Positions 1-64,000 of a DNA stretch of 64,000 nucleotides are shown here, piece after piece. This DNA is from Candidatus Gastranaerophilales bacterium. GTDB taxonomy: Bacteria > Cyanobacteriota > Vampirovibrionia > Gastranaerophilales > Gastranaerophilaceae. The position numbers and the translations under genes were made by a program. Numbering within the stretch: the first letter of the stretch is position 1; the number at the start of each line of letters is the position of its first letter. The DNA lies in contig CALUXU010000005.1 of the NCBI GenBank assembly GCA_944324825.1, forward strand, positions 66,264-130,263, read 5' to 3'. Below the pieces are notes generated by a model, which searched no databases, was not told the origin of the DNA, and saw nothing but the letters and a program-made list of their open reading frames with translations.

Positions 1-596
1 TCTTTATCAATAGGTGTAACCAGTATGACTAAATCTTCTTTGTTTATTTTGTCCCCTAGAATTGACGGCGGGTTTATAAATTCATCAGGCAAAATTTTTA
101 TGATTGATTCGACAAATTTATCGACGATATTTTTATCGTTAACGGATGATGTTTCAATAATGATATTGGTATAATCAAGCAGAATATTGTATTTGTCTGC
201 CGGAATTTGTTCAATATCGTATTTGTTGATAACAATTTGGTATGGTATGTTAAATTCTTTAAATTTGTCAATAAGAGTTATTTCGTAATCGGTTAAACCG
301 TTTGAGTCAATGATTAGTACTGCAACATCGCATCTTGGTATAACTTGCAGAGTTTTTTCCAGTCTTAATTCTCCAAGCTCGGTAGAGTCATCTATTCCGG
401 CGGTATCAAGAAAAGTTACCGGGCCAATAGGAAATAATTCTATTGATTTTTCAACAACATCAGTAGTTGTTCCGGCGACTTCTGACACGATAGAGATATC
501 TTGTTTGGTTATTGCGTTAAGAAAAGATGATTTTCCGACATTTGTTTTTCCAAAAATTCCAATATGTAATCTGAGTGATTTAGGTGTCTTAATCAT
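1..596 (-). CDS. hydF: [FeFe]-hydrogenase maturation GTPase HydF, N-terminal part (gene runs off the window start)
   Basis: Absent from the ORF track because no stop lies in the window. Minus strand from ATG (596-594) reads MIKTPKSLRLHIGIFGKTNVGKSSFLNAITKQDISIVSEVAGTTTDVVEKSIELFPIGPVTFLDTAGIDD...INKYD...DLVILVTPIDKE. It has a P-loop, DTAG and NKxD, and the layout matches HydF-type GTPases as I remember them. The + ORF 310..615 is its antisense shadow. Confidence 0.75.
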   Translation of the reverse strand, partial: MIKTPKSLRLHIGIFGKTNVGKSSFLNAITKQDISIVSEVAGTTTDVVEKSIELFPIGPVTFLDTAGIDDSTELGELRLEKTLQVIPRCDVAVLIIDSNGLTDYEITLIDKFKEFNIPYQIVINKYDIEQIPADKYNILLDYTNIIIETSSVNDKNIVDKFVESIIKILPDEFINPPSILGDKINKEDLVILVTPIDK

Positions 597-712
597 CGTT
601 TCAGCCTCTCTATAAAAGTATAATACAAAAAACTTGATTTTAAAAGTTGTTCATGATAAATTAAAACTTGCGTTAAGGCTAGCTGAAATGAATCCTTTTC
701 GCAAAGCAAAAT

Positions 713-786
<74 letters not shown>

Positions 787-790
787 GATT

Positions 791-821
791 AAAAAAGACA
801 GGTTTTAGGCCTGTCTTTTTT
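791..821 (+). terminator. Rho-independent terminator after tRNA-Ile
   Basis: AAAAGACAGG ... CCTGTCTTTT hairpin followed by a T run, immediately 3' of the tRNA. Confidence 0.8.
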
Positions 822-943
822 AATCTTTGTAGTAGGACGAGTAATAGGTTTCTGGGACATTGAGACGAGGAAAATTGAATAAAAAATCAAACAGACAGCA
901 CGATTGAGGCTGTTTTTTAGTATTGAGATGTAGGGGTCTTTTC

Positions 944-1038
944 GTCTTGGATTATTCGGGGTGTCGGAAAGTTCTCAGCTTCCCGACACCTTACGGGCTT
1001 GCTCGTCAAGCCTCACATCGCCCTACCGAAAATCCGCT
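944..1038 (+). repeat. P-module copy 1 (MITE-like hairpin element)
   Basis: GTCTTGGATTATTCGGGG - hairpin (GGTGTCGG...CCCGACACC) - TTACGGG ... CCCTACCGAAAATCCGCT. Related copies lie at 33061-33152 and 47342-47428. It is locally GC-rich in an AT-rich background. Confidence 0.7.
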
Positions 1039-1385
1039 GCACTTAAGTACTCTTTTCTTGCACTCTTTTGCACTCCATTTGCAAATTTTTAAAACCACAT
1101 TAGGCTCAAATCGCCTTGGTGTTTAAAGTTAAGCCCAGTGCAAGAGCGGCTTGTCGGCAGAGGGCTGAAGCGAAGCGTGCCCGTTTAACGCCGACAAACA
1201 AGAGAAGTGCAATAAAGTGCAATTTTATTTTTACTTGCAAATTGGGATACCCAAAATTATCAATGAGATTTAGATTTATTATTTTATTTCTATCATTCCG
1301 ACAGATTAAAAATTAACGAAATTATTATATGCTTCGTGACAACACTTAAATTAATCTACTAAAAATTTATGATAGTATTAATATT

Positions 1386-2429
1386 ATGAAAAACGAATTT
1401 ATTGAAAAATTTTATAACACAATTATTAGTGGCTTTGACAGTGATGAAATTCAAAAACAAAAATTTGAGGAAATAATTAAATCCGTAAAAGCAATAACTC
1501 CATCATCTTTATTTAGATATCGAAAAATTACTGATTATACTTTAAGTGATTTAGATAATGATATTATTTCTTTATCATATCCTAGTAGTTTTAATGATCC
1601 TTATGATTCTTTAATCAAAGCAGATAAACAAAAATTTATTGAAAATGTTTTAAATGTAAACAACAAAGACAAAATAATTAATTTAATAGAAAAAACTCCT
1701 GAAATTTTAAACAAATTAAATTTAAACAAAGAAAATAAAGAACAACTTGTTACATATATAAACAAGTTAAAGAGTGTACCAAATGAAGAAATTAAACAAT
1801 TATTACTATCGGCTCAAAATGTTATAGATTCTATATTTAATAGTGCTTGGAAAGATGTTTTTATTTATTTAAAATCAACTCCTCGTATAGCTTGTTTTTC
1901 TGAAGATGTTTCATCAAATGTCATGTGGGCACATTATGCTGATTCTCATAAAGGTTTTGTTATTGAATATAATTTTAATGATTATATTAATCTTTGTACC
2001 ACTTGTCAAAAGCAATGTCCCAACAGACATAATGAGTCACTATATCCAGTAAAATATTCAGACGAACGTTTTGATGTAACACCTTTATTAATTTATTCTG
2101 CAAATTTATTTTTAATGAAACAATTTTTAAAAGAAGGAACTGTATTATCTGATGATCAACTTGTTATTTATAAAGCATTACTAAGTAAATCAACAAATTG
2201 GAGTTATGAAAAAGAGTGGCGTTTAATTTCACTTAGTGACAATCCAAGATGTACAGAACAAATAAAATTAAAACCAAAAGCCATATATTTAGGGATTGAT
2301 ATTAGTTCAATAAATTCTAAGATTTTAAAATATCTTGCCAAGGAAAAAAACATTCCAGTATATCAAATGAATATTGATATTGAGTCAACAGATTATAAAA
2401 TGAATTACATCAAAATAGTTGAAACTTGA
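1386..2429 (+). CDS. Hypothetical protein, DUF2971-like
   Basis: 347-aa ORF. The block PRIACFSEDVSSNVMWAHYADSHKGFVIEYNF and the later WSYEKEWRLI resemble the DUF2971 family signature. This is recalled from memory, not searched. Confidence 0.6.
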   Translation: MKNEFIEKFYNTIISGFDSDEIQKQKFEEIIKSVKAITPSSLFRYRKITDYTLSDLDNDIISLSYPSSFNDPYDSLIKADKQKFIENVLNVNNKDKIINLIEKTPEILNKLNLNKENKEQLVTYINKLKSVPNEEIKQLLLSAQNVIDSIFNSAWKDVFIYLKSTPRIACFSEDVSSNVMWAHYADSHKGFVIEYNFNDYINLCTTCQKQCPNRHNESLYPVKYSDERFDVTPLLIYSANLFLMKQFLKEGTVLSDDQLVIYKALLSKSTNWSYEKEWRLISLSDNPRCTEQIKLKPKAIYLGIDISSINSKILKYLAKEKNIPVYQMNIDIESTDYKMNYIKIVET

Positions 2430-2530
2430 TAAATTATTCTTATATAAAAAGTTCTCAAATAAACACTTGACTTCTGTCTCAAAACGAGTGATGAATGTGT
2501 TGCACAAAGCATTACAAGGATTTTGAGATA

Positions 2531-4306
2531 ATGGAAAACCAAGTTGAGACAATCAAATACACCCCTGAGAAGGCAAAACAAAATGCTCTTGCAAAACTTG
2601 ATTTAATCCGCAAATGGCAGGAGTTTCGCCGTAAAGCTGTCAACAAACTTCAAGCAGACTATGATTTTGTCAAACTGCATAATAGTTCAGATTCTTACCT
2701 TTTCAATGTTTTAGGTAAAATCTCTCGAGGAAGCTTGCATCGTTGGAAAGCAAGTTTAGACGGAACAGAGGATTACACAAGGCTAATTCCTAATTACAAG
2801 TACGTTTCTGTGAACGAATACAGAACATGTCTAACGGATGAAGAAATCAAAATATTTATGGGCTTGCTCCTGCACCCGAATAGAATTTGTATCGGCAAAG
2901 CAATAGCACTTACAAAATATAAGCTCAAAGAGCAAGGTCAAAGTTTTATCCCTGCGGATATTACGTTTAGACGCTACGCAAAATGGTTTAAGGACAATAA
3001 TTACGACAAATGGGTGCTTGCTCGAGACGGCGAAAAAGCACTTTCAGACAAAGTTGAACCTTATATTAAAAGGGACGCTAGCCTGCTTGATGTCGGGGAT
3101 ATTTTAGTTGCAGACGGGCATAAACTGGCGTTTCAAGTGATTAATCCCTTTACGGGCAAGCCTTGTCGAGCAACTTTGGTCGGATTTTTAGACTGGAAAT
3201 CAACAGCACTGGTCGGGTATGAAATTATGCTTGAAGAAAACACCCAATGTATTGCAAGTGCCCTAAGAAACGCAATAATAAACCTTGATATGATACCTAA
3301 AATTGTCTATCAAGATAACGGCAGAGCATTTAGAGCAAAATACTTCACAGATGATAAAGGATTTGGAGAATTAGGCTTTTACGGGCTCTATGCAAAACTC
3401 GGGATTGAAACGGTATTTGCAAGACCATATAATGCAAGGTCAAAGGTTATTGAGAGGTTCTTCAAAGAATTTCAAGAAGGATTTGAAAAACTAATGCCAA
3501 GTTATGTCGGCTCATCAATTATCAACAAACCTGCGTACTTGAAACGAAACGAAATTTTTCATAAAAACTTACACCAAGATTATATCCCAACTATAGAAGA
3601 AACAATCAAAATGATTGATATGTGGCTTAAGTTTAAGAACTCTCAGCCCTGCACAAATGCACCGAATATGACAATCGCAGAGGTTTTAGAAAATCGAAAT
3701 AAACAGAATATTGATAAAAGCTTGCTTGACGATTTGATGTTGGCAACTGAAGTCAAAACAATTCAGCGAAACGGCGTAAGGTTCTTAAATTGTGACTATT
3801 TTGACGAAAGATTATACGGGTTAAGAGGAAAAGTTTTAGTAAAATACAACCTGTTTGATTTAACTAATGTGAAAGTTTTTACCCCGAAAGGTGAATATTT
3901 ATGCACAGCAGAGCGAGTAACCGAAACTCACCCGATGGCAAAGATTTTAGGAACAGTTGAGGATCTAGAGGATTACAAACAAAAAATCCAAAAACAACAA
4001 AAACTTAAACGGAAAACGATAAATTCGGTTAAAAAATTATTAACTGATGATGAAATAAAATTTTTAGAATGTCATTCTGAATTTATTTCAGAATCTGCAA
4101 CACCAGAGACCCTGAAACAAGTTCAGGGTGGCAATAAGTTCAAGCCTCGTTCAAATGGTGTTCAAAAAATAAACAACGGAGAAAAGTCTCTCCCGATTTT
4201 CAAAAACAATTCAGAAAAATATGAATATTTGATAAAACATAACCCAAGCGACACTTGGATTGCAGAATTTAAACAAACAAAGGAGTATAAACTGTTATAT
4301 GAATAG
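2531..4306 (+). CDS. DDE (rve-type) transposase, MuA/TnsB/TniA-like
   Basis: Candidate DDE triad VADGH / YQDNGRAF / VIERFFKEF. N-terminal HTH region, and a C-terminal barrel like the Mu transposase C domain (NGVRFLNCDYF...VLVKYNLFDLTNVKVF). Start moved from 2495 to ATG 2531 (MENQVE...), which has AAGGA upstream. Confidence 0.8.
   Translation: MENQVETIKYTPEKAKQNALAKLDLIRKWQEFRRKAVNKLQADYDFVKLHNSSDSYLFNVLGKISRGSLHRWKASLDGTEDYTRLIPNYKYVSVNEYRTCLTDEEIKIFMGLLLHPNRICIGKAIALTKYKLKEQGQSFIPADITFRRYAKWFKDNNYDKWVLARDGEKALSDKVEPYIKRDASLLDVGDILVADGHKLAFQVINPFTGKPCRATLVGFLDWKSTALVGYEIMLEENTQCIASALRNAIINLDMIPKIVYQDNGRAFRAKYFTDDKGFGELGFYGLYAKLGIETVFARPYNARSKVIERFFKEFQEGFEKLMPSYVGSSIINKPAYLKRNEIFHKNLHQDYIPTIEETIKMIDMWLKFKNSQPCTNAPNMTIAEVLENRNKQNIDKSLLDDLMLATEVKTIQRNGVRFLNCDYFDERLYGLRGKVLVKYNLFDLTNVKVFTPKGEYLCTAERVTETHPMAKILGTVEDLEDYKQKIQKQQKLKRKTINSVKKLLTDDEIKFLECHSEFISESATPETLKQVQGGNKFKPRSNGVQKINNGEKSLPIFKNNSEKYEYLIKHNPSDTWIAEFKQTKEYKLLYE
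4071..4130 (+). repeat. Two-hairpin repeat module lying in frame inside the transposase 3' region
   Basis: GTCATTCTGAATTTATTTCAGAATC + TGCAACACCAGAGACCCTGAAACAAGTTCAGGGTG. The same two-hairpin module, with covarying stem 1, occurs in non-coding DNA at 61133-61216. Confidence 0.65.
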
Positions 4307-4374
4307 CTGATTACAAGTAGTGGGTCTAAGGCGAAGCAGTACCCGTTTATTGCGAGCAACCAAGAAAGGATAAA

Positions 4375-5055
4375 ATGAAAAAAATCTTTATAAAAACTCG
4401 AAATGTAAGGAATTTTATAGGTTTAGTTGAAGCCCTAAAAAGCAAACCCAAAAACATTCCTAAAATGGGGCTTATATATGGCGAGCCGGGGCTTGGAAAA
4501 TCACAAACGGCACTTTGGCTAGCCTGCAAATATGACGGGATTTATATTCGAGCCTCAAACCTTATGACAAGCAGGTGGCTTGTTGAAGAAATTGTTAGAG
4601 AAATGGACGAACTCCCTCGGTATTTAACCTCGGACAACTTTAATGTCGTGATTAGCAAACTTATTCAAAAGCCCAAAATTATTTTTGTAGATGAAATCGA
4701 CTACTTGATGAACAATTACAAAAGTGTCGAAACCCTAAGAGATATCCACGATAAAACCGATTGTCCGATAGTCTTTGTCGGAATGAGCTTGGCTCTTAGA
4801 AAACTTGAAAGATACAAGCACCTGTATGATAGATTTAGCGAGATTGTAAAGTTTGAAACCTTTGAAATAGAAGATTTGAGTCAAATTTTTAACCAACTCT
4901 CTGAAATACCGTTTACCCCAGATTCGATAGAATATATCCACAAAAAATACAATAGGTTCAGACAAATAGTACAGCTTATAAGCAAACTTGAAACTATTGC
5001 AAAAGAAAATGGTCTAACAGAAATTACATTTGAAATTATAAAGGAACTCGTATGA
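4375..5055 (+). CDS. AAA+ transposition ATPase, MuB/TniB/TnsC-like
   Basis: Walker A GEPGLGKSQ and Walker B IIFVDEID. It lies directly downstream of the DDE transposase, the classical A-B gene order. Confidence 0.75.
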   Translation: MKKIFIKTRNVRNFIGLVEALKSKPKNIPKMGLIYGEPGLGKSQTALWLACKYDGIYIRASNLMTSRWLVEEIVREMDELPRYLTSDNFNVVISKLIQKPKIIFVDEIDYLMNNYKSVETLRDIHDKTDCPIVFVGMSLALRKLERYKHLYDRFSEIVKFETFEIEDLSQIFNQLSEIPFTPDSIEYIHKKYNRFRQIVQLISKLETIAKENGLTEITFEIIKELV

Positions 5056-5612
5056 ACATTGAAAAATTAGCTAAGAGATTAAAAGAATTTACCCTTGATG
5101 ATATTGAATTAATAGCAGAATGCGATTGCAAAACAAAACTTGAACAGCTTTTGAACAGCAATAAAATACTTTTTGAAAACGGAATTTATAAATACAATGA
5201 GGAAACGAAAACAGATGAAAATTATGAAATATTCAGCCCGCTAAAGAATAAACACCTAAAAATTAGTATAGAAGATGCAAAAGAATATTTTATGAAAAAT
5301 TATGTCGAAAAATACTGCAAATTCGAGACTTATAGAAACTATAACGCGATTTTTAATTTTAATATTATACCGTTTATAAACTGCTATTACCTGCACGAAA
5401 TTGATATTGAGTCGATAAAAGAACTTTTTAAAGTCTGCGAATTAAGACGCCTGAAACCCCGCAGAATTAAAAATACAATGGCTCTTCTAAACCAGCTGAT
5501 AAAATATTTCCAACACCTTGGAGTGATTGATAGAAGTTGCGTCTATCAGGTTAAAAAAGTACAAGACAAAAACCATTTTGGAATAGAAAACTTAATTTTT
5601 GAGGGATTTTAA
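5052..5612 (+). CDS. Hypothetical protein; C-terminal half resembles a tyrosine-recombinase core-binding (SAM-like) domain
   Basis: Start overlaps the stop of the ATPase gene (ATGA). The pattern ETYRNYNAIFNFNIIPF...LHEIDIESIKELF...RRIKNTMALLNQLIKYFQHLGVIDRS looks like an integrase N-terminal domain without a catalytic domain. This assignment is tentative. Confidence 0.5.
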   Translation: MNIEKLAKRLKEFTLDDIELIAECDCKTKLEQLLNSNKILFENGIYKYNEETKTDENYEIFSPLKNKHLKISIEDAKEYFMKNYVEKYCKFETYRNYNAIFNFNIIPFINCYYLHEIDIESIKELFKVCELRRLKPRRIKNTMALLNQLIKYFQHLGVIDRSCVYQVKKVQDKNHFGIENLIFEGF

Positions 5613-6010
5613 TGAGTAAAATGAAATTATTTAAACAAGCAGAGCAAATGTATTTAAAAGGCTCAACCGTTTGTGAAATCTCTTTAGAACTTGGGATTGC
5701 CAAAAGAACTTTGTTTTACTGGAAAAAGCAATATGATTGGGATAAAAAGCGAAAAGAATCCATGTATGATAGAGCACAATTCAAAGACGATTTGCAAAAG
5801 TTTGCCAAAAAACTAATGGAAAAAATCGCAAACAGTAATAAAACTAATAATCAGATAAACCAAGCAGAATACTATTCCCTTGTAAATATTTTGAACTTTC
5901 TCCCTGAACTGAAAGAAAACAATACTCAAACAGAAACACCCCAAATAAAAACAGAACTTTCTCCTGACTTCATCCGCCAAATCGAGTGTGAAATTTTAGG
6001 TATAGAATAA
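5612..6010 (+). CDS. Small HTH protein (terminase-small/gp27-like or transposase-HTH-like)
   Basis: Translationally coupled to the upstream gene (TAATG). HTH-like STVCEISLELGIAKRTLFYWKKQYDWDKKR. The family assignment is a guess. Confidence 0.5.
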   Translation: MSKMKLFKQAEQMYLKGSTVCEISLELGIAKRTLFYWKKQYDWDKKRKESMYDRAQFKDDLQKFAKKLMEKIANSNKTNNQINQAEYYSLVNILNFLPELKENNTQTETPQIKTELSPDFIRQIECEILGIE

Positions 6011-6017
6011 CTCCTGC

Positions 6018-6047
6018 AAATTTTTGTGCTATCCTTGTAGAAAAAGG
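6018..6047 (+). promoter_or_regulatory. Conserved upstream cassette (putative extended -10 promoter plus RBS) of the HNH gene
   Basis: AAATTTTTGTGCTATCCTTGTAGAAAAAGG, with TGC-TATCCT as a possible TGn-extended -10. It is nearly identical to 6751-6779 upstream of the Mrr gene. Confidence 0.45.
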
Positions 6048-6053
6048 TAAAAT

Positions 6054-6686
6054 ATGGAAGATAAGTTTTTACAATATATTCAATCAAGACCAAAATCCGC
6101 AAAGTCTGGTTCTAATTATGTTAGTGGAATAAATAGTATTTCTAAAAAATTCTTAGATCAAAATCTTTTTTCTATTACATCTCCTAAAATTGTTGAAAAA
6201 ATAATATTTGATTTAGAAAATAATGATAAATTCATGACCGAAAATTCAAAAGGGCATAATATGTACCTTCGTGCGATTAAGCATTATAAAAATTTTCTAT
6301 CTGAAAATCAAGATTTGAATAGAAATAAAATATCAAGTTTATCTGAAAAGCAAATTACAAATATGCCTTATTATGAAGGTAATACAATAGAAAGAACTAT
6401 TATACAAAAATCTAGAAATAGGAATATTGTTAAACAGGTCAAAGAAGGAGATAATTATACTTGCAAGGGATGTGGTTTTTATTTCTACAATAAAATTGTA
6501 GAGGTACATCATTTAATTCCTCTTTCTAATATGGATGGAGAAAAACAGATAAAAAAAGAGGACTTAATTACTCTTTGTCCAAATTGTCACGCAATAGCTC
6601 ATTTATTGTTAAATGAAGATGAAAAATACAAAAATCGTAAAATTTTAATTGATAAGTTGCAGGAAATTTATAAGTTAAATAAATAA
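6054..6686 (+). CDS. HNH endonuclease
   Basis: CKGCGFYF...VEVHHLIPLSNMDG...LITLCPNCHAIAH gives the CxxC...HH...CxxCH HNH/zinc motif. The N-terminal ~130 aa are of unknown function. Confidence 0.8.
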   Translation: MEDKFLQYIQSRPKSAKSGSNYVSGINSISKKFLDQNLFSITSPKIVEKIIFDLENNDKFMTENSKGHNMYLRAIKHYKNFLSENQDLNRNKISSLSEKQITNMPYYEGNTIERTIIQKSRNRNIVKQVKEGDNYTCKGCGFYFYNKIVEVHHLIPLSNMDGEKQIKKEDLITLCPNCHAIAHLLLNEDEKYKNRKILIDKLQEIYKLNK

Positions 6687-6750
6687 CTTTCTTTGTTAAA
6701 TATTGATACAACGATACGAAAAGAGATTTAGGTAGAGAATAAGTCTCCAT

Positions 6751-6779
6751 AAATTTTTGTGCTATGCTTAAGAAAAAGG
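6751..6779 (+). promoter_or_regulatory. Conserved upstream cassette (second copy) of the Mrr gene
   Basis: AAATTTTTGTGCTATGCTTAAGAAAAAGG. The first 15 nt are identical to 6018-6032, and it has the same position relative to the start codon. Confidence 0.45.
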
Positions 6780-6788
6780 AGTTTTTGA

Positions 6789-7682
6789 ATGGCAATACCT
6801 AAATATGATGAATTAATGATACCAGTTTTAGAAGTTTTATCCGATAAAAAAGAACATCGAATTACGGAAATTGTTGATATTTTAGCAAAGAAACTAAAAT
6901 TAACAAATGAAGAATTGGAGGAAAAAATTTCTAGTGGTAGTAATAAATTCGCAGGTAGAGTAGGTTGGGCTAGAACATATTTAAAAGCTGCTAAATTGAT
7001 AGATTCAACTAGAAGAGCCTATTTTGTTATTAATGAAAGAGGAGAAAAAGCCCTTCAAGATAAACCTAAAGATTTATTAAATTATCTAAAACAATATAAT
7101 GAATTTTTAGAATTTGTTAAACCTAACAAAGATGAAAAAAACTCTGATAAAAACATACAAGAAAGTAAAACTGATACTCCAGACGAAATGTTAGCACATG
7201 CTCAGGATATGTATAAAGAAAATCTACAAACAGAATTGCTAACAAGATTAAAACAAATTGACCCGGTAAGATTTGAACAAATAGTTCTTCAACTTATGGA
7301 AAAAATGAATTATGGTGTCGGTTCAATGACAAAAATGAGTCATGATGGTGGAGTAGACGGCATAATTGATGAAGATGAATTGGGATTAGAAAAAATCTAC
7401 CTGCAAGCTAAAAGATACTCAGACAATAAAGTTAATGAAAAAGAAATGCAAAATTTCGCAGGGGCTCTAGGCTGTTCTCCGGTAAGAAAAGGAGTATTTA
7501 TAACAACCAGCTTCTTTGATGAAAGAGCTAAAAAGAAAGCCGCATCTGTTCAAGGTAAAATTATACGATTAGTAGACGGTGAAGAATTAACAAAATTGAT
7601 GATTAGGCATAATTTAGGTGTACAAGTTAAAACTAAAATCGAAATCAAGAAGATTGATGAAGATTTCTTTAGTGAAGAATAA
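6789..7682 (+). CDS. mrr: Mrr-family (type IV, modification-dependent) restriction endonuclease
   Basis: N-terminal winged-helix region (IPKYDELMIPVLEVL...) followed by the Mrr catalytic signature HDGGVDGIIDEDELGLEKIYLQAKRY. Confidence 0.85.
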   Translation: MAIPKYDELMIPVLEVLSDKKEHRITEIVDILAKKLKLTNEELEEKISSGSNKFAGRVGWARTYLKAAKLIDSTRRAYFVINERGEKALQDKPKDLLNYLKQYNEFLEFVKPNKDEKNSDKNIQESKTDTPDEMLAHAQDMYKENLQTELLTRLKQIDPVRFEQIVLQLMEKMNYGVGSMTKMSHDGGVDGIIDEDELGLEKIYLQAKRYSDNKVNEKEMQNFAGALGCSPVRKGVFITTSFFDERAKKKAASVQGKIIRLVDGEELTKLMIRHNLGVQVKTKIEIKKIDEDFFSEE

Positions 7683-7706
7683 TTTTAAAAATATAGGTGT
7701 TACTAG

Positions 7707-8123
7707 ATGATTGAATTTTTTCATTCACAATTATTCGGAATAATATTGGGGGCTATATTAACTGGCGGTTTTTCTTTTTTAAGTTGTATATATAAAAGCG
7801 CTAGAGATGAAAAACTATATTTAAAACGAAAAAGAGAGTTATTGTATCAAAAAATGTATAATTTCTCAATGAGAATGGAACAAGATTTTAGAATAAAAAA
7901 TAAACCCATTTTGTCAAAAGCAACAAAAGATGTATGGAACGAAATCCAAGACGAAAGTATTTTTGGAAAACATGAAACAATGGAAACTTTTTATGATTTA
8001 TATGAAGATTTATATAATAGTTTTGAGTCTTGTTCAAATGAAATTGATCGACATTGTAAAAACAATGAATCAATTCTAAAGTTTTATGCACATATAAAAA
8101 ATGAACTTGGAATTAAAGATTGA
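7707..8123 (+). CDS. Hypothetical protein with one N-terminal TM helix
   Basis: 138-aa ORF. LFGIILGAILTGGFSFLSCIY is followed by a charged helical region. It lies immediately downstream of mrr. Confidence 0.5.
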   Translation: MIEFFHSQLFGIILGAILTGGFSFLSCIYKSARDEKLYLKRKRELLYQKMYNFSMRMEQDFRIKNKPILSKATKDVWNEIQDESIFGKHETMETFYDLYEDLYNSFESCSNEIDRHCKNNESILKFYAHIKNELGIKD

Positions 8124-8145
8124 TAGTGGTTATAGTAATTTACTT

Positions 8146-8328
8146 TTAATATACTTCGATATTATTAAGCTCTATATTGTATCTTTTTCCATACTTATCA
8201 ACGCAAGTCGCATAATCTATCTCTGCATCGGCGAACTTGTTTTTCCAAATACAAATCAGCAATCCGATTTCTTGTGTTTTTAAATTCAAAACCTTTGTGC
8301 CATAAAGTGCATAGTCTTTTTCTGTCAT
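8146..8328 (-). CDS. Hypothetical small protein (60 aa)
   Basis: ORF whose ATG overlaps the stop of the upstream 71-aa ORF (TAATG), giving a two-gene mini-operon. Confidence 0.4.
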   Translation of the reverse strand: MTEKDYALYGTKVLNLKTQEIGLLICIWKNKFADAEIDYATCVDKYGKRYNIELNNIEVY

Positions 8329-8543
8329 TATTCTTTCCTTTCAAACATCAAGTCTGAATAGATATCATCAGGCTTTTGTGGGGCTATTAAAAACTCTTTC
8401 ATAAATACAAACCTTTCTCCGCAAGTGTTTTCACAAATTACAGTGTCGAAATTGTAGAAGCAAATTACTTTGTAATACTCATTATCAGAGCTCTTAAAAC
8501 CTTTAATCTTTTTAAGCTTGTATTTTTTGCCTAATTCAATCAT
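8328..8543 (-). CDS. Hypothetical small protein (71 aa)
   Basis: ORF with GAGG upstream (AAGAGGTAACAATG), translationally coupled to 8146..8328. Confidence 0.45.
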   Translation of the reverse strand: MIELGKKYKLKKIKGFKSSDNEYYKVICFYNFDTVICENTCGERFVFMKEFLIAPQKPDDIYSDLMFERKE

Positions 8544-8682
8544 TGTTACCTCTTATCAGCAATGACATTCATCACTCTAAACCCTTTAAATATCAAGCAA
8601 ACTATTGCAAAATGTATCATTCAGACACAATTCATCTTTCGAACACTATTTAAACGTTAATAAAACAGGTTTTAAATGCCAC

Positions 8683-8907
8683 TTAAAAATTCTTATTGTC
8701 AGGATAATTTATAAAATAAGCGTTTACAGTATCAGTATCTCGCCTTAAATTCTCAACTAGTGGAGTAAGATTATACAACTCTTCAATTTCTTGTTGAGTC
8801 CTACAAAAATAATCAATCACAGTAGCTGTGTTATAAATCCGCTCAGCTAATTTTTCTAACTTCTTAAAATCTTTTTGTTTAATTCGATATTTCTTATTTT
8901 TACTCAT
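8683..8907 (-). CDS. Hypothetical 74-aa protein downstream of the RT
   Basis: Start moved to the ATG at 8907, preceded by AGGAGG (TTAGGAGGTCGTATG). It is on the same strand as the RT, 92 nt downstream. Confidence 0.55.
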   Translation of the reverse strand: MSKNKKYRIKQKDFKKLEKLAERIYNTATVIDYFCRTQQEIEELYNLTPLVENLRRDTDTVNAYFINYPDNKNF

Positions 8908-8999
8908 ACGACCTCCTAACACAACACAATAGCGTGAAAGTCGTAAAACACACTGAAAATTTTACATAACAACACATAAATTTGTTAATACAATTTAAA

Positions 9000-10688
9000 T
9001 TATTTTTTACTTACAAGTTCATTGTATGTTGCTAATAATTCAGAATCTGCCTGCTTTATCAAATTATCTAGTCTTTTTTTGTGATTATGTATTTGGTGTT
9101 TAAGAACAGCGGTGTCAAAAACTTTGTCAAAAGTTCTCAAAACATATGATATGAAATTACGTTTACCTAAATATGTATATCTTTCATATAATAGTCGTCG
9201 ATATAATTTTTTATGTTTATCTTGAAGAACAATTCCTTTTTTATGCATATTCTCTAGCTTTTTTTTTGCATTTAATTTCATTGCCGAAACTGCTCTTTTA
9301 GATTTTCTTAAGTAACGAGCAAGACTAGCTTCTCTAATTCTTACTTGTTCGCCATTAAAATAAAATCCAAGATATTGAAGCGGATTAGTCATAATTTTTT
9401 TAATATTAGTAAAGTCATAACATTGACTTTTTGAGTAATCGTCCCACGCTTCAATAGGGTGTATTGACAAAGAATTGCCTCTTTCTAAAATATATTCTTG
9501 AATTTTTTCAATAACATACTTTTTTACAGTCTCATCGTGCGGACAAATAAACATTATATCATCACAATAGCGTCGATATATTCCATTAACTTCTTCTGCC
9601 AAATTTTTCATATTTATATCAAACGGTATCATGTAAATATTAGAAAGAAGTGCTGACATAGAGGTCCCTTGCGGAATTCCATATGGAAATTTATCATTTA
9701 ATCCAGGATTTTTATGAAATTTTTTATGCTCAGTATTTTTATATGTCTCTTTATACCATTCCTTAAATTTCCTAAACTGTTTAGCATTATAAAAAAGAAT
9801 TTTAGGTATTTGTTTATATATTTTTTTATTACATTTACAACAAGCATCTAAAGTACATTTGTGTTTGTTTATATAGTAACAAATTTCTTTCAAATCAATA
9901 AAACAATACTTTGTCAATGATCTATAAATATTTAAGTGGTCAGTAGGTAACTTGTCAGTATTTAGTACTTTTGTCCATTCTTGATATAATTTTTCGTGGT
10001 CTATATAATCATAAAAACTATGAATATCAAAGGCTAATGCATAACAATTATTTTTACGTTTTTTTATATGTTCAAAAATTTCCCTCGCCATCGTGCAATT
10101 ATTGGGGCTAATTTCACTATCTTTTATGTATATTTTAGGAAGTGTACGATAAGCAAGTATTTCCGGACCTAAATTGAGCTCTTTTAATTTTTGTTCATAT
10201 TTTTCATATAATAATTTTGCATAATAAGAATAAATATACCCATCAATATGAGCAGCATACCTTATCGGACGCTTTTTTATAATACCCTTTTCTTTTAAAT
10301 TCTTTAAAATTTTATTACAACTTTCGAGTTCGGGACCAGATAATTCTTTTGATTTTTTTTCATAATATTTGATTTTGTTTATTATATTTGCTCTTCGTTC
10401 TTTTATATCGAAAGCTATAAAAGGATAAAATGCGTGTGTTGCAATTTTATCTGGAGAACTTAAGTAATCTCTTAAAGATTCTATATGTTGTTTAATTTTT
10501 TTTTGAGCATCAGGAGATATCTTATAAGTTGATTTTGTTTTAGAGTTCACTTTTGTTATATAACGAACAAGAGTAAAAGGTCTATCAAAGTGAGCATAGC
10601 TTTTTTGTACAAAAGATGGAATTTTACTACATATTTGATTATTAATTGTATTTTTTAGCCTATCATATTCTTTTTGTTTCTTTTTCAT
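9000..10688 (-). CDS. Reverse transcriptase, orphan Abi/DRT-like (unclassified)
   Basis: RT motifs occur in order: KKRPIRYAAHIDGYIY, ALAFDIHSFYDYIDH (A), YGIPQGTSMSALLSNIYM (B), RYCDDIMFIC (C; YCDD at 9558-9569) and LQYLGFYF. RBS AAGAGGA lies upstream of the ATG. Confidence 0.9.
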   Translation of the reverse strand: MKKKQKEYDRLKNTINNQICSKIPSFVQKSYAHFDRPFTLVRYITKVNSKTKSTYKISPDAQKKIKQHIESLRDYLSSPDKIATHAFYPFIAFDIKERRANIINKIKYYEKKSKELSGPELESCNKILKNLKEKGIIKKRPIRYAAHIDGYIYSYYAKLLYEKYEQKLKELNLGPEILAYRTLPKIYIKDSEISPNNCTMAREIFEHIKKRKNNCYALAFDIHSFYDYIDHEKLYQEWTKVLNTDKLPTDHLNIYRSLTKYCFIDLKEICYYINKHKCTLDACCKCNKKIYKQIPKILFYNAKQFRKFKEWYKETYKNTEHKKFHKNPGLNDKFPYGIPQGTSMSALLSNIYMIPFDINMKNLAEEVNGIYRRYCDDIMFICPHDETVKKYVIEKIQEYILERGNSLSIHPIEAWDDYSKSQCYDFTNIKKIMTNPLQYLGFYFNGEQVRIREASLARYLRKSKRAVSAMKLNAKKKLENMHKKGIVLQDKHKKLYRRLLYERYTYLGKRNFISYVLRTFDKVFDTAVLKHQIHNHKKRLDNLIKQADSELLATYNELVSKK

Positions 10689-10708
10689 AAATCCTCTTAT
10701 TTAGCACG

Positions 10709-10746
10709 GAAGACACTCAGATTCGTTCATCTATGTGAGTGTCTTC
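10709..10746 (-). promoter_or_regulatory. Perfect 11-bp-stem hairpin in the RT 5' leader
   Basis: GAAGACACTCA (10709-10719) pairs with TGAGTGTCTTC (10736-10746) around a 16-nt loop. It ends 20 nt before the RT start codon and has no U tract, so it is not a terminator. Confidence 0.6.
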
Positions 10747-10845
10747 ACAAACTTAAGCCCTAAAAGAGCTAATTTCTTTGACTATTCAATTTGGTTTACC
10801 TGCTTTTAAACCTCATATCCCTGTCAGCAACGAGTTTATACACTA

Positions 10846-10854
10846 TGTTATAAT
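10846..10854 (+). promoter_or_regulatory. Extended -10 promoter element (TGTTATAAT) for the small plus-strand ORF
   Basis: TG-T-TATAAT at 10846-10854, about 16 nt upstream of AGGAGG (10870-10875). Confidence 0.55.
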
Positions 10855-10884
10855 GATAAATATAACCTTAGGAGGAATATTCTT

Positions 10885-11037
10885 ATGATGTTAATGCAAA
10901 CTCTAATTCAGAACCTGCTGGTACATCACCAGTCAATCCTTAACCTTCTTGTAAAGATAATGCTCTGCATTATACTTTACATAGTTTATTTACTCCCCAC
11001 TTGCCTAATTAGTAATACTAACCAACAAATGGCATGA
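10885..11037 (+). CDS. Unannotated 50-aa hydrophobic peptide (type I toxin-like or small membrane effector)
   Basis: My translation: MMLMQTLIQNLLVHHQSILNLLVKIMLCIILYIVYLLPTCLISNTNQQMA*. AGGAGG sits 9 nt before the ATG, downstream of the extended -10. It is below the 60-aa cutoff of the ORF track. Confidence 0.55.
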   Translation: MMLMQTLIQNLLVHHQSILNLLVKIMLCIILYIVYLLPTCLISNTNQQMA

Positions 11038-11077
11038 TAATAATACTACAAACTTAGTGAATTTAGAAAGAATTTAA

Positions 11078-12949
11078 CTATTTTTTAATATTTGAATCTG
11101 GAGTTAACCCTTTTCTTCTCATAAAGAGTATTCTATCCAACAAATCACTATCGTAAAATCTTTCTTTACTTTTACTCCACATTTTGAAATCAGCTATCAG
11201 TTCAGAATTTGAACAAGTTAAATTGTTATTCAAACGATTTTTCCAAACTGCATATAACGTTGCTATAGACTCACAAAAATCTGAATTTTTCCCCTTAAAA
11301 AGATCCATTAATTTATCTATTTTTGATAGACTTCCTGCAAACACATCATTGTACAATGTTTTGATTTCATGACAATTTTCTAAAGGAAGATATTTGGTAA
11401 TTTCAACAGAACCGTTCGTTACTTTCTGAACATCAAACCATTTTTTTATTTTTAAAATATCTTCAACCTCATATCTTGATTTTGCATCATATGGTCCTGC
11501 TGCTTCTTTTTTATATTTCCCATTTAGAGTGATACCTAGATGAGTTTCACAAAGATATAGAATTTTTTCTAATTTTACAGCGCCAAAATACTTTTCTTCA
11601 TGCATTTCATTAATAATCTTTGCACTCAAGACAGCTCTTTTATAATTTAAGTCAATAATTTCATTTGAATTCTCTTTTTGAGTAAAATAGTTTTGCAGTA
11701 TAGATTGAAATAACTCAGAAGATGATTTCTGTGCAATACTGTTCTTAATTTCTAATTCTTCACATATTTGCATTAATTTATCCACATTAGTGACAATTCT
11801 CTTTTGTTCTGCTAATGGAGGAAGAGGAAGTAAATATGCTATAATTTTTTCTCTGGAAATATTTGGTTGAGCACCCCCGTCACCTCTTTTTCTTAGGTTA
11901 TCCCTTTCAGAAAGCAAATAATAAAATAAAAATTTAGTTTCTATTTCTTGGAAAGCAATACAGGCACAGCAAGCTTGGTTTGTTGTCGCTGGAATTGTTA
12001 AAATCCCAAGTTTTCCAATAGTTGCCCCATACATAGCAATAAGCAGTGAACCTATTGGTTTTATCTTTACAGATGTTTGTTCTAGTGCTAATTCAGTTAT
12101 TTTTTCAGGTATCTCTGTAATAAAACTGTCATTTAAATCTCCTGTTTTTAGCCAAGGAATTGTTCCATTAAAATAATAGTCTGTTCTTGCTCTATTGGGT
12201 GTTGAACCAGCACCCCAATCACCTATATCGCCAAGTCTTACCCATTGCCAGCCTTGCGGAAGGTCGTATGGGATTTCGTCCTGGGTGATTGAGGGTAGAG
12301 ATTTTTCTTTTTTGATTTTGCCGTCTTTTATTAGTTGTTCTTTTTCAGCTTTTATGCGTTTTAAAAGTTCTGATGCAGGTTCATCTTGAGGATTTTGCTC
12401 GACAAGTTTTCCTTGGACTGCGTATTGCAAAATGGATGTTCTTAAATCTGTAATATAATTATTCTGTTCTTGATATTTTTGGTTTATTTTTTTTAACTCA
12501 ATTTGTGATTTTTTAATAGTATTTACCACTTTGACTTGTTGCTCAATTTTTGGAATCTCTATTGTAATTGTTTTTATAGAATTAATTGTTAGTGATACAT
12601 TAGCAGCACCTTTCATTAAAGGAACAATTTTGCTATCTTTGTAAAAAGTTAAATAATAATACAAATATTCTGCATTTAAGAGATTTTCGTCATTAGGAAT
12701 TACAGCGGCTAATATATTTCCAAGAGCGAATTTCCCCTCTTGATAATGCAAACGCTTTAAACTTGCATGTCCATGTCCTGTCGAAGATACCAAAGGTATA
12801 CATACTGCTTTAGCATCAAATTGAAACTCGTTACTAGATAATCTGTTTTCTGCAGTAACAACTAATGGATATTCTCCTGGTATAGCTTTTTTTATGCCAG
12901 TAGTCCCTTTTATAATAGTACAAATTTCGCCAAGTTTATATTGTTGCAT
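11078..12949 (-). CDS. hsdS: Type I R-M specificity subunit HsdS with an extra ~190-aa C-terminal domain
   Basis: Two target-recognition domains (YKLGEICTIIKGTTG...; WQWVRLGDIGDWGAGSTP...), central repeat LLKRIKAEKEQLIKDGKIKK and distal repeat LPPLAEQKRIVTNVDKLMQICEELE. About 190 further residues follow that normal HsdS proteins lack. Confidence 0.85.
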   Translation of the reverse strand: MQQYKLGEICTIIKGTTGIKKAIPGEYPLVVTAENRLSSNEFQFDAKAVCIPLVSSTGHGHASLKRLHYQEGKFALGNILAAVIPNDENLLNAEYLYYYLTFYKDSKIVPLMKGAANVSLTINSIKTITIEIPKIEQQVKVVNTIKKSQIELKKINQKYQEQNNYITDLRTSILQYAVQGKLVEQNPQDEPASELLKRIKAEKEQLIKDGKIKKEKSLPSITQDEIPYDLPQGWQWVRLGDIGDWGAGSTPNRARTDYYFNGTIPWLKTGDLNDSFITEIPEKITELALEQTSVKIKPIGSLLIAMYGATIGKLGILTIPATTNQACCACIAFQEIETKFLFYYLLSERDNLRKRGDGGAQPNISREKIIAYLLPLPPLAEQKRIVTNVDKLMQICEELEIKNSIAQKSSSELFQSILQNYFTQKENSNEIIDLNYKRAVLSAKIINEMHEEKYFGAVKLEKILYLCETHLGITLNGKYKKEAAGPYDAKSRYEVEDILKIKKWFDVQKVTNGSVEITKYLPLENCHEIKTLYNDVFAGSLSKIDKLMDLFKGKNSDFCESIATLYAVWKNRLNNNLTCSNSELIADFKMWSKSKERFYDSDLLDRILFMRRKGLTPDSNIKK

Positions 12950-12950
12950 A

Positions 12951-14378
12951 TTATCCTTTTAATTGTTCTTCAAGACGTGAAAGAATAGCATTAATCTGTT
13001 TATTATTATCTCTTATTCTTGCTATTAATTCTTGGGGAGTTTTCATAATTTTAGTTTCTGATTTATTTGGATTTTTAAAATCAAGATTATAATTATTATT
13101 TATAACATCTTCTATCGATACTCGCCAAGCAAGATCATTCTCAATTTTGTTTTTCCACCAACTTCTTATTGAATTAAATTCTTCATTTTTAATAGGATTT
13201 GTTTTTGAGTAACTTTTTAATCCATCAGGGAGTTTGTGTTCATAAAACCATATAAAATTTGTAGGTTCTCCTTTTTTAAAAAACAATAAATTTGTGCCTA
13301 CTGTTGCATAAGGTTTAAAAACAGAGTTTGGTAATCTTATAATAACTTCTAAATTACAAGTTTCAAGAAGTTCTTGTCTTATTCTTGTTTTTACACCTTC
13401 TCCAAAAAGAGAACCGTCTGGTAATACAATACCTGCACGTCCTTGTGGTTTTAACATTTTCATTATGTATACTAAAAATAAGTCAGCTGTTTCACGAGTT
13501 CTAAAACTTGCCGGAAAATTATTTTCAATACCATCTTCTTCAATACCTCCAAACGGAGGGTTTGTAACAATACAATCTACTCTATCAGCAGGTGAAATAT
13601 TATTAATCGGTTTTGATAGAGTATTATCACGTCTGATATTTATCGGAGTATCAATTCCGTGCAAAATCATGTTAGTTGTGCATAATTGATGAGGAAGCGG
13701 TTTCTTTTCTATTCCAAAGATGGAATTATTTAAAATTTCACCCTCTTTTGTTGTATCTGCTTGCTTTTTCAAGTGTTCAATCGCACAGGCTAAAAATCCG
13801 CCCGTACCACAAGCCGGGTCAAGAACTTTTTCTCCAAGTTGAGGATTAACCATATCAACAATAAATTGGGTTACTGCTCTTGGAGTGTAATATTCTCCTG
13901 CATTGCCTGCTGATTGAAGACTTTGCAAAAGCTGTTCATAAATATCATTAAAAAGATGTCTATCTTCGCTTGAATTAAAGTCAATTTCATTAATCTTATT
14001 TATAACCTGTCTGAGCAGTGTGCCTGATTTCATGTAGTTGTAAGTATCTTGAAAAATATTTCTTATAATCAATGCTTGTTGGTTAGAATCATTTTCCAGA
14101 TTTTGTAAATACGGAAATAAATCATTATTTATAAAGTCAATGAGTTCATCTCCTGTCATACCCTCATCATCTTGAGCCCAGTTTTGCCAGCGGTATTTTT
14201 CTTCAAGCGGAGATTTGTAATCATCTTTCATAACCTCTGCTTCATCTTCTTTATCGGCAAAGATTTTCAAAAACAGCATCCAAACGATCTGCGACAGTCT
14301 TTGTGCGTCGCCGTCAACGCCTGTATCCTTCCTCATTATGTCCTGTATAGCTTTTATTACACTTGATATATTTGGCAT
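12951..14378 (-). CDS. hsdM: Type I R-M DNA methyltransferase subunit HsdM
   Basis: AdoMet motif LDPACGTGGFL and catalytic VTNPPFGG, with an HsdM N-terminal helical domain. Its stop is 1 nt from the hsdS start. Confidence 0.92.
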   Translation of the reverse strand: MPNISSVIKAIQDIMRKDTGVDGDAQRLSQIVWMLFLKIFADKEDEAEVMKDDYKSPLEEKYRWQNWAQDDEGMTGDELIDFINNDLFPYLQNLENDSNQQALIIRNIFQDTYNYMKSGTLLRQVINKINEIDFNSSEDRHLFNDIYEQLLQSLQSAGNAGEYYTPRAVTQFIVDMVNPQLGEKVLDPACGTGGFLACAIEHLKKQADTTKEGEILNNSIFGIEKKPLPHQLCTTNMILHGIDTPINIRRDNTLSKPINNISPADRVDCIVTNPPFGGIEEDGIENNFPASFRTRETADLFLVYIMKMLKPQGRAGIVLPDGSLFGEGVKTRIRQELLETCNLEVIIRLPNSVFKPYATVGTNLLFFKKGEPTNFIWFYEHKLPDGLKSYSKTNPIKNEEFNSIRSWWKNKIENDLAWRVSIEDVINNNYNLDFKNPNKSETKIMKTPQELIARIRDNNKQINAILSRLEEQLKG

Positions 14379-14531
14379 TTAGTTATCCTCTAATTTAAAA
14401 GTTTATTGTTTATTTCTTTTAACTCTTCTATTTGTTTTAATAATAAATTTCTTGTTTTTTCTAAATCAGCTTTTCTTTCATATATTTGTTGTAATAACCC
14501 ATCGTTAGTTCCATATAAAATATTTTCTTTT

Positions 14532-14993
14532 TTATTTTTTTTCAATAAAAAATTTTATTTTTAACTCTACGTAAGTAAAGATTTTTATTCTATATTCCTG
14601 AATATTTTTATTTATTTCATTTAATATCTCATTTTGTTTTGGAGCATCAATTAACCAATTTTTCAGGCTTAATATGCAATTACCAAAACCTTCGGCTATT
14701 TCCATATCAATATAATTTGCTTGTTTCTCAATTAATTCACTATCGTTTAGATTCTCTTGATATGTTTGTGTTGTATGTTTAGAAAATACAGTTGATTCTA
14801 ATTCATAATATTGTAAATCTTGTATATATGCATTTAATGTTTCTAATAAAGTAACAAGTTTTCTTCTTTTTTGCTCATTTTTCCAAGTATTTAATGCCTT
14901 CCAAGCAGCAACAGCCATAAAACCAGTAGCCACCATCATTAAAAAAGTTGAGATTGCTGTTATAGCAGACCAAATAATATTCCATTCCATCAA
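14532..14993 (-). CDS. Hypothetical N-terminal-TM protein between hsdR and hsdM (probably frameshifted at an A8 tract)
   Basis: Start overlaps the hsdR stop (ATGA). TM helix IIWSAITAISTFLMMVATGFMAVAAW. The ORF stops right after an A8 run (plus-strand T8 at 14535-14542). The -1 frame stays open to 14390 and reads as a coiled coil. Confidence 0.55.
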   Translation of the reverse strand: MMEWNIIWSAITAISTFLMMVATGFMAVAAWKALNTWKNEQKRRKLVTLLETLNAYIQDLQYYELESTVFSKHTTQTYQENLNDSELIEKQANYIDMEIAEGFGNCILSLKNWLIDAPKQNEILNEINKNIQEYRIKIFTYVELKIKFFIEKK

Positions 14994-17386
14994 GCCACCT
15001 CATTATCATTAAAAAGCTCTTTTTCCAGTTCTTTTATAGCTTCTTCGTACTTAGCTTTTCCGCCAAATTCTTTGATTATCTCCATTGGTGTACCGATTTC
15101 ATCAAACGGTTGGAATTTTAAAATTTCTCTGTTTTCAATCTCTTCAATACCGTCATCTGCAAATTTATCAATCAATGCATTAAGAACTTTTCTTGCTTTC
15201 TCTGAATATTTGCCAAAATAGTTTCTTTTCTTAATTTTTTCTGCTCTTTCTTTGCGTGAGAGCGGAGGCATATCAAAGGTTATATGGCATATCAGGTCAA
15301 AAACACTCAGGTCTTTGCCTGTTTTTTGTTTAACTTCTTCTCTCAATTCATCGAGCATTACACCTTGTTCTATAAGTTCATCAATAATCGCAGATTTTTT
15401 ATCAGCTTCTGACCATTTTTTGATAAAGTCATCCATTGTTGCAAATTGTGCTTTAAGATTCTTTTTTGTATAATCAATCAGGCTTTCTGTTATCAATTTG
15501 CCGTCATTACCATAATATTGAACTCTTTCACCGACTTGAACAACCTCAATCCCATTTACATAAAATTTTCCGGTAGGTTTTTCTATATTCGTAATATCAA
15601 TGTCCGGAGGAATTTCTACAATCGTTTCATCAACGGAGAGGTTATCAATAATATTCTCGACCTCTTCTTTAGACTGTTCTTCTTTAGGCATTTCTTCATT
15701 TTCTTGAACTTCTTTAACCTGAACTGGCTCGCCGTCAAATTCTTTATCTTCAAATAATCTAGTAACCCCGCGGAAATCAAGAATTGTAAAGTACCATTTA
15801 TTATAATCCGGTCTTAAACGTGTTCCACGACCGATAATTTGTTTAAATTCTGTCATTGAATTGATGTTGCTATCTATTGCTATAAGTTTGCAGGTCTTAG
15901 CATCAACTCCTGTTGTCATTAGCTTTGAAGTTGTTGCAATTACAGGATATGTAATTTCCGGATCGATAAAGTTATCAAGTTCCTTTTTTCCCTCATCATT
16001 ATCGCCGGTAATTTGCATTACATATTTTGAATTTTCTGCAACCAAATCAGAGTTTTCATTTACCAATGCTTGACGCATTCTGTTAGCATGGTCAATGTCT
16101 GTACAGAAAACAATTGTTTTGTCATACCTATTATTATTTTTCAGGTATTGAGTTATTCTTTTTGCAACAAGTTCCGTACGTTCATCAACAACAATCTTTT
16201 TATCAAAATCTTTTACGTTGAATTCTTCATCTGGAACTTCATTACCATACTTATCAATCGTACCTTGTGGAAGTTTTAATCCGTCAAGGTCAATATTTAT
16301 TATTGGTCTTACAACTTTATAAGGGGCTAGAAAACCGTCTTCTATACCTTGTTTTAGAGAATACGTATAAATAGGTTCGCCAAAATATTCTATATTTGAA
16401 ACTTCTTTTGTTTCTTTTGGTGTTGCAGTCAAGCCAAGCTGTGTTGCTGATGAAAAATAGTCTAAGATTTCTCGCCAGCTTGAATCATCTTTTGCACTCC
16501 CTCTATGACATTCATCAATGACAATTAGATCAAAGAAATTTCTTGAAAACTCTTTATACGCATCTTTGTCTTCATTATTTCCAGTAATCCCCTGATATAA
16601 TGCCAGATAGATTTCATAAGATTTATCTATCTGGCGTTTTGTAATTTTTGTCATTTTATCACCGAAAGGTGCAAAATCTTGGCTTTTTGTTTGGTCAATT
16701 AAAATATTTCTATCAGCTAAAAACAAGATACGTTTTTTCTTTTTAGCCTTCCATAAACGCCAGATAATCTGAAATGCCGTATAAGTTTTACCTGTGCCTG
16801 TTGCCATTACAAGCAGAACTCTGTCCTGCCCTTTTGCTATTGCTTCAACGGCTCTGTTAATCGCAATTCTTTGATAATATCGAGGCTCTTTATTTGTTGC
16901 CAAATCCTTGTGGTAGGCTTGCGTGTATATTTTTTCAGTTTCAGTATCTTCCAGTTGTTTATATTTCTTGTATTTTTCCCATAACTCCTGTGGTGAGGGG
17001 AATTTATCCAAAGGTAATTCTATTTCTTTTTTACCTAAATCGACTGTTTTGTCATGAAAAATAAAAGCATCCCCATTAGATGAAAATACAAAAGGTATAT
17101 CCAGCATTTGAGCATATTCTAAAGCCTGCTGAATCCCCGCTCCGACACAGTGATTGTTGTCTTTTGCTTCCACAATCGCAAGAGGAATATTGTTTTTATA
17201 ATACAAGATGTAATCAGCCCGTTTACTTTTGCCACGAGAAACAAGCTTTCCTCTAACTATTACCTTGCCAGCAGTGAAAGAAACTTCTTCTCTAATCTGC
17301 GAGTCTTTGTCCCAACCTGCTTTTATTATTGCTGGTGTTATAAATTTTGTGCAAATATCACGTTCAGATAAATCTTTTTTATTCAT
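14990..17386 (-). CDS. hsdR: Type I restriction enzyme R subunit HsdR
   Basis: N-terminal nuclease region (ADYILYY...IVEAKD), helicase motif I MATGTGKT, motif II VIDECHR, and a C-terminal helical domain as in EcoEI-type R subunits. Confidence 0.92.
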   Translation of the reverse strand: MNKKDLSERDICTKFITPAIIKAGWDKDSQIREEVSFTAGKVIVRGKLVSRGKSKRADYILYYKNNIPLAIVEAKDNNHCVGAGIQQALEYAQMLDIPFVFSSNGDAFIFHDKTVDLGKKEIELPLDKFPSPQELWEKYKKYKQLEDTETEKIYTQAYHKDLATNKEPRYYQRIAINRAVEAIAKGQDRVLLVMATGTGKTYTAFQIIWRLWKAKKKKRILFLADRNILIDQTKSQDFAPFGDKMTKITKRQIDKSYEIYLALYQGITGNNEDKDAYKEFSRNFFDLIVIDECHRGSAKDDSSWREILDYFSSATQLGLTATPKETKEVSNIEYFGEPIYTYSLKQGIEDGFLAPYKVVRPIINIDLDGLKLPQGTIDKYGNEVPDEEFNVKDFDKKIVVDERTELVAKRITQYLKNNNRYDKTIVFCTDIDHANRMRQALVNENSDLVAENSKYVMQITGDNDEGKKELDNFIDPEITYPVIATTSKLMTTGVDAKTCKLIAIDSNINSMTEFKQIIGRGTRLRPDYNKWYFTILDFRGVTRLFEDKEFDGEPVQVKEVQENEEMPKEEQSKEEVENIIDNLSVDETIVEIPPDIDITNIEKPTGKFYVNGIEVVQVGERVQYYGNDGKLITESLIDYTKKNLKAQFATMDDFIKKWSEADKKSAIIDELIEQGVMLDELREEVKQKTGKDLSVFDLICHITFDMPPLSRKERAEKIKKRNYFGKYSEKARKVLNALIDKFADDGIEEIENREILKFQPFDEIGTPMEIIKEFGGKAKYEEAIKELEKELFNDNEVA

Positions 17387-17464
17387 TAAGACCTCGCAGC
17401 TTTTGTTACAATTGTATCATGAACATAGCAAACATTAATAAAGATAATTAGTTATTTGAGCTAA

Positions 17465-18004
17465 TTACAAATAAAAATTCCTATAAACTTCATCGATATC
17501 TTCTTGTTCGATGCCGATGTAGCGAAGTGTTACTGATGGCGAAGAGTGGTTAAAGATTTTTTGCAGGAGTACTATATCATTATATTTTTTATAATGATGA
17601 TACCCGAATGTCTTTCTCAATGTATGTGTTCCGATTCTTTCCTTCACCCCAACAGCTTGTGCTGCCTTATTCAAAATTCTATACGCCTGTGCCCTATCCA
17701 GTCTGCAATGTTTTTGTGTATAAAATAGCGGCTGCTCGGGCGGTTTATCTTTTACAAATTCTTCTATCTCCCCCTTCAAAAACCTATTGAGCGGAAATTT
17801 CTTATACTTATTCGTCTTTTTCTCTCTAATTTCAATATAATCTCGGCCCTTTACATCCCCAACATCAAGCGATAATATATCAGATATTCTAAGTCCTGTA
17901 TTTATCCCAAAACTAAAAAGCAGAGCATCTCTTGGCTTTTTTGCCAAATATTTTTTAATCTTTTGAATATCTTCTATCTTTTTTATAGGTTGTACTACAT
18001 TCAT
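17465..18004 (-). CDS. Small tyrosine recombinase (catalytic domain only, 179 aa)
   Basis: GLRISDIL (Arg I), HTLRKTFG (H-x-x-R), NHSSPSVTLRYIG (His/Tyr nucleophile region). It has no N-terminal core-binding domain. Confidence 0.85.
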   Translation of the reverse strand: MNVVQPIKKIEDIQKIKKYLAKKPRDALLFSFGINTGLRISDILSLDVGDVKGRDYIEIREKKTNKYKKFPLNRFLKGEIEEFVKDKPPEQPLFYTQKHCRLDRAQAYRILNKAAQAVGVKERIGTHTLRKTFGYHHYKKYNDIVLLQKIFNHSSPSVTLRYIGIEQEDIDEVYRNFYL

Positions 18005-18073
18005 TTTAAACTCGTCTAATTACAGACAATGATTGCTTCTTCCCTATAAAAAGTAAAGTCTAATGACACAAAA

Positions 18074-18144
18074 TTTAAACACTATTTAAACGATATTTAA
18101 ACAGCGTTCAAAAAGTGTTCAAAAATTTCAGCAATGTTCAGAAT
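18074..18144. promoter_or_regulatory. Phased direct repeats upstream of the recombinase gene
   Basis: TTTAAAC at 18074, 18085 and 18096 (11-bp phase). GTTCAAAAA at 18106 and 18117, and GTTCAGAAT at 18136. Confidence 0.5.
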
Positions 18145-18246
18145 ATACTTCCACCTGCAAAAATCTATTTTATCCTACCTCTATACATTTACCCCCAAAA
18201 TACAACACAACTTCATTTTGTTGCATTTTTCAATTTGTTAAATGTT

Positions 18247-18303
18247 GGATAATATATTATCTAAATATTGACTTTTTAGTAAAAATAGTATAATATATTA
18301 TCC
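18247..18303 (+). promoter_or_regulatory. hipBA promoter with two palindromic operator-like sites
   Basis: GGATAATATATTATCT (18247-18262) and GTATAATATATTATCC (18288-18303) bracket TTGACT (18268-18273) and TATAAT (18289-18294). The half-sites GGATA/TATCC are like HipB operators. Confidence 0.6.
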
Positions 18304-18582
18304 ATGAATGGCTTTTTCTTTAATCCTAAAACTCCTAATGATATAGCGCATGAATTGGTTGAGAAAATTAAGCAGCATCGAAAAAAGCTTAAAATTTCTC
18401 AGGCTCAACTTGCTTCAAAATCGGGTGTCAGCCTTGGTTCTATCAAAAGGTTTGAGTCCAAGTATGAAATTTCTTTGAATTCTTTTATAAAAATTCTAAT
18501 AGCTCTTAATTTAGAGCAGGATTTAGAAAATTTATTCACGCAAAAAAGCTATAACTCAATTGAGGAAGTTATAAATGGATAA
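18304..18582 (+). CDS. hipB: XRE-family HTH antitoxin (HipB-like)
   Basis: HTH KISQAQLASKSGVSLGSIKRFE. It overlaps the start of the HipA-like gene by 8 nt. Confidence 0.8.
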   Translation: MNGFFFNPKTPNDIAHELVEKIKQHRKKLKISQAQLASKSGVSLGSIKRFESKYEISLNSFIKILIALNLEQDLENLFTQKSYNSIEEVING

Positions 18583-19678
18583 ATATAAATATTTAAAAGT
18601 TTTTTATAATGATATTTTAGTTGGTACTCTGGCTAAAACTCCAGATAGAGTTGTTGCCTTTGAATATGATTTAGATTGGTTGAATAATGGGTTTAGCATT
18701 TCACCTTTTAGTTTACCGCTCATCAAGAAAGTTTTTATTCCAAAATATGACCCATTTGGTGGATTATTTGGAGTTTTTAATGGCAGTTTGCCTGATGGTT
18801 GGGGGCGGTTACTTGTTGATAGATTATTTTTGAAAAATAAAATTAATCCTGCTGAAATAGATAATCTTAATCGACTTGCTGTTGTTCAAGAATGTGGCAT
18901 GGGGGCTTTGACTTACAAGCCTGAGCATAAGTTTGAATCAGAAAATAATATTTCGGATTATGATATTCTTGCTCAAGAATGTTCAAAGATATTAGAATCA
19001 CAAAATTCAGAAAATTTGGATGAACTTTTTAAATTAGGTGGCTCATCTGGTGGTGCAAGACCAAAGATTTTGATATCTATTGATAACGAGGATTGGATTA
19101 TTAAGTTTCCATCATCCTCTGATTCTAAAAATATTGGTGAAAAAGAATATCAATATTCCCTATGTGCAAAAGATTGCGGAATAAATATGACAGAAACAAG
19201 GCTTTTTCCTTCTAAAATTTGTTCAGGATATTTTGGGATAAAAAGGTTTGATCGTAAAAACGGTAAGAAAATTCATATGATATCAGCAAGCGGACTTTTA
19301 GAGACAAGTCATAGACTTCCTAATCTTGATTACAATACATTGATGAAATTAACACTTGAACTAACAAGAAACTATCAAGATATTGAACAATTATTCAGGC
19401 TAATGTGCTTTAATGTTTTTGCACACAACAGAGATGACCATTCAAAGAATTTTTCTTTTCTTTTTAATGATACAAAAAAAGAATGGCACATATCTCCTGC
19501 GTACGATTTAACTTACAGTTTTTCATTTAATGGGGAACATGCGACAACAATTAATGGCGAGGGCAAAAATCCGACTTTAGACGATATTCTAGCCGTGGCA
19601 AAAAATATAGGACTCAAGGAAAAATTTGCAAAAGATATTGCATCAGATATTCAAGAAAAGTGCTCGAAATTATTTTAA
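18575..19678 (+). CDS. hipA: HipA-family serine/threonine kinase toxin
   Basis: HipA N-terminal coupling region (VGTLAKTPDRVVAFEYDLDWL), GGSSGGARPK, and catalytic loop HNRDDHSKNFSF. Confidence 0.88.
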   Translation: MDKYKYLKVFYNDILVGTLAKTPDRVVAFEYDLDWLNNGFSISPFSLPLIKKVFIPKYDPFGGLFGVFNGSLPDGWGRLLVDRLFLKNKINPAEIDNLNRLAVVQECGMGALTYKPEHKFESENNISDYDILAQECSKILESQNSENLDELFKLGGSSGGARPKILISIDNEDWIIKFPSSSDSKNIGEKEYQYSLCAKDCGINMTETRLFPSKICSGYFGIKRFDRKNGKKIHMISASGLLETSHRLPNLDYNTLMKLTLELTRNYQDIEQLFRLMCFNVFAHNRDDHSKNFSFLFNDTKKEWHISPAYDLTYSFSFNGEHATTINGEGKNPTLDDILAVAKNIGLKEKFAKDIASDIQEKCSKLF

Positions 19679-19811
19679 TTAATCTCATCTTTTTGTGTAT
19701 TTAATCTTTGAACAGAAGTTTCTTTATACCTCCATTGCCTTAATTTTCGGTTCAACATTTTATCTGTGATTTCACGCAAAACAATACTTAATTGTTTTGC
19801 TGTACGGCAAC

Positions 19812-19831
19812 GGAGTCCTTACTGCGGCCCA
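19812..19831 (+). repeat. Duplicate of the tRNA-Ile 3' tail (putative attR of the island)
   Basis: GGAGTCCTTACTGCGGCCCA compared with the tRNA tail CGAGTCCACTGCGGCCCA. ACTGCGGCCCA matches exactly, and GAGTCC is retained with a 2-nt insertion. Confidence 0.65.
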
Positions 19832-19842
19832 TATTTTGCAAC

Positions 19843-19866
19843 AAGAGCTGTAAAGGCTCTTTTTTA
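19843..19866 (+). terminator. Terminator after the tRNA-tail duplicate (probably the original tRNA-Ile terminator)
   Basis: AAGAGC-TGTAAAG-GCTCTT followed by TTTTT. Confidence 0.6.
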
Positions 19867-20072
19867 GTTGATTTTTTACTGGGTTGAAAAAATAAATGAC
19901 ATCAAATATTTTAAATGAATATTATAATTGTAGGCTTGATATTACTTTAAAGGCAATAGAGGATATGAATAAATATAATTCGGTTGTATGTTCTATTAGC
20001 TATATTTCTTTGCTTGCAATATTAAGTTATACCCGTCAATTTATTAATAATATTAATTCTAATATTATTGTT

Positions 20073-21635
20073 TTAACCTTCTTCCTCTTTAATCCCTTTT
20101 CTTCTCAAGATGCCTGCAAGCTGCATGTATAACTCTCTGTTTTTGGCGGAGGTATCAATATCGCTGGCTTCTTTTATATATGCAAAGGCGTTTTCATATT
20201 GTCCCAATGCCTGATATATTTCTGCCATTTTTACGTACAATCCGGCATTGTTTACGTCCAGTGTAATAGCCTTTTTTAAACTTTCTATTGCAAAATTAAT
20301 GTCGTTCTTCTCAATCAGTGCAAGCGCATTATAATAATAACCTTCATAATGGTTTAAATCCATTTCAATAAGCTCTTGCGCCGTATCAAATAAACCGTCA
20401 AAATCTTTTACGTTATACTGATATTCCGCAAGCAGAACTTTTGAATAATAATAATTCGGATAAACATTAATTAATTCATCAATAATTGGTTTAACTTCTT
20501 CTAATTCCCCGAGTTTTATCATCAAATTACACATAAAAGACTTGTAATCAAAAGATTTTGGGTTAATTTCAGCGGCTTTTTTTATCATCTCTAATGCTTG
20601 TTTGTTCATCTCAAGCCCGGAATAAATTTGAGCTAGTGCATAAACGATTGTTTCATTATCAGGATTTTCTTTCAATAGCTTTTCAAGTTCTGATTTTGCG
20701 GTTGCAAGATCTCCTGTTTGGTACTTAATAAGCATTTTTAATACTTTGCTCTCTAACAAATCTCCGTTTAAATGTGTAAGAGCGTTTTTATAATCACCCT
20801 CCCTATATAATGCATAGCCCAAAGAGTATTGGTAATTGAGATTAGTATTATCAAGGCATATTGCTTTTACAAAATATTTTTTTGCCTCTTCAAGCCAGCC
20901 CTTCAAAAAGTACGCCTGACCCAGATTGAAATTGTATTCCGGATTCTTTGCGTCAAGCTCTACCGCTTGTCTGAAATATTCGACTGCTTCGTCCAGTTTC
21001 ATTTCATCAAGTTTAGCCAAACCCATATAGTTCAATATTTCTATATCTTTCAAATCTTTGTTTTCCAATTTATTTAAAACCTCTTTTGCTTTGTCTGTTT
21101 GTTTTGTCTCAAAATATATTTTACATAATAAATCCAGATGTTTGGTATACCCGGGCTCCGGTTCAATATTCTCAAGAATTTTTATTGCTTCTTCATATTT
21201 TTTTAGTTGATAATATGAAAATGCAATTTCAACCGCTACATCCGGAGATTGTATAAAATCACTAAATCCGGTTGCTTCATTGAATTTGTTTCTGATGTTT
21301 AACAGCTTGACAAATTCGTATAAATCTTCTTGGGATTCAGTGAGTACATATATCTTATTTGCTGTTTTAGATGCATTTTCAAAATCTTTTTGTGCGATAT
21401 AAACATTTCTGGCGGTTATCAGGCTGTTTATATGTGTATCATTGATTTCCAGAGCTTTGTTTGTATAATGTAATGCCCTGTTATAGTTCTTTAAAAGAAA
21501 ATATAAGTTTCCTAATTCCGATAATATTTCGATATTATCGTTTTCTTTTGCAAGCATTTTATAAAACAGTTCAATTGCCTGTTTGTAATACCCTTTTCTT
21601 TTGAGTTCAAAAGCTTCAATCATTAACTGTTTCAT
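20073..21635 (-). CDS. Tetratricopeptide-repeat protein
   Basis: 520 aa of repeated TPR-like 34-residue units (A..Y....L......A...Y..AL.I.P pattern throughout). Confidence 0.8.
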   Translation of the reverse strand: MKQLMIEAFELKRKGYYKQAIELFYKMLAKENDNIEILSELGNLYFLLKNYNRALHYTNKALEINDTHINSLITARNVYIAQKDFENASKTANKIYVLTESQEDLYEFVKLLNIRNKFNEATGFSDFIQSPDVAVEIAFSYYQLKKYEEAIKILENIEPEPGYTKHLDLLCKIYFETKQTDKAKEVLNKLENKDLKDIEILNYMGLAKLDEMKLDEAVEYFRQAVELDAKNPEYNFNLGQAYFLKGWLEEAKKYFVKAICLDNTNLNYQYSLGYALYREGDYKNALTHLNGDLLESKVLKMLIKYQTGDLATAKSELEKLLKENPDNETIVYALAQIYSGLEMNKQALEMIKKAAEINPKSFDYKSFMCNLMIKLGELEEVKPIIDELINVYPNYYYSKVLLAEYQYNVKDFDGLFDTAQELIEMDLNHYEGYYYNALALIEKNDINFAIESLKKAITLDVNNAGLYVKMAEIYQALGQYENAFAYIKEASDIDTSAKNRELYMQLAGILRRKGIKEEEG

Positions 21636-22041
21636 TGTCTTGTATCTCTTCTTTTTTATTTTTTAACAAATGCTTTTTTTTAGGCGGTGCTTCTTTTTTT
21701 GAATTTACGATAATCAAAACTTCGTCTTTGCTTGCCATTTTTAAATTATTTCTCGCAATTGATTCAAGCGTTGCAACAGATGAAAAGTTTTTTATATCTT
21801 TTTTCAATTCAATATTTCTAAGTTCGGCCTCTTCTTCAGTTTTTGCGATTGTTGCAATTTTTTGTCTGTATGCAAAAATCTTAGAAATATTTAAAATCGC
21901 ACTAAAAGATATTTGTGCAAGACACAAAAGCAAAATAATAGTCAAAAATGAGTAATAGAACTGAGTATGACTATTTCTTTTGGCATTTCTTTTTTTTGTA
22001 ATTGCTGCTAATTTTTTGCTTTTTGATATTTTTTTCTTCAT
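21616..22041 (-). CDS. Septum formation initiator (FtsB/DivIC-like) protein
   Basis: Basic N-terminus, one TM helix (FYYSFLTIILLLCLAQISF), a coiled coil, then TLESIARNNLKMASKDEVLIIV, typical of DivIC/FtsB. Confidence 0.6.
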   Translation of the reverse strand: MKKKISKSKKLAAITKKRNAKRNSHTQFYYSFLTIILLLCLAQISFSAILNISKIFAYRQKIATIAKTEEEAELRNIELKKDIKNFSSVATLESIARNNLKMASKDEVLIIVNSKKEAPPKKKHLLKNKKEEIQDNETVND

Positions 22042-22076
22042 AGTTTTAAATTAATTATATACGTATTTACTATGAA

Positions 22077-22817
22077 TTACAACTTAAATTTAGTAGTAAA
22101 TTCAACAGAAGATGAATTTCCGCCTCCGTTTTCGTAGAAGGATTGCGAGAGTCCGAGTTCAAATCTAAGGCTGTCAATATACCTTTTAAGCTGCGGTGTA
22201 TAAATCAATGATATCTGGTTTTTCTTCAAGGGAGCCGCCATATATGTTTTTAGGGTATCTCTGATAGCAAGAGATTTTGTTAATTTTATTTCCGGGGAGA
22301 TTCCGAGCATACTTTGATAAGCCCCGTTAATGGATTGAGAATCTGTGCTATAGGTGCTTGTAATCGCATATTTTTTGCCGTCATATCTTGTGAACCAGCT
22401 TGTAGAATATGTCATCTGAGCACTGTCCATAGAGGCTCCATAGTATGTTCCGTATGAAAAGTTTCCCGCTTGTTCTTGTAAAGTATTAAATATCGGAGAA
22501 ATATAATATTCTTCTCCAGTTAATTTTGATGCATTTGCAAGAGCACTTCTGGAACGTAGTCTGGAATCTGATATTGTCGGAGTATAAACCGGCAGAATTG
22601 TATTTGGCGGTTTGATATTTAATGTCGGCCGTTCTATTGTTTTATCAAGATACACCGTTCCGTCATCGTTGAATTCAACTTCACCTTTCAAAGGCTCGGT
22701 TGGTGTCTGCGGAATAATGTCCGGATTTGTTAGTAATGAATCATGAACTTCTGCATCTGTTGCGAATACGGGAGTTTGTAATAATAATATAATTATTAAA
22801 ACAAGTACTTTTTTCAT
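22077..22817 (-). CDS. Secreted or outer-membrane hypothetical protein
   Basis: Signal peptide MKKVLVLIIILLLQTPVFA. The C-terminal half is rich in beta-strand-like alternating residues. Confidence 0.6.
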   Translation of the reverse strand: MKKVLVLIIILLLQTPVFATDAEVHDSLLTNPDIIPQTPTEPLKGEVEFNDDGTVYLDKTIERPTLNIKPPNTILPVYTPTISDSRLRSRSALANASKLTGEEYYISPIFNTLQEQAGNFSYGTYYGASMDSAQMTYSTSWFTRYDGKKYAITSTYSTDSQSINGAYQSMLGISPEIKLTKSLAIRDTLKTYMAAPLKKNQISLIYTPQLKRYIDSLRFELGLSQSFYENGGGNSSSVEFTTKFKL

Positions 22818-22871
22818 ATCCTTATTTTAGTTCACAAACAGCTATTTTTCAATAAAAAGGGTAAAAATAAA

Positions 22872-22943
22872 AGGCGACACCCAGATTCGAACTGGGGAAT
22901 AAAAGCTTTGCAGGCTTCTGCCTTACCACTTGGCCATGTCGCC
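22872..22943 (-). tRNA. tRNA-Cys (anticodon GCA)
   Basis: The reverse complement reads GGCGACATGGCCAAGTGGTAAGGCAGAAGCCTGCAAAGCTTTTATTCCCCAGTTCGAATCTGGGTGTCGCCT. Anticodon loop CTGCAAA, T loop TTCGAAT. Confidence 0.92.
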
Positions 22944-23351
22944 ATTTCATTATTATGTTATGTAAGATATGAATAAATGTCAAGTCGGAGAGTTGGTGAC
23001 TTTACAAATTTGAATTTTTGGTTTATTCTTTATTCTATGATGAGAAATTTACGACGATTAGTATATAAATTTTAGGGCTTGTTTTTATTAAAAAACATCT
23101 TAATTTTTATGTGCTGATAAAAACAAGACCTAATGAGGGTCTTATTTTTTTGTAAAATTTTATTAATTATAAAGTGTAAAAAGGTAAATTTTTATTTTTT
23201 GTGGACTTAATAAAAAAGGAAGGTTAATTATATGAAGATGAATATGAATATCCGACGAAGAATTACTATAAAGGCGAATGCTCCAATCGTCGAACTTATG
23301 AACTTAATTTGGGGCTTGTAGTACACAGGCTAATATAGTAAGGAAAAGGAA

Positions 23352-24779
23352 ATGATATCACCGGCAAAATTATATTCAGTTTTAGGGAATCCTAAATCTC
23401 TTGCCCCGTTGGGCGTAAAAGACAGCGCCAACTGTTTGGGGTTAACCACGGCTTCATATATTACAGGGAAGAAAGAGGAAGCACAAGATAGATTTATTGA
23501 TGAAGCAGGAACGGAAGTTATCTGGCTTGGTGCTATTCCTGCTTTTAAGTGGGGAATAGACAAGACTTTATTTAAAGTATCTGGTTATGATCCGAAATAT
23601 GATATAAGAAATTTGGATAATAAAGATATTTTTGAAAAAACTAAAAAGTATGCACCAACCGAAAAAATTGCGAAAAATATTGAGAAAATAGGCCAAAATG
23701 CTAAAACTTACAGGGCGCTTAATTTTGTAAAAGTTGCTGCTGCAACGGTTTTGGCGTTAGTTTCTTATGATGTATTGACCAATAAAAAACAAAAGTATAC
23801 TGACAAAAAAGTTGAACAAAGAATCAGAGCACAAATGCAGCAAAATGAAAAGAATAACCAAAATGTTATTGATAAAAAAATCAATAAGACAGCATTTTCT
23901 GCGCTTAAAAAACATAATAATAACCTTTCATTCAAGGGTGGGCTTACGGATTTTGTTCTCGATCCGGTTAAAAACATGTACGTATTAGACGGCGGTATCA
24001 CAGGTCAACGGCTTATAAAATCAAGAGATCCGCAAGAATTTATGGGATACGTAATAAAAGAGGGCGGTTTCCTTGTATTCATGTATTGCCTTGGTCAAAA
24101 AATTCAAGATTACATGATTAACAGAGCGGATAAAAAGCATAATAAATCTATCGCTCTGGATTCAAGAGTTTTGGAAGATGACAAGTTCAAAAACCTCTTC
24201 AAAACCGGCGAAATTGAACAAAGCTTGAAGGAATTCCCGAAATATGAACTTAATGATAATACACCAAAAGGCTTTATTAATTCTATTAAGAACTTCTTTA
24301 ACCCTCCAAAACCTACGGCTGAGATGATGGCAAAAGATGCGGAATTGTATGAATATATTCACAACAATCCGGATAATGCTGTTGTTAAAGCGGCTAAAAA
24401 ATCTGATATTATTGAAAACTACAAGGTTAAACAAAACGGAATTTTAGGTTTCTTTAAAAAGAGAATTGATACAGGCAAAATTGATACAAGAAAATATGTC
24501 GATATGAATTCTTTGAAAGAAACTCACAGTAATATTTCTAAATTGTATAACCAATTCAAAAACTCAGGAGAAGATATTGATACCTTCTTTAAAGGTGTAA
24601 GAAAATTGAAACGGAATGCAATAAAAACAAACATGTTCTCTTCAATGATTGCATTGGGTGTTATTTTGCCCGGGCTTATGCTTGCGAAACGGGTACTTTC
24701 AAATGACACGGAATTTGCAACAACTAAAAGAATAAGAGAAAAACTTGAAAATGAAAAAAAATTGCATGTTCAAAAGTAA
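23352..24779 (+). CDS. Hypothetical membrane protein (475 aa)
   Basis: Long ORF with RBS AAGGAAAAGGAA. Hydrophobic segments include VAAATVLALVSY, GGFLVFMYCLG and MFSSMIALGVILPGLMLA. I recognise no family. Confidence 0.65.
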   Translation: MISPAKLYSVLGNPKSLAPLGVKDSANCLGLTTASYITGKKEEAQDRFIDEAGTEVIWLGAIPAFKWGIDKTLFKVSGYDPKYDIRNLDNKDIFEKTKKYAPTEKIAKNIEKIGQNAKTYRALNFVKVAAATVLALVSYDVLTNKKQKYTDKKVEQRIRAQMQQNEKNNQNVIDKKINKTAFSALKKHNNNLSFKGGLTDFVLDPVKNMYVLDGGITGQRLIKSRDPQEFMGYVIKEGGFLVFMYCLGQKIQDYMINRADKKHNKSIALDSRVLEDDKFKNLFKTGEIEQSLKEFPKYELNDNTPKGFINSIKNFFNPPKPTAEMMAKDAELYEYIHNNPDNAVVKAAKKSDIIENYKVKQNGILGFFKKRIDTGKIDTRKYVDMNSLKETHSNISKLYNQFKNSGEDIDTFFKGVRKLKRNAIKTNMFSSMIALGVILPGLMLAKRVLSNDTEFATTKRIREKLENEKKLHVQK

Positions 24780-24843
24780 AGAATATGTAAAGAAAGTTTG
24801 TTTGTTTTTTTATTCATAGTATACTATTAAAAAAGGAATTTTT

Positions 24844-25944
24844 ATGGACTACGTTAATTATAAAAAAAATGAATTAAGGAAAGTGAAAGTATCTGATATC
24901 AACATTTCTTGTCCTGATTTGAAAAACACAAATAAGGCTCAAACGATTGCTGATTGGCTTACATCGTGGATTAAGGAGAATAAAATATCTGATACTCTTC
25001 TTCCGACTAAGGCCGAATTTGCATATTCTCTTGGGGTAAGTTTGGGGACTGTTCAGAATGTATTTAAGATTCTGGAGGATAGAGGCTGCATACTTTTAAA
25101 ACAGCGAATTGGCGCAATTGTAAAAGAAATGTCCGGGGAGCAGGTTATCAGGAAGCAAACAACGAAAACGGATATGGCGGTTGAAGTTATAAAGGATTAT
25201 ATTTTGACCTCCGGCATGCAATTAGGTGAGAGATTTGTTTCTGCCAGAAAATTATCAAAAATTACTGAAATACCTTTGAATACGGTTCGTCTATCCGTAA
25301 ACAAACTGACAAATGACGGGATATTGAGATTAACAGAGGATGGTTTGATTTTGAATAATATTGATTTTGAAGTAAATAAGAGTATGTCATCAGAAACTTT
25401 GGTTAACAAAGTGAAACTGGATTTGAAAAAATATATTTCCGAAAATTTTAAAATAGGAGAAAAACTTCCTCCGCATTCAACTCTTGCGGAAAAGTTTAAG
25501 GTCAGTGTTAAAACTATTCATAATGCTATAAAACTGCTTGAAAAAGATGAAATGGTATTATCAAGACGCGGAACTTACGGAACGATAGTTATTAATACTT
25601 CTATGAATTCTGCGTTTGAACCTAAACGCGAAATGTCAATTTTTGCTTCTGCACAGGATACGGCATTTTATCATTACGAAAAAACACAAAACCGTATAAA
25701 GAAAATTATTTCCGAGAATTATAGTATTGGCTCTAAACTTCCGTCAATCAGAGAGTTTTCCGAAAGTTTAGATTTGAGTCCGAATACAATTAGAAAAGCA
25801 TTAAATAATCTGGCAAAAGAGGGAATACTTCGTTTCTCCCGCGGCAGATACGGCGGTACATTTGTTATAGATATGCCTGATGTTGAAGAGCAAACATTCA
25901 GATGGCTTGCAGTAAATCCTCGTTATGCACAGAAAGCGAATTAA
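24844..25944 (+). CDS. Protein made of four tandem GntR-type winged-helix domains
   Basis: Four segments match the GntR wHTH pattern: LPTKAEFAYSLGVSLGTVQNVFKILEDRGCILLKQRIGAIV; VSARKLSKITEIPLNTVRLSVNKLTNDGILRL; LPPHSTLAEKFKVSVKTIHNAIKLLEKDEMVLSRRGTYGTIV; LPSIREFSESLDLSPNTIRKALNNLAKEGILRFSRGRYGGTFV. Confidence 0.75.
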   Translation: MDYVNYKKNELRKVKVSDINISCPDLKNTNKAQTIADWLTSWIKENKISDTLLPTKAEFAYSLGVSLGTVQNVFKILEDRGCILLKQRIGAIVKEMSGEQVIRKQTTKTDMAVEVIKDYILTSGMQLGERFVSARKLSKITEIPLNTVRLSVNKLTNDGILRLTEDGLILNNIDFEVNKSMSSETLVNKVKLDLKKYISENFKIGEKLPPHSTLAEKFKVSVKTIHNAIKLLEKDEMVLSRRGTYGTIVINTSMNSAFEPKREMSIFASAQDTAFYHYEKTQNRIKKIISENYSIGSKLPSIREFSESLDLSPNTIRKALNNLAKEGILRFSRGRYGGTFVIDMPDVEEQTFRWLAVNPRYAQKAN

Positions 25945-26530
25945 GCAGGGTGAGGAGTGGCTGAAAATGCGGTTAAGCAGTTATGAAGTCAAGCAGCCTG
26001 GTGAAGTGTCCCCTACAATACTAAGACAAGAAAATATTCAAACTTATATACAATAAATATCAAACAAATTTTGGACAGTGTAAAAATTGACCTTTTTAAA
26101 GTGACAAATTTTCCATTAGAAAAGGACAAATTGTCCTCTGCTAATATAACAAATAAAGAAAAAATAAAAGAACAGGATTTTGATAAAAATTTTTCTTCAA
26201 AAGATTCTGATGCGGTCAAAAAGACACAAGAGCTTATAGGCTCATTCAAAGCGATGGACTAAAGGAGGATTACACAAACCGGAGTAATGAGCAAGCCGTT
26301 AGGCATCCGGTGAAGGTTATCCCCGCCGCCGTACTGACAAAAAGTCCTTTAGCGAAATGCTAAGTAGCCTTGAAGTCAAGAAGCTAGGCGAAATTATTGT
26401 AATATTCGGAGTGCCAATTAGCTTAGCTGCCTAACTTTTTAACTGCCTAGCCGCTAATTTTACCTTCACTCCTCTGCCTAAGTCTTTAGCATCCCCCCTA
26501 GCGGCCTAACTGCTTGACTACTTAACCATT
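25945..26530. repeat. Repeat-rich, GC-elevated intergenic block with imperfect inverted and direct repeats
   Basis: 25971-26001 (GGTTAAGCAG...TCAAGCAGCCTGG) is an imperfect inverted repeat of 26505-27 (revcomp GGTTAAGTAGTCAAGCAGTTAGG). 25984-26006 (TGAAGTCAAGCAGCCTGGTGAA) is a direct repeat of 26371-93 (TGAAGTCAAGAAGCTAGGCGAA). Confidence 0.6.
26071..26262 (+). CDS. Possible small ORF (63 aa) inside the repeat-flanked block
   Basis: ORF track only. It is lysine/aspartate-rich, and I found no convincing RBS. Confidence 0.25.
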   Translation: MDSVKIDLFKVTNFPLEKDKLSSANITNKEKIKEQDFDKNFSSKDSDAVKKTQELIGSFKAMD

Positions 26531-26545
26531 GTCTTTACACATTTA

Positions 26546-26573
26546 CCCCTTTACCCCTTTACCCCTTTACCCC
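26546..26573 (-). repeat. (GGGGTAAA)x3-GGGG tandem octamer, a G-quadruplex-type motif abutting a stop codon
   Basis: The plus strand has CCCC at 26546-49, 26554-57, 26562-65 and 26570-73, separated by TTTA. The minus strand therefore reads G4-N4-G4-N4-G4-N4-G4, starting 1 nt after the TAA of ORF 26574..27806. Confidence 0.85.
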
Positions 26574-27806
26574 TTAGAAAAACATTTGCATTGCATTAGG
26601 TAATGGGGCATTGTATTTACTGATAGGTGGTTGAAAATGTAAGTTGTATGTTACGTGGTCATTATCAACAGAAATCCACTCGTTATTTTCTATTCCCTGG
26701 CTGAATCCTTCGGTGTTTCTTATATCCTCGTTTGAGTTGTAGTTTAAGCGGAAATAATTTTTGTACCCAACCGTATCATTATATGAAAGTCCTAACTCCT
26801 TAAAATCAGGTAAATGTTCTGATATAACCTTCATATCCTTGCTTGGATTATCTACCGGTGTATGTTCAATATATTTATATACAGACATATTTCTGTCATG
26901 GTTATAGTAGCATAACGGGGCTGAGTTTCGGCTTCTGTTTGTTGTAAGATATGTGTCTATTTTGGCTAAAGTTCCGAGTGCAAAAGGATTATCCAGGCTT
27001 CTGCTTTCCTCCGGCGCCATTTTAAACACATATTTTTTGTGCTCCGGAGTGAATACTCCAAATACATTTTTATCGGAGCGTCCTTCTGTAAAGAATTTGA
27101 ATTCATACTCTCTATTGTCTAGTTTTAGATTATTAATATCTTTTTTCTGCTTCAGACCGACTTCCATCTGATTTTTTAAATAGTCTGCGATTGTAAACAG
27201 GTGATTGTGAGGAAATTCTTTTGGGATATTTCCGATTTCAAAGTAATCGTTACCTTTTAATTGGCGGTGTTTTTCTAAAAGAACATCTCCCTTCCAGTCA
27301 GGACGGACTCTCAACAGTTCTGATAATGTATGTGAATTTAGGTATTTTTTCTCAATAAATTTGGTGTAAGCTTTGTGATATGGGCTGTCGAACATAAACG
27401 GCATAATATTTTTTGATTCTTCTCCGACTTTTTCTTGTAATGATTTTGTCAATTTACCCATTTCTCGCGGCTGTCTGACCAAGCTGTCGATAAATTGGTA
27501 ACTCCTGTCTTCGGTATTCAGTATTGCAGTTAAAAATCCGTCCATAGTTTTTTTATCTGCTTCAATTTTGAGGAATGAATTTATTGCCGGTGTATGGTCA
27601 TGGTTTATATACCAGTTGTATTCTTCATACAGGTGATTAATACTTCTTGAGCCAAAATGTATATTAGAAATATTATGCGAATAGACCTTTTGATGTTTTA
27701 TGACTTGCTTAGGTCTGATTTCTGTACGATTTTGAGTATGATAACAAGGTTTATTATCATAATGAAATTTATTCTGTTGTAAAGGCATTACAAAATAACT
27801 GCTCAT
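26574..27806 (-). CDS. Hypothetical protein (410 aa)
   Basis: Long uninterrupted ORF in an AT-rich genome. I recognise no family. Confidence 0.6.
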   Translation of the reverse strand: MSSYFVMPLQQNKFHYDNKPCYHTQNRTEIRPKQVIKHQKVYSHNISNIHFGSRSINHLYEEYNWYINHDHTPAINSFLKIEADKKTMDGFLTAILNTEDRSYQFIDSLVRQPREMGKLTKSLQEKVGEESKNIMPFMFDSPYHKAYTKFIEKKYLNSHTLSELLRVRPDWKGDVLLEKHRQLKGNDYFEIGNIPKEFPHNHLFTIADYLKNQMEVGLKQKKDINNLKLDNREYEFKFFTEGRSDKNVFGVFTPEHKKYVFKMAPEESRSLDNPFALGTLAKIDTYLTTNRSRNSAPLCYYNHDRNMSVYKYIEHTPVDNPSKDMKVISEHLPDFKELGLSYNDTVGYKNYFRLNYNSNEDIRNTEGFSQGIENNEWISVDNDHVTYNLHFQPPISKYNAPLPNAMQMFF

Positions 27807-27928
27807 ATTTCTATCCTCTGGTTTATTAATACCCGTAAATGATTAAATTTGTCAGTTTTTATAAAAACGTTACATTTATTTACTGAATAGTATGTTTAAG
27901 ATATTCTTTAATAGAGAGGGAAGTAATT

Positions 27929-28249
27929 ATGACAGACTGTATTTTTTGCAAAATAATAAATGGTGATTTTGGCACAAAATTTGTTTATGAGGATGATGAT
28001 GCCGTTGTATTTAACGATATTAATCCTAAGGCGAAAACACATTTACTTGTAGTGCCGAGAATCCATGTTGAAAGTTTAAATGAACTTGATGACGTTGAAC
28101 TTTTGGGACGTTTAATGAATATAGTAAGAAAAGTTACCAAGCAAGAGGGAATTAAATCTTACAGAACAGTTATAAATACCGGACGAGATGCCGGACAGGA
28201 AGTATTTCATTTACATATACACATATTATCAGGAGATATAAAACTATGA
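27929..28249 (+). CDS. HIT-family (histidine triad) nucleotide hydrolase
   Basis: CIFCKII near the N-terminus and the histidine triad VFHLHIHIL. Confidence 0.88.
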   Translation: MTDCIFCKIINGDFGTKFVYEDDDAVVFNDINPKAKTHLLVVPRIHVESLNELDDVELLGRLMNIVRKVTKQEGIKSYRTVINTGRDAGQEVFHLHIHILSGDIKL

Positions 28250-29085
28250 CAGAATTTTATCAAGAAATAACACCGGCCGGATTCGGTATCGCAATAAAAA
28301 AGAAAAATGTATTATTTTCGGATAAATCAGAGTTTCAGAAAGTTGAAGTAATTGAATCTGACAGTGCTTTAGGTAGATTTTTAACGCTGGATGATTTGAT
28401 GATGTGTACAGAAGGTGATGAATATCATTATCATGAAATGATTGCGCACATCCCTATGATGCACCATAAAGCACCAAAATCCGTTCTTGTAATAGGCGGC
28501 GGCGACGGCGGTACTGTCAGAGAAGTTCTGAAACACAAAACCGTAGAAAAGGTTGTTTTGTGTGAAATTGACGGTATGGTAATTGATGCTTGTAAAAAGT
28601 ATCTGCCAACAATGTCTTGTGAACTGGATAATCCAAAAGTTGAGATAAAAGTTGAGGATGCAATTGAGTTTATAAAAGATAAAGTTGATGAGTACGATAT
28701 AGTGCTTATTGATTCAACTGATCCGATGGGACCGGGGGAAGGATTATTTACGGAAGAATTTTATACCAACGTAAAAAGATCCTTGAAAAAAGGCGGAATT
28801 TTGGCGGCGCAATCGGAATCACCGGTTGTTAACAAGGAAGAAATAAGCAAAATGTATAAACTGCTTAAAAAAGTATTTCCGATTTGTTCAACTTATACAT
28901 CAAATATTCCGACATATCCCGGCGGATACTGGGCATGGGCATTCTGCTCGGAAACTGTTGAGCCTTTATCATATTTTGCGGAAGATAGAGAGTCAGATAT
29001 AACTTCTTCTTGTAAGATTTATAACAAGGATTATCATTATGCTCGTTTTGCGCTTCCTAATTATTTGAAAAATCTGACAGAATAA
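28246..29085 (+). CDS. speE: Spermidine synthase
   Basis: VLVIGGGDGGTVREVLKH, CEIDGMVID and LIDSTDPMGPGEGLF are the canonical SpeE motifs. Confidence 0.9.
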   Translation: MTEFYQEITPAGFGIAIKKKNVLFSDKSEFQKVEVIESDSALGRFLTLDDLMMCTEGDEYHYHEMIAHIPMMHHKAPKSVLVIGGGDGGTVREVLKHKTVEKVVLCEIDGMVIDACKKYLPTMSCELDNPKVEIKVEDAIEFIKDKVDEYDIVLIDSTDPMGPGEGLFTEEFYTNVKRSLKKGGILAAQSESPVVNKEEISKMYKLLKKVFPICSTYTSNIPTYPGGYWAWAFCSETVEPLSYFAEDRESDITSSCKIYNKDYHYARFALPNYLKNLTE

Positions 29086-29124
29086 ATTGTAGTATAATAT
29101 ACAAGTAGGAATCGGAACTTCTTA

Positions 29125-30525
29125 ATGAAAAAATATCTTATATTCTTATCATTAATTATATTCTTTGCCATACCTGCATTTGCTGATGATATGGTTGATG
29201 ATTGCTATGATATGGCAAAGAATTATTATACTTCAGGTCAGTTTGATAAGGCGCTTGAATATGTTGATATGATTTTGAATGTTAATCCTGCACATTTTGG
29301 TGCTTGTTATTTAAAGGTTGTATTAACAAAGGCTACCGGGACTTTGGGTGATACTATTTTTGATAAGTCTATAAACCTTCGTCCGATTAATGTAAAATCC
29401 GGGATTAAACAATCTGATGATTTTAATAATAAAGGGCAGGAGTATTACGATTTCAGAGATTTTGAATCCGCTCAAAAAGCGTTTCAGGCTGCTATAAAAG
29501 CAAATCCTCGAAATTATTATGCGTATAATAACTTGGGGCTGACTTATTGGAAAATGGAAAAATACTCAAAAGCTGAGGCTGCGTTCAAAAAATCATACGG
29601 GATAAATAAAAACTTTACGGCTCCGCTTATTAACCTTGCGCAGGCTTGTATTGAGCAAAAACAGTATGCCAAAGCCGAAAAATATTTGAATACTGTAATT
29701 GCTCAGAATAAGAATAAGAATGAATACTGTGCATATTATTTGCAGGGCGTTTTGTATAAAAAAACGTATAAATACCAAAAAGCTATAAAGAGTTTTAATT
29801 CTGCAGTTTTGGCAGAGCCTAAATTCGCTCTTTCTTATATACAGCTTGCAGATGCTTATTATTATACAAATGATTTTGCATGGTCTAATTCTACGTTGGA
29901 AAAATATTTAGATTTATGTCCAAATGATGATTACGCATATTATATGCTTTATCGAAATTATTTTCAATTAAAGGATTATAATGTTGCAAAGAATTATCTT
30001 GTACGGGCTATAATGCTGAACAATTGTGCAGAATATCGTGTTTCACTGGCTGAGTTGGAGAAGCTTCTTGATAATCCATGGATTGCAATTGCAATATTAA
30101 AAACAATAAAAGAGCCTAGTGCTGCAATACTAAATGAAGCAGGGCAATGTTATTTAAAAATAAAAGATAACAAGAATGCATTGACTTGTTTCAATGCAAC
30201 TGCTATGCGTCCGGATTTTCGACCTATATACCTGTATAATGCCGCAATGGTTTATAAGAATATAGGTGATATTGAGAATTATAAAAGAACAATGCTTACG
30301 ATAAAATCAATTGAACCTGATACGTATCAGGATTATATTGATTTGAGCGGAATATATCTTGATTCGGATTCTAAAGAAAAGGCATTAGAGCTTTTGAATC
30401 AGGGGATAAAAAAATATCCTGATAACAAAGATTTGTATGAGGCTAAATTAAGACTTTATAAAATAACCTCTGATACGGCAGGTATAAACAGGACTAAACG
30501 AGAGCTTGATAGGATATTAAAATAA
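29125..30525 (+). CDS. Secreted tetratricopeptide-repeat protein
   Basis: Signal peptide MKKYLIFLSLIIFFAIPAFA followed by repeated TPR units. Confidence 0.75.
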   Translation: MKKYLIFLSLIIFFAIPAFADDMVDDCYDMAKNYYTSGQFDKALEYVDMILNVNPAHFGACYLKVVLTKATGTLGDTIFDKSINLRPINVKSGIKQSDDFNNKGQEYYDFRDFESAQKAFQAAIKANPRNYYAYNNLGLTYWKMEKYSKAEAAFKKSYGINKNFTAPLINLAQACIEQKQYAKAEKYLNTVIAQNKNKNEYCAYYLQGVLYKKTYKYQKAIKSFNSAVLAEPKFALSYIQLADAYYYTNDFAWSNSTLEKYLDLCPNDDYAYYMLYRNYFQLKDYNVAKNYLVRAIMLNNCAEYRVSLAELEKLLDNPWIAIAILKTIKEPSAAILNEAGQCYLKIKDNKNALTCFNATAMRPDFRPIYLYNAAMVYKNIGDIENYKRTMLTIKSIEPDTYQDYIDLSGIYLDSDSKEKALELLNQGIKKYPDNKDLYEAKLRLYKITSDTAGINRTKRELDRILK

Positions 30526-31496
30526 TGGGACGTCGTTATAAAAAAAGAGAGACATTTTTTTCTAAATTAGTTAATTGGACATTTACCTTATTAATTGCCG
30601 GATTTCTGGCTTCAATGTTGAGCAGTGCAAGCGCTCATAATCTGAAATTTGCGCAGGTAAGCGATGCACATTATTCTTCTATTGAGGCGGATACGACGTA
30701 TAAGGTTTTAAAGTCCTCTCCTCAGATTTTGGACGATGTTATACTTCAAATTAATAATACTCCGCATTTAGATTTTGTGATGTTTTCCGGAGATTTAGTT
30801 AATAAGCCTAAAGAGAGTCAATTATTGGAATTTATATCCAGAGCAAACTGTTTAAATGTACCTTGGTACGGCTTGTTAGGAAATCATGATGTTCAGGAAT
30901 ATAAACTGTCTAAGGAAATGTTTTTTGATTTATTGTGTGGGCATAATCCGGCATTTTCATATAAAGGCCCTTACTATTCTTTTGTCCCTAAAAAAGGTTT
31001 TAAAGTTATATGCTTAGATACAATTATTCTTGACAGGGTTACAACCAACGGTGAGGTATCTCAAGAGCAGCTGGAATGGCTGGATAAGGAGTTGAAGGAA
31101 TCAAAAAATGATGTTGTTGTAATTTGTATGCATGTTCCGATTATGGAGCCTTATAACAGCGAAAGCCACCGATTATTAAACCGTATGGAGGTTCTTGAAG
31201 TTCTGCATAAGTATAAAAATCCTATAATTGTATGTTCGGGTCATTACCATGGAACGAAGTTGATACAGGAGGATAATATTCTTTATATAGACACTCCGTC
31301 ACTTGTTACTTATCCTTGCGCGTTTAGAATTATAAATATAAACAATCAGCGCAAGAAAGTTATTGTTGATGTTTATACAAAACAAATTCGCTTGAAGGAT
31401 GTTTTGAATACTGCAAAAGTTAAGGTTATGGGTGCATCTTTCCTTGCAGGGTCCGAATACGATAAAGATAATACATTTGAAATAGAAAAGAGATAA
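30525..31496 (+). CDS. Calcineurin-like metallophosphoesterase with an N-terminal TM anchor
   Basis: [20 protein letters not shown] and GHYHG motifs. Confidence 0.8.
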
Positions 31497-31498
31497 AT

Positions 31499-32062
31499 AT
31501 GTCAAAAATACTAATAATTGCAGGTGATTTTGTAGAAGATTATGAACTTATGGTTCCGTATCAGGCTTTATTAATGCTTGGACATGAGGTTCATGTTGTT
31601 TGTCCTGATAAACAAGCCGGTGATATTATAAAAACTGCAATCCATGATTTTGAAGGGTTTCAAACGTATACAGAAAAAACAGGGCATAATTTTGTGTTGA
31701 ATCAAAATTTCTCGGATTTTCATGCGGATGATTATGATGCGTTGGTTATTCCTGGCGGTCGTGCTCCTGAATATATAAGATTGAATGATAAAGTTATTCA
31801 TACCGTAAAATATTTTATGGATAACAATCTTCCTGTTGCATCAATTTGTCATGGTCCTCAGGTTTTGCTTGCTGCAGATGTAATTAAGGGGCGCAGCTGT
31901 ACGGCTTATATTGCTTTGAAACCTGATATTATAGCAGCCGGAGGGAAATGGGTTGAGCCGAGTGAAAAAGCTGATAATGCGGTTGTTGATGGGAATCTCG
32001 TAACAGCTCCTGCTTGGCCTGCACATCCTGCGTGGCTTAGAGAATTTTCAAAACTTTTATAA
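31499..32062 (+). CDS. DJ-1/PfpI-family protease or deglycase
   Basis: The nucleophile elbow [10 protein letters not shown] and overall size (187 aa) are typical of PfpI. Confidence 0.85.
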
Positions 32063-32639
32063 TTTTGTCTGCGATTTTTGCGTGGGCTTGCGGTTCGTAG
32101 TGTAAACCGTCAATATCTGACGGGGTTACAATTTCGTTTAGATTTATATATTTGGCATTATATTTTTCTGCAGCTTTTTGATAGATTTCTGCCAGGTTAA
32201 AACTCTTTTGTATTGATGTTTCATCAAACATTTGAGCAAAAAAGCTGTTTAAAATATTATTTTTAATGACTGAAGGTGAAAGAAGGATGATTTCTTTATC
32301 GTTTATTAGAGTTAGTAATTTATCTAATCCGTTTTTAATATCCTCTATTGAGGCATTATATTGAAACTGTAAATCATTTATTCCTATTGCGGTTATTACG
32401 ATATCCGGATTGTATTTTTTTAAATATTCCGGCAGAATTTTGTATCCCGTAAATTCTTTCCCTGCAGGATTATCGAAAAATCCTGTACGATTATTGCAGC
32501 CCGCTTCAATTACCTGGTAATCGGGACTTAGTTTAGATTTTAAGATTCCGCTCCATCTGATATTTTCGGGATATCTTTTCCCGTTTTGCGGAATAAATCC
32601 GTAAGTGTTGCTGTCACCGAAACATAATATTTTTTTCAT
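32037..32639 (-). CDS. SGNH/GDSL hydrolase (arylesterase/lipase-like)
   Basis: Block I FGDSNTYG and later blocks GINDL and DGLHY. Confidence 0.8.
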
Positions 32640-32700
32640 AATTTTATTATATCAGACTTGAATAAAAGAGTTTAAGTTTTATAATTATTTTATATCAGAA

Positions 32701-32860
32701 TCGGAATGTAGCAAGGACTCCGTTGCAACGATTGAGTATCGTTGCAAATGGAGGCAGGCAGAGTCAAAAAGCACAGCTTTTTGCGAGCCGTATGAAAATA
32801 CTACCAAGCTGCATAACAAATAAAACAATTGAATATTATATCGGAATGTAGCGCAGCTTG
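32701..32860 (+). repeat. Two partial copies of the tRNA-Pro 5' end, each followed by a hairpin
   Basis: TCGGAATGTAGC at 32701 and TCGGAATGTAGCGCAGCTTG at 32841, compared with the tRNA start at 32941. The hairpins TTGCAACGAT-TGAGT-ATCGTTGCAA and GAAAACGAT-TAAGT-ATCGTTTTC covary. GGCAGAGTCAA (32755-65) is the inverted complement of TTGACTCTGCC (32858-68). Confidence 0.65.
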
Positions 32861-32941
32861 ACTCTGCCGAGAAAACGATTAAGTATCGTTTTCGAGAGGG
32901 AAGCACCGTAGGTGTGCTACATGAGGAAAAAGAATAATAAT

Positions 32942-33015
32942 CGGAATGTAGCGCAGCTTGGTAGCGCACCGTGTTCGGGACGCGGGGGTCGCAGGTTCAA
33001 ATCCTGTCATTCCGA
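32942..33015 (+). tRNA. tRNA-Pro (anticodon CGG)
   Basis: Acceptor CGGAATG/CATTCCG, D arm GCGC-AGCTTGGTA-GCGC, anticodon loop TTCGGGA, T arm GCAGG-TTCAAAT-CCTGT. Confidence 0.92.
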
Positions 33016-33059
33016 TTTTTTTAGCAAAAAATCGTTTTCCAGGTTGAACCTGGTTCAAA
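33002..33059 (+). repeat. 58-bp direct repeat, copy 1 (tRNA-Pro tail plus terminator hairpin)
   Basis: TCCTGTCATTCCGATTTTTTTAGCAAAAAATCGTTTTCCAGGTTGAACCTGGTTCAAA is identical to 33153-33210. Confidence 0.9.
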
Positions 33060-33060
33060 A

Positions 33061-33152
33061 GCCCGAATTATTCGGCTGGTTGGAAAAGCGTGGTTTTCCT
33101 CCAAGTTACGGGTTTGTTCACTTCGTTCACATCACCCTACCGAAAATTCGGT
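33061..33152 (+). mobile_element. P-module copy 2, the entire insert between the 58-bp repeats
   Basis: GAATTATTCGG - hairpin (GGAAAA-GCGTGG-TTTTCC) - TTACGGG ... CACCCTACCGAAAATTCGG. Confidence 0.55.
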
Positions 33153-33210
33153 TCCTGTCATTCCGATTTTTTTAGCAAAAAATCGTTTTCCAGGTTGAAC
33201 CTGGTTCAAA
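33153..33210 (+). repeat. 58-bp direct repeat, copy 2
   Basis: Identical to 33002-33059, including the last 14 nt of tRNA-Pro. Confidence 0.9.
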
Positions 33211-33223
33211 TACCCGAATACGA

Positions 33224-33700
33224 TTATCTTATAACTCTTCTTTCCAACCAGCGAACAAATCGTGTCGGACGGTTTTCGTTTTCTGCATTAATAGAATCAA
33301 CAAGAATTGTTTTGCAGCCAAGAAGTTTACCTGCAACAATATCTGTCAGGGGTCTGTCTCCGACCATAACCGCTTCATTTGGTTTTATACCTAAGCTGTT
33401 CAGGTATTGTTTCATTTTTTTAGGATTTGGTTTTGAGGCGTGTCCGATTACCGTAAAATCCGATAGTGCTTGGACTTTGCCTATGTATTCTTCACTTTTA
33501 TTGTTTGAGATAACTGCAACAGTAAATTTATCTTTAACTTCATTTAACCATTCTTCTGTTTCCGGACGGTAGCAGCCGGATTTAGAAATCATTATAGTGC
33601 TGTCTAAATCAAACATAATAACTTTTATCCCTTGGTTTTTGAGTTCATCAAGGTTTATATCATATACGCATTTAAGATTGTAATCCGGTTTAATTATCAT
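33224..33700 (-). CDS. HAD-IIIA phosphatase, YqeG family
   Basis: MFDLDSTI (DxD), VISNN, and MVGDRPLTDIVAGKLLGCKTILV, typical of the YqeG subgroup. Confidence 0.8.
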   Translation of the reverse strand: MIIKPDYNLKCVYDINLDELKNQGIKVIMFDLDSTIMISKSGCYRPETEEWLNEVKDKFTVAVISNNKSEEYIGKVQALSDFTVIGHASKPNPKKMKQYLNSLGIKPNEAVMVGDRPLTDIVAGKLLGCKTILVDSINAENENRPTRFVRWLERRVIR

Positions 33701-34931
33701 TGTTTTTTATCCCGACAGTTCTGATTATTGCATACTTGTAATCTTTGATTTCATCACGGAATTTGATAAGCAGTTCGTCATTTGTATTTGCAAATTCCTG
33801 AGGTTCGTCATCTTTGATTATTTCAACAGCTTGGGTTATGAATTTTTCGGAAGGAGAAATAAGTTCAATATCTGTATTGATATAGAATTTATTTTTTACT
33901 TTTACTTTGTAGTAATCTCCGCATTTTTCCCACACTTCGCATAAGAAATCTGCTCCAGCTAAGCCTTTTGAGATATTGTAACTGTATCCGTCTGACGGGT
34001 AATCTCCGTCACCAAGATAAAATCCGGTTGTATATCCGCGGTTCCCTACTTTTAGAAGCTCTTCATAATAAGGTGTTAAATCGGCATCTCTATTCTCCCA
34101 GACGGTATCAATTGCTTCTCTGTATGCTTTAGCTACGGCTGATACATAGTAAAGGCTCTTGGTTCTGCCTTCAACTTTTAATGAGTCGACACCGGCATCA
34201 ATAAGTTTCCCTAAATGTTTTACCAAGCAGAGGTCTTTTGTACTCATAATATGTGTGCCGCGGTCATTTTGTTCTATTTCATAATATTGTCCAGGACGAG
34301 TTTCTTCCACCAGTTTATAGCTCCAACGGCAAGGCTGACAGCAGTTTCCCTGGTTAGCTTCTCTTTCTCCTTGGGTCATATAATCGCTAAGCAGACAGCG
34401 GCCGGAGAAGGAAACGCATTGTGCCCCGTGGATAAATACTTCAAGCTCCATATCAGGAACTTGTTTTTTTATTTCTGCCACATCTTTTATCGGGAGTTCA
34501 CGTGCAAGAATAGAACGTGTCGCTCCTAAGTCCTGCCAGAATTTAACAGCTTCATAGTTAAGCGTATTTGTTTGTGTGCTGACATGGATTGGGGTATCCG
34601 GCATGTAGCGTTGGGCCAGTCTTATTATACCCATATCGCTTATAATAAGAGCATCAGGGTTTGAATCTTTTATCCTGTCCATGCAGGATTCCAGGAGTTT
34701 TATATCTTTGTTGAATGCAAATATGTTTAGAGTCAGGTATGCTTTTTTGTTGAGTGAGTGTGCCAAATCAATAGCCTGTTTAAGGTTATCCATTGTAATT
34801 AATTCGCCTTTTCTCATTGCTCTGAGGCTAAAATCAACAACTCCAAGGTATACGGCATCTGCACCGTATCGTATTGCATATTCCAACTTTTCCAAATTGC
34901 CTGCCGGCATTAGTAATTCAGGTTTAATCAT
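33690..34931 (-). CDS. Peptidase U32 family protein
   Basis: MIKPELLMPAGNLEKLEYAIRYGADAVYLG at the N-terminus, and a 413-aa size with the Cys-rich centre (GNCCQPCRW) typical of U32. Confidence 0.85.
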   Translation of the reverse strand: MIKPELLMPAGNLEKLEYAIRYGADAVYLGVVDFSLRAMRKGELITMDNLKQAIDLAHSLNKKAYLTLNIFAFNKDIKLLESCMDRIKDSNPDALIISDMGIIRLAQRYMPDTPIHVSTQTNTLNYEAVKFWQDLGATRSILARELPIKDVAEIKKQVPDMELEVFIHGAQCVSFSGRCLLSDYMTQGEREANQGNCCQPCRWSYKLVEETRPGQYYEIEQNDRGTHIMSTKDLCLVKHLGKLIDAGVDSLKVEGRTKSLYYVSAVAKAYREAIDTVWENRDADLTPYYEELLKVGNRGYTTGFYLGDGDYPSDGYSYNISKGLAGADFLCEVWEKCGDYYKVKVKNKFYINTDIELISPSEKFITQAVEIIKDDEPQEFANTNDELLIKFRDEIKDYKYAIIRTVGIKNNDN

Positions 34932-34997
34932 AGTTAAATGTTAACATAAACAAAAAATTATAATATAATAAGATAAGAATTATCGGAGAAAGAGTAA

Positions 34998-35612
34998 ATG
35001 TTTTTTGAAGGCGATAACCCTGTAAAGTATTTAAGAAAAAAGTATACAAAAGAGAAGCTGATTATTTTTACCGGTGGTAAGAAGCCTGCTGTCAAGCGCT
35101 GGCGTGGGGTAATTAATAATATGCTAAAAATTTTATCCCATGATTTGAATTATGATTTGTATATTTTTGATTCTGAGCGTGACAGAGCATTGTTAAAATT
35201 CGGTACTGTGTTCAGATACGATGAAACATGTATTAAGTCTGCGATGTTCAAGATAGAGGATTTGGTTGCGGAGGGTGTCAGACGAGCATTTGTTTTGAAT
35301 ACTGATATAATAGATAAACGCTTATTGAACGAAAATTTGCGTTACCGTTTTTTGTTTTTGAGTACAATAAAGGATATTTATTTGCCTGAAATCCAGCCAA
35401 ATAGAGAGATAAAAATAGGCGGCGCAGATATATTTAATATTGTACGTGACGTAGAGGGGTTGAATACTGAAAAGGTTTGTTATTGTGATAAAGAATGTTT
35501 AAAAGAATTTAAAGAGCATCAGTACAAGTATCCTGACAGACTTGTTTATTTTAAACTGGAAAAGGGTGATTTTTATAAGCATATAAAGATTATAGATGCG
35601 TTGTTGGAGTAA
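34998..35612 (+). CDS. Hypothetical protein (204 aa)
   Basis: ORF with GGAGAAAGAG upstream. I recognise no family. Confidence 0.55.
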   Translation: MFFEGDNPVKYLRKKYTKEKLIIFTGGKKPAVKRWRGVINNMLKILSHDLNYDLYIFDSERDRALLKFGTVFRYDETCIKSAMFKIEDLVAEGVRRAFVLNTDIIDKRLLNENLRYRFLFLSTIKDIYLPEIQPNREIKIGGADIFNIVRDVEGLNTEKVCYCDKECLKEFKEHQYKYPDRLVYFKLEKGDFYKHIKIIDALLE

Positions 35613-35615
35613 TAA

Positions 35616-36086
35616 ATGTCTATTGAGAGAGTAAAAGAGTATTTGAGGCAGTATAATAAAGAAGATGCAGTTATGGAGTTTTCTACCTCTAGTGCAACGG
35701 TAGAGCTTGCTGCGGAAACGTTAGGGGTTATACCTGCAAGAATTGCAAAGAGTTTGGCGTTTAAGGCAGAAACGGCTTGTATTCTTATTATTACGGCAGG
35801 TGATACGAAGATTGATAACAAGAAATTTAAAGAGGAGTTTTTAATCAAGGCTAAAATGTTATCAGCAGATGAGGTAAAGGATATTACTGGGCATGAGGTT
35901 GGCGGAGTTTGTCCGTTCGGGTTGAAGAATCCTGATATAAGAGTGTATTGTGACGAATCAATGAAACGATTTAGTACGGTATTTCCTGCTTGCGGAAGCA
36001 GTAATTCGGCGATAGAATTAACATGCGATGAATTATTTAGTTTGTCTAAGAGTTTGAAATGGGTAGATGTTTGTAAAATAAAATAG
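35616..36086 (+). CDS. YbaK/EbsC-type aminoacyl-tRNA deacylase
   Basis: 156 aa. The patterns SSATVELAAETLGV...IAKSL and GHEVGGVCPFGL match YbaK/ProX editing domains. Confidence 0.8.
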   Translation: MSIERVKEYLRQYNKEDAVMEFSTSSATVELAAETLGVIPARIAKSLAFKAETACILIITAGDTKIDNKKFKEEFLIKAKMLSADEVKDITGHEVGGVCPFGLKNPDIRVYCDESMKRFSTVFPACGSSNSAIELTCDELFSLSKSLKWVDVCKIK

Positions 36087-36088
36087 AT

Positions 36089-36175
36089 GGAGAAGTGTCC
36101 GAGTGGTTTAAGGTGCAAATCTCGAAAATTTGTGAGGGAGAAATTCCTCCGCGGGTTCGAATCCCGCCTTCTCCG
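36089..36175 (+). tRNA. tRNA-Ser (anticodon CGA)
   Basis: Acceptor GGAGAAG/CTTCTCC, anticodon loop CTCGAAA, long variable arm GAGGGAGAAATTCCTCCGC, T arm GCGGG-TTCGAAT-CCCGC. It starts 2 nt after the ybaK-like stop. Confidence 0.92.
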
Positions 36176-36336
36176 TTTTTTAACAAAGTTAAAATAATAT
36201 GATGATAGGGATGAGAACCACCAAGCGGAGCTTGGTCAGGTTCGAGCGGGAGCGAGCAGAGAGCGGAGGGCAAAGCGTGAGCCTTTGCCCGCAGACTCGT
36301 TTAATGCGAGCGACCAAGACAATCCCGCCTTCTCCG
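36176..36336 (+). mobile_element. 161-bp miniature element ending in a copy of the tRNA-Ser(CGA) tail
   Basis: Segment X (36176-36249) plus segment Y (36250-36320, hairpin GGGCAAAG-CGTGAGC-CTTTGCCC) plus AATCCCGCCTTCTCCG (36321-36336), which is identical to the tRNA tail at 36160-36175. Confidence 0.5.
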
Positions 36337-36637
36337 TTTTTTAACAAAGTTAAAATAATATGATGATAGGGATGAGAACCACCAAGCGGAGCTTGGTCAG
36401 GTTCGAGCGGATTTACGTACGGGGGGTAAATAAGGAATATTAATTTTACCGTTTTTATTTACCCCTCCGGATAGCGAGGAAATTGAGCGAAGTTGAACCG
36501 CAGGTTCAAAAGCGAAACTTTTCTCGCGTGGAGTAAATCCAAGACAGCGGGAGCGAGCAGAGAGCGGAGGGCAAAGCGTGAGCCTTTGCCCGCAGACTCG
36601 TTTAATGCGAGCGACCAAGACAATCCCGCCTTCTTCG
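36337..36637 (+). mobile_element. Second tandem miniature element (X + 140-bp insert Z + Y'), ending in a degenerate tRNA tail
   Basis: 36321-36410 repeats 36160-36249 exactly (90 bp). 36551-36621 repeats Y exactly (71 bp). The tail copy AATCCCGCCTTCTTCG at 36622-36637 has 1 mismatch. Confidence 0.5.
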
Positions 36638-36723
36638 TTTTGAACGACGACAATTCCTTGCAAAATTTGTTTTGAGATATCTCTTTACATTCAATATGAT
36701 TTGCTGTTAATATATAATTACTC

Positions 36724-36795
36724 AGCGGTATCGTCTAGAGGTTAGGATAGCAGATTCTCATTCTGTTGACACGGGTTCAATTCCCGTTGCCGCCG
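36724..36795 (+). tRNA. tRNA-Glu (anticodon CTC)
   Basis: TC-GTCT-AGAGG D region as in tRNA-Glu, anticodon loop TTCTCAT, 4-nt variable loop, T arm ACGGG-TTCAATT-CCCGT. Pair 1-72 would be an A-C mismatch, so the ends are uncertain by about 1 nt. Confidence 0.8.
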
Positions 36796-36897
36796 ATTCT
36801 TAAAAAGTTTAATTTTAATTTGTGTTCAATTTTTAGTAATTGTTAAATATTTGTAGTTTCTCAAAATTTGTGATTAAATAAAGTAAATGAGGGGCTT

Positions 36898-38106
36898 ATG
36901 AAAGAATTTACTTTAAACAACAAAATTGAATCTGTTTATAAACAAAATAAAAATACACCAAGAATGGCATTTACTTTAAATATTGCTATTAATAATCCTG
37001 AAAAGTATGCAGGGACTTATTCTTTAATGAACAGGCTTCTTTTACAGGGAACTAAGAAGTACAGCAATACAGAGCTTGCCAAGGTTTTGGATGAAAATGC
37101 TATTGAACTCTGTACCGATATGAAGCAGGATTATTTAAGGTTTCGTTTTGTTTGTTTAAACGAAGATTTTAAGCTTGCAATGGAAATCTTAGACGAAATC
37201 ATTAACAACTCGACATTTGAAGAATTTGATAAAGAAAAAGAAAAAATGCGCGGAGAAATTATTGCGGATTTAGATTCCGCAAGAACCAAGGTTTCTGATG
37301 CTTTTATAAAAACGATTTATGAAAACCATTATTACGGTAATACTTATACCTCTATGCTGGATTCTTTGGATAAAATAACAAAAGAAGACGTTATTGATTC
37401 CTATAACAAAATTTTAAAGGAAGGGAAAAAGGTTGCAGCGGTTGTTGGAAGTCTTGAATTTCCTGAGATAGAGTCGTTGTTGGAATCTACAATCGGGAAA
37501 TTGGAAAACAATTATTCAACAGAAAAATCAGTTACTAAACCTGAATTGATGTCTGCAAAACGTACTGATGTTATCAAAGAAGATGCTAAGCAAGCACAAA
37601 TCTTCCAAGGGTGGCTTGTTCCAAATTTTCGTGATAAGGATTATCCGGTGCTTGCGGTTATTAATACGATTCTCGGGGCAAGCGGACTCAGCTCTCGTTT
37701 GTTCCTGGAGCTTAGAGACAAAAAGGGGTTGGCTTATACTGTCAGAACCTCTTGTGAAGCAAAAGATTTATCGGCAGTATTTTCTATTTATATAGCGACC
37801 GAACCTTCTAATATAGATGTTTCTTTGGCAGGATTTAAAGAAGAGGTTGATAAAATAAAAACAATTCCTGTCGGTGCAGAAGAGTTAGAAAATGCCAAAA
37901 ATAATATTATCGGTAAACAGCAATTTATCTCCGAAACCAATCTTCAACAGGCAACGGCCCTTGCATATTACGGGATTATGGGTTTAGGCTTTGATTTTAG
38001 AGAAAAAATTATAGAAAAAGTTAAAGCTGTTACTTCTGAGCAAATTTTGGAATGTGCAAACAAATATTTTACCGATAAATCAGTAGTAGCGGTTTTACAT
38101 CCGTAG
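36898..38106 (+). CDS. M16-family (pitrilysin-like) peptidase, apparently non-catalytic (no HxxEH)
   Basis: 402 aa with the two-lobe M16 layout (LLLQGTKKYS...; GLSSRLFLELRDKKGLAYTV). I saw no HxxEH zinc motif. Confidence 0.7.
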   Translation: MKEFTLNNKIESVYKQNKNTPRMAFTLNIAINNPEKYAGTYSLMNRLLLQGTKKYSNTELAKVLDENAIELCTDMKQDYLRFRFVCLNEDFKLAMEILDEIINNSTFEEFDKEKEKMRGEIIADLDSARTKVSDAFIKTIYENHYYGNTYTSMLDSLDKITKEDVIDSYNKILKEGKKVAAVVGSLEFPEIESLLESTIGKLENNYSTEKSVTKPELMSAKRTDVIKEDAKQAQIFQGWLVPNFRDKDYPVLAVINTILGASGLSSRLFLELRDKKGLAYTVRTSCEAKDLSAVFSIYIATEPSNIDVSLAGFKEEVDKIKTIPVGAEELENAKNNIIGKQQFISETNLQQATALAYYGIMGLGFDFREKIIEKVKAVTSEQILECANKYFTDKSVVAVLHP

Positions 38107-38109
38107 ATT

Positions 38110-38700
38110 ATGACAAAACAAACACAACTGGAAGAATTAAAGAAAACTTGTTTAGATTGTAAGAATTGCGAGCTGGGTCTTACTCGCAATAACGTAGTTT
38201 TTTCTGACGGCAATCCTGAAACGGCAAAGGCAATACTTATCGGTGAGGCGCCGGGGGAAAATGAAGATTTGACGGGTACTCCTTTTGTCGGAAGAGCCGG
38301 TAAACTCTTGAATGAGTTTTTGGAAAAAGCTGGTATTAATAGAGAAAAAGATTTATACATAATAAATACAGTAAAATGCAGGCCTCCGAAGAATCGAGTT
38401 CCGACAGATGAGGAAAAAAATAAGTGTGCAAATTATTTGTACAAACAGATTAAAATAGTTAATCCTAAGATTTTAATTTTTTGCGGAGCAACGGCACTTC
38501 AATCTTTTTATAAAGATAAAATCCAAATCTCAAAGATTCGCGGCAGGTGGCTTGAGGTTGATGTCGATGGGGATAAATACAAATCTATTGCAATATTTCA
38601 TCCGTCATATCTTTTGAGAAACCACTCGCTGGAAAAGGGTAAACCGAGAACTTTGATGCTTGAGGATTTGGAATTAATTTCTAAAGAAATTAATTCCTGA
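38110..38700 (+). CDS. Uracil-DNA glycosylase, family 4
   Basis: CLDCKNCEL (Fe-S Cys), GEAPGENEDLTGTPFVGRAGKLLNE, and HPSYLLRN. Confidence 0.88.
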   Translation: MTKQTQLEELKKTCLDCKNCELGLTRNNVVFSDGNPETAKAILIGEAPGENEDLTGTPFVGRAGKLLNEFLEKAGINREKDLYIINTVKCRPPKNRVPTDEEKNKCANYLYKQIKIVNPKILIFCGATALQSFYKDKIQISKIRGRWLEVDVDGDKYKSIAIFHPSYLLRNHSLEKGKPRTLMLEDLELISKEINS

Positions 38701-40252
38701 TTAGACTCATAGCTTTATCAAGGCTTGGAACTATCTGCCACTCTGCCATCAGTTTATTTAATCCGGTATCAAATAATCTTTCTTTGAGTTTTTTATTTGA
38801 TATCACAAGAACAATTTCGACTCCCTGTTCCTTCAGCTGCGCAACCATTTCTTCTAATGCAAAAATTGCGGATATATCCATACTCTTTATTGATTCACAA
38901 TTGATAATGAGATTTTTATGGTGTAACAAACTCTCCATTTTAGATAATAACAGAGATGCCGTTCCAAAGAACAAAACCCCTTTTATATGCGCGATTATCA
39001 AATCTTTATTATTATCTTCTTCAATAAAATCTTCGTCAGGTTTTGAGATTTCCATTTCCATTTGCTGCGAGAGTTTGTAGGCAAGAAGCAGCGCAGATAA
39101 AACAACTCCGACACCAACCGCAAAGATTAAATCATCAAGAACGGTTATTAAAAAGACGGTCAGCATAACCAGAATATCACGTCTTGGTGCAACTTTTATG
39201 ATATTTAAGAACTTGTAATCTATAATATCAATCCCGACTTTAACAAGTATTCCGGCAAGCACTGCAAGCGGAATTTTAGATGCAAAAGGTGCAAAGAACA
39301 GTATCACACAGATTAAGAAAATTGCTTGAACGATTCCTGACAATCTTGAAGAACCACCGGCTTTTATATTTACAACAGTTCGCATTGTTGCGCCTGCACC
39401 GGCAATACCTCCGAAGATAGATGCTGCAATATTCCCGATACCCTGTCCGATTAATTCTTGGTTTGAATTATGCTTCGTTTTGGTTAAAGAATCCGCAACA
39501 AGTGAGGTTAACAGAGAATCAATAGAGCCGAGAATTCCGAGAGTCAGCGCCAGAGGAAGGATTATTTGTATATCTGATAATGATATCATTCCAAGCTGTA
39601 CTGTCGGCAGTCCTCTCGGGATATTTCCGATTGTTGTCACGTTAAAATTATTTATTACGCTGAAAAGTGTTACCAATATTAATGCAATCAATGATGAAGG
39701 TATAATTTTTGAGATTTTTTTAGGGGTAAGAAATATTATACATAACGTTAATAACCCAAGACACAGGCTACTGTGATTCATCATTGAGATGTGTTTCACA
39801 AAATAAATTAACGATTCGGCAGGTGTTCCGTTAAAATCAAGTCCGAAAATCGGATTCAGTTGCAGAAGTATAATGATTGCGCCTATACCACTCATAAATC
39901 CAGATATAACAGGGTATGGAACGTACTTAATAATTCCGCCTAATTTTGTCAGACCAAATATTATTTGGAATACCCCTGCAAGGAATATTGTTGCAAAAAT
40001 AAGTTTGAAATCTCCCGGATATTGAACCAGCATAGATGCAATTACAACGGTCATAGGTCCTGTAGGCCCTGATATTTGTGTCGGTGTCCCGCCGAATATT
40101 GATGCAAACAAGCTTAAGAATATTGCACCATATAACCCGGCCATTGCACCCAGTCCGCTTGAAACCCCAAATGCCAGTGATAGCGGCAGTGCGATGACTC
40201 CTGCCGTTATTCCGCCGAAGATATTCCCTCTTAGTTTTGAAAAATCAATCAT
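38690..40252 (-). CDS. SulP-family anion transporter with a C-terminal STAS domain
   Basis: Multiple TM segments (GGITAGVIALPLSLAFGVSSG...) and a C-terminal STAS-like region (IIAHIKGVLFFGTAS...MDISAIFALEEM). Confidence 0.88.
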   Translation of the reverse strand: MIDFSKLRGNIFGGITAGVIALPLSLAFGVSSGLGAMAGLYGAIFLSLFASIFGGTPTQISGPTGPMTVVIASMLVQYPGDFKLIFATIFLAGVFQIIFGLTKLGGIIKYVPYPVISGFMSGIGAIIILLQLNPIFGLDFNGTPAESLIYFVKHISMMNHSSLCLGLLTLCIIFLTPKKISKIIPSSLIALILVTLFSVINNFNVTTIGNIPRGLPTVQLGMISLSDIQIILPLALTLGILGSIDSLLTSLVADSLTKTKHNSNQELIGQGIGNIAASIFGGIAGAGATMRTVVNIKAGGSSRLSGIVQAIFLICVILFFAPFASKIPLAVLAGILVKVGIDIIDYKFLNIIKVAPRRDILVMLTVFLITVLDDLIFAVGVGVVLSALLLAYKLSQQMEMEISKPDEDFIEEDNNKDLIIAHIKGVLFFGTASLLLSKMESLLHHKNLIINCESIKSMDISAIFALEEMVAQLKEQGVEIVLVISNKKLKERLFDTGLNKLMAEWQIVPSLDKAMSLIRN

Positions 40253-40387
40253 AAAGAATATTTTACCATATTTTAAATCGACAATTTTTATTCCGTAATA
40301 AAAATTTACTTTTGTACACTTAACAAACTATTGAACACATGTTATAATAAGTATATAGGAAATACATTACCTCAGGATATTAATAAT

Positions 40388-40570
40388 ATGGATATTTCAA
40401 GCGTATTATCGGCTGAAGCATCAAGCAAAATTCAACTAATGCAAATGGAAGTTTTATCATCCGTAATGGATGAGGTGGAAGAAGCTGCTGTAAAAGTTGC
40501 AGAGACAGGAGATCCTGCATATATTTTAGAGCTTAGTCCGATGGCTTTGGCTATGTTTAATCAATCATAA
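40388..40570 (+). CDS. YjfB-like putative motility protein (60 aa)
   Basis: MDISSVLSAEASSKIQLMQMEVLSSVMDEV resembles the YjfB family N-terminus (MDI..... followed by a Q-rich segment). Start moved from 40331 to the internal ATG. Confidence 0.5.
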   Translation: MDISSVLSAEASSKIQLMQMEVLSSVMDEVEEAAVKVAETGDPAYILELSPMALAMFNQS

Positions 40571-40649
40571 ATAAATCCCTCTATTGGAGAATTGTACATT
40601 TTATTAAAATTTTAATAGAATGTATATGAACAATAGAAAGGAGAGCTCT

Positions 40650-41174
40650 ATGATTGAAGAACACGAAAAAAAACACTGTTTTTTCAAATTCTTTGGGCTA
40701 TTTATTGCGACATTAATAGGCGCATTTTTAGCTGTTTATTTTGTCACTGATATGGCAATAAACAGGATGATGAATCCTATGGTTGCGATGCATAGAATGG
40801 ATAGAGAATTTGAAAAAATGGACAAAGACTTGATGTTTGTCAGAGAAATTCCGCCTCGTCCTATGGGGAAACATTTTGGGCGCAAAATGATGAAACATCA
40901 TAATACCGTTGACTTTTTCCGTACACCAGATGAATACAAATTCATTATTGATTTAAAACCTTTCGGCGGAAATCCTGATAACATAAAAGTTACAACAGGA
41001 GATTCCTCTATTACTCTCTCAGGTGAAGCAACCGTAGATAAAAAGCATTCGGAAACTTTTACAAGTTTTTCCCAGACGTATTCGCTTGATAAGGATGCTA
41101 ATTTAGAAAAAATGACAAAACGAAAAGTTCACGACAGATACGTTATAACGGTTCCGTTAGAGGATGAAGACTAA
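40650..41174 (+). CDS. Membrane-anchored Hsp20/alpha-crystallin domain protein
   Basis: Start at the ATG preceded by AAAGGAGAG. TM helix FFGLFIATLIGAFLAVYFV, then an ACD-like region YKFIIDLKPFGG..IKVTTGDSSITLSGE...RYVITVPL. Confidence 0.7.
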   Translation: MIEEHEKKHCFFKFFGLFIATLIGAFLAVYFVTDMAINRMMNPMVAMHRMDREFEKMDKDLMFVREIPPRPMGKHFGRKMMKHHNTVDFFRTPDEYKFIIDLKPFGGNPDNIKVTTGDSSITLSGEATVDKKHSETFTSFSQTYSLDKDANLEKMTKRKVHDRYVITVPLEDED

Positions 41175-41190
41175 TTCAATCAAAAACATC

Positions 41191-41221
41191 GCAGAGCAGG
41201 TTTTGATACCTGCTCTGTTTG
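41191..41221 (+). terminator. Rho-independent terminator
   Basis: GCAGAGCAGG-TTTTGATA-CCTGCTCTG followed by TTTG. Confidence 0.7.
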
Positions 41222-41237
41222 TAATATTATAACTTGT

Positions 41238-41753
41238 ATGAATATATCAGGCGGACAATTTAAAGGCAGAAAAATTCTAACACCTGACGAAAGGATAACA
41301 AGGCCGACGTTATCAAAAGTCCGGATGAGTATTTTTAATTGTTTATTTTCGATATTAGGTGACTTTGAGTCAATGAGTTTTTTAGACGTATTTGGCGGTT
41401 CCGGAATTATGGGACTTGAGGCATTATCAAGAGGGTTTTCTAAAGTTACCGTTATTGAACAAAATAAAAAAGCGTTTCAGGTAATAAAGAAGAATTATGA
41501 AGCTCTTAATCTTAAACCTGATTTAATTTTGGGGAACGCTTTAGGTGTTATTCCAAAATTAAGTTTAAAATATAATGTTGCATATGTTGATCCGCCTTAT
41601 GCAACAGGTATTTATGAAGAAACATTAGAGCTTTTGAAAAACAAAGCGGAAATAATAATTCTTGAACATCCTTCAACTTTGAAATTTGAAATTGAAGGGA
41701 TTATAAAAGAAAAAGAATACGGCGATAAAACTATTACTTACATTAGAGCTTGA
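41238..41753 (+). CDS. rsmD: 16S rRNA (guanine966-N2)-methyltransferase RsmD
   Basis: RPTLSKVRMSIFN, FLDVFGGSGIMGLEALSRG and YVDPPY. Confidence 0.85.
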   Translation: MNISGGQFKGRKILTPDERITRPTLSKVRMSIFNCLFSILGDFESMSFLDVFGGSGIMGLEALSRGFSKVTVIEQNKKAFQVIKKNYEALNLKPDLILGNALGVIPKLSLKYNVAYVDPPYATGIYEETLELLKNKAEIIILEHPSTLKFEIEGIIKEKEYGDKTITYIRA

Positions 41754-42973
41754 ATATAAGTATCAATTTCTTCTTCTGTATTCATTTCTGTTACGGAAAT
41801 CAGGACTTTGTTGTTATCAATTTTTAATCCGCCGATTATATTTTTATTTTTCAGCTTTGTTAAAAATTCATCGCTATCAGGTGTTTCTACCGTAAATTCG
41901 CTGAAGAATTCTTTGTTCAGAGTTTTTATCCCGATATTGCTTAGTTTTTGTGATAACTTATGTGCAAGATTGCAGGATATAACACCTGTTTGTCTGAAAC
42001 CTTTTTCTCCGAGCAATGATAAGTATAAAGTTGAGCATAGAGCGATAAGTGCCTGATTAGAGCAAATATTACTTGTTGCTTTTTCCCGTCTTATATGCTG
42101 CTCTCTGGTTTGAAGAGTCAGTGTAAACGCCTGGTTCCCGTCAGCATCAACAGTTCTTCCTGCAATTCTTCCAGGAAGCTGTCTTACATACTTTTCTTTA
42201 CAAGCAAGGAAGCCGGCATGAGGTCCGCCGCAATTCATCGGTATACCAAGCTCTTGAATATCTCCGACTACAATATCCGCTTCAGACGGCGGTTTAATTA
42301 CTGATAGTGCCGAAAGTCTTGTACAAACGATTAACAAGGCATCAACAGCCGGTAGCTTTGTTATCTCTCCGTAAAAATCAGGATTTTGAATAAGTACGGC
42401 CGAATATTCCTCCGTACTTTCAGGCAGATTATCAAACCATTCAAGTTCAATATTTGCAGCCCACATATATGTTTTGATAACTTCTTTGTATTCAGGATTC
42501 AATTTTGAAGATACTAAAACTTTATGTTTTTTCTTTAATCTTACTGCCATAGAAAGAGCTTCCGCACAGGCTGTTGCTCCGTCATAAACAGACGCATTTG
42601 ATACGTCCATTCCTGTTAATCTGCATATCATCGATTGGAATTCATACATTATTTGTAACGTACCTTGTGATATTTCCGGCTGATACGGTGTATATGCAGT
42701 TAAGAATTCAAATCTTTGTGCCACTTGAGAAATTGCGGCAGGGATAAACTTGTTGTATACGCCTGCGCCCAAAAAGGTCATATAATCAACGTTATTCTTT
42801 TTAGCCAGAGATTTAATTTTTTTTGTTGTTTCCATCTCTGAAAGCGGGTTATCCATTTTGAATTCTTCCAGCATAACCGGAATATGTTTAAATAGGTCAT
42901 CAACAGATGTGCAGGAAATGTCCTTTAACATTTCCTGTCTTTCTTCTTCACTATGTGCAATAAAATTATTCAT
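41738..42973 (-). CDS. gcvPA: Glycine dehydrogenase (decarboxylating) subunit 1
   Basis: It follows gcvH on the same strand. The N-terminus FIAHSEEERQEMLKDI and the LTAYTPYQPEISQGTLQ motif are typical of GcvPA. Confidence 0.88.
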   Translation of the reverse strand: MNNFIAHSEEERQEMLKDISCTSVDDLFKHIPVMLEEFKMDNPLSEMETTKKIKSLAKKNNVDYMTFLGAGVYNKFIPAAISQVAQRFEFLTAYTPYQPEISQGTLQIMYEFQSMICRLTGMDVSNASVYDGATACAEALSMAVRLKKKHKVLVSSKLNPEYKEVIKTYMWAANIELEWFDNLPESTEEYSAVLIQNPDFYGEITKLPAVDALLIVCTRLSALSVIKPPSEADIVVGDIQELGIPMNCGGPHAGFLACKEKYVRQLPGRIAGRTVDADGNQAFTLTLQTREQHIRREKATSNICSNQALIALCSTLYLSLLGEKGFRQTGVISCNLAHKLSQKLSNIGIKTLNKEFFSEFTVETPDSDEFLTKLKNKNIIGGLKIDNNKVLISVTEMNTEEEIDTYIQALM

Positions 42974-43347
42974 TATACCAATTCTTCTTTATAATCTGAG
43001 TAATCTAACAAGTCTGCAAATTCTGTATCATCGGCTGATGATTCGATTTTTATTAACCAGCCTTTGCCGTGCGGATCTTCGTTTAAAATTTCAGGAGTAG
43101 TTACGATATCTTCGTTTACTGCCGTTACAACACCGGATATCGGCATATAAATTTCAGATGCGGCTTTTACGGATTCTACGGTTGCGAATACTTCATTCTT
43201 CTTAAATTCTGCACCGGCTTCCGGAAGCTCAACAAAAACAACATCTCCGAGTTGTTCTACTGCGTAATCGGTTAATCCGACAGTATACTTTCCGTCATCT
43301 CCTAAAAGATATTCGTGAGTTTTACTACATAACATACTTTCGCTCAT
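42973..43347 (-). CDS. gcvH: Glycine cleavage system H protein
   Basis: 124 aa. The lipoyl-lysine motif is VESVKAASEIY. Confidence 0.92.
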   Translation of the reverse strand: MSESMLCSKTHEYLLGDDGKYTVGLTDYAVEQLGDVVFVELPEAGAEFKKNEVFATVESVKAASEIYMPISGVVTAVNEDIVTTPEILNEDPHGKGWLIKIESSADDTEFADLLDYSDYKEELV

Positions 43348-43372
43348 TCATATTCTCCTTTATGTATAAATA

Positions 43373-44470
43373 TTATCCTTTGTTATTCTTTTTTACAAAT
43401 GGTCGTTTAACCACTTTGGCATTGTATAATTTCCCTCTTATATCAACCTGAATGATTGTATCAACGGTGATATCAGGATTTGATTTAACATAGGCGAGTG
43501 CAATATTTTCGTTTCTGACAGGTGAAATTCCGCCGCTTGTTATTACACCAACCTTTTCATTATTATAATACACATCATATCCGTGGCGTGCAATACCTCT
43601 GTCAATCATGACAAGTCCGATTAGTTTTTTAGCTGTTCCTTTTTGTAACTGGTCTTCTATTACTGCTTTTCCGTTGTAATCATCAAGTTTATTTTTCGGA
43701 ATAGACCAGGAGAGTCCCGCTTCAACCGGAGTTGTATTTTCATCCAAATCGTTGCCGTACAAGTGAAGAGCAGCTTCCAATCTTAGTGTATCTCTTGCAC
43801 CTAATCCGATAGGTTTGATATCAAATTCTTTCCCGTATTCAAGGATTTTGTCCCACAGGAGTTCGGAAAATTCGTTTTTAACAAGGATTTCGACCCCGTC
43901 TTCTCCTGTGTATCCGGTGCGCGAAATCCATAGGTTTACGTTGCATAACTCCGCGCGTTTAATTGTAAAGAACGGAGGCAGGTTATCAACTCCCATTTTT
44001 GCCATTAAATCTTTTGCTTTCGGTCCTTGTACCGCAAGCAAAGAGTAGTTGTGCGATTCGTTTATAATATTTACGTTGAATCCTCTTTGATTGCGTACCA
44101 TCCAGTTTAAGTCTTCATCAATGCGTGCGGCATTTACAATTACGAGGTATCTTTTATCCTCCAGTTTATAGATAATCAGGTCATCAATTATACCGCCTTG
44201 TTTATTTGTCAGTTGGCAGTAAACAGCTTTTCTGTCAACTAATTTTGTTATATCCTGCGGTACCAATTTATTAAGATACGGGCAGGCATCGTCGCCATAG
44301 ACAATTAATTCGCCCATATGGGAGACATCAAATAATCCGACATTCTCTCTTACCGTTTTGTGTTCTTCAATTATGGAAGAATACTGTACCGGCATCTCCC
44401 AGCCTGCGAAATCAACCATTTTGGCATTCAATTCAATATGTTTATCGTGTAAGAAAGTTTGTTTAGTCAT
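43373..44470 (-). CDS. gcvT: Glycine cleavage system aminomethyltransferase T
   Basis: FAGWEMPVQY, FDVSHMG, and a 365-aa size. Confidence 0.92.
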   Translation of the reverse strand: MTKQTFLHDKHIELNAKMVDFAGWEMPVQYSSIIEEHKTVRENVGLFDVSHMGELIVYGDDACPYLNKLVPQDITKLVDRKAVYCQLTNKQGGIIDDLIIYKLEDKRYLVIVNAARIDEDLNWMVRNQRGFNVNIINESHNYSLLAVQGPKAKDLMAKMGVDNLPPFFTIKRAELCNVNLWISRTGYTGEDGVEILVKNEFSELLWDKILEYGKEFDIKPIGLGARDTLRLEAALHLYGNDLDENTTPVEAGLSWSIPKNKLDDYNGKAVIEDQLQKGTAKKLIGLVMIDRGIARHGYDVYYNNEKVGVITSGGISPVRNENIALAYVKSNPDITVDTIIQVDIRGKLYNAKVVKRPFVKKNNKG

Positions 44471-44684
44471 AATTGCTCCCTCTAGTCTATTATAATTGTC
44501 TATGTAATGCTCTTATATGTCAAGTGTCGGGTGAAATGTATATATTTCTAAATATATTGCTGTTGTTTTATTTTTACAGGGTTATGGTATAGTTGCTTTT
44601 ATTATATATTACAAATCTATCGTTCCCTCTTTACTTTTATTTTTTTTTTAGTTAGAATAAATTCTGTTACAATTCAATTTGTCT

Positions 44685-44774
44685 GGAGGAGTGCCAGAGC
44701 GGTTGATTGGAGCAGTCTTGAAAACTGTCGTACGTTCACGCGTACCGTGGGTTCGAATCCCACCTCCTCCTCCA
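44685..44774 (+). tRNA. tRNA-Ser (anticodon TGA), with CCA apparently encoded
   Basis: Acceptor GGAGGAG/CTCCTCC, anticodon loop CTTGAAA, long variable arm CGTACGTTCACGCGTACCG, T arm GTGGG-TTCGAAT-CCCAC, then T-CCA. Confidence 0.9.
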
Positions 44775-44812
44775 TTTAAAACGGGTCTGATATTTTCAGA
44801 TCCGTTTTTATT
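44756..44812 (+). repeat. 57-bp direct repeat, copy 1 (tRNA-Ser(TGA) tail plus terminator)
   Basis: AATCCCACCTCCTCCTCCATTTAAAACGGGTCTGATATTTTCAGATCCGTTTTTATT is identical to 51267-51323. It contains the terminator hairpin 44777-44808. Confidence 0.92.
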
Positions 44813-44865
44813 TTGCGTGGTGAGGATGAGAACCCTTTTCAAGACGTAGTCTTGATGTATTAAAC

Positions 44866-45100
44866 CAGACATTTCAATCGTGTACGGTTAAAATGATTAT
44901 TGGCTGAAAAGTGGCTTTGTGTTTAGGTTTCAACCTGCCGGAAGTGTCCGAAAATAATCAAACCAAATTACTTGAAAAGTCCACGAAGTGTCCGTTGAAG
45001 TCTACCCCTTCGACTTTTGGTTGTACCCCTTATGTGGCGGAAGTTTAGGACATATTTGAATTTGTACGAATGGTTTGATTATTTTCGGCAAGGACATTTG
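44866..45100 (+). repeat. 235-bp repeat, copy A
   Basis: About 95% identical to 47101-47334. It contains an 18-bp internal inverted repeat, CCGAAAATAATCAAACCA ... TGGTTTGATTATTTTCGG. Confidence 0.88.
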
Positions 45101-45145
45101 GATTTTTAGTCGGAAAATTTTTCCTAAGGTCGGAAGAATTTTCAT

Positions 45146-45292
45146 CAAGTTTGAGAAAAATAAAATTGAAATTGAGATAAATGCGGAACCAAGTTTGAGA
45201 AAAATAAAATTGAAATTGAGATAAATGCGGAACCAAGTTTGAGAAAAATAAAATTGAAATTGAGATAAATGCGGAACCAAGTTTGAGAAAAA
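45146..45292 (+). repeat. 44-bp tandem repeat, 3 exact units plus a partial fourth
   Basis: The unit CAAGTTTGAGAAAAATAAAATTGAAATTGAGATAAATGCGGAAC occupies 45146-45189, 45190-45233 and 45234-45277. The first 15 nt occur again from 45278. Confidence 0.92.
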
Positions 45293-45562
45293 ATATTTTT
45301 CAATTGATACGAAATAGATACAAAGCTCGGGGGTGTCGGTTGGACATACTTGCCCAACAACATCTTCTACTCATCAGGATTTATAGCAGGGATATCACTT
45401 TTCTTATATTATTCTTCTAATTCTTTAATAATAGGATTCATTGTTGCTATTGCTTTATATTCATTGTCTAGTACAAAATTAGCGAGTCCACACCGCTCTT
45501 TTCAATCGTATACAAAAGATAAAAGAATTTTATGGGAGTGCTTAAGTCTTGTATAGTATTAT

Positions 45563-45880
45563 TTATAACTTTACAAGCATTGAGACAATATCATAAATCT
45601 TTTTTAACCTTCTTGAAGAACACTGAGATAAAAGTGTAACAATATTAGATATTATTTCCTGATTATCAGGGTTCGGCAAAATAAGTAATTCCGCAGGTGT
45701 AATATCAAATGTTGAACATATTTTATCAATTGTTTCCGCATTAGGCTGATATCTATTCCGCTCAATATTAGAAAGACCTTGTATGCTTATACCTATTTTT
45801 TCAGAGAATTCCTCTTGAGTCAGATTATTTGATAATCTTAATTTCTTTATATTTGTATTTATTAATTTTTGGTATTTCAT
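45563..45880 (-). CDS. XRE-family HTH transcriptional regulator
   Basis: LTQEEFSEKIGISIQGLSNIERNRYQP is the classic Cro/C1 HTH. Confidence 0.85.
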   Translation of the reverse strand: MKYQKLINTNIKKLRLSNNLTQEEFSEKIGISIQGLSNIERNRYQPNAETIDKICSTFDITPAELLILPNPDNQEIISNIVTLLSQCSSRRLKKIYDIVSMLVKL

Positions 45881-46054
45881 AAAGTATAAGTTACTCTATA
45901 TCGCCATACAATTTAATCAACTATTTAGATATTTATATGGCTATTTAATGTAACAAAATGTTTACAAATACACTTTTCATTAGCAATTAATTCTACTAGA
46001 ATAATTTTATATTAATGTAAGGTTAATTAAATAAATGAAAGGTTGGTTAGAATT

Positions 46055-46492
46055 ATGTCTGTAGGTAATGTTAACAATATAGGACAAACTTACAATGCAA
46101 GTTATCCTAAATACTTGGAAAAACGAAGAAATAACGGTGCATTTTTAGCATTATCAGGAGGAACGTTAGGAACAAGTGCAGTAGCGCTTAAACTTGTTAA
46201 TAATTCTTTTGCATTAAAAAATCCGAAACTTCTTTTAGGTGCAGCTATTGTTGCTTTTGCGGCATCAATATTTGGTATAAGTGAAATGGGTTCATCAACA
46301 AAAGAATTAAAAAAATATCAAACAGAACAGAATAATCAAATGATGGATACATTTGTTAAAACAGAACAAAATAAAGAAAAAAAACAAGGATTATCTGATA
46401 TTGAAACAATAAATTTAATATCAGGATTATCTAATCCAATAACAGCGGGAATAACAACAGTAGATTTTGCTGATAAATTAAGAAAAGTCTAA
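46055..46492 (+). CDS. Hypothetical small membrane protein
   Basis: Gly/Ala-rich hydrophobic segments (GAFLALSGGTLGTSAVALKLV; LLLGAAIVAFAASIFGI). I used the ATG at 46055 rather than the TTG at 46043. Confidence 0.5.
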   Translation: MSVGNVNNIGQTYNASYPKYLEKRRNNGAFLALSGGTLGTSAVALKLVNNSFALKNPKLLLGAAIVAFAASIFGISEMGSSTKELKKYQTEQNNQMMDTFVKTEQNKEKKQGLSDIETINLISGLSNPITAGITTVDFADKLRKV

Positions 46493-46511
46493 TTAGTTAA
46501 AGGAGGTCAAA

Positions 46512-46877
46512 ATGATTGAAAATATAGAGTACAAACCTGTTATCCAACAAAGAAAAACTAATACAGGTAAAGCAGTTGGAACATCGGTTGGTGTTGGAAC
46601 CGGTGCAATAGCAACAGCTTGTTTTTTGGGGCAGGTAGAAGGTTATGCTTCCCATGTATGCACTGCAAATAAAATATTGGAAAGCAAAACACCTGAATTT
46701 CTTAAAAATATTAACCCAAAAGAATTCATTAATAAATATGCAAAAACAGAATACCGAAAAGAAATAGCTCAAGCTGGACTAATTGGAGCCGCTTTTATTG
46801 CTGCAGGTCTTGCAGTTGGTACAATAGTTGATGCCGTAATTAATTCTAAAAAAGCGAAACATAATGAAATGAAATAA
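46512..46877 (+). CDS. Hypothetical small membrane protein
   Basis: RBS AAAGGAGG 5 nt upstream. Hydrophobic segments GTSVGVGTGAIATACFLG and AGLIGAAFIAAGLAVGTIV. Confidence 0.55.
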   Translation: MIENIEYKPVIQQRKTNTGKAVGTSVGVGTGAIATACFLGQVEGYASHVCTANKILESKTPEFLKNINPKEFINKYAKTEYRKEIAQAGLIGAAFIAAGLAVGTIVDAVINSKKAKHNEMK

Positions 46878-47100
46878 GTTTGTTAAATGTTTAATCTCAG
46901 TTAATCCTCGTTATAAATAATCTTTTTTCTTAAAGGATTTTATTTTAAGCATATACCTATAATATCAAAAAATTAAGAAAAGTTTCGGCTTCAAGTTGTC
47001 GAAAAGAATCAAAACATGTGGAACAAGAAATCAAACCATGTGTTTCTTTACACTTGACTGGTTCGAGCGCGAGCGAGCTGAGGGCGGAGGTGTATTTGTG

Positions 47101-47334
47101 CAGACATTTCAATCGTGTACGGTTAAAATGATTATTGGCTGAAAAGTGGCTTTGTGTTTAGGTTTCAACCTGCCGGAAGTATCCAAAAATAATCAAACCA
47201 AATTACTTGAAAAGTCCACGAAGTGTCTGTTGAAGTCTACCCCTTCGACTTTTGGTTGTACCCCTTGTGTGGCGGAAGTTTAGGGTGCATTTGAACTTGT
47301 ACGAATGGTTTGATTATTTTCGGCAAGGACATTT
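47101..47334 (+). repeat. 235-bp repeat, copy B
   Basis: See copy A. Unlike copy A, it is followed immediately by a P-module. Confidence 0.88.
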
Positions 47335-47341
47335 GAAATTT

Positions 47342-47428
47342 GTCTTGGATTATTCGGGGTGCAGGCGGAGTAATGTCCGACCTGCACCTTACGGGTTACG
47401 CTCCGCTTCACCCTACCGAAAATTCGCT
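47342..47428 (+). mobile_element. P-module copy 3, an insertion relative to repeat copy A
   Basis: GTCTTGGATTATTCGGGG - hairpin GGTGCAGG...CCTGCACC - TTACGGG ... CCCTACCGAAAATTCGCT. Flank homology with copy A resumes after it (AACCGGAAGTTTTTTCTTAAGGTCGGA vs TAGTCGGAAAATTTTTCCTAAGGTCGGA). Confidence 0.6.
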
Positions 47429-47987
47429 AACCGGAAGTTTTTTCTTAAGGTCGGATGTAAAATAATATATAAAATGGCTACAAACGGACAGGTTGGAACT
47501 ATAGATAGATAAGTAATAGTAATATATTTTGAAATTTTTCAGAACTTGTATCAACGGAACTTATATGCCTCAAATTCAATAAAATCGTTAAGTATAAAAT
47601 TGTGCAAAGTCTAATACTGGCAATAATTACAGTGTAAATTTCAAAAATAACATCAAATTTGAGAATTTCTCATAGAAAATATTAATTTTACAAATCTGCG
47701 GAACCAACTTTAAGGAACCTCTGGAGTGAAACTTTTATCTAATCGCAATTATATAAGAAGTTTTTTTATTTTTATTCTTAAACCGATGTTATTTTATCTC
47801 AATCAAATTGATGGTTTACAAATATAAGAGTTTTCTTGGTGAATTACAAAAATCAATGTTAATACGATTACTATTAATAAAAATGCTATTTTCTCACTTT
47901 ACTGTTATTGTTTGATTTTGTAAACATATTTAAAATTTAAGCAGCTTTTTCATTCAAGTGTAAATGCTGTATAATTTCTCAGAATCC

Positions 47988-48016
47988 TTGACAATTGTTG
48001 ACTAGCAAATTATAAT
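47988..48016 (+). promoter_or_regulatory. Consensus sigma-70-type promoter upstream of the MATE genes
   Basis: TTGACA (47988-47993), a 17-nt spacer, then TATAAT (48011-48016). Confidence 0.7.
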
Positions 48017-48063
48017 CATAACCGAAAATTTAAGTGGACTTTTCCGGATTTAATCATCTTTTT

Positions 48064-48095
48064 GCCACACAGTTATCTTATGATAACTGTGTGGC
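48064..48095 (+). promoter_or_regulatory. Perfect 14-bp-stem hairpin/palindrome in the MATE leader (attenuator or operator)
   Basis: GCCACACAGTTATC-TTAT-GATAACTGTGTGGC followed by ATTTTGATT. It lies between the promoter and the likely start at 48134. Confidence 0.65.
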
Positions 48096-48133
48096 ATTTT
48101 GATTATCCGGATAAAAAGAAAAGGAGAAAATAC

Positions 48134-49507
48134 ATGCAGGCAGAGAATAAAATGGCAGTTACACCAATTGGTAAACTTATTTGTCAAATGTCAGTACCAC
48201 CATTGATATCAATGTTTTTGCAGTATTCATATAATCTGGTAGACAGCATATTTGTTGCAAGGCTTAGTGAAGACGCATTAACAGCCGTCTCCCTTTCATT
48301 TCCTATAACAACTCTGATGAATGCAGCTTCTATTTGGATAGGAGTCGGGGTTAATGTATTAATTGCAGGATATCTTGGTAAAAAAGAACAAAACAATGCG
48401 AATACGGTTGTCACGCATGGAATTTTTCTATCCTTTATCGTTGGTGCTTTACTTAATATACTATCGTTATTGATTATGAAGCCTTACTTTATGGCTTTCT
48501 CCAGTAATGAAGAAATCTATAAACTAAGTATAGCATATATGAGTATCTGTTCATTTATGCAAATTCCCAATATGGTACATATATCTATTCAAAAAATAAT
48601 ACAGGCTACAGGGAATATGGTTGCACCTATGTGGTTTCAAATTGCAGGTGTTGTTGTTAATTTTATTTTTAACCCGATTTTGATTTTTGGAATTGGAGCT
48701 TTTCCTGCCATGGGAATCTGCGGCTCTGCTTTAGCAACTGTTGCAGGTTATCTTGTCTCTATGATTTTGGCATTTGCTTTATTACTTGGAACAAAACAAA
48801 AAGTGCAATTAAAAATCAAAGGTGTTCATTGGCAAAAACAAATAATCGGTAAAATTTTTGCATTAGGTCTACCGTCATTTATTATGAACGCACTTAGTTC
48901 GTTTATGGTGACATTTGTAAATCTTTTCCTGATAGCATATTCTGCAACTGCAATTGCCTTCTTCGGGGCATATTTTAAGGTTCAACAACTAATTATCATG
49001 ACCGTGAATGGTTTAATTCAGGGTTGTTTACCTGTTATGAGTTTTAACTACGGTGCAAAAAACAGAGAAAGATTACACTTAGCTTTCAGTTATGGAACAA
49101 TTCTGGTTTCAATTATGATGATTATAGGAACAATAGTAGTAATAGTATATCCGTCACAAATTTTAAAATTATTTGCGGCTTCCGATGAGATGTGTTCTTT
49201 TGGAATATCCGCTATGCGGATTATGGCAGTAAGTTATCTGTTTTGTGGTATTTCTACAATGATTTCTACTTATTTTCAGGCTACGGAAAAAGTATTGTCC
49301 AGTATTGGAATTCAACTTTGCAGGCAGCTGATTTTCCTTGTTCCTGCTTTGTGGTGTTTGGATAAACTATTCCAAATGAATGGTATTTGGTATGCTTTTC
49401 CTGTTACAGAAGGAATCACATTAATTTTTGCCATTGTTTTGATTGTGTTGGGTTGCTATTGCAACAATCATAGTATTTTCAAAATCTTAACAGACCGATT
49501 TAAATAG
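48134..49507 (+). CDS. MATE-family multidrug efflux transporter
   Basis: Start moved to the ATG preceded by AAAAGGAGAA (MQAENKMAVTPIGKL...). It has the 12-TM MATE pattern, with the PxxISMFLQYSYNLVDSIFVARL motif near the N-terminus. Confidence 0.88.
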   Translation: MQAENKMAVTPIGKLICQMSVPPLISMFLQYSYNLVDSIFVARLSEDALTAVSLSFPITTLMNAASIWIGVGVNVLIAGYLGKKEQNNANTVVTHGIFLSFIVGALLNILSLLIMKPYFMAFSSNEEIYKLSIAYMSICSFMQIPNMVHISIQKIIQATGNMVAPMWFQIAGVVVNFIFNPILIFGIGAFPAMGICGSALATVAGYLVSMILAFALLLGTKQKVQLKIKGVHWQKQIIGKIFALGLPSFIMNALSSFMVTFVNLFLIAYSATAIAFFGAYFKVQQLIIMTVNGLIQGCLPVMSFNYGAKNRERLHLAFSYGTILVSIMMIIGTIVVIVYPSQILKLFAASDEMCSFGISAMRIMAVSYLFCGISTMISTYFQATEKVLSSIGIQLCRQLIFLVPALWCLDKLFQMNGIWYAFPVTEGITLIFAIVLIVLGCYCNNHSIFKILTDRFK

Positions 49508-49515
49508 GAGAAATT

Positions 49516-50844
49516 ATGAATAATACTTTTATGAAGGAAAAACCGATTATACCATTGATTTTATCAATGTCACTACCTATGGTTCTATCAATGCTGGTTA
49601 ATTCTCTATATAACATTATAGATAGTTATTTTGTTGCCCGGATTAGTGAGGATGCAATGACAGCACTATCACTTGTCTATCCTATTCAAAATTTTATAAA
49701 TGCAGTAGGAATTGGTTTTGGTGTTGGTATTAATGCGGTTATCGCCTTTTATCTTGGTGCCGGGGATAATAAAAATGCTGATAGGGCTGCAACTATAGGA
49801 CTTCTATTGGCGATTATTCATAGTATTGTAATGACAATTTGTTGTATTGCGATTATGCCATTCTTTTTAAGAAAGTTCACTTCGTCAGAATCTGTGATTG
49901 AACTTAGCATTCATTATTCTGTTATTGCATTCTCTTTTACTCTGTTTGTTGTCGTTGGGATAACATTTGAGAAAATCTTTCAAGCCGCAGGTAAAATGAA
50001 AACAACAATGATAAGTTTGATGAGCGGATGTATCGCAAATATCATATTGGATCCCATACTGATTTTTGGTTATGGTCCATTCCCACAAATGGGGATTAAA
50101 GGAGCTGCATTAGCAACCGGAATAGGGCAGATGCTGACATTAATAATATATCTTGTTGTTTATTATATGCGGCCAATCTGTGTACATATTCGCAAGAAGT
50201 ATATTTTATTTTCTCCTAAAATAGTATTGAAACTATACTTAATTGGGATTCCGGCTACGCTGAATCTTGCATTACCATCGTTATTAATTTCTGCACTAAA
50301 TGCAATTCTGGCTGCTTATTCCGAAGTCTACATTTTAATTTTAGGTATTTATTATAAATTGCAAACATTTATCTATCTCCCTGCAAATGGTATTGTTCAG
50401 GGAATGCGTCCTTTAATTGGTTATAATTACGGTGCTGGTGAAAATAAAAGAGTCAATCAGATTTATAGAATTGTTTTGTATCTGAATGGTATAATTATGA
50501 TATTGGGAACTATAATTTGCCTGTTTTATCCGGAAAAACTTATGGAACTCTTTACTCATACTGATTATACCCTCCAAGCTGGAGAAACAGCATTGAGAAT
50601 TATAGGAGCAGGGTTTATTGTTTCTGCAGTGTCTGTTACTTCATCAGGTGCATTAGAGGGATTAGGTAAAGGAATTCCGTCATTGTTAATTTCGCTTTGC
50701 CGGTATATATTTATCATTATTCCAACAGCATTTTTATTAAGCCGGATATTAGGAGTAGTAGGGATTTGGCATGCATTTTGGGTTACTGAAGCTGTTACTG
50801 CCATTATTTCTGTTACTATATACCGTAAAGTACTAAATAAATGA
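49516..50844 (+). CDS. MATE-family multidrug efflux transporter (second copy)
   Basis: PLILSMSLPMVLSMLVNSLYNIIDSYFVARISEDAMTALS and a 12-TM layout. It is a paralogue of the upstream gene. Confidence 0.88.
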   Translation: MNNTFMKEKPIIPLILSMSLPMVLSMLVNSLYNIIDSYFVARISEDAMTALSLVYPIQNFINAVGIGFGVGINAVIAFYLGAGDNKNADRAATIGLLLAIIHSIVMTICCIAIMPFFLRKFTSSESVIELSIHYSVIAFSFTLFVVVGITFEKIFQAAGKMKTTMISLMSGCIANIILDPILIFGYGPFPQMGIKGAALATGIGQMLTLIIYLVVYYMRPICVHIRKKYILFSPKIVLKLYLIGIPATLNLALPSLLISALNAILAAYSEVYILILGIYYKLQTFIYLPANGIVQGMRPLIGYNYGAGENKRVNQIYRIVLYLNGIIMILGTIICLFYPEKLMELFTHTDYTLQAGETALRIIGAGFIVSAVSVTSSGALEGLGKGIPSLLISLCRYIFIIIPTAFLLSRILGVVGIWHAFWVTEAVTAIISVTIYRKVLNK

Positions 50845-50998
50845 TTTAATTTATACGGTAAATTTTATATCAAATTAAGATGTATAAATTGGTAATATAA
50901 TCTATAAAAAGCATATATGGTTTAAAATTATATCATGTGTTTCTGTAAAGCAAACTGCTGAACAATTAGCTTTAATTGTTTTTAAACAGCAGAAAAAT

Positions 50999-51124
50999 AT
51001 GCTTAAATGCAATAGAATGCTTGAAGCAGGAGAAGACCCATTGTATGTTGCAATAAGAATAACAAAATTTACAAGCGAAAATGTCGGACTTGCAGCCCCT
51101 TATGCTTTAGAAATTGCAGTTTGT
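50999..51124 (+). pseudogene. Fragment of rarA/mgsA (replication-associated recombination protein A, C-terminal domain)
   Basis: [37 protein letters not shown] matches the conserved [15 protein letters not shown]...ASEDIGLADP block of RarA. Only about 40 aa are present, and the rest of ORF 50999..51187 is repeat sequence. Confidence 0.65.
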
Positions 51125-51266
51125 AGGTTGAGGCTTCTACTCCAACACAAAGTGTCCCAAAATAATCAAAGCATCTGTAACAAGTAATCAAACCATGTGT
51201 TCTTTTACAATGCCAAAGGCATTGAAGACGTCAACCGTAGACCCGTTAAACGCGAGCGAGCAAGAC

Positions 51267-51323
51267 AATCCCACCTCCTCCTCCATTTAAAACGGGTCTG
51301 ATATTTTCAGATCCGTTTTTATT
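51267..51323 (+). repeat. 57-bp direct repeat, copy 2 (tRNA-Ser(TGA) tail plus terminator)
   Basis: Identical to 44756-44812. Confidence 0.92.
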
Positions 51324-51376
51324 GATGTATATTTTTGTACTTTGATTTTCAAAATTTAGATAATGTAGTTGCTCTT

Positions 51377-51883
51377 TTACAACGGTAGTGCTACTCCGAT
51401 GTTAACGCTTGTTGTAGAAGGATTTATTTTTGTTATGTCATATATTTGACCTTCTAAGAACACGCTCGCTTTTCCTATTTTTGTTGATATCCCTGTAAAG
51501 TTGCCGACGGTTGTATCCAGACCTTTTTGACCGTAGGTCAGTTTTGATGCAACATAAGGGGTTGTATAAATACTTGTTTTCTCCCCGACAGGAATCGTTA
51601 CCGTACAAGGCTGAAGTCTGAATTGAACGCTTTTTGAATTAGGGTTAAGATTATGGCGGACTCTGAAACCTCCTGATACCGGACTATTTCCGTAAGGTGT
51701 TGAACCTTTTAAGTCCAGTATGGCTCCGGTTGAACCATCCGTAAACGAAGATCCTATCCCTGCATAGCCGCCCAGAGTCCCTTTCCCGACTTTTATTCCG
51801 GCATCAATTCCGGCGGTTGAAAAGTTACTTCCGTCACATTGTTGAAATGTTGCTGCTGAAACTTTTGTTTCGAATCCCGGCAT
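51377..51883 (-). CDS. Hypothetical Gly/Thr/Ser-rich beta-type protein (168 aa)
   Basis: ORF with RBS GAGGAAATTATAATG. The composition suggests beta-strand repeats. I saw no clear signal peptide. Confidence 0.5.
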   Translation of the reverse strand: MPGFETKVSAATFQQCDGSNFSTAGIDAGIKVGKGTLGGYAGIGSSFTDGSTGAILDLKGSTPYGNSPVSGGFRVRHNLNPNSKSVQFRLQPCTVTIPVGEKTSIYTTPYVASKLTYGQKGLDTTVGNFTGISTKIGKASVFLEGQIYDITKINPSTTSVNIGVALPL

Positions 51884-52038
51884 TATAATTTCCTCAATAC
51901 TTATCCCCTTACTTTTAAAAAGTATTTTTTACTCCAAAACTTGCCTTTAATTTAGTAAATATTACAATTTTTTAATACTATCTGGCAATGTTTATCAATT
52001 TGAAATAAACTTTTAACATAAATAAGGAGGTTGTGTAT

Positions 52039-52434
52039 ATGTCAACGGTTAATAATATATCCTTCAAAGGCTGGGAAGGTAATGAACGTCTTAAAGGAAG
52101 ACTCAATAACGAAAAAGAGTTGAATAAACTTGCCGATGCTTCAAACGTTGACAGCTTAAAAACAAACCTTTCTAAAGATAGCAAATACTTACCTGGTCAC
52201 GATTTGTATACTAATATTGCAACGAAAAAAGTTAAGGGAATGTATTATCATGGCTTTGATTGTGTGATATTAGATAAAAATACATCTAAAGAACAGGTTT
52301 CCAAAAGTATTTACGAATCTGCAGAAAAATCCGTCGGAAAGTTATATGGAAAACTGGGGCATTCTGATATTGATTTCAATACTAAATCAGGGAACGGATT
52401 TTTGAATAAAATTCTTAAATTATTTAAGAAATAG
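52039..52434 (+). CDS. Hypothetical protein (131 aa)
   Basis: A strong RBS AAGGAGG lies 8 nt upstream of the ATG at 52039. Confidence 0.6.
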   Translation: MSTVNNISFKGWEGNERLKGRLNNEKELNKLADASNVDSLKTNLSKDSKYLPGHDLYTNIATKKVKGMYYHGFDCVILDKNTSKEQVSKSIYESAEKSVGKLYGKLGHSDIDFNTKSGNGFLNKILKLFKK

Positions 52435-52439
52435 TGTTG

Positions 52440-53081
52440 TTAATTAATTCTTTTATCACTATAAATAAATTCTTCGTTTCCGTTTTCATCCAGTATTAAT
52501 CCGCAAAGGCAGGCATCTTTGTATTTGCCGCAGCCCAGGTCAATACCGATTTTGCCTTCATCTATATATGGCTTATCAAATTCCGTATGTCCGAATATTA
52601 TTTTTTGCGGAAGATTATGTTTTGAATATATAAATTTTCCACGTATATACACCAAATCCCGTTCGGATTGGTTTTCAAGCGGAAGCTCCGGATTTATGCC
52701 GGCATGGACGAATAAGTATTTATCCGTTAAATAATAAAATTTCAGGTTATCAAAAAAATCTTTATGGGTTTTATAAATCTTTTCAAATCCGCCGTAACTC
52801 TTAACCGTTTGCGGTCCTCCGTAGTTTTGGAATAAATAATGAAAATACTCATCATCAGAATGCAAAAAGGCATATTCGTGTGAGCCCATCAAATAAATAC
52901 ATTTATGAGTTTCTGATTGCTTGATTACTCTGTCTATAACTCCTTTTGAATTCGGGCCTCTATCAATATAATCCCCCATAAAAACAAAAATATCATCGGG
53001 TTTGGTATTTATCTTTGATAAAAGGTTTTCTAACTTCCCGAGTTCTCCGTGAATATCTGTTATTGCTATGTATCTTGACAT
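52440..53081 (-). CDS. PPP-family metallophosphoesterase (Ser/Thr phosphatase or ApaH-like)
   Basis: ITDIHGEL, GDYIDRGP, GSHE and VHAG motifs. Confidence 0.82.
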   Translation of the reverse strand: MSRYIAITDIHGELGKLENLLSKINTKPDDIFVFMGDYIDRGPNSKGVIDRVIKQSETHKCIYLMGSHEYAFLHSDDEYFHYLFQNYGGPQTVKSYGGFEKIYKTHKDFFDNLKFYYLTDKYLFVHAGINPELPLENQSERDLVYIRGKFIYSKHNLPQKIIFGHTEFDKPYIDEGKIGIDLGCGKYKDACLCGLILDENGNEEFIYSDKRIN

Positions 53082-53419
53082 TGTTTTTTAATCCATTCCA
53101 TAATAATTTCGACTAAGTATTCCTGTTGTGCCTCTGTTAATTCAACCCCCTTTTTGAATCCGTGCCATTTTTCTACGCATTTTCTGCAGCAGCAGGCTGT
53201 TGCATGCTGAGCCACGAATACAGGATGGTTTCTCATAGGTGTTTGTTTCCCGTCATTTGGTATAATAGACGGTGCAACACGTTTTTTTATAAAATCTTTT
53301 GCGTGTTCTTTAATAACCTCCAGCCCTTTGTCAGCAACATATTTTTTATCTTTACCGGATAATTTGAATCTGCTTCTAAAGTCTGACTTTGCTAATCGTT
53401 CAAGAATATTATTTTTCAT
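53066..53419 (-). CDS. DUF4186-family protein
   Basis: SRFKLSGKDKKYV...HPVFVAQHATACCCRKCVEKWH matches my memory of the DUF4186 signature. Confidence 0.65.
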   Translation of the reverse strand: MKNNILERLAKSDFRSRFKLSGKDKKYVADKGLEVIKEHAKDFIKKRVAPSIIPNDGKQTPMRNHPVFVAQHATACCCRKCVEKWHGFKKGVELTEAQQEYLVEIIMEWIKKQCQDT

Positions 53420-53458
53420 AACTATATTTTAATACTAAATTTATGCTATATAAACAGT

Positions 53459-53977
53459 ATGAAAAAATATTTTTTGGAAACAGAGCGTTTATATCTAAGG
53501 AAAATGACTAAGGATGATTATGCTGATGTAGCAGAAATGCTTCAGGACGAAAAAGTTATGTATGCCTGGGAATATACATTTGAGAAGAAAGATATAGACG
53601 AATGGATAAATAAAAATATTCAAAGATATGCACAGTATAATATGGGGTATTTTTTATTGGAGGATAAATCAACCGGCAATATCGTAGGACAGGCTGCTAT
53701 TACCCCTGATACAATTAACGGTGAATCTCATTTGGAAATAGGTTATATTTTGAAATACAAATTTCAGGGGATGGGGTATGCAACCGAAGCTGCAAAAGGG
53801 CTTGTTGAATATGCATCAAAATATTTAGGTGTTTCTCATGTTATTTTTGAGATAAGACCTGAAAACGTTGCTTCTATAAAAGTAGCGGAAAGACTTGGTG
53901 CAAAACAAAATGGCAGTTTTGTAAAATCTGTCCGCGGAAAAAATATGGAACACTTTATTTATACGCTTGTATTATAA
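53459..53977 (+). CDS. GNAT N-acetyltransferase (RimJ/RimL-like)
   Basis: TERLYLRKMTKDD at the N-terminus and the acetyl-CoA motif KFQGMGYATEAAKGLVEYA. Confidence 0.82.
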   Translation: MKKYFLETERLYLRKMTKDDYADVAEMLQDEKVMYAWEYTFEKKDIDEWINKNIQRYAQYNMGYFLLEDKSTGNIVGQAAITPDTINGESHLEIGYILKYKFQGMGYATEAAKGLVEYASKYLGVSHVIFEIRPENVASIKVAERLGAKQNGSFVKSVRGKNMEHFIYTLVL

Positions 53978-54033
53978 TTATAAAGTGATAACATTTTAAT
54001 GTTAGACATCCCGAACATTTTTGAGGCATAATT

Positions 54034-54873
54034 ATGGAAGAAATCTGGTTATTAATAAAAGCAACTGCAATTGCAGGGATTGGGGGAACCGGGCTTGGCG
54101 GTATTATTGGGGCTTTATTCAAACGAGATTCAAAAAGAACCGTCAGTCTTTTACTCAGCTTTGCCGGCGGCGTTATGACATCAATTGTGTGTTTTGATCT
54201 TATCGTTAGTGCAATTGATACTCAAACAAATATTTTTATTATCGCCTTAGGAATTATTTTCGGTGTCGCGATGGTCTACCTTTTAAACCTTTATATAGAC
54301 AGGGTTACAAACCATGAGGTAAGACATATTGGCAAGAATCACCCTGCAACCGCAGATGATTTGGATGAAATTATTCACAGTAACCACTTATCCGTTCATA
54401 TGAAAAAGCGTGATACCAAGCTTTCATTATTTATTGCAGGTTTGATAATGGCATCTGCAATTGCTTTACACAATCTTCCTGAAGGAATGACGATTGGGGC
54501 ATCATTTATAAATAATAAAGGGGTGATGGGCGGTTCTGCACTCGTACTTGCTATATTAATCGGGCTTCATAATATTCCGGAGGGTATGGCAATATCTGTA
54601 CCTCTTATAAATGGCGGAGTAAAAAGAAGAAAAGCTATTTTGATTACTGCAGTGAGCGGTGCTCCAACGATTATCGGAGCATTGATAGGTTATTATATCG
54701 GAGATATCGGCGCATTGGGACTGGCATTGAGTTTATGTTTTGCAAGCGGTGCAATGTTGTATGTGACATTTGGCGAAATACTTCCTCAATCTATACTTAT
54801 GTACAGAAGTAAACTTCCTGCTTTTTCATTCATCGGCGGTATGCTTTTAGGTTTGATTGTGATAAATATTTAA
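54034..54873 (+). CDS. ZIP-family zinc/divalent metal transporter
   Basis: Duplicated motif HNLPEGMTIG / HNIPEGMAIS, several TM segments, and a His-rich cytoplasmic loop. Confidence 0.85.
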   Translation: MEEIWLLIKATAIAGIGGTGLGGIIGALFKRDSKRTVSLLLSFAGGVMTSIVCFDLIVSAIDTQTNIFIIALGIIFGVAMVYLLNLYIDRVTNHEVRHIGKNHPATADDLDEIIHSNHLSVHMKKRDTKLSLFIAGLIMASAIALHNLPEGMTIGASFINNKGVMGGSALVLAILIGLHNIPEGMAISVPLINGGVKRRKAILITAVSGAPTIIGALIGYYIGDIGALGLALSLCFASGAMLYVTFGEILPQSILMYRSKLPAFSFIGGMLLGLIVINI

Positions 54874-54874
54874 T

Positions 54875-55411
54875 ATGGACAGAAGTTTCTATACAAGAGA
54901 TACAGTTGTTGTTGCAAAGGATTTATTAGGCAAAAATCTTTGCAGAATGCATGACGGTGTGCTTTATAAAGGTATGATTGTGGAAACTGAGGCATATAAA
55001 CAAGAGGAGCCGGCATGTCATGCATATTGCGGATTAACTCCGAGAAATCAGATTATGTTTCACACCGGCGGCGTTAGCTATGTTTATTTTATTTACGGAA
55101 TGCACTTTTGTGTGAACGTTGTAACCGAATTAAACGGATACGGCTGTGCTGTTCTTATAAGAGCGCTTGAGCCGGTGTTAAATATTGATAATACAAACGG
55201 GCCGGCGAAATTAACAAAGGCTATGCATATAACCCGCGGCGATAACGGATTGGATTTGACGGATAAAAATTCCGGCTTATGGATAGAAGAAAATCAAGTT
55301 ATTGATTCGGAAAATATTGTTACCGCCCCAAGAATCGGTATATCACAGGCGGTTGATTATCCTTGGAGATTTTATATAAAAGATAACCCTTGGGTTTCAA
55401 AGATTAAATAA
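54875..55411 (+). CDS. DNA-3-methyladenine glycosylase (MPG/AAG family)
   Basis: FYTRDTVVVAKDLLGK, IVETEAY, PACHAY and YFIYGMHFCVNVV. Confidence 0.88.
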   Translation: MDRSFYTRDTVVVAKDLLGKNLCRMHDGVLYKGMIVETEAYKQEEPACHAYCGLTPRNQIMFHTGGVSYVYFIYGMHFCVNVVTELNGYGCAVLIRALEPVLNIDNTNGPAKLTKAMHITRGDNGLDLTDKNSGLWIEENQVIDSENIVTAPRIGISQAVDYPWRFYIKDNPWVSKIK

Positions 55412-56645
55412 TAGGGAGTGAAAAACCGAAGGTACAGGTTTCATTTACATCACTCTGGGCATAAATGTTTCCGTTATGTGCATCTATAATTTGTTTGGAT
55501 AAATATAGCCCCAGCCCTGTACTTGTTTTAAAAAATCTTGTATTACAGCTTTTCTTATATTTCTCAAAAATATCCTCCAGACGGTCTGCCGGAATATATT
55601 TACTATGGTTAGTGATTTTAAATTCTACTTGAGAGTTGTTTTCAGTGAGTTCAATATTTATATCACTGTTTCTAAATCCATAGTAAATAGCATTAGATAA
55701 CAGATTCATAATTACTCGCTGAATCTGAGATTTATCGGCTAAAACACTTGAAGTACAGTTGTTATTTATAATGATTCTCTGCTCTTTTTCTTTATACGAA
55801 TTTGATAAATGATTAACGGCATTAGTAACTAAATCATTCAGATAAATTTCTTCATTAGATATTTTTATTTGACCGTTATCATATAAATATGTATTCAGCA
55901 TTGTAAAAATTAAATCATATACGTATTGATGAGATGTTTGCATCTGAGTGACTAATTCTCGCTGTTTGCAGTCAAGATATCCGAAGTTTTGGTCAAGAAG
56001 TATATCGGTTGCTTTTATCTGTGCGATAGTAGGTGTTTTCAAATCGTGAGTTAATGTTGCGATAAAAGTATTTTTTCTCTCTTCCAAATCTTTTTCATCG
56101 TCAATATTTTCATATAAGATAACTAATTTGACTACGTTGCCATCTTTGTCATAGACAGGATATTTCATTATTTTGTACCAGCCCGAAACTCCGTTTAAAC
56201 AAATTGGGCGTTCAGTAACATAAGGCTGCTTGGTTCTTACAACTTCGTCATCTTCCTTTTGTAGTATATCAAGCTTATTGGGATTACAAAAAGAATGGAT
56301 ATTCTGTCCTATAATATTTCCGTTTTTGCTGCCGGTTACTTCAAGAAAGTATTTATTGGCGTGTATAATTTTTCCGTTAACATCACGTAAGAAAATCATA
56401 AATGGAGTATCATCAATTATCGTTTTTATTTGTGAATACTGTTGCAGAATATTTTCTTTGATTTTTTCCGTTTTAGAAATATACCAGAATAAAACTGCAA
56501 ATAAACATACAACTATCAGTAGTGTTATTTGTACGGCATTAATCGGGGAGAGATGTTTTGATGTGTGAATAAGTGTTTGTGTTAACAAATACAAAATAGA
56601 TATGACGGAAATAACTCCGCAAATTGATATTATTTTAAAATACAA
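55404..56645 (-). CDS. Membrane sensor histidine kinase with a PAS domain
   Basis: Two N-terminal TM helices, a PAS-like region, H box FIATLTHDLKTP, N box NLLSNAIYYG and G box GLGLYLSKQII. Confidence 0.85.
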   Translation of the reverse strand: MYFKIISICGVISVISILYLLTQTLIHTSKHLSPINAVQITLLIVVCLFAVLFWYISKTEKIKENILQQYSQIKTIIDDTPFMIFLRDVNGKIIHANKYFLEVTGSKNGNIIGQNIHSFCNPNKLDILQKEDDEVVRTKQPYVTERPICLNGVSGWYKIMKYPVYDKDGNVVKLVILYENIDDEKDLEERKNTFIATLTHDLKTPTIAQIKATDILLDQNFGYLDCKQRELVTQMQTSHQYVYDLIFTMLNTYLYDNGQIKISNEEIYLNDLVTNAVNHLSNSYKEKEQRIIINNNCTSSVLADKSQIQRVIMNLLSNAIYYGFRNSDINIELTENNSQVEFKITNHSKYIPADRLEDIFEKYKKSCNTRFFKTSTGLGLYLSKQIIDAHNGNIYAQSDVNETCTFGFSLPII

Positions 56646-56926
56646 AACTCTCCCCTTAGCTGTTAGTTTAAAATATTATTTTTCCCTATATATACAATAA
56701 AAAATATTATTTTGTGTATTAGCCATTAGTCTAATTTAATATTTTTACCTTTTAATAAATAATGGTATTTATATTGATTTTGCTGGACTTAATATATTTT
56801 TATATAGCTTAAAAAAGAAGAACAAATAATTTTAAATATTTACAAAAATTAATAGTTATCAACAATTAAATACATATTGATACTAGTTGGAAATAAAATT
56901 TCACCAAAATTATAATACTAATTAAG

Positions 56927-57154
56927 ATGGGAGTTAATCAGAATATTCAAAAAAAATTTGGTGCAAAACTAGCCTATATAAGAAAGAGTAAAAAGCTTTC
57001 TCAGATAAAACTTGCTGAATTGGTTGATATGAATTTTAATTATATTGGTCAGATTGAACGCGGCGAAGCAAATGTTACGATAAAAACAATGATAATTTTG
57101 GCAAATGCTCTGAATGTTGAATTAAAAACGTTGTTTGATTTTACTTTTGAATAA
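56927..57154 (+). CDS. XRE-family HTH transcriptional regulator (75 aa)
   Basis: LSQIKLAELVDMNFNYIGQIERGEANVTI. Confidence 0.8.
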   Translation: MGVNQNIQKKFGAKLAYIRKSKKLSQIKLAELVDMNFNYIGQIERGEANVTIKTMIILANALNVELKTLFDFTFE

Positions 57155-57324
57155 AAAAAAGAGACGTAAACGTCTCTTGGAATTAAGAATAGCTGGAAGT
57201 ATGAAAAAGATTTAATACAATTATTTAACAGGAAAGATATTTGTTTGAATATTACCCGACTCACTAATTTTTTGTTGAATTGTAAATTATTTGCCCTATT
57301 CTTTTTTGTTGCTACGATATAATT

Positions 57325-59340
57325 ATGGCTAAGGTATTACTGATTTCAGAAAATAGACAATACGAAAAAGATATTAAGTTAATTTTGTCAGGGCATGAAC
57401 TGATATCCTGCTCGGATGAAGTGTTAATTATTGATATTTTAAAGGTGGAAAATCCTGATATTGTAATGTTTGATTGTGATATTGAGTCGATTGATTTTAA
57501 GTCTATTTATCGTCAAATTAAAGAGTTTAACGTTATCAGTATACTTATTTTGAACAATAAGGAAGTTTCAAAAGACATATTGAATCATGCCAATATGTTT
57601 ATATCTTATCCGTTTTCTGCGGCTGTTGTTAGTGCATCAATTAATTCCTGTCTTAAAACGAAGAAGTCGCTTGTAAAGCTTTCCAAATCTAATAAAGAGC
57701 TTGCAAGCAGTCTTTATCAATTAAATGTGCTTTATTCAACCACGTCACAGTTATCAGGGAGTCTTGATAAAGAGCAGTTGATTTCGATTATGAATGACGG
57801 AATCGAAAAATCTCTAAACTATAATCTTTTGTGTACACTAACCTTTAAAACTCCTGATGAACCTATCCTTTTGATTGATTCCACGTATAATCCCTCAGAA
57901 CGGTTGGTTGAATCTTTGAAGCTGCGTGCGGTTATGAATTACAAATCACGTAATTTTGCGAATAATTTTGCAATAAATATTGACGATATAAAAGTGGAAA
58001 AAAAGGTTAAATACCCTATTACGGATTATGATTTTGAAGTTTTGAATTTTGATAACTTATTATCTTTTATTGATGTAAATGATGAGTGCCACGGGTATAC
58101 GGAAATCTTCAGAGAAACGGATTTTACTCTGGAGGATTCAACGTGTTTTCAGACTATTGTCCAGCAGGTTGCCCTGCCTTTAAAGAGCGCAATTTTGTAT
58201 CAGGAAATAACTGAAACAAATAAAAAACTTGCTAAACTTGAACGTTTGAAATCGGAATTTATTTCTATCGTGTCTCATGAATTGAGAACTCCTTTGACAA
58301 CAATAAAAAATGCACTGGATATTATAACAAGCGGTAAAACCGGAGAATTATCCGAAAATACTTCAAAATTTATCAGTATGGCGAGCCGGAACGTTGTAAG
58401 GTTATCCGGAATTATTAATGATTTGCTTGATATATCAAAAATTGAAGCCGGTAAACTTGACTTTAAATACACTGTTACGAAGCTTGAACCTGTTATTGAA
58501 TATGTAAAAAATAATCTTCAAAATGTTGCGAAAGATAAAAATATTCAGATAGAGTACGTTTCCGAATTAAATGATTCCGATAATATTTATGCGGATACAA
58601 ACAGGTTAGAGCAGGTATTGACTAACCTTGTTTCAAATGCAATCAAATTCACTCCGGAGAAAGGTAAAATTACGATTTCTTCAAAAATTGTTGATGCAAA
58701 GGATATTTCAACGGAGGAATGTTTTAAACCGGATATTGAAAGATTGAGCGGTGATTACATTCAGGTTTGCGTATCGGATCAAGGTATTGGTATAGAAAAA
58801 GACAACCTTAAACAGGTATTTGATAAATTCCAGCAGATAGAAAACTCTCTCTCCAGAGAAGTCGGCGGCTCCGGGTTAGGTTTGGCTATTGCAAAACAGC
58901 TGGTTGAATCTCATAACGGCGCAATCTGGTGTGACAGTGAGATTAATAAAGGCTCAAATTTTTATTTTGTAATACCTGTTGCCAGTGACAAAAATAACTT
59001 CCTATTAAATAAAAAGCAGCTTGTTCAAAAGGCAAGAGAAAAAAATTCGACGCTTCTTTCCATAAAAATGAAAACGGCAAAAGATGTTATGGAAAGTTTA
59101 ATAAACGAAGAAGATATTTTTAAAGAAACATATCTTAGTAATTCTTTACTTGAGGCACAGGATGATAACAGTATCTTAACACTTGCAATAGTCGATGGTA
59201 ATAAGAGTTTTGCGGAATTTTTGCATAAGCGGATTAATGATGTTATATCTTCTAAAACAGATAAGTACAAAAATTGTGATATAATGTACTCATACGAGAT
59301 TGAAGGAGTATCTGATGAAAAAAATTCTTATAGTAGATGA
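57325..59340 (+). CDS. Cytoplasmic sensor histidine kinase with an N-terminal receiver-like domain
   Basis: The N-terminus is CheY-like (KVLLISEN...IVMFDCDI). H box FISIVSHELRTPLTTI, N box NLVSNAIKFTP, G boxes DQGIGI and GSGLGLAIAKQLV. No TM helix. Confidence 0.85.
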   Translation: MAKVLLISENRQYEKDIKLILSGHELISCSDEVLIIDILKVENPDIVMFDCDIESIDFKSIYRQIKEFNVISILILNNKEVSKDILNHANMFISYPFSAAVVSASINSCLKTKKSLVKLSKSNKELASSLYQLNVLYSTTSQLSGSLDKEQLISIMNDGIEKSLNYNLLCTLTFKTPDEPILLIDSTYNPSERLVESLKLRAVMNYKSRNFANNFAINIDDIKVEKKVKYPITDYDFEVLNFDNLLSFIDVNDECHGYTEIFRETDFTLEDSTCFQTIVQQVALPLKSAILYQEITETNKKLAKLERLKSEFISIVSHELRTPLTTIKNALDIITSGKTGELSENTSKFISMASRNVVRLSGIINDLLDISKIEAGKLDFKYTVTKLEPVIEYVKNNLQNVAKDKNIQIEYVSELNDSDNIYADTNRLEQVLTNLVSNAIKFTPEKGKITISSKIVDAKDISTEECFKPDIERLSGDYIQVCVSDQGIGIEKDNLKQVFDKFQQIENSLSREVGGSGLGLAIAKQLVESHNGAIWCDSEINKGSNFYFVIPVASDKNNFLLNKKQLVQKAREKNSTLLSIKMKTAKDVMESLINEEDIFKETYLSNSLLEAQDDNSILTLAIVDGNKSFAEFLHKRINDVISSKTDKYKNCDIMYSYEIEGVSDEKNSYSR

Positions 59341-59677
59341 TGAGCAGGATATTGTTGAAAGTCTTAAATTCGTACTTGAGGTAAGCGGATATACCTGTTA
59401 TTGTGCATATAACGGAGAAGATGGACTTCGTATGGCTAAAGAATTGACTCCTGATTTGATTATATTGGACGTTATGATGCCAAAGATTAACGGTTACAAA
59501 ATCAGCCGTTTATTAAAATACGATAAAAAATATAAAGATATTCCTATAATAATGGTTACTGCACGTTCTCAAGAAGAGGACAAATTAATCGGAGAAGAAA
59601 CCGGTGTTGATGAATATATAACAAAGCCGTTTGATTTGGATTATGTTGTTCAGAGAGTAAAAAATTATTTGGGATAG
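59315..59677 (+). CDS. Single-domain (CheY-like) response regulator
   Basis: Start at the ATG preceded by GAAGGAG. KILIVDDEQD, LIILDVMMP and KPF. Confidence 0.88.
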   Translation: MKKILIVDDEQDIVESLKFVLEVSGYTCYCAYNGEDGLRMAKELTPDLIILDVMMPKINGYKISRLLKYDKKYKDIPIIMVTARSQEEDKLIGEETGVDEYITKPFDLDYVVQRVKNYLG

Positions 59678-59683
59678 ATTGTA

Positions 59684-61066
59684 ATGGAAGTTGTTACAAA
59701 TAAAACGCTGGAAAAATGGAAATATGAATTAGTTAGAGACGGCCTTGTTCCTTATGAAGTATTGGAGCAGGCAGAGAGTATTGCTAATGCCGAAAATATT
59801 AATATCGGGCAGGCTTTGATAAATTCAGGAATTTTATCCGAAGAAACTTTGTTAAAGTTTTTAGAGCAAAAACTTCATATCCCTTATGTAAATCTGGATG
59901 ATTATTCTTTGGATGTAAATTGTCTTAAGTATATCAATTTTGCGGATGCCGCAAAATATAAAATCATTCCTTTATTTAAGATAGAAGATGTCTTGACCGT
60001 TGCAATGACAGATCCGCTGGATTTGTTTGTTGTAGACAAGATAATGGAATCGGCAGAATGTTCTATTGAGCCGGTATTGTCGTCAGAATCCAGTATTTTA
60101 ACAAAAATTGACGAGTATTATAAAACCTCGGATACAGTAGATAAGATATTTTCAAAAGAGTACGATGCGTCTTTTGACTGGCGTGACGAGCTTCATAAAG
60201 ATGATTTGTCAGAGGAGCATATTCAAAAAATAATAAGGGCAATTTTAAAGCAGGCACTTTTCGAAGATGTGCATGAGCTTTATTTTGAACAGTCTGATGA
60301 CGGATTGAATGTTGTATTCAAGAAACAAAATGAATCCTTTTCAAAAGGTACGATTCCTTACATTCTTGTAACATCGTTTGTTTCTAAATTAAAGCTTTTA
60401 TCAAACCTTGATCCGTCTGTTTGTGAGGTTCCGCAGCTTGGTAAACTGTGTTTTAAGGTTGATGAAACAACACTTGTTGCAAGTGTTTCTGCGTTCCCTA
60501 CGATTATAGGCGAAAGGATTGCTCTTAAAATATATAAACCGCCGAAGGAATTATCTGAAATTATTAAAGACGAACGTCAGAGAAAATTACTGCAATCTTC
60601 TCTGGAGATGCCGGGGATTATACTTGTATGCGGTTCACAGCTGAGCGGTAAAACACATATTATTTATTCACTATTGCTTGAGGCTGCAAAATCAAACAAA
60701 AATATTATGACTATTGAATCTTTGTCAAAGTATAATTTGCCTAAAGTGCATCAGTGCGAATTAAATGAAAATGTTGGATTTAACCTTGATAAAGCGCTTA
60801 GATTTATTGAGTTTCAATCTCCGGATATCATTTATCTTGAAGGTGTCAAAACAAGACAGGCTTTTGAGTATTTTTCAGAGCTGGTATATAACGATAAAAC
60901 AGTTATTACCGAATTTATGGCAAATAATATGACTGATTTAAGAGAGAAAATGAGTTTTGAAGATTTTCAGTCATTCAAATCTCTGATTACTGCAATGATT
61001 TTCATTCATTCACATGACAGTATTGAGGTATTTGATAAAACTGCGATTCAAAAATATATTGCATAA
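59684..61066 (+). CDS. GspE/PilB-like protein with a T2SSE_N (MshEN-type) domain and a divergent ATPase half
   Basis: N-terminal IGQALINSGILSEETLLKFLEQ (MshEN-like motif) and ...IIPLFKIEDVLTVAMTDPLD. The Walker-A-like sequence is GSQLSGKT, but I did not find the Asp/His boxes of secretion ATPases. Confidence 0.65.
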   Translation: MEVVTNKTLEKWKYELVRDGLVPYEVLEQAESIANAENINIGQALINSGILSEETLLKFLEQKLHIPYVNLDDYSLDVNCLKYINFADAAKYKIIPLFKIEDVLTVAMTDPLDLFVVDKIMESAECSIEPVLSSESSILTKIDEYYKTSDTVDKIFSKEYDASFDWRDELHKDDLSEEHIQKIIRAILKQALFEDVHELYFEQSDDGLNVVFKKQNESFSKGTIPYILVTSFVSKLKLLSNLDPSVCEVPQLGKLCFKVDETTLVASVSAFPTIIGERIALKIYKPPKELSEIIKDERQRKLLQSSLEMPGIILVCGSQLSGKTHIIYSLLLEAAKSNKNIMTIESLSKYNLPKVHQCELNENVGFNLDKALRFIEFQSPDIIYLEGVKTRQAFEYFSELVYNDKTVITEFMANNMTDLREKMSFEDFQSFKSLITAMIFIHSHDSIEVFDKTAIQKYIA

Positions 61067-61132
61067 TTTTGTTGGGGTTCACTTTTTTTATTTTGATAAG
61101 TGATTAAGTGACTAAGTGATTAGGCATTTCTC

Positions 61133-61325
61133 GTCATCCCGAACTTGTTTCGGGATCTTACCAACGTTGAATTTCTGCCTGTAACACCGGTAAGACCCTG
61201 AAATAAATTCAGGGTGACAGAATAAATTTTCGTCATTATGAACGAAGTGAAGTAATCGGTTTCAAGTGAATAGTGAATTGTAATTAGTGAGTAGACATTT
61301 TTCTGTCATTACGAGTCGGGGTAAA
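61133..61325. repeat. Cluster of GC-rich hairpin modules in the intergenic region
   Basis: GTCATCCCGAACTTGTTTCGGGATC, AGACCCTGAAATAAATTCAGGGTG, CGTCATTATGAACGAAGTGAAGTAATC and CTGTCATTACGAG. The first two modules equal the pair inside the transposase gene (4071-4130). Confidence 0.7.
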
Positions 61326-61346
61326 ATATGTAGATAGAATTTTTAT

Positions 61347-61757
61347 TCAACCTTCTTTTCCCTCTCCTCTTTTTAAATAATCATCAAATGTTTTCTCAAC
61401 AACTCTATATCCGCAGCCCTCGTGGAGTTTCCCTGGGTAGTATATTTTCTTTGCCGGATATTTTTTACACATCGGAAGCCGTTTTTCGTAAACAGAACAT
61501 AAACCTTCTTTGGTTACATATTTACAGGCAAAAATTAAGTTTCCGTCTTCATCTTTCCCTCTTATGTAGAATCTTCGATATGACGGGAACAAAAACTGCA
61601 TGATTTTAAATTCTTTTTCGGAATAAGTATCAAAACTGTACATATATCTGCAGCATTGACCGCACTTTTTACATTCCCCTTCTATCGTGTATTCTACTCT
61701 TTCAGGAACAAAATATGAGAGAAATTCATTTTTTAAAGTTTCCAAAAAATCAAGCAT
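61347..61757 (-). CDS. YkgJ-family cysteine-cluster (zinc/iron-chelating) protein
   Basis: CKKCGQCCR (CxxCxxCC) near the N-terminus, with further Cys residues downstream. 136 aa. Confidence 0.7.
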   Translation of the reverse strand: MLDFLETLKNEFLSYFVPERVEYTIEGECKKCGQCCRYMYSFDTYSEKEFKIMQFLFPSYRRFYIRGKDEDGNLIFACKYVTKEGLCSVYEKRLPMCKKYPAKKIYYPGKLHEGCGYRVVEKTFDDYLKRGEGKEG

Positions 61758-61834
61758 GCTTAATATTATACTCTCAGATAATTTTTTTGGTACAATATTA
61801 ATTATTAGGTAGGAGTATATAGAAGGTAAGCTTT

Positions 61835-63994
61835 ATGTCAAAATATGTCGTTCCTAAGCGAATGAAAAAATATAATACAAAAGTATCTCGTTCATCATCT
61901 TCTGATGAAGGGTCTATGTTTGATACTATAAAAAGATTGTTTATTGTCGGTGCAGCTTGTGTTCTTGCAGGTTTTGTGGCACTCAAGCTTTATTTGGCAA
62001 TTCTTCCTCCTATTGCAAACCTTTCGGATTTTAAACCTAATATGGTAACAAAATTCTTGTCCGCTGACGGTGAAGTTATAAAGACATTTAATGCTTGTAC
62101 TTTTTCAAAGGTAGAGGCTAACCAGATACCTAAAGAATTAAAAGAAGCAATTGTAGCAACAGAGGATAAAAATTTCTACAATCACCCGGGGTATGATTTA
62201 TGCGGTGTTGCACGTTCCGCCATAGAGAACGCTATTGCCGGCAGAGTTGTTCAGGGCGGTAGTACAATTACACAGCAGTTATCAAGAATGTTGTTCTTAT
62301 CGAACGAACAATCTTATTCAAGAAAGATAAAAGAAATCATAATTGCTGCGCAAATAGAAAAGTCTATTACAAAAGACCAGATACTTACGATGTATCTTAA
62401 TAACGTTTATTTAGGCTCAGGGGCTTATGGTGTGGAAGGCGCCGCTCAAATATATTTTGCAAAGCATTTGGACCAGTTAACACTTGCGGAAATGGCGCTT
62501 TTAGCCGGTCTGCCTCAAGCACCGTCCGTTTATTCTCCGTTTAACAATATTGAACTTGCGAAGAAGAGAAGAAATCAGGTTCTTTTGAGAATGTATAAGA
62601 TGAAATACATTGATAAGGCTACTATGGAAAAGGCTCAGGCGGAAAAAATCCATCTGACATCTATGCCTACCTCTTATCTTTTGAATAAAGCTCCTTATTT
62701 CTGCGATATGATAATGAACGAGCTTGAGAAACTTGGCTTCTCTGAACAAGAAATAAGCCAGGGCGGATATAAGATTATTACGACTCTTGATTATAAAACT
62801 CAAATAAAAGCTAATGAAGCGATAGTAACAGAATTGAATGCGTATGGTTTGCGCGGAGATAAAAATCAGGCTGCAGTATTTGCGTTTTCTCCTGTTGACG
62901 GCAAGATTTTAGCGTATGCCGGCGGAAAAGATTATGCAAAAAGCCAATACGATCGTGTAACTCAGGCTGTTCGCCCTCCGGGGTCTGCATTTAAACCGTT
63001 TATTTATACAGCAGCGGTTGAAAAAGGTGTTTCGCCAAACGATTTAATCGACGATAAACCTTTTAAAGCTGGAACTTGGACCCCTCACAACTACGGGAAC
63101 AGATATAGAGGACAGATTCCGGTATATAAAGCTTTGATGATATCTTCTAACGTTTGTGCGGCACGTTTGATTCAGTATGTCGGTGTCCGTGCTGTAATCC
63201 AAATGGCAAGGATTATGGGTATAACAACTCCATTGGAATATGATTATACTATTGCTCTGGGGTCAAACGGGGTTAAACTGTATGAACTTACAAGGGCTTA
63301 CGGTATATTTGCAAACGGCGGATTTAAAGTCGAGCCTTACGGTATTGAAAGAATTGAATCCTCAAGAGGAAAAGTGTTATATTCTGCTTCAAGACCGAGA
63401 ATTACTAAAGTATTGAGTACGGATACAGCAGCAATTATGACTGCAATGATGAGAACTGTAATTGACCACGGTACAGGTCTTGCCGCAAGAATCGGAAAAC
63501 CGGCAGCAGGTAAAACAGGTACCACTGATGATTATAAAGATGCATGGTTCGTAGGTTATACTCCGACAATTGTAATGGGGGTATGGGTTGGTAATGATGA
63601 TAATACCAGAATGGGAGGTCTGACAGGCGGTACTGTTCCGGCACTTATCTGGCGTGATATTATGAAGGTTGCAGTGGAAAGTATCGGAAGCGATGATTTC
63701 CAATATCCGGAGGTTGTACTTGACGGCGCACCTAAGAAAAATAATCCGAAATTAACATCCGATAAAAATATTCAATCAAATGAGTCACGAATAGAAGATG
63801 AAGAATCTGCAGAAGTTCCGATGACTGTTGTAACTCCTGTTCAACATCAACCTGTTGAGGTTCCGGCAGTACAGCAGCCGGTGTCAAATTCCTCCAGAAT
63901 AGAATCACCTGTTCCGTCTTCTACTCCTTCTGCTCCTTCGACTCCTTCCGCTCCGCCACAACAGGCTCCTGTTCCGGCTCCGGCGATGAATTAA
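61835..63994 (+). CDS. Class A penicillin-binding protein (PBP1A-type transglycosylase/transpeptidase)
   Basis: GT51 motifs EDKNFYNHPG, GGSTITQQ and RKIKE. Transpeptidase motifs SAFKP, SSN and KTGTT. It has an N-terminal TM anchor and a Pro/Ser/Ala-rich C-terminal tail. Confidence 0.92.
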   Translation: MSKYVVPKRMKKYNTKVSRSSSSDEGSMFDTIKRLFIVGAACVLAGFVALKLYLAILPPIANLSDFKPNMVTKFLSADGEVIKTFNACTFSKVEANQIPKELKEAIVATEDKNFYNHPGYDLCGVARSAIENAIAGRVVQGGSTITQQLSRMLFLSNEQSYSRKIKEIIIAAQIEKSITKDQILTMYLNNVYLGSGAYGVEGAAQIYFAKHLDQLTLAEMALLAGLPQAPSVYSPFNNIELAKKRRNQVLLRMYKMKYIDKATMEKAQAEKIHLTSMPTSYLLNKAPYFCDMIMNELEKLGFSEQEISQGGYKIITTLDYKTQIKANEAIVTELNAYGLRGDKNQAAVFAFSPVDGKILAYAGGKDYAKSQYDRVTQAVRPPGSAFKPFIYTAAVEKGVSPNDLIDDKPFKAGTWTPHNYGNRYRGQIPVYKALMISSNVCAARLIQYVGVRAVIQMARIMGITTPLEYDYTIALGSNGVKLYELTRAYGIFANGGFKVEPYGIERIESSRGKVLYSASRPRITKVLSTDTAAIMTAMMRTVIDHGTGLAARIGKPAAGKTGTTDDYKDAWFVGYTPTIVMGVWVGNDDNTRMGGLTGGTVPALIWRDIMKVAVESIGSDDFQYPEVVLDGAPKKNNPKLTSDKNIQSNESRIEDEESAEVPMTVVTPVQHQPVEVPAVQQPVSNSSRIESPVPSSTPSAPSTPSAPPQQAPVPAPAMN

Positions 63995-64000
63995 CAATAG

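Follow-up and report, generated by a model that had tools for sequence, protein, structure and literature searches.

Judging from comparison with related genomes, the 64,000-nucleotide stretch of DNA analyzed here (the window) holds a single Mu/Tn7-like transposon of 18.9 kb at positions 842–19731, which takes up ~99% of the interval between a tRNA-Ile gene and a copy of its tail. The transposon belongs to a widespread family of gut Melainabacteria that lands just behind tRNA genes and carries anti-phage genes; we found no paper describing this tRNA-homing family. The initial annotation had drawn an island at 787–19831 in the 3' end of tRNA-Ile, closed by the tail repeat. The island is real and the repeat is a tRNA-Ile relic, but the boundary lies at 19731, 80 nt before the repeat. 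The interval is accessory, as had been proposed: no genus relative examined has the same interval, and in G009 the same flanks enclose just 4.3 kb of different content. Every gene named at that stage was confirmed by Pfam, NCBIfam and PADLOC, with some refinements: the reverse transcriptase belongs to DRT2, the DUF2971 protein corresponds to the defence candidate PDC-S31, the 'tyrosine recombinase' comprises a catalytic domain only, and an ORF in the transposase operon encodes the matching integrase core-binding domain. The features of the locus are as follows.

713–786, + strand: tRNA-Ile(GAT), the attachment gene (Rfam tRNA, 63.6 bits; ARAGORN 712–787)
787–841, + strand: pre-transposon flank, with a hairpin and T-run terminator (790–826; read by eye and absent from the terminator-scan output), then CTTTGTAGTAGGACGAG; common to G007 up to 841
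842–1385, + strand: left end and leader, with the start TAATAGGTTTCTGGGACATTGAGAC, an internal terminator-like hairpin and TTGCAC/GTGCAA repeat arrays (~87–96% identity to G043, G015, G038, G006, G004 and G003)
944–1037 and 1144–1204: two small MITE-like inserts within the left end, absent or placed elsewhere in other copies
1386–2429, + strand: cargo slot 1, a DUF2971/PDC-S31 defence-candidate gene (Pfam DUF2971 1.9e-12; PADLOC PDC-S31 5.9e-43)
2495–4306, + strand: TnsB/MuA-like DDE transposase, 603 aa (Mu-transpos_C 52.6 bits, above cut-off; rve 22.1 bits, below cut-off)
4375–5055, + strand: TnsC/TniB-like AAA+ ATPase, 226 aa (AAA_22 49.7 bits and TniB 32.5 bits, both above cut-off)
5052–5612, + strand: stand-alone integrase core-binding-domain protein, 186 aa, candidate target selector (homologues carry PF14659)
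5612–6010, + strand: small HTH protein, 132 aa, fourth and last gene of the core operon (Terminase_5 5.2e-9; weak HTH_Tnp_1 and DUF1804)
6054–8123, + strand: cargo slot 2, with an HNH endonuclease (6054–6686), type IV Mrr (6789–7682) and a 138-aa ORF (Pfam HNH, Mrr_N, Mrr_cat; PADLOC mREase_IV 2e-68)
8159–8917, − strand: backbone module 2, with small ORFs (8146–8328, 8328–8543, 8683–8922) and a ~50-nt site at 8642–8691 (repeat D1); 85–87% identity in G043, G038 and G015
9000–11077, − strand: cargo slot 3a, DRT2 reverse transcriptase (9000–10688) and a 390-nt upstream non-coding region (PADLOC Drt2 1.1e-112)
11078–17386, − strand: cargo slot 3b, type I R-M with hsdS (11078–12949, 623 aa), hsdM (12951–14378), a 153-aa ORF and hsdR (14990–17386) (Pfam Methylase_S; N6_Mtase with HsdM_N; ResIII with EcoEI_R_C and HSDR_N)
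17465–18004, − strand: backbone module 3, catalytic-domain-only tyrosine recombinase, 179 aa (Phage_integrase 2.9e-25)
18304–19678, + strand: right-terminal backbone module, hipB (18304–18582) and hipA (18575–19678) (Pfam HTH_3, Couple_hipA, HipA_C)
19680–19731, + strand: transposon right end, ...TTAATCTCATCTTTTTGTGTATTTAATCTTTGAACAGAAGTTTCTTTATAC; copies diverge directly after it
19732–19811, + strand: 80-nt non-conserved spacer from transposon end to tRNA relic, lacking downstream of the right end in other genomes
19812–19866, + strand: relic of the tRNA-Ile 3' end (GGAGTCC-TT-ACTGCGGCCCA) with a native-type terminator (11-mer matches, terminator scan, 63-nt L094 alignment)
19867–20085, no strand: lineage-specific spacer ahead of the TPR gene end (DNA homology to 11 genus relatives)

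The transposon backbone begins with the left end, the TnsB-like DDE transposase, the TnsC-like ATPase and the core-binding-domain protein; the HTH protein, three small ORFs, a convergent tyrosine recombinase, hipBA and the right end follow in that order. Its segments (842–1278, 2464–6057, 8159–8917, 17466–18083 and 18094–19731) are collinear in G043, G015 and G038 at ~85–97% DNA identity, with the slots between them filled by unrelated DNA. Module 3 and hipBA/right end lie 21–25 kb past the tRNA in five more genomes, and the ordered backbone from left end to hipBA/right end can be followed in eight or more genomes spread over different genera and families. The recombinase module retains ~87–91% DNA identity in G043, G015 and G065–G069, the hipBA module 86–91% in G015, G043, G007, G001 and G065–G069, and module 2 is partly present in G007. 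The recombinase gene and hipBA, first listed as separate accessory genes, are transposon backbone. The core-binding-domain protein is at least 96% identical in ~35 species. The left end is a single copy in the window's genome, and the hydF/tRNA flanks of the six genomes that share it are ~76% identical. Backbone identity exceeds that of the core flanks of this locus, which are 71–77% identical in most genus relatives, suggesting a recent transfer of the transposon.

Homology to G007 ends exactly at the left boundary (841/842), and the left-end start TAATAGGTTTCTGGG is common to six genomes. On the right, the window copy and those of G007, G015, G043, G069 and G065 part directly after ...TTTCTTTA. 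No 5-bp target duplication is found around the window transposon, and the terminal sequences have no obvious inverted repeats: their sole inverted similarity consists of three TTGCA-type motifs and is weak (score 13.5, versus 10.1 ± 1.1 and a maximum of 14 in shuffles). A 36-nt piece of the left flank is repeated after the right end in G069, and at L065 the tail of tRNA-Arg and 68 nt of flank are duplicated ahead of the left end; a simple Tn7-type insertion predicts neither.

The transposase and the ATPase show remote similarity to solved TnsB and TnsC. Residues D207, D274 and E320 of the transposase are invariant in 18 homologues, and type V-K TnsB is the only transposase matched by its profile in the PDB (E 0.007), MuA not being among the matches; its AF2 model has a pLDDT of 40. 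The best PDB profile matches of the ATPase are VchTnsC (1.4e-4) and ShTnsC (0.05), and its Walker A and B motifs are invariant. The position of the HTH protein is kept in all relatives. The transposon encodes neither TnsA nor TniQ. The core-binding-domain protein consists of a winged helix and a SAM-like four-helix domain without a catalytic domain (AF2 model, pLDDT 83); the top Foldseek matches of the model are integrase core-binding domains, that of lambda Int with an rmsd of 1.8 Å over 92 residues. The recombinase covers just the catalytic part of Xer profiles, with the catalytic residues R..K..HxxR..H..Y all intact.

The window transposon lies 56 nt downstream of tRNA-Ile in the tRNA's own orientation, and the same transposon is found behind tRNA-Arg, tRNA-Val and tRNA-Leu. 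A same-strand tRNA precedes the operon (tnsB) in 42 of 61 related loci, at least 55 nt apart, and these tRNAs are diverse (Ile, Arg, Leu, His, Tyr, Asp, Gly, Gln, Glu, Thr and Met); Val and Ser tRNAs are used in further loci. The shortest distances from tRNA to left end are 55–63 nt. For the core-binding-domain protein, loci with the same tRNA show a median identity of 85%, versus 57% for loci with different tRNAs; the corresponding values are 91/84 for TnsB, 88/79 for TnsC and 52/53 for the HTH protein. L110 (Asp) and L125 (Thr) have TnsB proteins that are 97% identical despite their different tRNAs. In these identity comparisons the core-binding-domain protein tracks the tRNA used, whereas TnsB, TnsC and the HTH protein do not, and it is therefore likely the target selector, comparable in role to TnsF, TniQ or TnsD. 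Its specificity is not strict, since elements at Ile, Arg and Leu(GAG) encode core-binding-domain proteins 98–99% identical to each other, and a further member of this clade is found at Val.

The tRNA-Ile gene, whose synteny with hydF is kept in all genus relatives, ends at 786 as annotated. At 19812–19831, GGAGTCCTTACTGCGGCCCA contains its last 11 nt unchanged and retains GAGTCC, with 2 nt inserted, just as first read; the tRNA-tail part is 17 nt long. The separate terminator reported after it appears in the terminator scan as a hairpin (19843–19861) and a T run. Positions 19812–19875 align with the tRNA-Ile 3' end and native downstream terminator of L094, another Gastranaerophilales genome from another species (63 nt, ~8 differences, score 43; the window's own tRNA flank scores 16 in the same comparison). 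This match indicates that the repeat is tRNA-derived and not a chance occurrence, and since it is a true relic of the tRNA-Ile 3' end, all DNA between the relic and the tRNA is inserted. On the strength of the alignment, 19812–19866 is the displaced original tRNA-Ile end with its terminator, probably older than the transposon. Similar tRNA-tail relics are present in G007 and G001; in G007, a sister species, the relic lies ~170 nt past the tRNA with no transposon in between. Because the similarity of the 80-nt spacer (19732–19811) to the G007 relic is weak, an older separate event is suggested rather than demonstrated. Core DNA homology to the 11 genus relatives restarts at window positions 20068–20122 (query 237–291), mostly at ~20086 at the TPR gene end, and not from 19832 as had been expected; G007, G001 and G009 have a ~155-aa ORF in place of the 19867–20085 spacer. 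The alignment check proposed at the outset yielded no clean empty tRNA-Ile site in any genome compared.

We consider it probable that two insertion layers lie 3' of tRNA-Ile, an old displaced tRNA end and a recent homing transposon. It is unlikely that the whole of 787–19831 is one island integrated site-specifically in the tRNA-Ile 3' end by its own recombinase, possibly a two-piece enzyme of core-binding-domain and catalytic-domain proteins, with the tail repeat as attR. The conserved right end stops 80 nt short of the repeat, and the 8-mer GCGGCCCA, the 11-mer and the T-arm GGTTCGAGTCC are absent from ~1.5 kb after seven other right ends and from the G007 and G001 loci. A single island would agree with a tRNA-derived repeat followed by a native-type terminator, with the co-occurrence of short tail relics and the transposon in the window, G007, G001 and L065 (tRNA-Arg), and with an element that encodes both tyrosine recombinase halves, catalytic residues intact. 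However, the flank ahead of the left end varies between copies and so does not travel with the element, the tail copy precedes the element in G007 and G043 (a 46-nt copy in the latter) instead of following it, and four different tRNAs host the same element. That a resident integrase made the repeat is likewise not supported: the conserved right end occurs elsewhere without a tail repeat, and the same transposon at other tRNAs.

The cargo occupies three exchangeable slots: PDC-S31, HNH with Mrr, and DRT2 with type I R-M. Slot 1 is empty or filled with other genes in G043, G038 and L060, and the content of slot 2 is swapped for other DNA in G043, G038 and G015. The reverse transcriptase scores 340 bits against NCBIfam Drt2, under the cut-off of 390, and an Rfam search of the 390-nt leader gave no match. 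A ~50-nt site at 18067–18127 is related to the site at 8642–8691, and the pair may bound a nested cassette. This candidate cassette, the cargo variation between genomes, the MITE-like inserts, and the tandem partial left ends and relics would all suit a patchwork in which unrelated accessory genes have collected at a recombination hot spot, with the transposase operon a mere passenger and no single mobile unit at 842–19731. We regard such a patchwork as very improbable, since the same ordered backbone recurs across genera and families at identity above the core flanks, and the two outer boundaries stay sharp from one independent context to another. The 20-nt repeat is short, broken by the 2-nt insertion and placed beyond the conserved end of the element, which would suit a random coincidence or a dispersed repeat with no link to the tRNA. 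Such an origin is effectively refuted by the genome-wide copy count (the 11-mer ACTGCGGCCCA occurs at the tRNA-Ile end and at 19821–19831 and nowhere else in the 2.12-Mb genome, against a base-composition expectation of ~0.003 per 64 kb and 0.085 per genome), by the L094 alignment, where similarity runs 40 nt on into the native-type terminator, and by the relics in G007 and G001.

In the two-layer history, an old site-specific event acting on the T-loop/acceptor portion of the tRNA would have displaced the original 3' end and terminator, the element responsible surviving in the window as just ~55 + 80 nt (787–841 and 19732–19811). The transposon would have inserted downstream of the tRNA recently. 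The core-binding-domain protein might bind the 3' part of the tRNA gene and recruit the ATPase, which would position the transposase, and the left end would be joined ~55–60 bp downstream. Transposition is presumably replicative because TnsA is absent, and cointegrates could be resolved by the small tyrosine recombinase, possibly with the core-binding-domain protein as its partner. Repeated homing to the same tRNA would stack elements and leave end remnants.

Tn7-like elements that lack tnsA, carry a resolvase and use tRNA-proximal sites are already known (Tn5053/Tn402 type; clades 2 and 3 in Benler et al. 2021, PMC8649781), and tRNA homing is known from Tn7-like elements and CASTs (type V-K; I-B2/I-D TnsD homing; PMC10293859). 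The window element shares with them a Mu-transpos_C DDE transposase beside a TniB/TnsC-type AAA+ ATPase, the absence of TnsA, a tyrosine recombinase aboard, orientation-specific insertion tens of bp downstream of a tRNA gene and mostly defence cargo. It differs in lacking a TniQ/TnsD homologue, CRISPR, a detectable 5-bp duplication and clear TnsB-site arrays, in having an integrase core-binding domain as third operon gene and a bare catalytic domain as recombinase, and in its marginal similarity to solved TnsB and TnsC (E 0.007 and 1e-4). TnsF of Tn6022-like Tn7 transposons is a known tyrosine-recombinase-derived selector and, with Tsy elements, offers a further comparison (Faure et al. 2023, PMC10293859). 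The likeness, judged from description, lies in a non-catalytic tyrosine-recombinase-derived protein in the transposition operon, here the presumed selector. TnsF, ~500 aa long, combines zinc fingers with two core-binding-like domains and a dead catalytic domain; it acts with TniQ and targets comM. The 186-aa window protein instead joins a winged helix to a single core-binding domain, with no catalytic remnant, no accompanying TniQ and tRNA genes as targets. Classical tRNA-integrating islands (P4-type integrase, attL/attR tRNA-tail repeats) use tRNA-Ile in relatives, and the window keeps an attR-like displaced tRNA tail with native terminator. Those islands have a 372-aa integrase adjoining the tRNA, 42–57-nt repeats from the anticodon loop and arm-type repeats, none of which the window possesses, its relic being just 17 nt. 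Unlike phage Mu (MuA, MuB), the window element has no phage structural genes and inserts site-specifically, not near-randomly, but the two have in common the Mu-transpos_C domain, a small AAA+ partner and an HTH protein with weak DUF1804/terminase-small-like similarity.

The DNA that follows tRNA-Ile(GAT) is accessory, as the initial annotation had proposed when it described 787-19831 as one island in the 3' end of the tRNA, closed by a repeat of the tRNA tail. The hydF and tRNA side is conserved in all 11 genus relatives, and homology to them restarts on the right at about 20086, where the TPR gene ends. Identity of these flanks is 71-77% in most genus relatives and 85-86% in the sister species G007 and in G001. 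In the relative G009 both flanks lie on a single contig, 4.3 kb apart, and the gap has other content: an islet of 2.3 kb that ends in a 46-nt repeat of the tRNA tail, additional att-like remnants, a CAT-like gene and, standing alone, a copy of the transposon right end defined below. A clean empty site was not found among the relatives, several of whose MAG contigs end just past the tRNA. GC content is 31.0% in the island and 34.7% in the rest of the window, a difference too small to be diagnostic.

The repeat of the tRNA tail is likewise real. It lies at 19812-19831 (GGAGTCCTTACTGCGGCCCA) and is followed by a terminator-like hairpin at 19843-19861. Its 11-mer ACTGCGGCCCA has two copies in the window and no others in the 2.12-Mb genome, where about 0.085 copies are expected from base composition, which disposes of a common genome-wide repeat. 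Similarity extends beyond the tail: 19812-19875 aligns over 63 nt with the tRNA-Ile 3' end and downstream terminator of locus L094 from another Gastranaerophilales genome, with a score of 43 compared to 16 for the tRNA flank of the window itself. Because this alignment runs past the tRNA tail into the L094 terminator, the site is what remains of a native tRNA-Ile 3' end, consisting of a 17-nt tail with a 2-nt insertion and a native-type terminator, and a chance repeat is ruled out.

The predicted genes between the two sites were borne out by Pfam, NCBIfam and PADLOC, with sharper assignments.

Features of the tRNA-Ile locus, by window position
713-786, tRNA-Ile(GAT) (Rfam; ARAGORN gives 712-787)
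1386-2429, DUF2971 / PDC-S31 protein
2495-4306, Mu-transpos_C/rve transposase (TnsB-like)
4375-5055, AAA_22/TniB ATPase (TnsC-like)
5052-5612, 186-aa ORF, core-binding-domain protein
5612-6010, HTH protein
6054-6686, HNH endonuclease
6789-7682, type IV Mrr
9000-10688, minus strand, DRT2 reverse transcriptase
11078-17386, minus strand, hsdS, hsdM and hsdR (type I R-M)
17465-18004, minus strand, 179-aa tyrosine-recombinase catalytic domain
18304-19678, hipBA

These genes could be regarded as a patchwork of accessory elements, but a backbone shared in the same order across genomes speaks for one transposon. Segments 842-1278, 2464-6057, 8159-8917, 17466-18083 and 18094-19731 recur in this order in the relatives G043, G015 and G038 (blastn, ~85-97%), with unrelated DNA in the intervals between them. 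The block of recombinase, hipBA and right end is found in five more genomes, 21-25 kb past the tRNA or its tail copy. The backbone is ~85-97% identical where the locus flanks are 71-77% identical, which indicates that the element moved recently. Both of its boundaries are sharp. On the left, the window and G007 are alike up to 841 and unrelated from 842, and the element start TAATAGGTTTCTGGGACATTGAG is common to six genomes. On the right, the copies of the window, G007, G015, G043, G069 and G065 part company directly after ...AAGTTTCTTTA, which places the element at 842-19731. No 5-bp target duplication was found at its flanks and no clear terminal inverted repeats at its ends; a weak inverted match of three motifs (1049-1090 against 19620-19660) scores ~3 sd above shuffled sequences.

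The tail relic therefore does not coincide with the end of the mobile unit, since the conserved right end halts 80 nt before it. The tRNA tail is also absent from the roughly 1.5 kb of sequence covered after seven other right ends and in the G007 and G001 loci. The sister species G007 carries a 16-nt tail relic ~170 nt past its tRNA with no transposon in between, and G001 has a more decayed one after hipA. The simplest reading is an older displacement of the T-loop type followed by insertion of the transposon inside the relic: the first event would have pushed aside the native tRNA end, and the transposon would have landed later, 56 nt behind the reconstituted tRNA. It follows from this order of events that all DNA from the tRNA to the relic has been inserted, as the initial annotation held; the relic itself is neither a boundary nor a product of the transposon. 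The earlier observation is confirmed and its interpretation partly supported, and a repeat of the tRNA tail close to an island is not necessarily the boundary of that island.

The transposition genes resemble those of Tn7-like elements, with which the island shares a TnsB-family transposase, an adjoining TnsC/TniB ATPase and an orientation-specific site behind a conserved gene. The transposase matches Mu-transpos_C at 52.6 bits (cut-off 21.7) and rve at 22.1 bits, under the cut-off of 32.6, and keeps D207, D274 and E320 invariant. Its profile aligns with ShCAST TnsB (E 0.007), colinearly over 217-456 against 225-463; a phmmer search of PDB gave no match, and an AF2 model from an 18-sequence alignment was unusable (pLDDT 40). 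The ATPase, encoded next to the transposase in overlapping, co-directional operon genes, scores 32.5 bits for TniB (cut-off 22.4) and 49.7 bits for AAA_22, and matches VchTnsC at 1.4e-4. The island differs from Tn7-like transposons in having no TniQ/TnsD selector, none of its ORFs giving a Pfam or NCBIfam match to these families, and in a third operon gene with an integrase core-binding-domain fold. A TnsA-like ORF is also missing from the island according to Pfam; absence of TnsA is known for replicative branches of Tn7-like elements (PMC8649781). Our literature search turned up tRNA-homing Tn7-like elements, CASTs, TnsF and Tsy, and found no description of this transposon family. The island belongs to an apparently undescribed variant of the Tn7/Mu-like transposons without TnsA, one that homes to tRNA genes.

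Homing is evident from the positions of related elements. In relatives, homologues of the transposase are located shortly downstream of tRNA-Ile, tRNA-Leu(CAG) and tRNA-Ser(GCT); in metagenome contigs they follow tRNA-Asp and tRNA-Ile. When species-representative genomes were scanned with the core-binding-domain protein, 209 loci were recovered, and among the 80 listed nearly all belong to Gastranaerophilales/Melainabacteria MAGs. A tRNA gene on the same strand precedes 42 of the 61 loci with a near-full transposase, compared to ~3% expected by chance for an estimated ~45 tRNA genes in 2 Mb. The only opposite-strand case in the loci is a tRNA-Ser ~1.2 kb further upstream in L138. The shortest distances from tRNA to left end are 55-63 nt, with 56 nt in the window, and where the distance is larger, partial or tandem left ends lie in between. 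At G043 and three further loci, a 42-46-nt tail copy instead of a full tRNA precedes the element. An empty site for the G038 element at tRNA-Leu(GAG) was sought in three relatives, where only the tRNA matched and synteny was not conserved.

From the pattern of sequence divergence we infer that the core-binding-domain protein is a putative target selector, which would choose the tRNA gene. The 186-aa ORF itself has no Pfam match, and its homologues carry PF14659. Its AF2 model (pLDDT 83) consists of a winged helix and a four-helix domain, the latter superposing on integrase core-binding domains (lambda Int, rmsd 1.8 A over 92 residues). Among family members, identity to the proteins of the window is ~77% for the TnsB-like, ~75% for the TnsC-like, ~54% for the core-binding-domain and ~42% for the HTH protein. 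The median pairwise identity of the core-binding-domain protein is 85% between elements at the same tRNA and 57% at different tRNAs; TnsB (91/84), TnsC (88/79) and HTH (52/53) show no comparable separation. Measured against the window, the core-binding-domain proteins of Ile-type elements are 61-64% identical and those of elements at other tRNAs do not exceed 57%, with TnsB identity staying flat at 75-80%. Nearly identical elements at Ile, Arg, Val and Leu(GAG) are exceptions to this trend. A tyrosine-recombinase-derived selector has a published precedent in TnsF (PMC10293859), and the likeness lies in a selector that diverges with its target alongside a conserved transposase and ATPase. If the assignment is true, the protein would form a minimal, naturally retargetable module that could direct TnsB/TnsC without CRISPR, TniQ or TnsD, with variants for at least a dozen tRNA genes, and would be relevant to how Tn7-like elements gain selectors and to designing tools for site-specific insertion.

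A tyrosine-integrase island is the main alternative for the locus. Such islands share with the window a direct repeat of the 3' part of the tRNA at the far boundary, and classical examples occupy the same tRNA-Ile in the relatives G046 (L052, ~20 kb) and G047 (L053, ~11 kb). These carry a 372-aa integrase, 42-57-nt repeats starting from the anticodon loop and conserved arm-type repeats TTATGTACTATTTATGGAC, none of which is present in the window, and no full-length integrase gene lies at either end of the island. The att repeats of L052 and L053 measure ~50-57 nt. Instead, the 179-aa catalytic domain (which keeps R, K, HxxR, H and Y) and the 186-aa core-binding domain are separate, 12 kb apart and on opposite strands, and either half shows only generic similarity to the 372-aa integrase. 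In none of the 80 loci was the small recombinase found in the 6 kb that follow the core operon. A role for it in the transposon is suggested because TnsA is absent (PMC8649781): it might resolve cointegrates, work as the partner of the core-binding-domain protein, or exchange cassettes by way of two sites, 8642-8691 and 18067-18127. It is conceivable, and rather unlikely, that the two proteins form a two-piece tyrosine recombinase, in which the core-binding subunit would read the tRNA gene, steer TnsC/TnsB and pair in trans with the catalytic subunit for DNA exchange, be it cointegrate resolution or recombination at the tRNA T-loop. T-loop recombination of this kind would create the short tRNA-tail repeats by elements in the window, G007, G001 and the tRNA-Arg locus L065.

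The sites at 8642-8691 and 18067-18127 are related, ~50 nt long and partly palindromic, with 15 nt exact (AACACTATTTAAACG). They bracket ORF79, DRT2, the type I R-M genes and the small recombinase, are both conserved in G015 and G043, and may serve as a pair of resolution sites or mark where a nested cassette begins and ends. The genome of the window encodes two more tyrosine recombinases with only a catalytic domain (179-185 aa, 57-60% identical; C2:31-567 and C9:51965-52501), and this family is multi-copy across Gastranaerophilales genomes.

Several related elements display duplicated flanks. In G069, the 36 nt that precede the left end (CTAATATTTGTTCGCAGAAATTTTCCCAGGAGAATT; L060 1432-1467, L140) are repeated immediately beyond the right end of that 25-kb element, a length that would far surpass Tn7- or Mu-type target duplications. 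In G065, 11 nt of flank and a left-end remnant are repeated. Downstream of tRNA-Arg(ACG), the final 12 nt of the gene together with 68 nt of flank are present twice (L065 2147-2335), and the second copy ends exactly at the left-end junction of the transposon. These duplications could result from stacked insertions followed by deletion, or from an unusual joining step. At L060 2586-2635, a copy of the entire tRNA-Ile with its 5' flank, shortened by an internal deletion, is found between a first unit of left end plus cargo and a second left end, which indicates stacked units.

What appeared to be an ordinary tRNA island is a delimited mobile unit with three slots for exchangeable defence genes. 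It carries DRT2, restriction systems and toxin-antitoxin genes from one genus of gut Melainabacteria to another. The DRT2 protein scores 340 bits with NCBIfam Drt2, below the equivalog cut-off of 390, and 375.7 bits (1.1e-112) with PADLOC Drt2; its 390-nt non-coding leader (10689-11077), where a template ncRNA is expected, has no Rfam match. The hsdS product (11078-12949) is 623 aa long, ~190 residues over the usual size, and Pfam covers its two specificity domains only.

An Rfam search over 1-23000 returned two tRNAs only, and the GC-rich left-end leader belongs to no family. This leader contains two small GC-rich, MITE-like hairpin inserts, at 944-1037 and 1144-1204. In G043 and G015 the first is located between tnsC and the gene of the core-binding-domain protein, and in G038 the second interrupts the transposase gene. 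Near the C-terminus of the window transposase, an in-frame segment of ~125 nt (4070-4194), also present in G043, is unalignable to relatives with 72-80% identical transposases, and its portion 4107-4140 matches a dispersed hairpin repeat.

Follow-up and report, generated by a model that had tools for sequence, protein, structure and literature searches.

The closest described relative of the locus analyzed here is the DRT2 system of Klebsiella pneumoniae (KpnDRT2; structures 9c0i/9c0j), for which the DRT2 "neo" mechanism has been published (Tang et al. 2024, PMC11100668; Wilkinson et al. 2024, PMC12039810). KpnDRT2 consists of a single reverse transcriptase (RT) gene with a same-strand noncoding RNA (ncRNA) upstream, and the same layout is found in the 64,000-nucleotide stretch of DNA that was analyzed as a whole (the window). 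The canonical Drt2 ncRNA scaffold is represented in Rfam by family RT-12 (RF03016), which lies directly upstream of the RT, starts with UAACAU, and carries a long terminal hairpin, all of which are features of the window locus as well. Other Class 2 UG/DRT systems, namely DRT9, DRT10, and DRT3b, likewise combine an RT with an adjacent ncRNA and act by DNA synthesis, as is proposed here; however, the products of those systems are homopolymers or short tandem repeats, synthesized in a protein-primed or telomerase-like way, and their effectors are different.

When these systems are set beside the window, the reading that we prefer, with a probability of roughly 70%, is that of a two-part DRT2/UG2 system belonging to a long subclade, in which an RT gene and the ncRNA upstream of it on the same strand give a neo-type output.

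A long subclade of DRT2 reverse transcriptases

The RT gene (9000..10688, minus strand) encodes 562 amino acids. A preliminary description of this DNA had found this ORF with its RT motifs but had regarded it as an orphan that could not be assigned to a named group, and had proposed a profile search. That search does return a named group: the PADLOC Drt2 profile PDLC03757 matches at E=1.1e-112 (375.7 bits) and a second Drt2 profile, PDLC02173, at 307 bits, with the next-best RT family at 80 bits or less (RT_UG17, 80 bits; RT_UG39, 80 bits; Drt3a, 53 bits). In a sequence search of the PDB, the KpnDRT2 structures (9c0i/9lje) are the sole matches (E~3e-59). The AF2 model of the RT (pLDDT 87.8) leads to the same family, as Foldseek ranks 9c0i_A first (E=2e-29, TM 0.77 on target), twenty orders of magnitude ahead of the second match (E=1e-9), and the two proteins share an RT fold with a long helical thumb. 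The window RT is therefore placed by both profile and structure searches in DRT2/UG2, as a divergent, longer member of a distinct "long" subclade. The NCBIfam Drt2 model NF041746 scores 340 bits, under its equivalog cut-off of 390 bits, because of insertions in the window RT, 474 residues of which align with 399 profile positions. The NCBI pipeline would consequently not name this protein Drt2, and in NCBI its relative P0025 bears the name "hypothetical protein."

Two other assignments can be judged against these scores. An orphan Abi-type RT, similar to AbiK, Abi-P2, or AbiA, would make untemplated, protein-primed DNA with the small 74-aa ORF behind it as a partner and with no RNA template. 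Such an enzyme would be in keeping with a defence island that has one RT next to restriction-modification (R-M) genes, with the extra RT segments, and with the small ORF, but the Drt2 profiles score about 300 bits above any Class 1 or Abi profile, none of which ranks near the top in PADLOC, and in Foldseek the remote matches to DRT9 structures (E about 1e-8) and Abi-P2 (7r08; E=1e-6, TM 0.30) fall far behind DRT2. Furthermore, a conserved, structured region lies upstream, as is the case for Class 2 UG systems, and the 74-aa ORF is missing from most related loci. Contradicted by the profile scores, the Foldseek ranking, and the distribution of the 74-aa ORF, the Abi-type assignment is very improbable. 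Even less credence is due to a retron RT or a group II intron RT/maturase, to which the window RT shows the weak RT-domain profile similarity expected of any bacterial RT. Here the scores are 51.7 bits for retron St85 against a cut-off of 235 and 48.6 bits for the RT/maturase model TIGR04416 against a cut-off of 300, a search of the whole window returns no msr/msd or intron RNA family, and the protein has no maturase or endonuclease module. Both are refuted by the profile scores and by the absence of these RNA families in the window, in agreement with the preliminary description.

The RT ORF is full length and all catalytic motifs are intact, at the places previously given for them: KKRPIRYAAHIDGYIY (residues 138-153), ALAFDIHSFYDYIDH (motif A, residues 217-231), YGIPQGTSMSALLSNIYM (motif B, residues 336-353), the catalytic YCDD (residues 374-377, window 9558-9569), and LQYLGFYF (residues 437-444). 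Y374, D376, and D377 are invariant across 25 long-clade RTs. Identity to KpnDRT2 is about 28-33%, and the window RT is about 135 aa longer. Alignment with MAFFT of 16 long-clade and 8 canonical Drt2 proteins reveals four lineage-specific insertions in the long clade, one of which contains a Cys4-type cluster. A helical insertion occupies residues 108-137 (10278..10367, minus strand; predicted helices H100-115 and H119-134), and further additions relative to canonical Drt2 lie at residues ~40-74, ~186-195, and 311-334. Of the N-terminal extension noted earlier, the extra segments are thus real as lineage-specific insertions, whereas part of it is the conserved Drt2 N-terminal region; similarly, the helical tail is present but corresponds to the long thumb that all Drt2 proteins typically have rather than to a peculiarity of this protein. 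The spacing between motifs A and B, previously put at roughly double the usual, is about 1.5 times that of KpnDRT2 in the alignment (about 119 aa and about 75-80 aa, respectively).

The expansion between motifs A and B holds the Cys cluster C270-x7-C278-x4-C283-C284-x-C286 (9831..9881, minus strand), exactly as first described. This insert is absent from canonical Drt2, but it is not a one-off: the C...C...CxxC pattern is semi-conserved across the subclade, being found in most members and lost in P0019 and P0059. Structure prediction had been suggested for residues ~235-335; the AF2 model, good for the RT as a whole, is unreliable at the Cys cluster (pLDDT 49-69), which is possibly a small metal-binding knuckle. 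Long-subclade RTs measure 510-610 aa and come mostly from gut metagenomes, their hosts being low-GC gut lineages (Gastranaerophilales and others), in contrast to the Proteobacteria of KpnDRT2.

A conserved RNA between the RT and a restriction-modification operon

The predicted DRT2 ncRNA region (about 10689..11098, minus strand) is supported by its fold, its conservation, and its similarity to L161, the nearest distinct relative. It includes the 389-bp spacer upstream of the RT (10689-11077), which had been suggested as a source of ncRNA or cDNA and which proves to merit that attention: its fold beats shuffled controls (z = -4.6), with 0 of 100 shuffles as stable. Blocks of ncRNA sequence are kept across loci whose RTs share just 50-68% identity. 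The module common to the window and L161 is roughly 2.2 kb long and begins at about 11098, within the end of hsdS and about 75 nt 5' of AUGCC. No other protein gene is consistently linked to the RT and ncRNA among the related loci.

From the template to the RT start (10689..10844, minus strand), the ncRNA has conserved hairpins with compensatory changes; this stretch is presumed to be the 3' scaffold that the RT binds. Near its end lies the terminal hairpin (10709..10746, minus strand), in which GAAGACACTCA (10709-10719) pairs with TGAGTGTCTTC (10736-10746) in a perfect 11-bp stem around a 16-nt loop, 20 nt from the RT ATG; on its 3' side, a conserved GUGCU is followed by the RT ribosome-binding site. 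This hairpin had been described correctly, but as a stand-alone element, and it is instead a conserved, covarying part of the scaffold. RNAalifold retains the terminal helix in 8-9 loci, with pairs changed on both sides from GC to AU at the base (3 sequences), from UA to CG, and from CG to UA. The upstream RNA is conserved, structured, and covarying, and lies on the same strand as the RT.

The canonical family model does not recognize this scaffold. No Rfam family matches the spacer in the window, RT-12 included (even at E up to 10), nor does RT-12 match L002 or L003 at its gathering score, whereas the canonical loci L038 and L040 match at 85 bits. For the GCGGC/GCCGC pseudoknot of RT-12 there is no verified counterpart in the window; a candidate UCGUU/AACGA pairing lacks covariation support.

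Immediately upstream, and in the same orientation as the ncRNA and RT, comes a type I R-M operon (11078..17386, minus strand) comprising hsdS (11078-12949), hsdM (12951-14378), a 153-aa ORF (14532-14993), and hsdR (14990-17386). The locus is a defence island in which a DRT stands next to a type I R-M system, which bears out the earlier view of a defence-type RT beside R-M genes. Defence genes within type I R-M loci are known, an example being prrC in EcoprrI, and the likeness here is that of a second defence module within or right after a same-strand type I R-M operon. The order hsdS-ncRNA-RT is repeated in L162, L163, L165, and L168 and occurs in at least five lineages; L161, L003, L166, and L167 have the DRT2 module without hsdS. 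No functional coupling between the DRT2 module and R-M is evident.

On the other side of the RT is the 74-aa ORF (8683..8907, minus strand; 79 aa if read from an upstream GTG rather than the ATG), preceded by an AGGAGG. Its presence and ribosome-binding site are as originally reported, but its membership in the system is not upheld. By tblastn it is detected only in L001, L082, L081 (there 2 kb from the RT), and L168 and is missing beside the RT in L002, L161, L162, L003, and others; profile searches return no family for it, and the similarity between the window and L161 stops at its start codon. From these comparisons, the ORF is judged to lie outside the core system.

An open antisense frame and the predicted template

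The spacer also contains an open frame antisense to the ncRNA, which is the main point of a DRT2 locus and which the preliminary description missed. On the plus strand, a candidate extended -10 element, TGTTATAAT (10846..10854; TGnTATAAT), reads in frame as Cys-Tyr-Asn and is followed by an AGGAGG ribosome-binding site (10870..10875) 9 nt ahead of an ATG (10885), from which a genomic single-unit ORF encodes a hydrophobic peptide of 50 aa (10885..11037). The enclosing stop-free frame extends over 225 nt (10810-11034), a length that by itself is marginally unusual (p about 0.04-0.06 in dinucleotide shuffles). Within it we predict a template of 189 nt (10848..11036, minus strand), the plus strand of which, CYNDKYNLRRNILMMLMQTLIQNLLVHHQSILNLLVKIMLCIILYIVYLLPTCLISNTNQQMA, would be the cDNA or neo unit of 63 codons. 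In a trimer of this unit, one plus-strand frame has 0 stops, whereas the remaining five frames have 15-27 each. KpnDRT2 units have the same elements, that is, a TATAAT read as Tyr-Asn, a ribosome-binding site, an ATG, a hydrophobic frame, and a length divisible by three, but measure 111-129 nt; at 177-189 nt (59-63 codons), the window-type unit is about 1.5 times longer. The same procedure applied to canonical loci recovers the known 117-nt neo unit, with its TATAAT likewise encoding Tyr-Asn.

Comparison among relatives shows that the frame has been kept. In 11 of 11 related loci, the TATAAT and the ribosome-binding site are in phase with the antisense ORF, even though the distance from the -10 box to the ATG varies (36, 36, 36, 36, 33, 36, 30, 33, 24, 30, and 48 nt); the TATAAT is in frame in L086 too, and the arrangement of ribosome-binding site and ATG is kept in relatives. 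Indels inside the predicted template, including its promoter and ribosome-binding site, measure 3, 3, 6, and 6 nt, all four being multiples of three, whereas none of the eight scaffold indels is (1, 2, 5, 7, 1, 11, 10, and 1 nt). Homologous unit lengths measured from anchor to anchor (189, 186, 189, 189, 186, 189, and 177 nt) are divisible by three in seven cases of seven, although the unit-length and open-frame test depends on the exact template junction, which is itself inferred. The antisense frame is open and in phase through promoter, ribosome-binding site, and ORF in the relatives, and frame-preserving indels are confined to the template. At the level of sequence, this pattern of frame, indels, and -10 element agrees with the "neo" mechanism of DRT2, the predicted unit being 189 nt (63 codons) long. 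The peptide itself has no third-position codon bias, nonsynonymous changes dominate, and no purifying selection on it is seen. A poorly conserved peptide in a kept frame is also what KpnDRT2 shows, the weak conservation of the Neo peptide having been reported by Wilkinson et al. (PMC12039810).

At the predicted 3' boundary of the template stands UAACAU (10845..10850, minus strand), the equivalent of ACA-2 or CAU-2 and a feature shared with KpnDRT2. It is nearly invariant in alignments A2 and A3, it opens the RT-12 consensus that matches canonical Drt2 ncRNAs, and in the canonical loci L040 and L038 it and an ACA 117 nt farther upstream mark the limits of the known neo unit. The predicted 5' end is CAU-1 (11034..11036, minus strand), so placed because plus-strand ATGs at 10845 and 11034 are offset by 189. 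ACA-2 is present inside UAACAU (10848-10846), but the other template end reads UCAUG, with CAU at the position of the KpnDRT2 ACA-1, such that the common trinucleotide is CAU, shifted by 1 nt. The plus-strand ATG at CAU-1 overlaps the genomic stop TGA (11035-11037), an overlap of stop and junction that distinguishes the window from KpnDRT2. L165 has UAACAU at both template ends, and its genome already reads ...QQMAC*. In the window, just 3 nt are repeated at the junction, and the repeat falls to 2 nt in L168 and to 1-2 nt in L161. Chance readily produces short in-frame repeats, and the window offers alternatives: an in-frame ATAC (177-nt unit) and direct repeats that are out of frame, with offsets of 181 and 187. 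Neither an ACA-1 nor a stable 5' handle hairpin, the latter being present in KpnDRT2, was found in the window. The predicted head-to-tail junction would read ...AAATGGCATG up to the jump and TTATAATGAT... beyond it. The protein collection contains no match to a two-unit Neo query, nor do the viral contigs contain the predicted junction DNA. L002 is a natural chimera that joins a window-type template to an L162-type scaffold and RT; the template thus behaves as a separate module.

The promoter also differs from that of KpnDRT2, in which the -35 and -10 elements are split across the junction. In the controls L040 and L038, TTGACA comes to lie exactly 17 nt from TATAAT across the junction. In the window, neither the genome nor the predicted junction supplies a -35 (the best candidates across the junction match 2-3 of 6 positions), and genomic DNA already contains the whole TG-extended -10, at 1 nt from the junction as opposed to 11-12 nt; the promoter-reconstitution gate of KpnDRT2 is therefore missing. 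It could be supposed from this that a DRT2-family RNP operates without an endless ORF, the 50-aa antisense ORF being a conventional small toxin gene and the RT and ncRNA acting otherwise, by antisense pairing, single-copy cDNA, or another DNA product. In the genome the promoter TGTTATAAT, ribosome-binding site, ATG, and TGA are indeed all complete, no -35 is rebuilt, the junction homology is limited to 2-3 nt, and the peptide shows no purifying selection; moreover, for divergent DRT2 clades Tang et al. call Neo annotation "more challenging" and raise the possibility of other mechanisms. An ordinary gene, however, needs no open, in-phase -10 and 5' untranslated region, yet all 11 loci have one. 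The multiple-of-three indels span the whole unit, promoter and ribosome-binding site included, every anchor-to-anchor unit length is divisible by three, the L165 genome reads past the predicted junction codon (TGT) before its stop, and canonical loci have an in-frame TATAAT as well. We regard a small toxin gene of this kind as unlikely.

It is also conceivable, if rather improbable, that the locus is a decayed DRT2 relic in which the RT is intact and the RNA or neo part no longer works in the window genome. All other relatives keep a second copy of CAAGAAGG and 11-15 nt of scaffold that the window lineage (with L001, L081, L082, and L161) has lost, ACA-1 is not conserved, and the unit of the close relative L161 has an in-frame TAA. 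Set against decay are the full-length RT with every catalytic motif, the open 189-nt unit, the intact hairpins of the window, and the fact that several independent metagenomes (P0001-P0003, L001, L081, and L082) keep its scaffold version with 95-98% identity.

A putative route to a repetitive protein

For the preferred neo-type reading, a course of events can be proposed that builds on the RT family, catalytic motifs, RNA covariation, open antisense frame, and UAACAU as computed here. The RT would bind the 3' scaffold of the ncRNA (10689-10844) and then copy the template (10848-11036) into cDNA. [quoted passage not shown] After a presumed second-strand synthesis, each unit would bear the extended -10, the AGGAGG, and the ATG. 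The jump to CAU-2 would turn the genomic TGA into TGT, so that translation could continue through successive 63-codon repeats. The product would be a hydrophobic, helical, repetitive "Neo"-type protein that could arrest the growth of the infected cell, its toxicity and a phage trigger being assumed by analogy.

More tentatively, and with rather less than even odds when its parts are taken jointly, the long subclade may represent a distinct variant of DRT2. Its main gate on toxin expression would be the erasure of a stop at the jump (TGA to TGT at the CAU junction), with no split promoter, such that the genome would hold a harmless one-unit ORF and endless 63-residue repeats would come only from RT-made concatemers. 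The enlarged RT, with the Cys4-type insertion in its finger region, would define the jump in place of the missing 5' handle and ACA-1, and the module would be cotranscribed with, and possibly functionally tied to, the R-M operon, behind the hsdS of which it stands in many lineages.

The system in the window most likely defends its cell in the manner of its Klebsiella relative, with part of the ncRNA being copied into tandem DNA repeats that would encode a toxic repetitive protein.

The reverse transcriptase and its long subclade

The 562-amino-acid ORF at 9000-10688 (minus strand) carries the reverse transcriptase (RT) motifs in canonical order, with the catalytic YCDD encoded at 9558-9569 and a Cys cluster, C270-x7-C278-x4-C283-C284-x-C286, at 9831-9881 on the same strand. 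These features are as reported in the preliminary description, which took the gene for an orphan Abi/DRT-like RT that could not be assigned to a named group. An assignment is now available, as profile search and predicted fold both give Drt2. The Drt2 model of PADLOC scores 375.7 bits (E=1e-112) and other RT families reach at most 80 bits, while the only solved structures matched by sequence are those of Klebsiella pneumoniae DRT2 (KpnDRT2; 9c0i, 9lje, and 9lv7; E ~3e-59). An AlphaFold2 model based on 25 relatives (pLDDT 87.8, pTM 0.83) likewise has 9c0i_A as its best structural match (E=2e-29, TM 0.77 on target), followed by a G2L4 RT (1e-9). Retron, group II intron, and Abi identities were rejected on scores below the cut-offs and the lack of a corresponding RNA within the window, in agreement with the earlier view that the protein resembles neither a retron nor a group II intron RT. 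We consider it highly probable (roughly 95%) that the locus belongs functionally with DRT2, as part of a divergent long subclade.

Two structural claims require adjustment. The spacing between motifs A and B is indeed wider than usual, but at ~119 amino acids it is ~1.5 times that of KpnDRT2 rather than double. The long helical tail is present but is not peculiar to this RT, as an elongated thumb is common to all Drt2 proteins and has been described as a general trait of the family (Wilkinson et al., PMC12039810).

The subclade is delimited by a step in similarity in the protein search, in which ~60 clusters of 510 to 610 amino acids, with 35-98% identity to the window RT, are followed by the canonical Drt2 proteins (416 to 450 amino acids) at ~33% identity. 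Most of the long-clade sequences come from metagenomes of gut or rumen, and MAGs of Gastranaerophilales, Enterousia, Bacilli, and Desulfovibrionaceae are among their sources. The window RT scores 340 bits against the NCBIfam Drt2 equivalog and does not reach its cut-off of 390; this exemplifies an annotation gap, in that long-clade proteins are labeled hypothetical because NCBI's curated cut-off misses the clade. Annotated phage and plasmid records yielded canonical Drt2 proteins only, at ~30% identity.

Alignment of long-clade and canonical proteins maps the extra length to ~30 amino acids after the HFDRP motif (residues ~40-74), a helical hairpin (residues 108-137), ~8 amino acids at residues 186-195, an enlarged interval between motifs A and B with the Cys cluster and residues 311-334, and minor extensions of the palm and C terminus. 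The C...C...CxxC pattern is kept in most long-clade members, is lost in P0019 and P0059, and does not occur in canonical Drt2. It is a reasonable guess that the cluster binds a metal, though a guess and not a result, because the AlphaFold2 prediction cannot be relied on here (pLDDT 49-69 in the loop). Relatives P0063-P0067 are longer still, at ~900 amino acids and 35-40% identity, with an N-terminal extension of ~290 amino acids and a thumb insertion; these segments have no Pfam match, and the proteins contain no Cys cluster.

A conserved upstream RNA

DRT2 systems consist of an RT and an upstream noncoding RNA (ncRNA) of ~280 nt, the central template of which is copied into concatemers; neo, a toxic repetitive-protein frame, lies antisense to the ncRNA (PMC11100668; PMC12039810). 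Upstream of the window RT is a 389-bp spacer (10689-11077), and 20 nt before the RT start is a perfect 11-bp hairpin (10709-10719 paired with 10736-10746), both of which had been recognized previously. The spacer folds more stably than its shuffles (z = -4.6) and can be aligned, with long invariant blocks, to the corresponding region of loci with RT identities of only 50-68%. Several helices are retained with compensatory changes in RNAalifold, among them the 10709-10746 hairpin (GC to AU, UA to CG, and CG to UA) and a hairpin in the 5' part of the template. Flanked by the conserved GUCAAAGAAA and AGUUUG blocks is another small hairpin, whose sequence differs in almost every lineage.

The Rfam RT-12 family matches the scaffolds of the canonical control loci L038 and L040 at 85 bits, and no match was found in the window, L002, or L003. 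The RT-12 consensus nevertheless opens with UAACAU, a motif containing ACA-2, and no element of the long-clade alignment is more conserved than the UAACAU at 10850-10845. An SL2-like basal stem pairing CACUA (11059-11055) with UAGUG (10845-10841) appears in the minimum-energy fold of the window and was set aside as it is not conserved in L162-type loci; an RT-12-like pseudoknot of UCGUU with AACGA in a hairpin loop was set aside for want of covariation. A search for an ncRNA promoter gave only weak AT-rich matches.

The RNA motif CAAGAAGG (plus strand CCTTCTTG, 10943-10950) occurs once in the template of all loci. A second copy is found in the scaffold of most relatives (L002, L162, L165, L168, L163, and L003) and has been deleted, with 11 to 15 surrounding nt, in the window, L001, and L161. 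In L002 the two copies constitute a direct repeat of 12 nt at an in-frame spacing of 153 nt.

A predicted antisense frame and its junction

On the plus strand, antisense to the ncRNA, a -10 element (TGTTATAAT, 10846-10854), an AGGAGG (10870-10875), an ATG at 10885, and the hydrophobic 50-codon ORF that it opens, ending with TGA at 11035, all fall within a single 225-nt stop-free frame; stops abound in the other five. The length of this frame is marginal by itself (p ~0.04-0.06) and was not used as stand-alone evidence. The comparative evidence for the predicted frame is much stronger. The open frame of the ATG ORF also takes in the upstream TATAAT, which encodes Tyr-Asn, in 11 of 11 long-clade loci, at -10 to ATG distances of 36, 36, 36, 36, 33, 36, 30, 33, 24, 30, and 48 nt, and the in-phase arrangement is likewise present in L086. 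Among six alignable loci, indels within the predicted unit measure 3, 3, 6, and 6 nt and those in the adjoining scaffold 1, 2, 5, 7, 1, 11, 10, and 1 nt, such that multiples of three account for four of four in the unit versus none of eight in the scaffold (Fisher's exact ~0.002, by hand calculation). Unit lengths between homologous anchors (189, 186, 189, 189, 186, 189, and 177 nt) are all divisible by three. Applied to canonical loci, the same procedure recovers the established 117-nt neo unit, where TATAAT again encodes Tyr-Asn. If this were an ordinary small gene, there would be no reason for its promoter and leader to be kept open and in phase.

Codon-position and synonymous/nonsynonymous tests gave no coding-type signature, and we accordingly make no claim of purifying selection on the Neo peptide. 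There is no third-position bias and most substitutions are nonsynonymous; what is conserved is therefore an open, in-phase frame and its hydrophobic character rather than a peptide, as likewise described for Kpn Neo (Wilkinson et al., PMC12039810). An AlphaFold2 model of three Neo units is helical but of low confidence (pLDDT 62) and was excluded from the evidence.

A concatemer might arise as follows. The template end is placed at 10848 by homology with ACA-2 in UAACAU. The CAU at 10847-10845 recurs at 11036-11034, 189 nt away, and a cDNA ending ...GGCATG could re-pair with the CAU of UAACAU (10847-10845) and then continue with TTATAAT. Such a jump would produce head-to-tail repeats of 189 nt (63 codons) and turn the genomic TGA into TGT; the predicted junction reads ...CAAATGGCATG on one side and TTATAATGATAAA... 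on the other. A CAU junction is supported by L165, in which UAACAU stands at both ends and the genome already reads ...QQMAC followed by the stop, and by L003, where the CAU rule gives 177 nt. It is weakened by the shortness of the repeat (3 nt in the window, 1 to 2 nt in L168 and L161), as in-frame 3-mers are common by chance, and by an in-frame ATAC alternative of 177 nt in the window, which is itself not conserved in L162. Other repeats fit less well: the ATGATAA 7-mer (offset 181) and ATAAT (offset 187) would shift the frame and bring in stops, and a 12-nt repeat in L002 (AACCTTCTTGTA, offset 153) preserves the frame but does not hold in L163 or L003 and does not occur in the window. On balance, the analysis makes a rolling-circle/neo mechanism as a whole likely, with about even odds that the exact junction is the 189-nt CAU. 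A two-unit Neo query had no match among 5.8 billion proteins, and the predicted junction ACAAATGGCATGTTATAAT was absent from viral contigs. In L010 (1316-1756), 63-nt tandem repeats lie upstream of a long-clade RT; they were rejected as a genomic neo array, being part of a sense-strand secreted repeat protein.

Module boundaries, genomic setting, and relation to KpnDRT2

Comparison between loci also delimits the module. L002 (3614-5686) is a natural chimera with a breakpoint near the template/scaffold border: across the 5' flank and template it shares 93-95% identity with the window (9000-11098), and across the scaffold and RT 80-86% with L162, against 66-78% between window and L162 over the whole length. 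The template thus acts like exchangeable cargo, which is what one would expect if the RT recognizes the scaffold. In L161, which has a different genomic context, similarity to the window extends only from a point ~75 nt on the 5' side of AUGCC to one ~95 nt past the RT stop, and these limits imply a module of ~2.2 kb (~8908-11098) that excludes the downstream 74-amino-acid ORF. L161 (1120-1500) is the nearest distinct relative (RT 83% identical) and lies between two-component regulator genes; it retains ~25 nt of an hsdS 3' end as a remnant, its neo frame has an in-frame TAA (from CAA) four codons before the unit end, and it may be a decaying copy.

The 74-amino-acid ORF itself, noted earlier as following the RT behind its own AGGAGG, is present at 8683-8907 (minus strand), is found in near-identical loci and L168 only, and has no family match. 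It is followed on the same strand by ORFs of 71 (8328-8543) and 60 amino acids (8146-8328), conserved only in the near-identical L001 and L082 and also without a family match.

The neighboring type I restriction-modification (R-M) operon, reported previously, is complete and lies upstream of the ncRNA and RT on the same strand (11078-17386). The order hsdS-ncRNA-RT is repeated in L162, L163, L165, and L168, and elsewhere the DRT2 module adjoins TIR, RNase T, Mu-transposase, or two-component genes. The first 18 kb of the window form a defense island on a Mu-like mobile element (712-19678), comprising in order tRNA-Ile (712-787), PDC-S31/DUF2971 (1386-2429), a Mu-type transposase (2495-4306), a TniB-like ATPase (4375-5055), a terminase_5-like HTH (5612-6010), an HNH (6054-6686), Mrr type IV restriction (6789-7682), DRT2, the type I R-M operon, a truncated integrase (17465-18004), and a HipA kinase (18575-19678). 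The HsdS adjoining the ncRNA is unusually long at 623 amino acids (623 to 709 beside related RTs); its C-terminal extension of ~200 amino acids (11078-11680) is covered by one PADLOC Specificity_I profile, and identification as a known domain was abandoned because Pfam gave nothing up to E = 1. A 153-amino-acid ORF between hsdM and hsdR (14532-14993, minus strand) matches nothing in PADLOC and resembles Maf1 only weakly, below threshold.

The predicted system differs from KpnDRT2 in several respects. In the canonical controls L038 and L040, the junction brings TTGACA to precisely 17 nt from TATAAT, whereas no -35 element was found in the window genome or across the predicted junction, and the TG-extended -10 is already complete in genomic DNA. 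Neither a stable 5' handle hairpin nor an ACA-1 was found in the window ncRNA; the predicted junction motif is different, the predicted unit is ~1.5 times longer, a genomic stop codon falls exactly on the predicted junction, and an insertion that may bind metal enlarges the RT. Should the mechanism hold, gating would proceed through double-strand synthesis, copy number, and erasure of the stop codon, and not through promoter assembly. Neo annotation has been described as difficult in divergent clades, where alternative mechanisms are possible (Tang et al., PMC11100668).

In conclusion, the earlier reading is supported in part, and the locus is best described as a DRT2 of a divergent long subclade with a credible neo-type template. 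DRT2 is among the most unusual gene-expression mechanisms known, with a gene that exists only after reverse transcription, and has so far been characterized only in the KpnDRT2-like clade. The present analysis offers a concrete, testable neo prediction for a divergent clade that occurs in gut Gastranaerophilales and in further low-GC lineages. If it is true, the open, in-phase unit and the UAACAU boundary would be the essential elements of the system, and promoter reconstitution, ACA-1, and the RT-12 scaffold would be dispensable.

Follow-up and report, generated by a model that had tools for sequence, protein, structure and literature searches.

An antisense ORF in the leader of a Gastranaerophilales DRT2 reverse transcriptase is probably the single-copy image of a neo repeat

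The small open reading frame (ORF) on the plus strand between hsdS and a reverse transcriptase (RT) gene in a Candidatus Gastranaerophilales genome most likely represents, as a single genomic copy, one repeat of a DRT2 neo gene, a reading to which we assign a probability of about 0.8. All of the evidence for it is computational, and the mechanistic steps that go past the logic of the sequence were inferred from the DRT2 system of K. pneumoniae (Kpn; Tang 2024, Wilkinson 2024). The window, as the term is used here, is the whole 64,000-nt stretch of DNA that was analyzed. In DRT2 systems, part of an upstream noncoding RNA (ncRNA) is copied by rolling-circle reverse transcription into head-to-tail cDNA repeats, and these repeats reconstitute a promoter across their junction (PMC11100668, PMC12039810). 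The resulting neo gene is a stop-less ORF antisense to the ncRNA, with a unit length that is a multiple of three, a ribosome binding site (RBS) and an ATG inside the unit, and codons biased to hydrophobic residues (PMC11100668, PMC12039810). A DRT2 locus is therefore expected to carry, opposite the RT leader, an ORF furnished with expression signals. The locus described here is a divergent version of this known system, the mechanism of which has been known since 2024, and it does not constitute a new kind of system.

The RT gene (9000-10688, minus strand) encodes 562 residues with the active-site motif YCDD (RRYCDDIMFI). The protein matched the PADLOC profile Drt2 with an E value of 1.1e-112 and was 34% identical to V. 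cholerae Drt2 (E = 6e-74). RVT_1 was its sole Pfam match, with no fused effector domain, and the small ORFs downstream of the gene gave no match to Pfam or PADLOC. Its close relatives are encoded by metagenome-assembled genomes of uncultured gut Candidatus Gastranaerophilales. On the other side of a 389-nt spacer lies hsdS (11078-12949, minus strand), which, together with hsdM and hsdR of a type I restriction-modification (R-M) system, is located upstream of the RT gene on the same strand; both neighbors of the small ORF are thus on the minus strand, as the sequence-only reading had it.

The expression signals that this reading attributed to the small ORF were found where it had placed them. 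An extended -10 box, TGTTATAAT (10846-10854), is followed on the plus strand by AGGAGG (10870-10875), by an ATG 9 nt past this RBS (10885-10887) and, after 50 codons, by TGA (11035-11037). The product of this ORF (10885-11037) was also as claimed, MMLMQTLIQNLLVHHQSILNLLVKIMLCIILYIVYLLPTCLISNTNQQMA (MMLMQ...NQQMA), and its most hydrophobic 19-residue window, LLVKIMLCIILYIVY(TLCY), has a Kyte-Doolittle mean of 2.31. The estimate that 50 open codons would arise with a chance of roughly 2%, at about 8% stop codons, turned out to depend on the stop frequency chosen. With the window-wide stop-triplet frequency of 6.0% the probability is 4.5%, with the local frequency of 8.7% it is about 1%, and many spurious ORFs of 40-70 residues lie nearby, such that a 50-codon ORF by itself is weak evidence. 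The combination of signals is more distinctive. The composite of TGnTATAAT, up to 40 nt, AGGAGG, 5-10 nt and ATG occurs a single time when both strands of the 64-kb window are searched. Between the stops that bound it, the frame stays open for 75 codons (10810-11034).

The search of related RT loci for a small ORF in the same place, which had been proposed as a check, found the -10 box, RBS and ATG conserved across lineages: the TATAAT was kept in all lineages aligned, the ATG was at the homologous position in all of them, and the RBS was present as AGGAGG or AAGGAG in the homologous loci L005, L007 and L008. A search of 5.8 billion protein clusters found no homologue of the peptide, as would fit a gene that gene callers do not see; the result speaks against an independent toxin family.

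Opposite the ORF, the leader of the RT gene has the properties of a structured DRT2 ncRNA of about 340 nt (10700-11033, minus strand, ends approximate), upstream of the RT gene and on its strand. The spacer between hsdS and the RT gene is conserved among loci with RTs that are 48-98% identical, and the conservation of the ncRNA reaches the RT start codon. The RNAalifold consensus consists of a 5' hairpin, three template hairpins (H_A, H_B and H_C) and several scaffold hairpins. Over its 97 pairs, 91.8% of the cells were paired compared with 38-44% in slid-partner controls, and compensatory changes were seen in 27 pairs compared with 4-7 in the slid controls, a level reached by 0 of 500 shuffles. 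The z-score of the fold was -4.6. The 5' hairpin (10998-11031, minus strand; helix 1, 96% paired with 2 compensatory pairs) sits just upstream of the template and is analogous to the 5' handle, or SL1, of the Kpn ncRNA, an architecture as in Wilkinson 2024 (PMC12039810). On the same strand, H_A (10948-10983; helix 2, 94% paired with 5 compensatory pairs) holds a minus-strand TATAAT and the complement of a -35 box described below, H_B (10870-10946) is a composite of helices 4-6, and H_C (GUUAUA/UAUAAC, 10847-10866; helix 7, 98% paired) includes the complement of the -10 box. A long terminal scaffold hairpin (10709-10746, minus strand; helices 12-14) is followed by the conserved CCGUGCUAAA. The likeness of this RNA to the Kpn type, judged by eye only, lies in the 5' hairpin and in the terminal hairpin followed by ..UGCUA... 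A scan of positions 8000-13000 against Rfam 15 returned no family at E <= 1 and only sub-threshold chance matches. A long-range stem, ACUAUGU/ACAUAGU, had been considered as closing the template and was discarded, as covariation support for it was absent.

The ncRNA also bears on where the RT transcript starts. A minus-strand TATAAT does exist at 10974-10969, and it had been taken as the start of an RT transcript antisense to the RBS and the 5' half of the ORF. This assignment did not survive the structural analysis, because the box lies inside the conserved H_A hairpin and the conserved 5' hairpin extends upstream of it, which makes it an unlikely promoter. A consensus scan instead pointed to TTCACT-16-TATCAT (11061-11034, minus strand) as the probable ncRNA promoter and the better candidate of the two. 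At the place of its TATCAT, both L007 and L008 have TATAAT. The TGA of the plus-strand ORF overlaps the -10 box of this probable promoter.

Around the template hairpins, a short direct repeat delimits what we predict to be the neo unit. On the plus strand, AGTTTAT (AUAAACU in the ncRNA sense) is found at 10983-10989, the predicted end of each cDNA repeat (donor copy), and again at 10833-10839, the predicted re-annealing site for the template jump (acceptor copy). The two copies are 150 nt apart in the window, L001, L005, L006, L007 and L012, and 153 nt apart in L002 and L009; the equivalent repeat in L008 is TAAC (ncRNA GUUA), with its copies 171 nt apart. The predicted unit, TLCYNDKYNLRRNILMMLMQTLIQNLLVHHQSILNLLVKIMLCIILYIVY (10840-10989, plus strand, the minus strand being the cDNA template), is 150 nt or 50 codons long. 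It is stop-free when circularized and contains the -10 box at its start, the RBS and the ATG. Codons 1-35 of the genomic ORF fall inside the unit, and codons 36-50 (10990-11034) with the TGA lie past the point where the jump is predicted, in the stretch occupied by the 5' handle and the probable promoter of the ncRNA.

The reading frame of this unit appears to have been maintained. Units of 150, 153 and 171 nt were stop-free in every lineage, down to 55% nucleotide identity, and a stop-free unit with a length that is a multiple of three was kept in five sequence lineages. Insertions and deletions within the unit were net multiples of three (+3 in L002 and L009, +6 and -6 in L007, a net +21 in L008), whereas those in the scaffold were not (+1, runs of 8-11 nt). 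The frame is open also over the 15 codons from the junction to the ATG, through the -10 box, which reads Cys-Tyr-Asn in frame. As an ordinary gene has no need for open codons upstream of its ATG, they suggest selection beyond that on a normal gene. The GRAVY of the unit is 0.80, compared with 0.54-0.99 for published Neo units. An AlphaFold2 model of 3.7 repeats was all helical with two helices per repeat, at a low confidence (pLDDT 61, pTM 0.29) that is too weak for a claim about the fold. The predicted junction joins TACATAGTTTAT to ACACTATGTTATAAT, and the peptide predicted to span it is …LYIVY-TLCYN…; the C-terminal peptide of the genomic ORF is LLPTCLISNTNQQMA. The junction k-mers were absent from assembled contigs, as expected, and a search of viral contigs for the predicted junction and the scaffold hairpin gave no match.

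Independent support for the predicted unit comes from the promoter that joining it would create. Only when units are joined head to tail does a TTTACA element (10976-10981, plus strand) come to lie 17 nt upstream of the -10 box. The unit-to-unit joint reads CTTTACA TAGTTTAT followed directly by ACACTATGT TATAAT, that is, TTTACA-17-TATAAT with a TGn extension. The corresponding position in the chromosome reads AGCAAC, and the genome is without a -35 element there. In L008, the unit of which is 55% identical, the same junction gives a perfect TTGACA-17-TATAAT (12/12) with TGg. We performed an unbiased scan in which every circular stop-free unit was ranked by its junction in each lineage. The predicted junction ranked first in 8 of 8 lineages, with TTTACA-17-TATAAT in seven and TTGACA-17-TATAAT in L008. 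Among 3277 in-frame junction classes in the window, a distance of 150 was the only one to reach an 11/12 promoter; two classes had 7-nt microhomologies, and one of these two was at the distance of 150, between the two boxes. As a control of the method, the scan was applied to other DRT2 loci, where it recovered Neo of the published type (S. stutzeri-like, 132 nt), and several loci from gut metagenomes also gave units of 147-150 nt. With V. cholerae as a control, the promoter score alone failed to single out the known junction.

Other rules for delimiting the unit were tried and rejected. The Kpn rule, as calibrated on Table S1 of Tang et al., takes the unit from ACA-1 through the base before ACA-2, and the spacing of the two ACA motifs is therefore also the unit length. 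At this locus, 104 nt separate the conserved ACA motifs (10952-50 and 10848-46), with distances of 98, 107 and 137 nt in relatives. The rule fails because all of these distances are 2 modulo 3, and a Kpn-style unit (10849-10952, 104 nt) is out of frame in every lineage. The addition of an untemplated nucleotide to the 104-nt unit was considered and dropped, since the Kpn unit in Table S1 is exactly the ACA-to-ACA distance. These comparisons suggest that, in this Gastranaerophilales clade, neo cannot be annotated by the published ACA-to-ACA rule. A search of E. coli genomes and plasmids for a Kpn-like calibration unit yielded nothing useful. A 10-13-nt repeat of ACCTTCTTGT as both donor and acceptor was in frame only in L006 (153 nt) and in L007 and L012 (147 nt); it was out of frame in L005 (154), the window (145), L002 (148) and L009 (149), and no promoter was formed at its junction. 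Run-off to the 5' end of the ncRNA with end-to-end template switching, an idea prompted by the frame being open to the -10 box of the ncRNA promoter, was likewise set aside. The 15-24 extra open codons are only marginally unlikely, and L008 does not clearly keep the phase to the -10 box. A second 10-13-nt copy of the ACAAGAAGGUU segment, in frame with the first copy in L006 and L007 and out of frame with it in L005, sits in a scaffold hairpin of L005, L006, L007 and L012. It reads CUACAAGAAGGUU in the ncRNA sense at about 2880-2895 in L006 and 2870-2885 in L007, and which could be an alternative acceptor in these four loci. The corresponding copy in the group of the window (10798-10810) is degenerate, ACCTGCTTTTAAA, lies 145 nt away and creates a TAA at 10807-09.

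By analogy with K. pneumoniae, we propose the following course of events. The RT would copy the ncRNA segment 10989-10840 into cDNA. The finished 3' end of the cDNA (...AGTTTAT, templated by the AUAAACU beside the 5' hairpin) would re-anneal to the AUAAACU at 10839-10833, where copying would restart and thereby generate head-to-tail repeats of 150 nt. Second-strand synthesis, if triggered by phage as in the model system, would then produce a full promoter at each junction, with TTTACA, 17 nt that include the TGn, and TATAAT, while AGGAGG and ATG would be supplied by each repeat. As the 50-codon unit is stop-free and in phase, translation would be expected to yield a long hydrophobic helical repeat protein, and the infected cell would be arrested. 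The genomic frame runs on for 15 codons into the region of the 5' hairpin and promoter before it stops, which gives it the look of an ordinary 50-codon ORF. The sequence-only reading had offered a membrane effector coupled to the RT system as its fallback. This came close to the evidence, with the correction that the ORF is more probably the image of one neo repeat.

The extended -10 box, TGTTATAAT, is already present in the genome, and expression may not depend strictly on the junction. With the -10 box, RBS and ATG complete in the chromosome, a low level of a single-unit 50-residue membrane peptide might be produced, held down by the abundant antisense ncRNA. We consider it rather unlikely, as a variant worth stating, that the AUAAACU realignment in place of ACA, the extra template hairpin and such an antisense-silenced peptide together form a safety circuit resembling a type I toxin-antitoxin (TA) pair on top of neo synthesis. 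On that view, the discordance between RT and template described below would stem from exchange of the toxin cassette or from diversifying selection on it.

The RTs of DRT9, DRT10 and DRT3 make a non-coding DNA product, and the ORF could similarly be a by-product of an AT-rich structured ncRNA from which a non-coding DNA is made and nothing is translated. We regard this as improbable. In its favor, the chance of a 50-codon ORF is 1-4% here, RNA structure can account for most of the conservation, the locus L017 lacks an endless frame, and the annotation of Neo is known to be hard in divergent DRT2 clades (Tang 2024, PMC11100668). It leaves without a reason the stop-free unit of 3n nt that five lineages hold to 55% nucleotide identity, the conservation of the consensus RBS and ATG, and the consensus promoter, the two boxes of which come to be exactly 17 nt apart only when the predicted junction is formed. 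In addition, the RT is a DRT2 enzyme, not DRT9 or DRT10.

It is quite improbable, in our judgment, that the ORF is instead translated as a single copy from the chromosome, to give a 50-residue membrane effector of the RT system with no concatenation of cDNA. The ORF does have a complete RBS, ATG and stop codon, and extended -10 promoters can function without a -35 box. A single Kpn repeat, furthermore, was mildly toxic on plates (Wilkinson 2024, PMC12039810). However, a toxic effector that is made constitutively would be hard to tolerate, and the last 15 codons lie over the 5' hairpin and the stop codon over the probable ncRNA promoter, where conservation is explained at the level of RNA or DNA. 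Translation from the chromosome also leaves unexplained the 3n unit, the direct repeats and the junction -35 box, even though these are kept to L008.

Least likely is the type I TA pair favored by the sequence-only reading, in which a 50-residue membrane peptide expressed from TGTTATAAT is silenced by an antisense RNA from the minus-strand TATAAT: the peptide is indeed small and hydrophobic, its ORF is preceded by an extended -10 box and a strong RBS, and an antisense transcript overlaps it, but that antisense partner is a covarying DRT2 ncRNA of about 340 nt contiguous with the RT rather than a dedicated antitoxin sRNA, it starts upstream of the proposed promoter, which itself falls within a conserved hairpin that the conserved 5' hairpin precedes, the peptide belongs to no family and has no homologue among the protein clusters searched, all 8 of the 8 distinct aligned sequences lie directly upstream of a DRT2 RT gene and every DNA homologue found adjoins one, the indels of the unit are net multiples of three, and the pair has no role for the direct repeats, for a frame that is open ahead of the ATG or for a -35 box that depends on the junction.

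The locus resembles KpnDRT2 and its neo gene in many respects. Both have a stand-alone UG2/DRT2 RT, a structured ncRNA upstream on the same strand and an ORF antisense to that ncRNA. In both, a 5' hairpin precedes the template, the copies of a short direct repeat flank it, and the 3n unit is stop-free across the junction, with an RBS and ATG inside it. The -35 box at the end of the unit and the -10 box at its start are 17 nt apart once joined, the TATAAT is read in frame as Tyr-Asn, and the product is a hydrophobic helical repeat protein, here a predicted one. There are also differences. Realignment is at ACA in KpnDRT2 and is predicted to be at the 7-nt AUAAACU here (GUUA in L008), the ACA pair of this locus being out of frame, and the unit is 111-129 nt there and 150 nt here. 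The -10 box here is extended (TGnTATAAT), lies 9 nt from the junction and is complete in the genome. The RT exceeds those of the Kpn clade by about 135 residues and has an N-terminal extension, a 27-residue insertion and a Cys-rich insertion. The host, an uncultured gut Gastranaerophilales bacterium (Melainabacteria), represents a new phylum relative to that of KpnDRT2, and the system sits there behind a type I R-M operon.

Type I TA pairs such as hok/sok and tisB/istR also have a small hydrophobic ORF overlapped by an antisense RNA; here, the antisense transcript is large and is predicted to be bound by the RT as its template and scaffold, the peptide is without a family, and the 3n unit, the repeats and the split promoter make sense only after concatenation. 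The junction promoters of IS and transposon circles, an analogy drawn by Tang 2024, similarly have -35 and -10 ends that form a promoter only when joined, although this is brought about by circularization of DNA in those elements and, we predict, by RNA-templated concatenation of cDNA here. In DRT10, with its telomerase-like tandem repeats, and in retron msDNA, an RT copies a cis-encoded ncRNA template repeatedly or specifically. The product in these systems is a non-coding DNA that acts with separate effector proteins, whereas the product here is predicted to be a gene.

Even in a phylum distant from the Proteobacteria of the model systems, raw sequence would suffice to recognize a gene of the neo type, which exists only after reverse transcription. 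The broader rule that works here, a direct repeat, a stop-free circular unit of 3n nt and -35 and -10 boxes at 17 nt only across the junction, also recovers Neo-like units in other metagenomic DRT2 loci. It therefore offers a practical route to the annotation of neo in divergent DRT2 clades, where Tang et al. met difficulty (PMC11100668), and for the present locus it has yielded a concrete junction sequence that can be tested.

When applied more widely, the junction rule predicts Neo-like units of 126-150 nt in L018, L023, L064, L070 and L073 (upstream of the RT at 2001), with 12/12 junction promoters in L064, L070 and L073 and an 8-nt microhomology in L073. In L017 (43% RT identity; 1351-2030), joining AGTTCAAC to AGATAATGG forms TTGACA-17-TATAAT with an RBS and a TTG start. 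An endless ORF is absent from this 170-nt unit, which has many stops, and judging from its sequence L017 would encode a short hydrophobic peptide per repeat.

The relatedness of the template does not follow that of the RT. Between L002 (2306-2653) and the window (10689-11033), the RTs are 98.5% identical at the nucleotide level and the neo units 81%, with a 3-nt in-frame insertion. Between L005 (2647-3000) and the window, the RTs are 72% identical, the ncRNAs 86% and the neo units 92.7%. This discordance suggests either exchange of cassettes or diversifying selection on the template. In L006, the RT frame is broken (ORFs at 2908-3399 and 3532-4689, with a gap at 3399-3532), from either a pseudogene or an assembly error, and the ncRNA and neo unit of this locus are intact.

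The surroundings of the locus were also examined. HsdS has a C-terminal extension of about 190 residues past its two target-recognition domains (residues ~430-623; window 11081-11662), which is without a Pfam match and is covered by one PADLOC long-HsdS profile. DRT2 directly follows an hsdS-like gene with such an extension in all homologous loci. An ORF of 153 residues with a TTG start (14532-14993, minus strand) lies between hsdM and hsdR and overlaps the hsdR stop; its only match was a sub-threshold one to Maf1. Around the locus (4375-8123 and 17465-19678) is a defense or mobile island with genes for a TniB-like AAA ATPase, a terminase-5/HTH protein, an HNH endonuclease, an Mrr restriction enzyme, a short integrase-family protein (179 residues) and a HipA kinase toxin. 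As for the RT itself, its additions relative to V. cholerae Drt2 comprise the N-terminal extension and the 27-residue insertion at about residues 99-125. The Cys-rich insertion (window 9831-9905, residues ~262-286) is also missing from V. cholerae Drt2. Its residues C270, C278, C283 and C286 are invariant in homologues that are 48-98% identical, and their arrangement looks like a zinc-binding motif.
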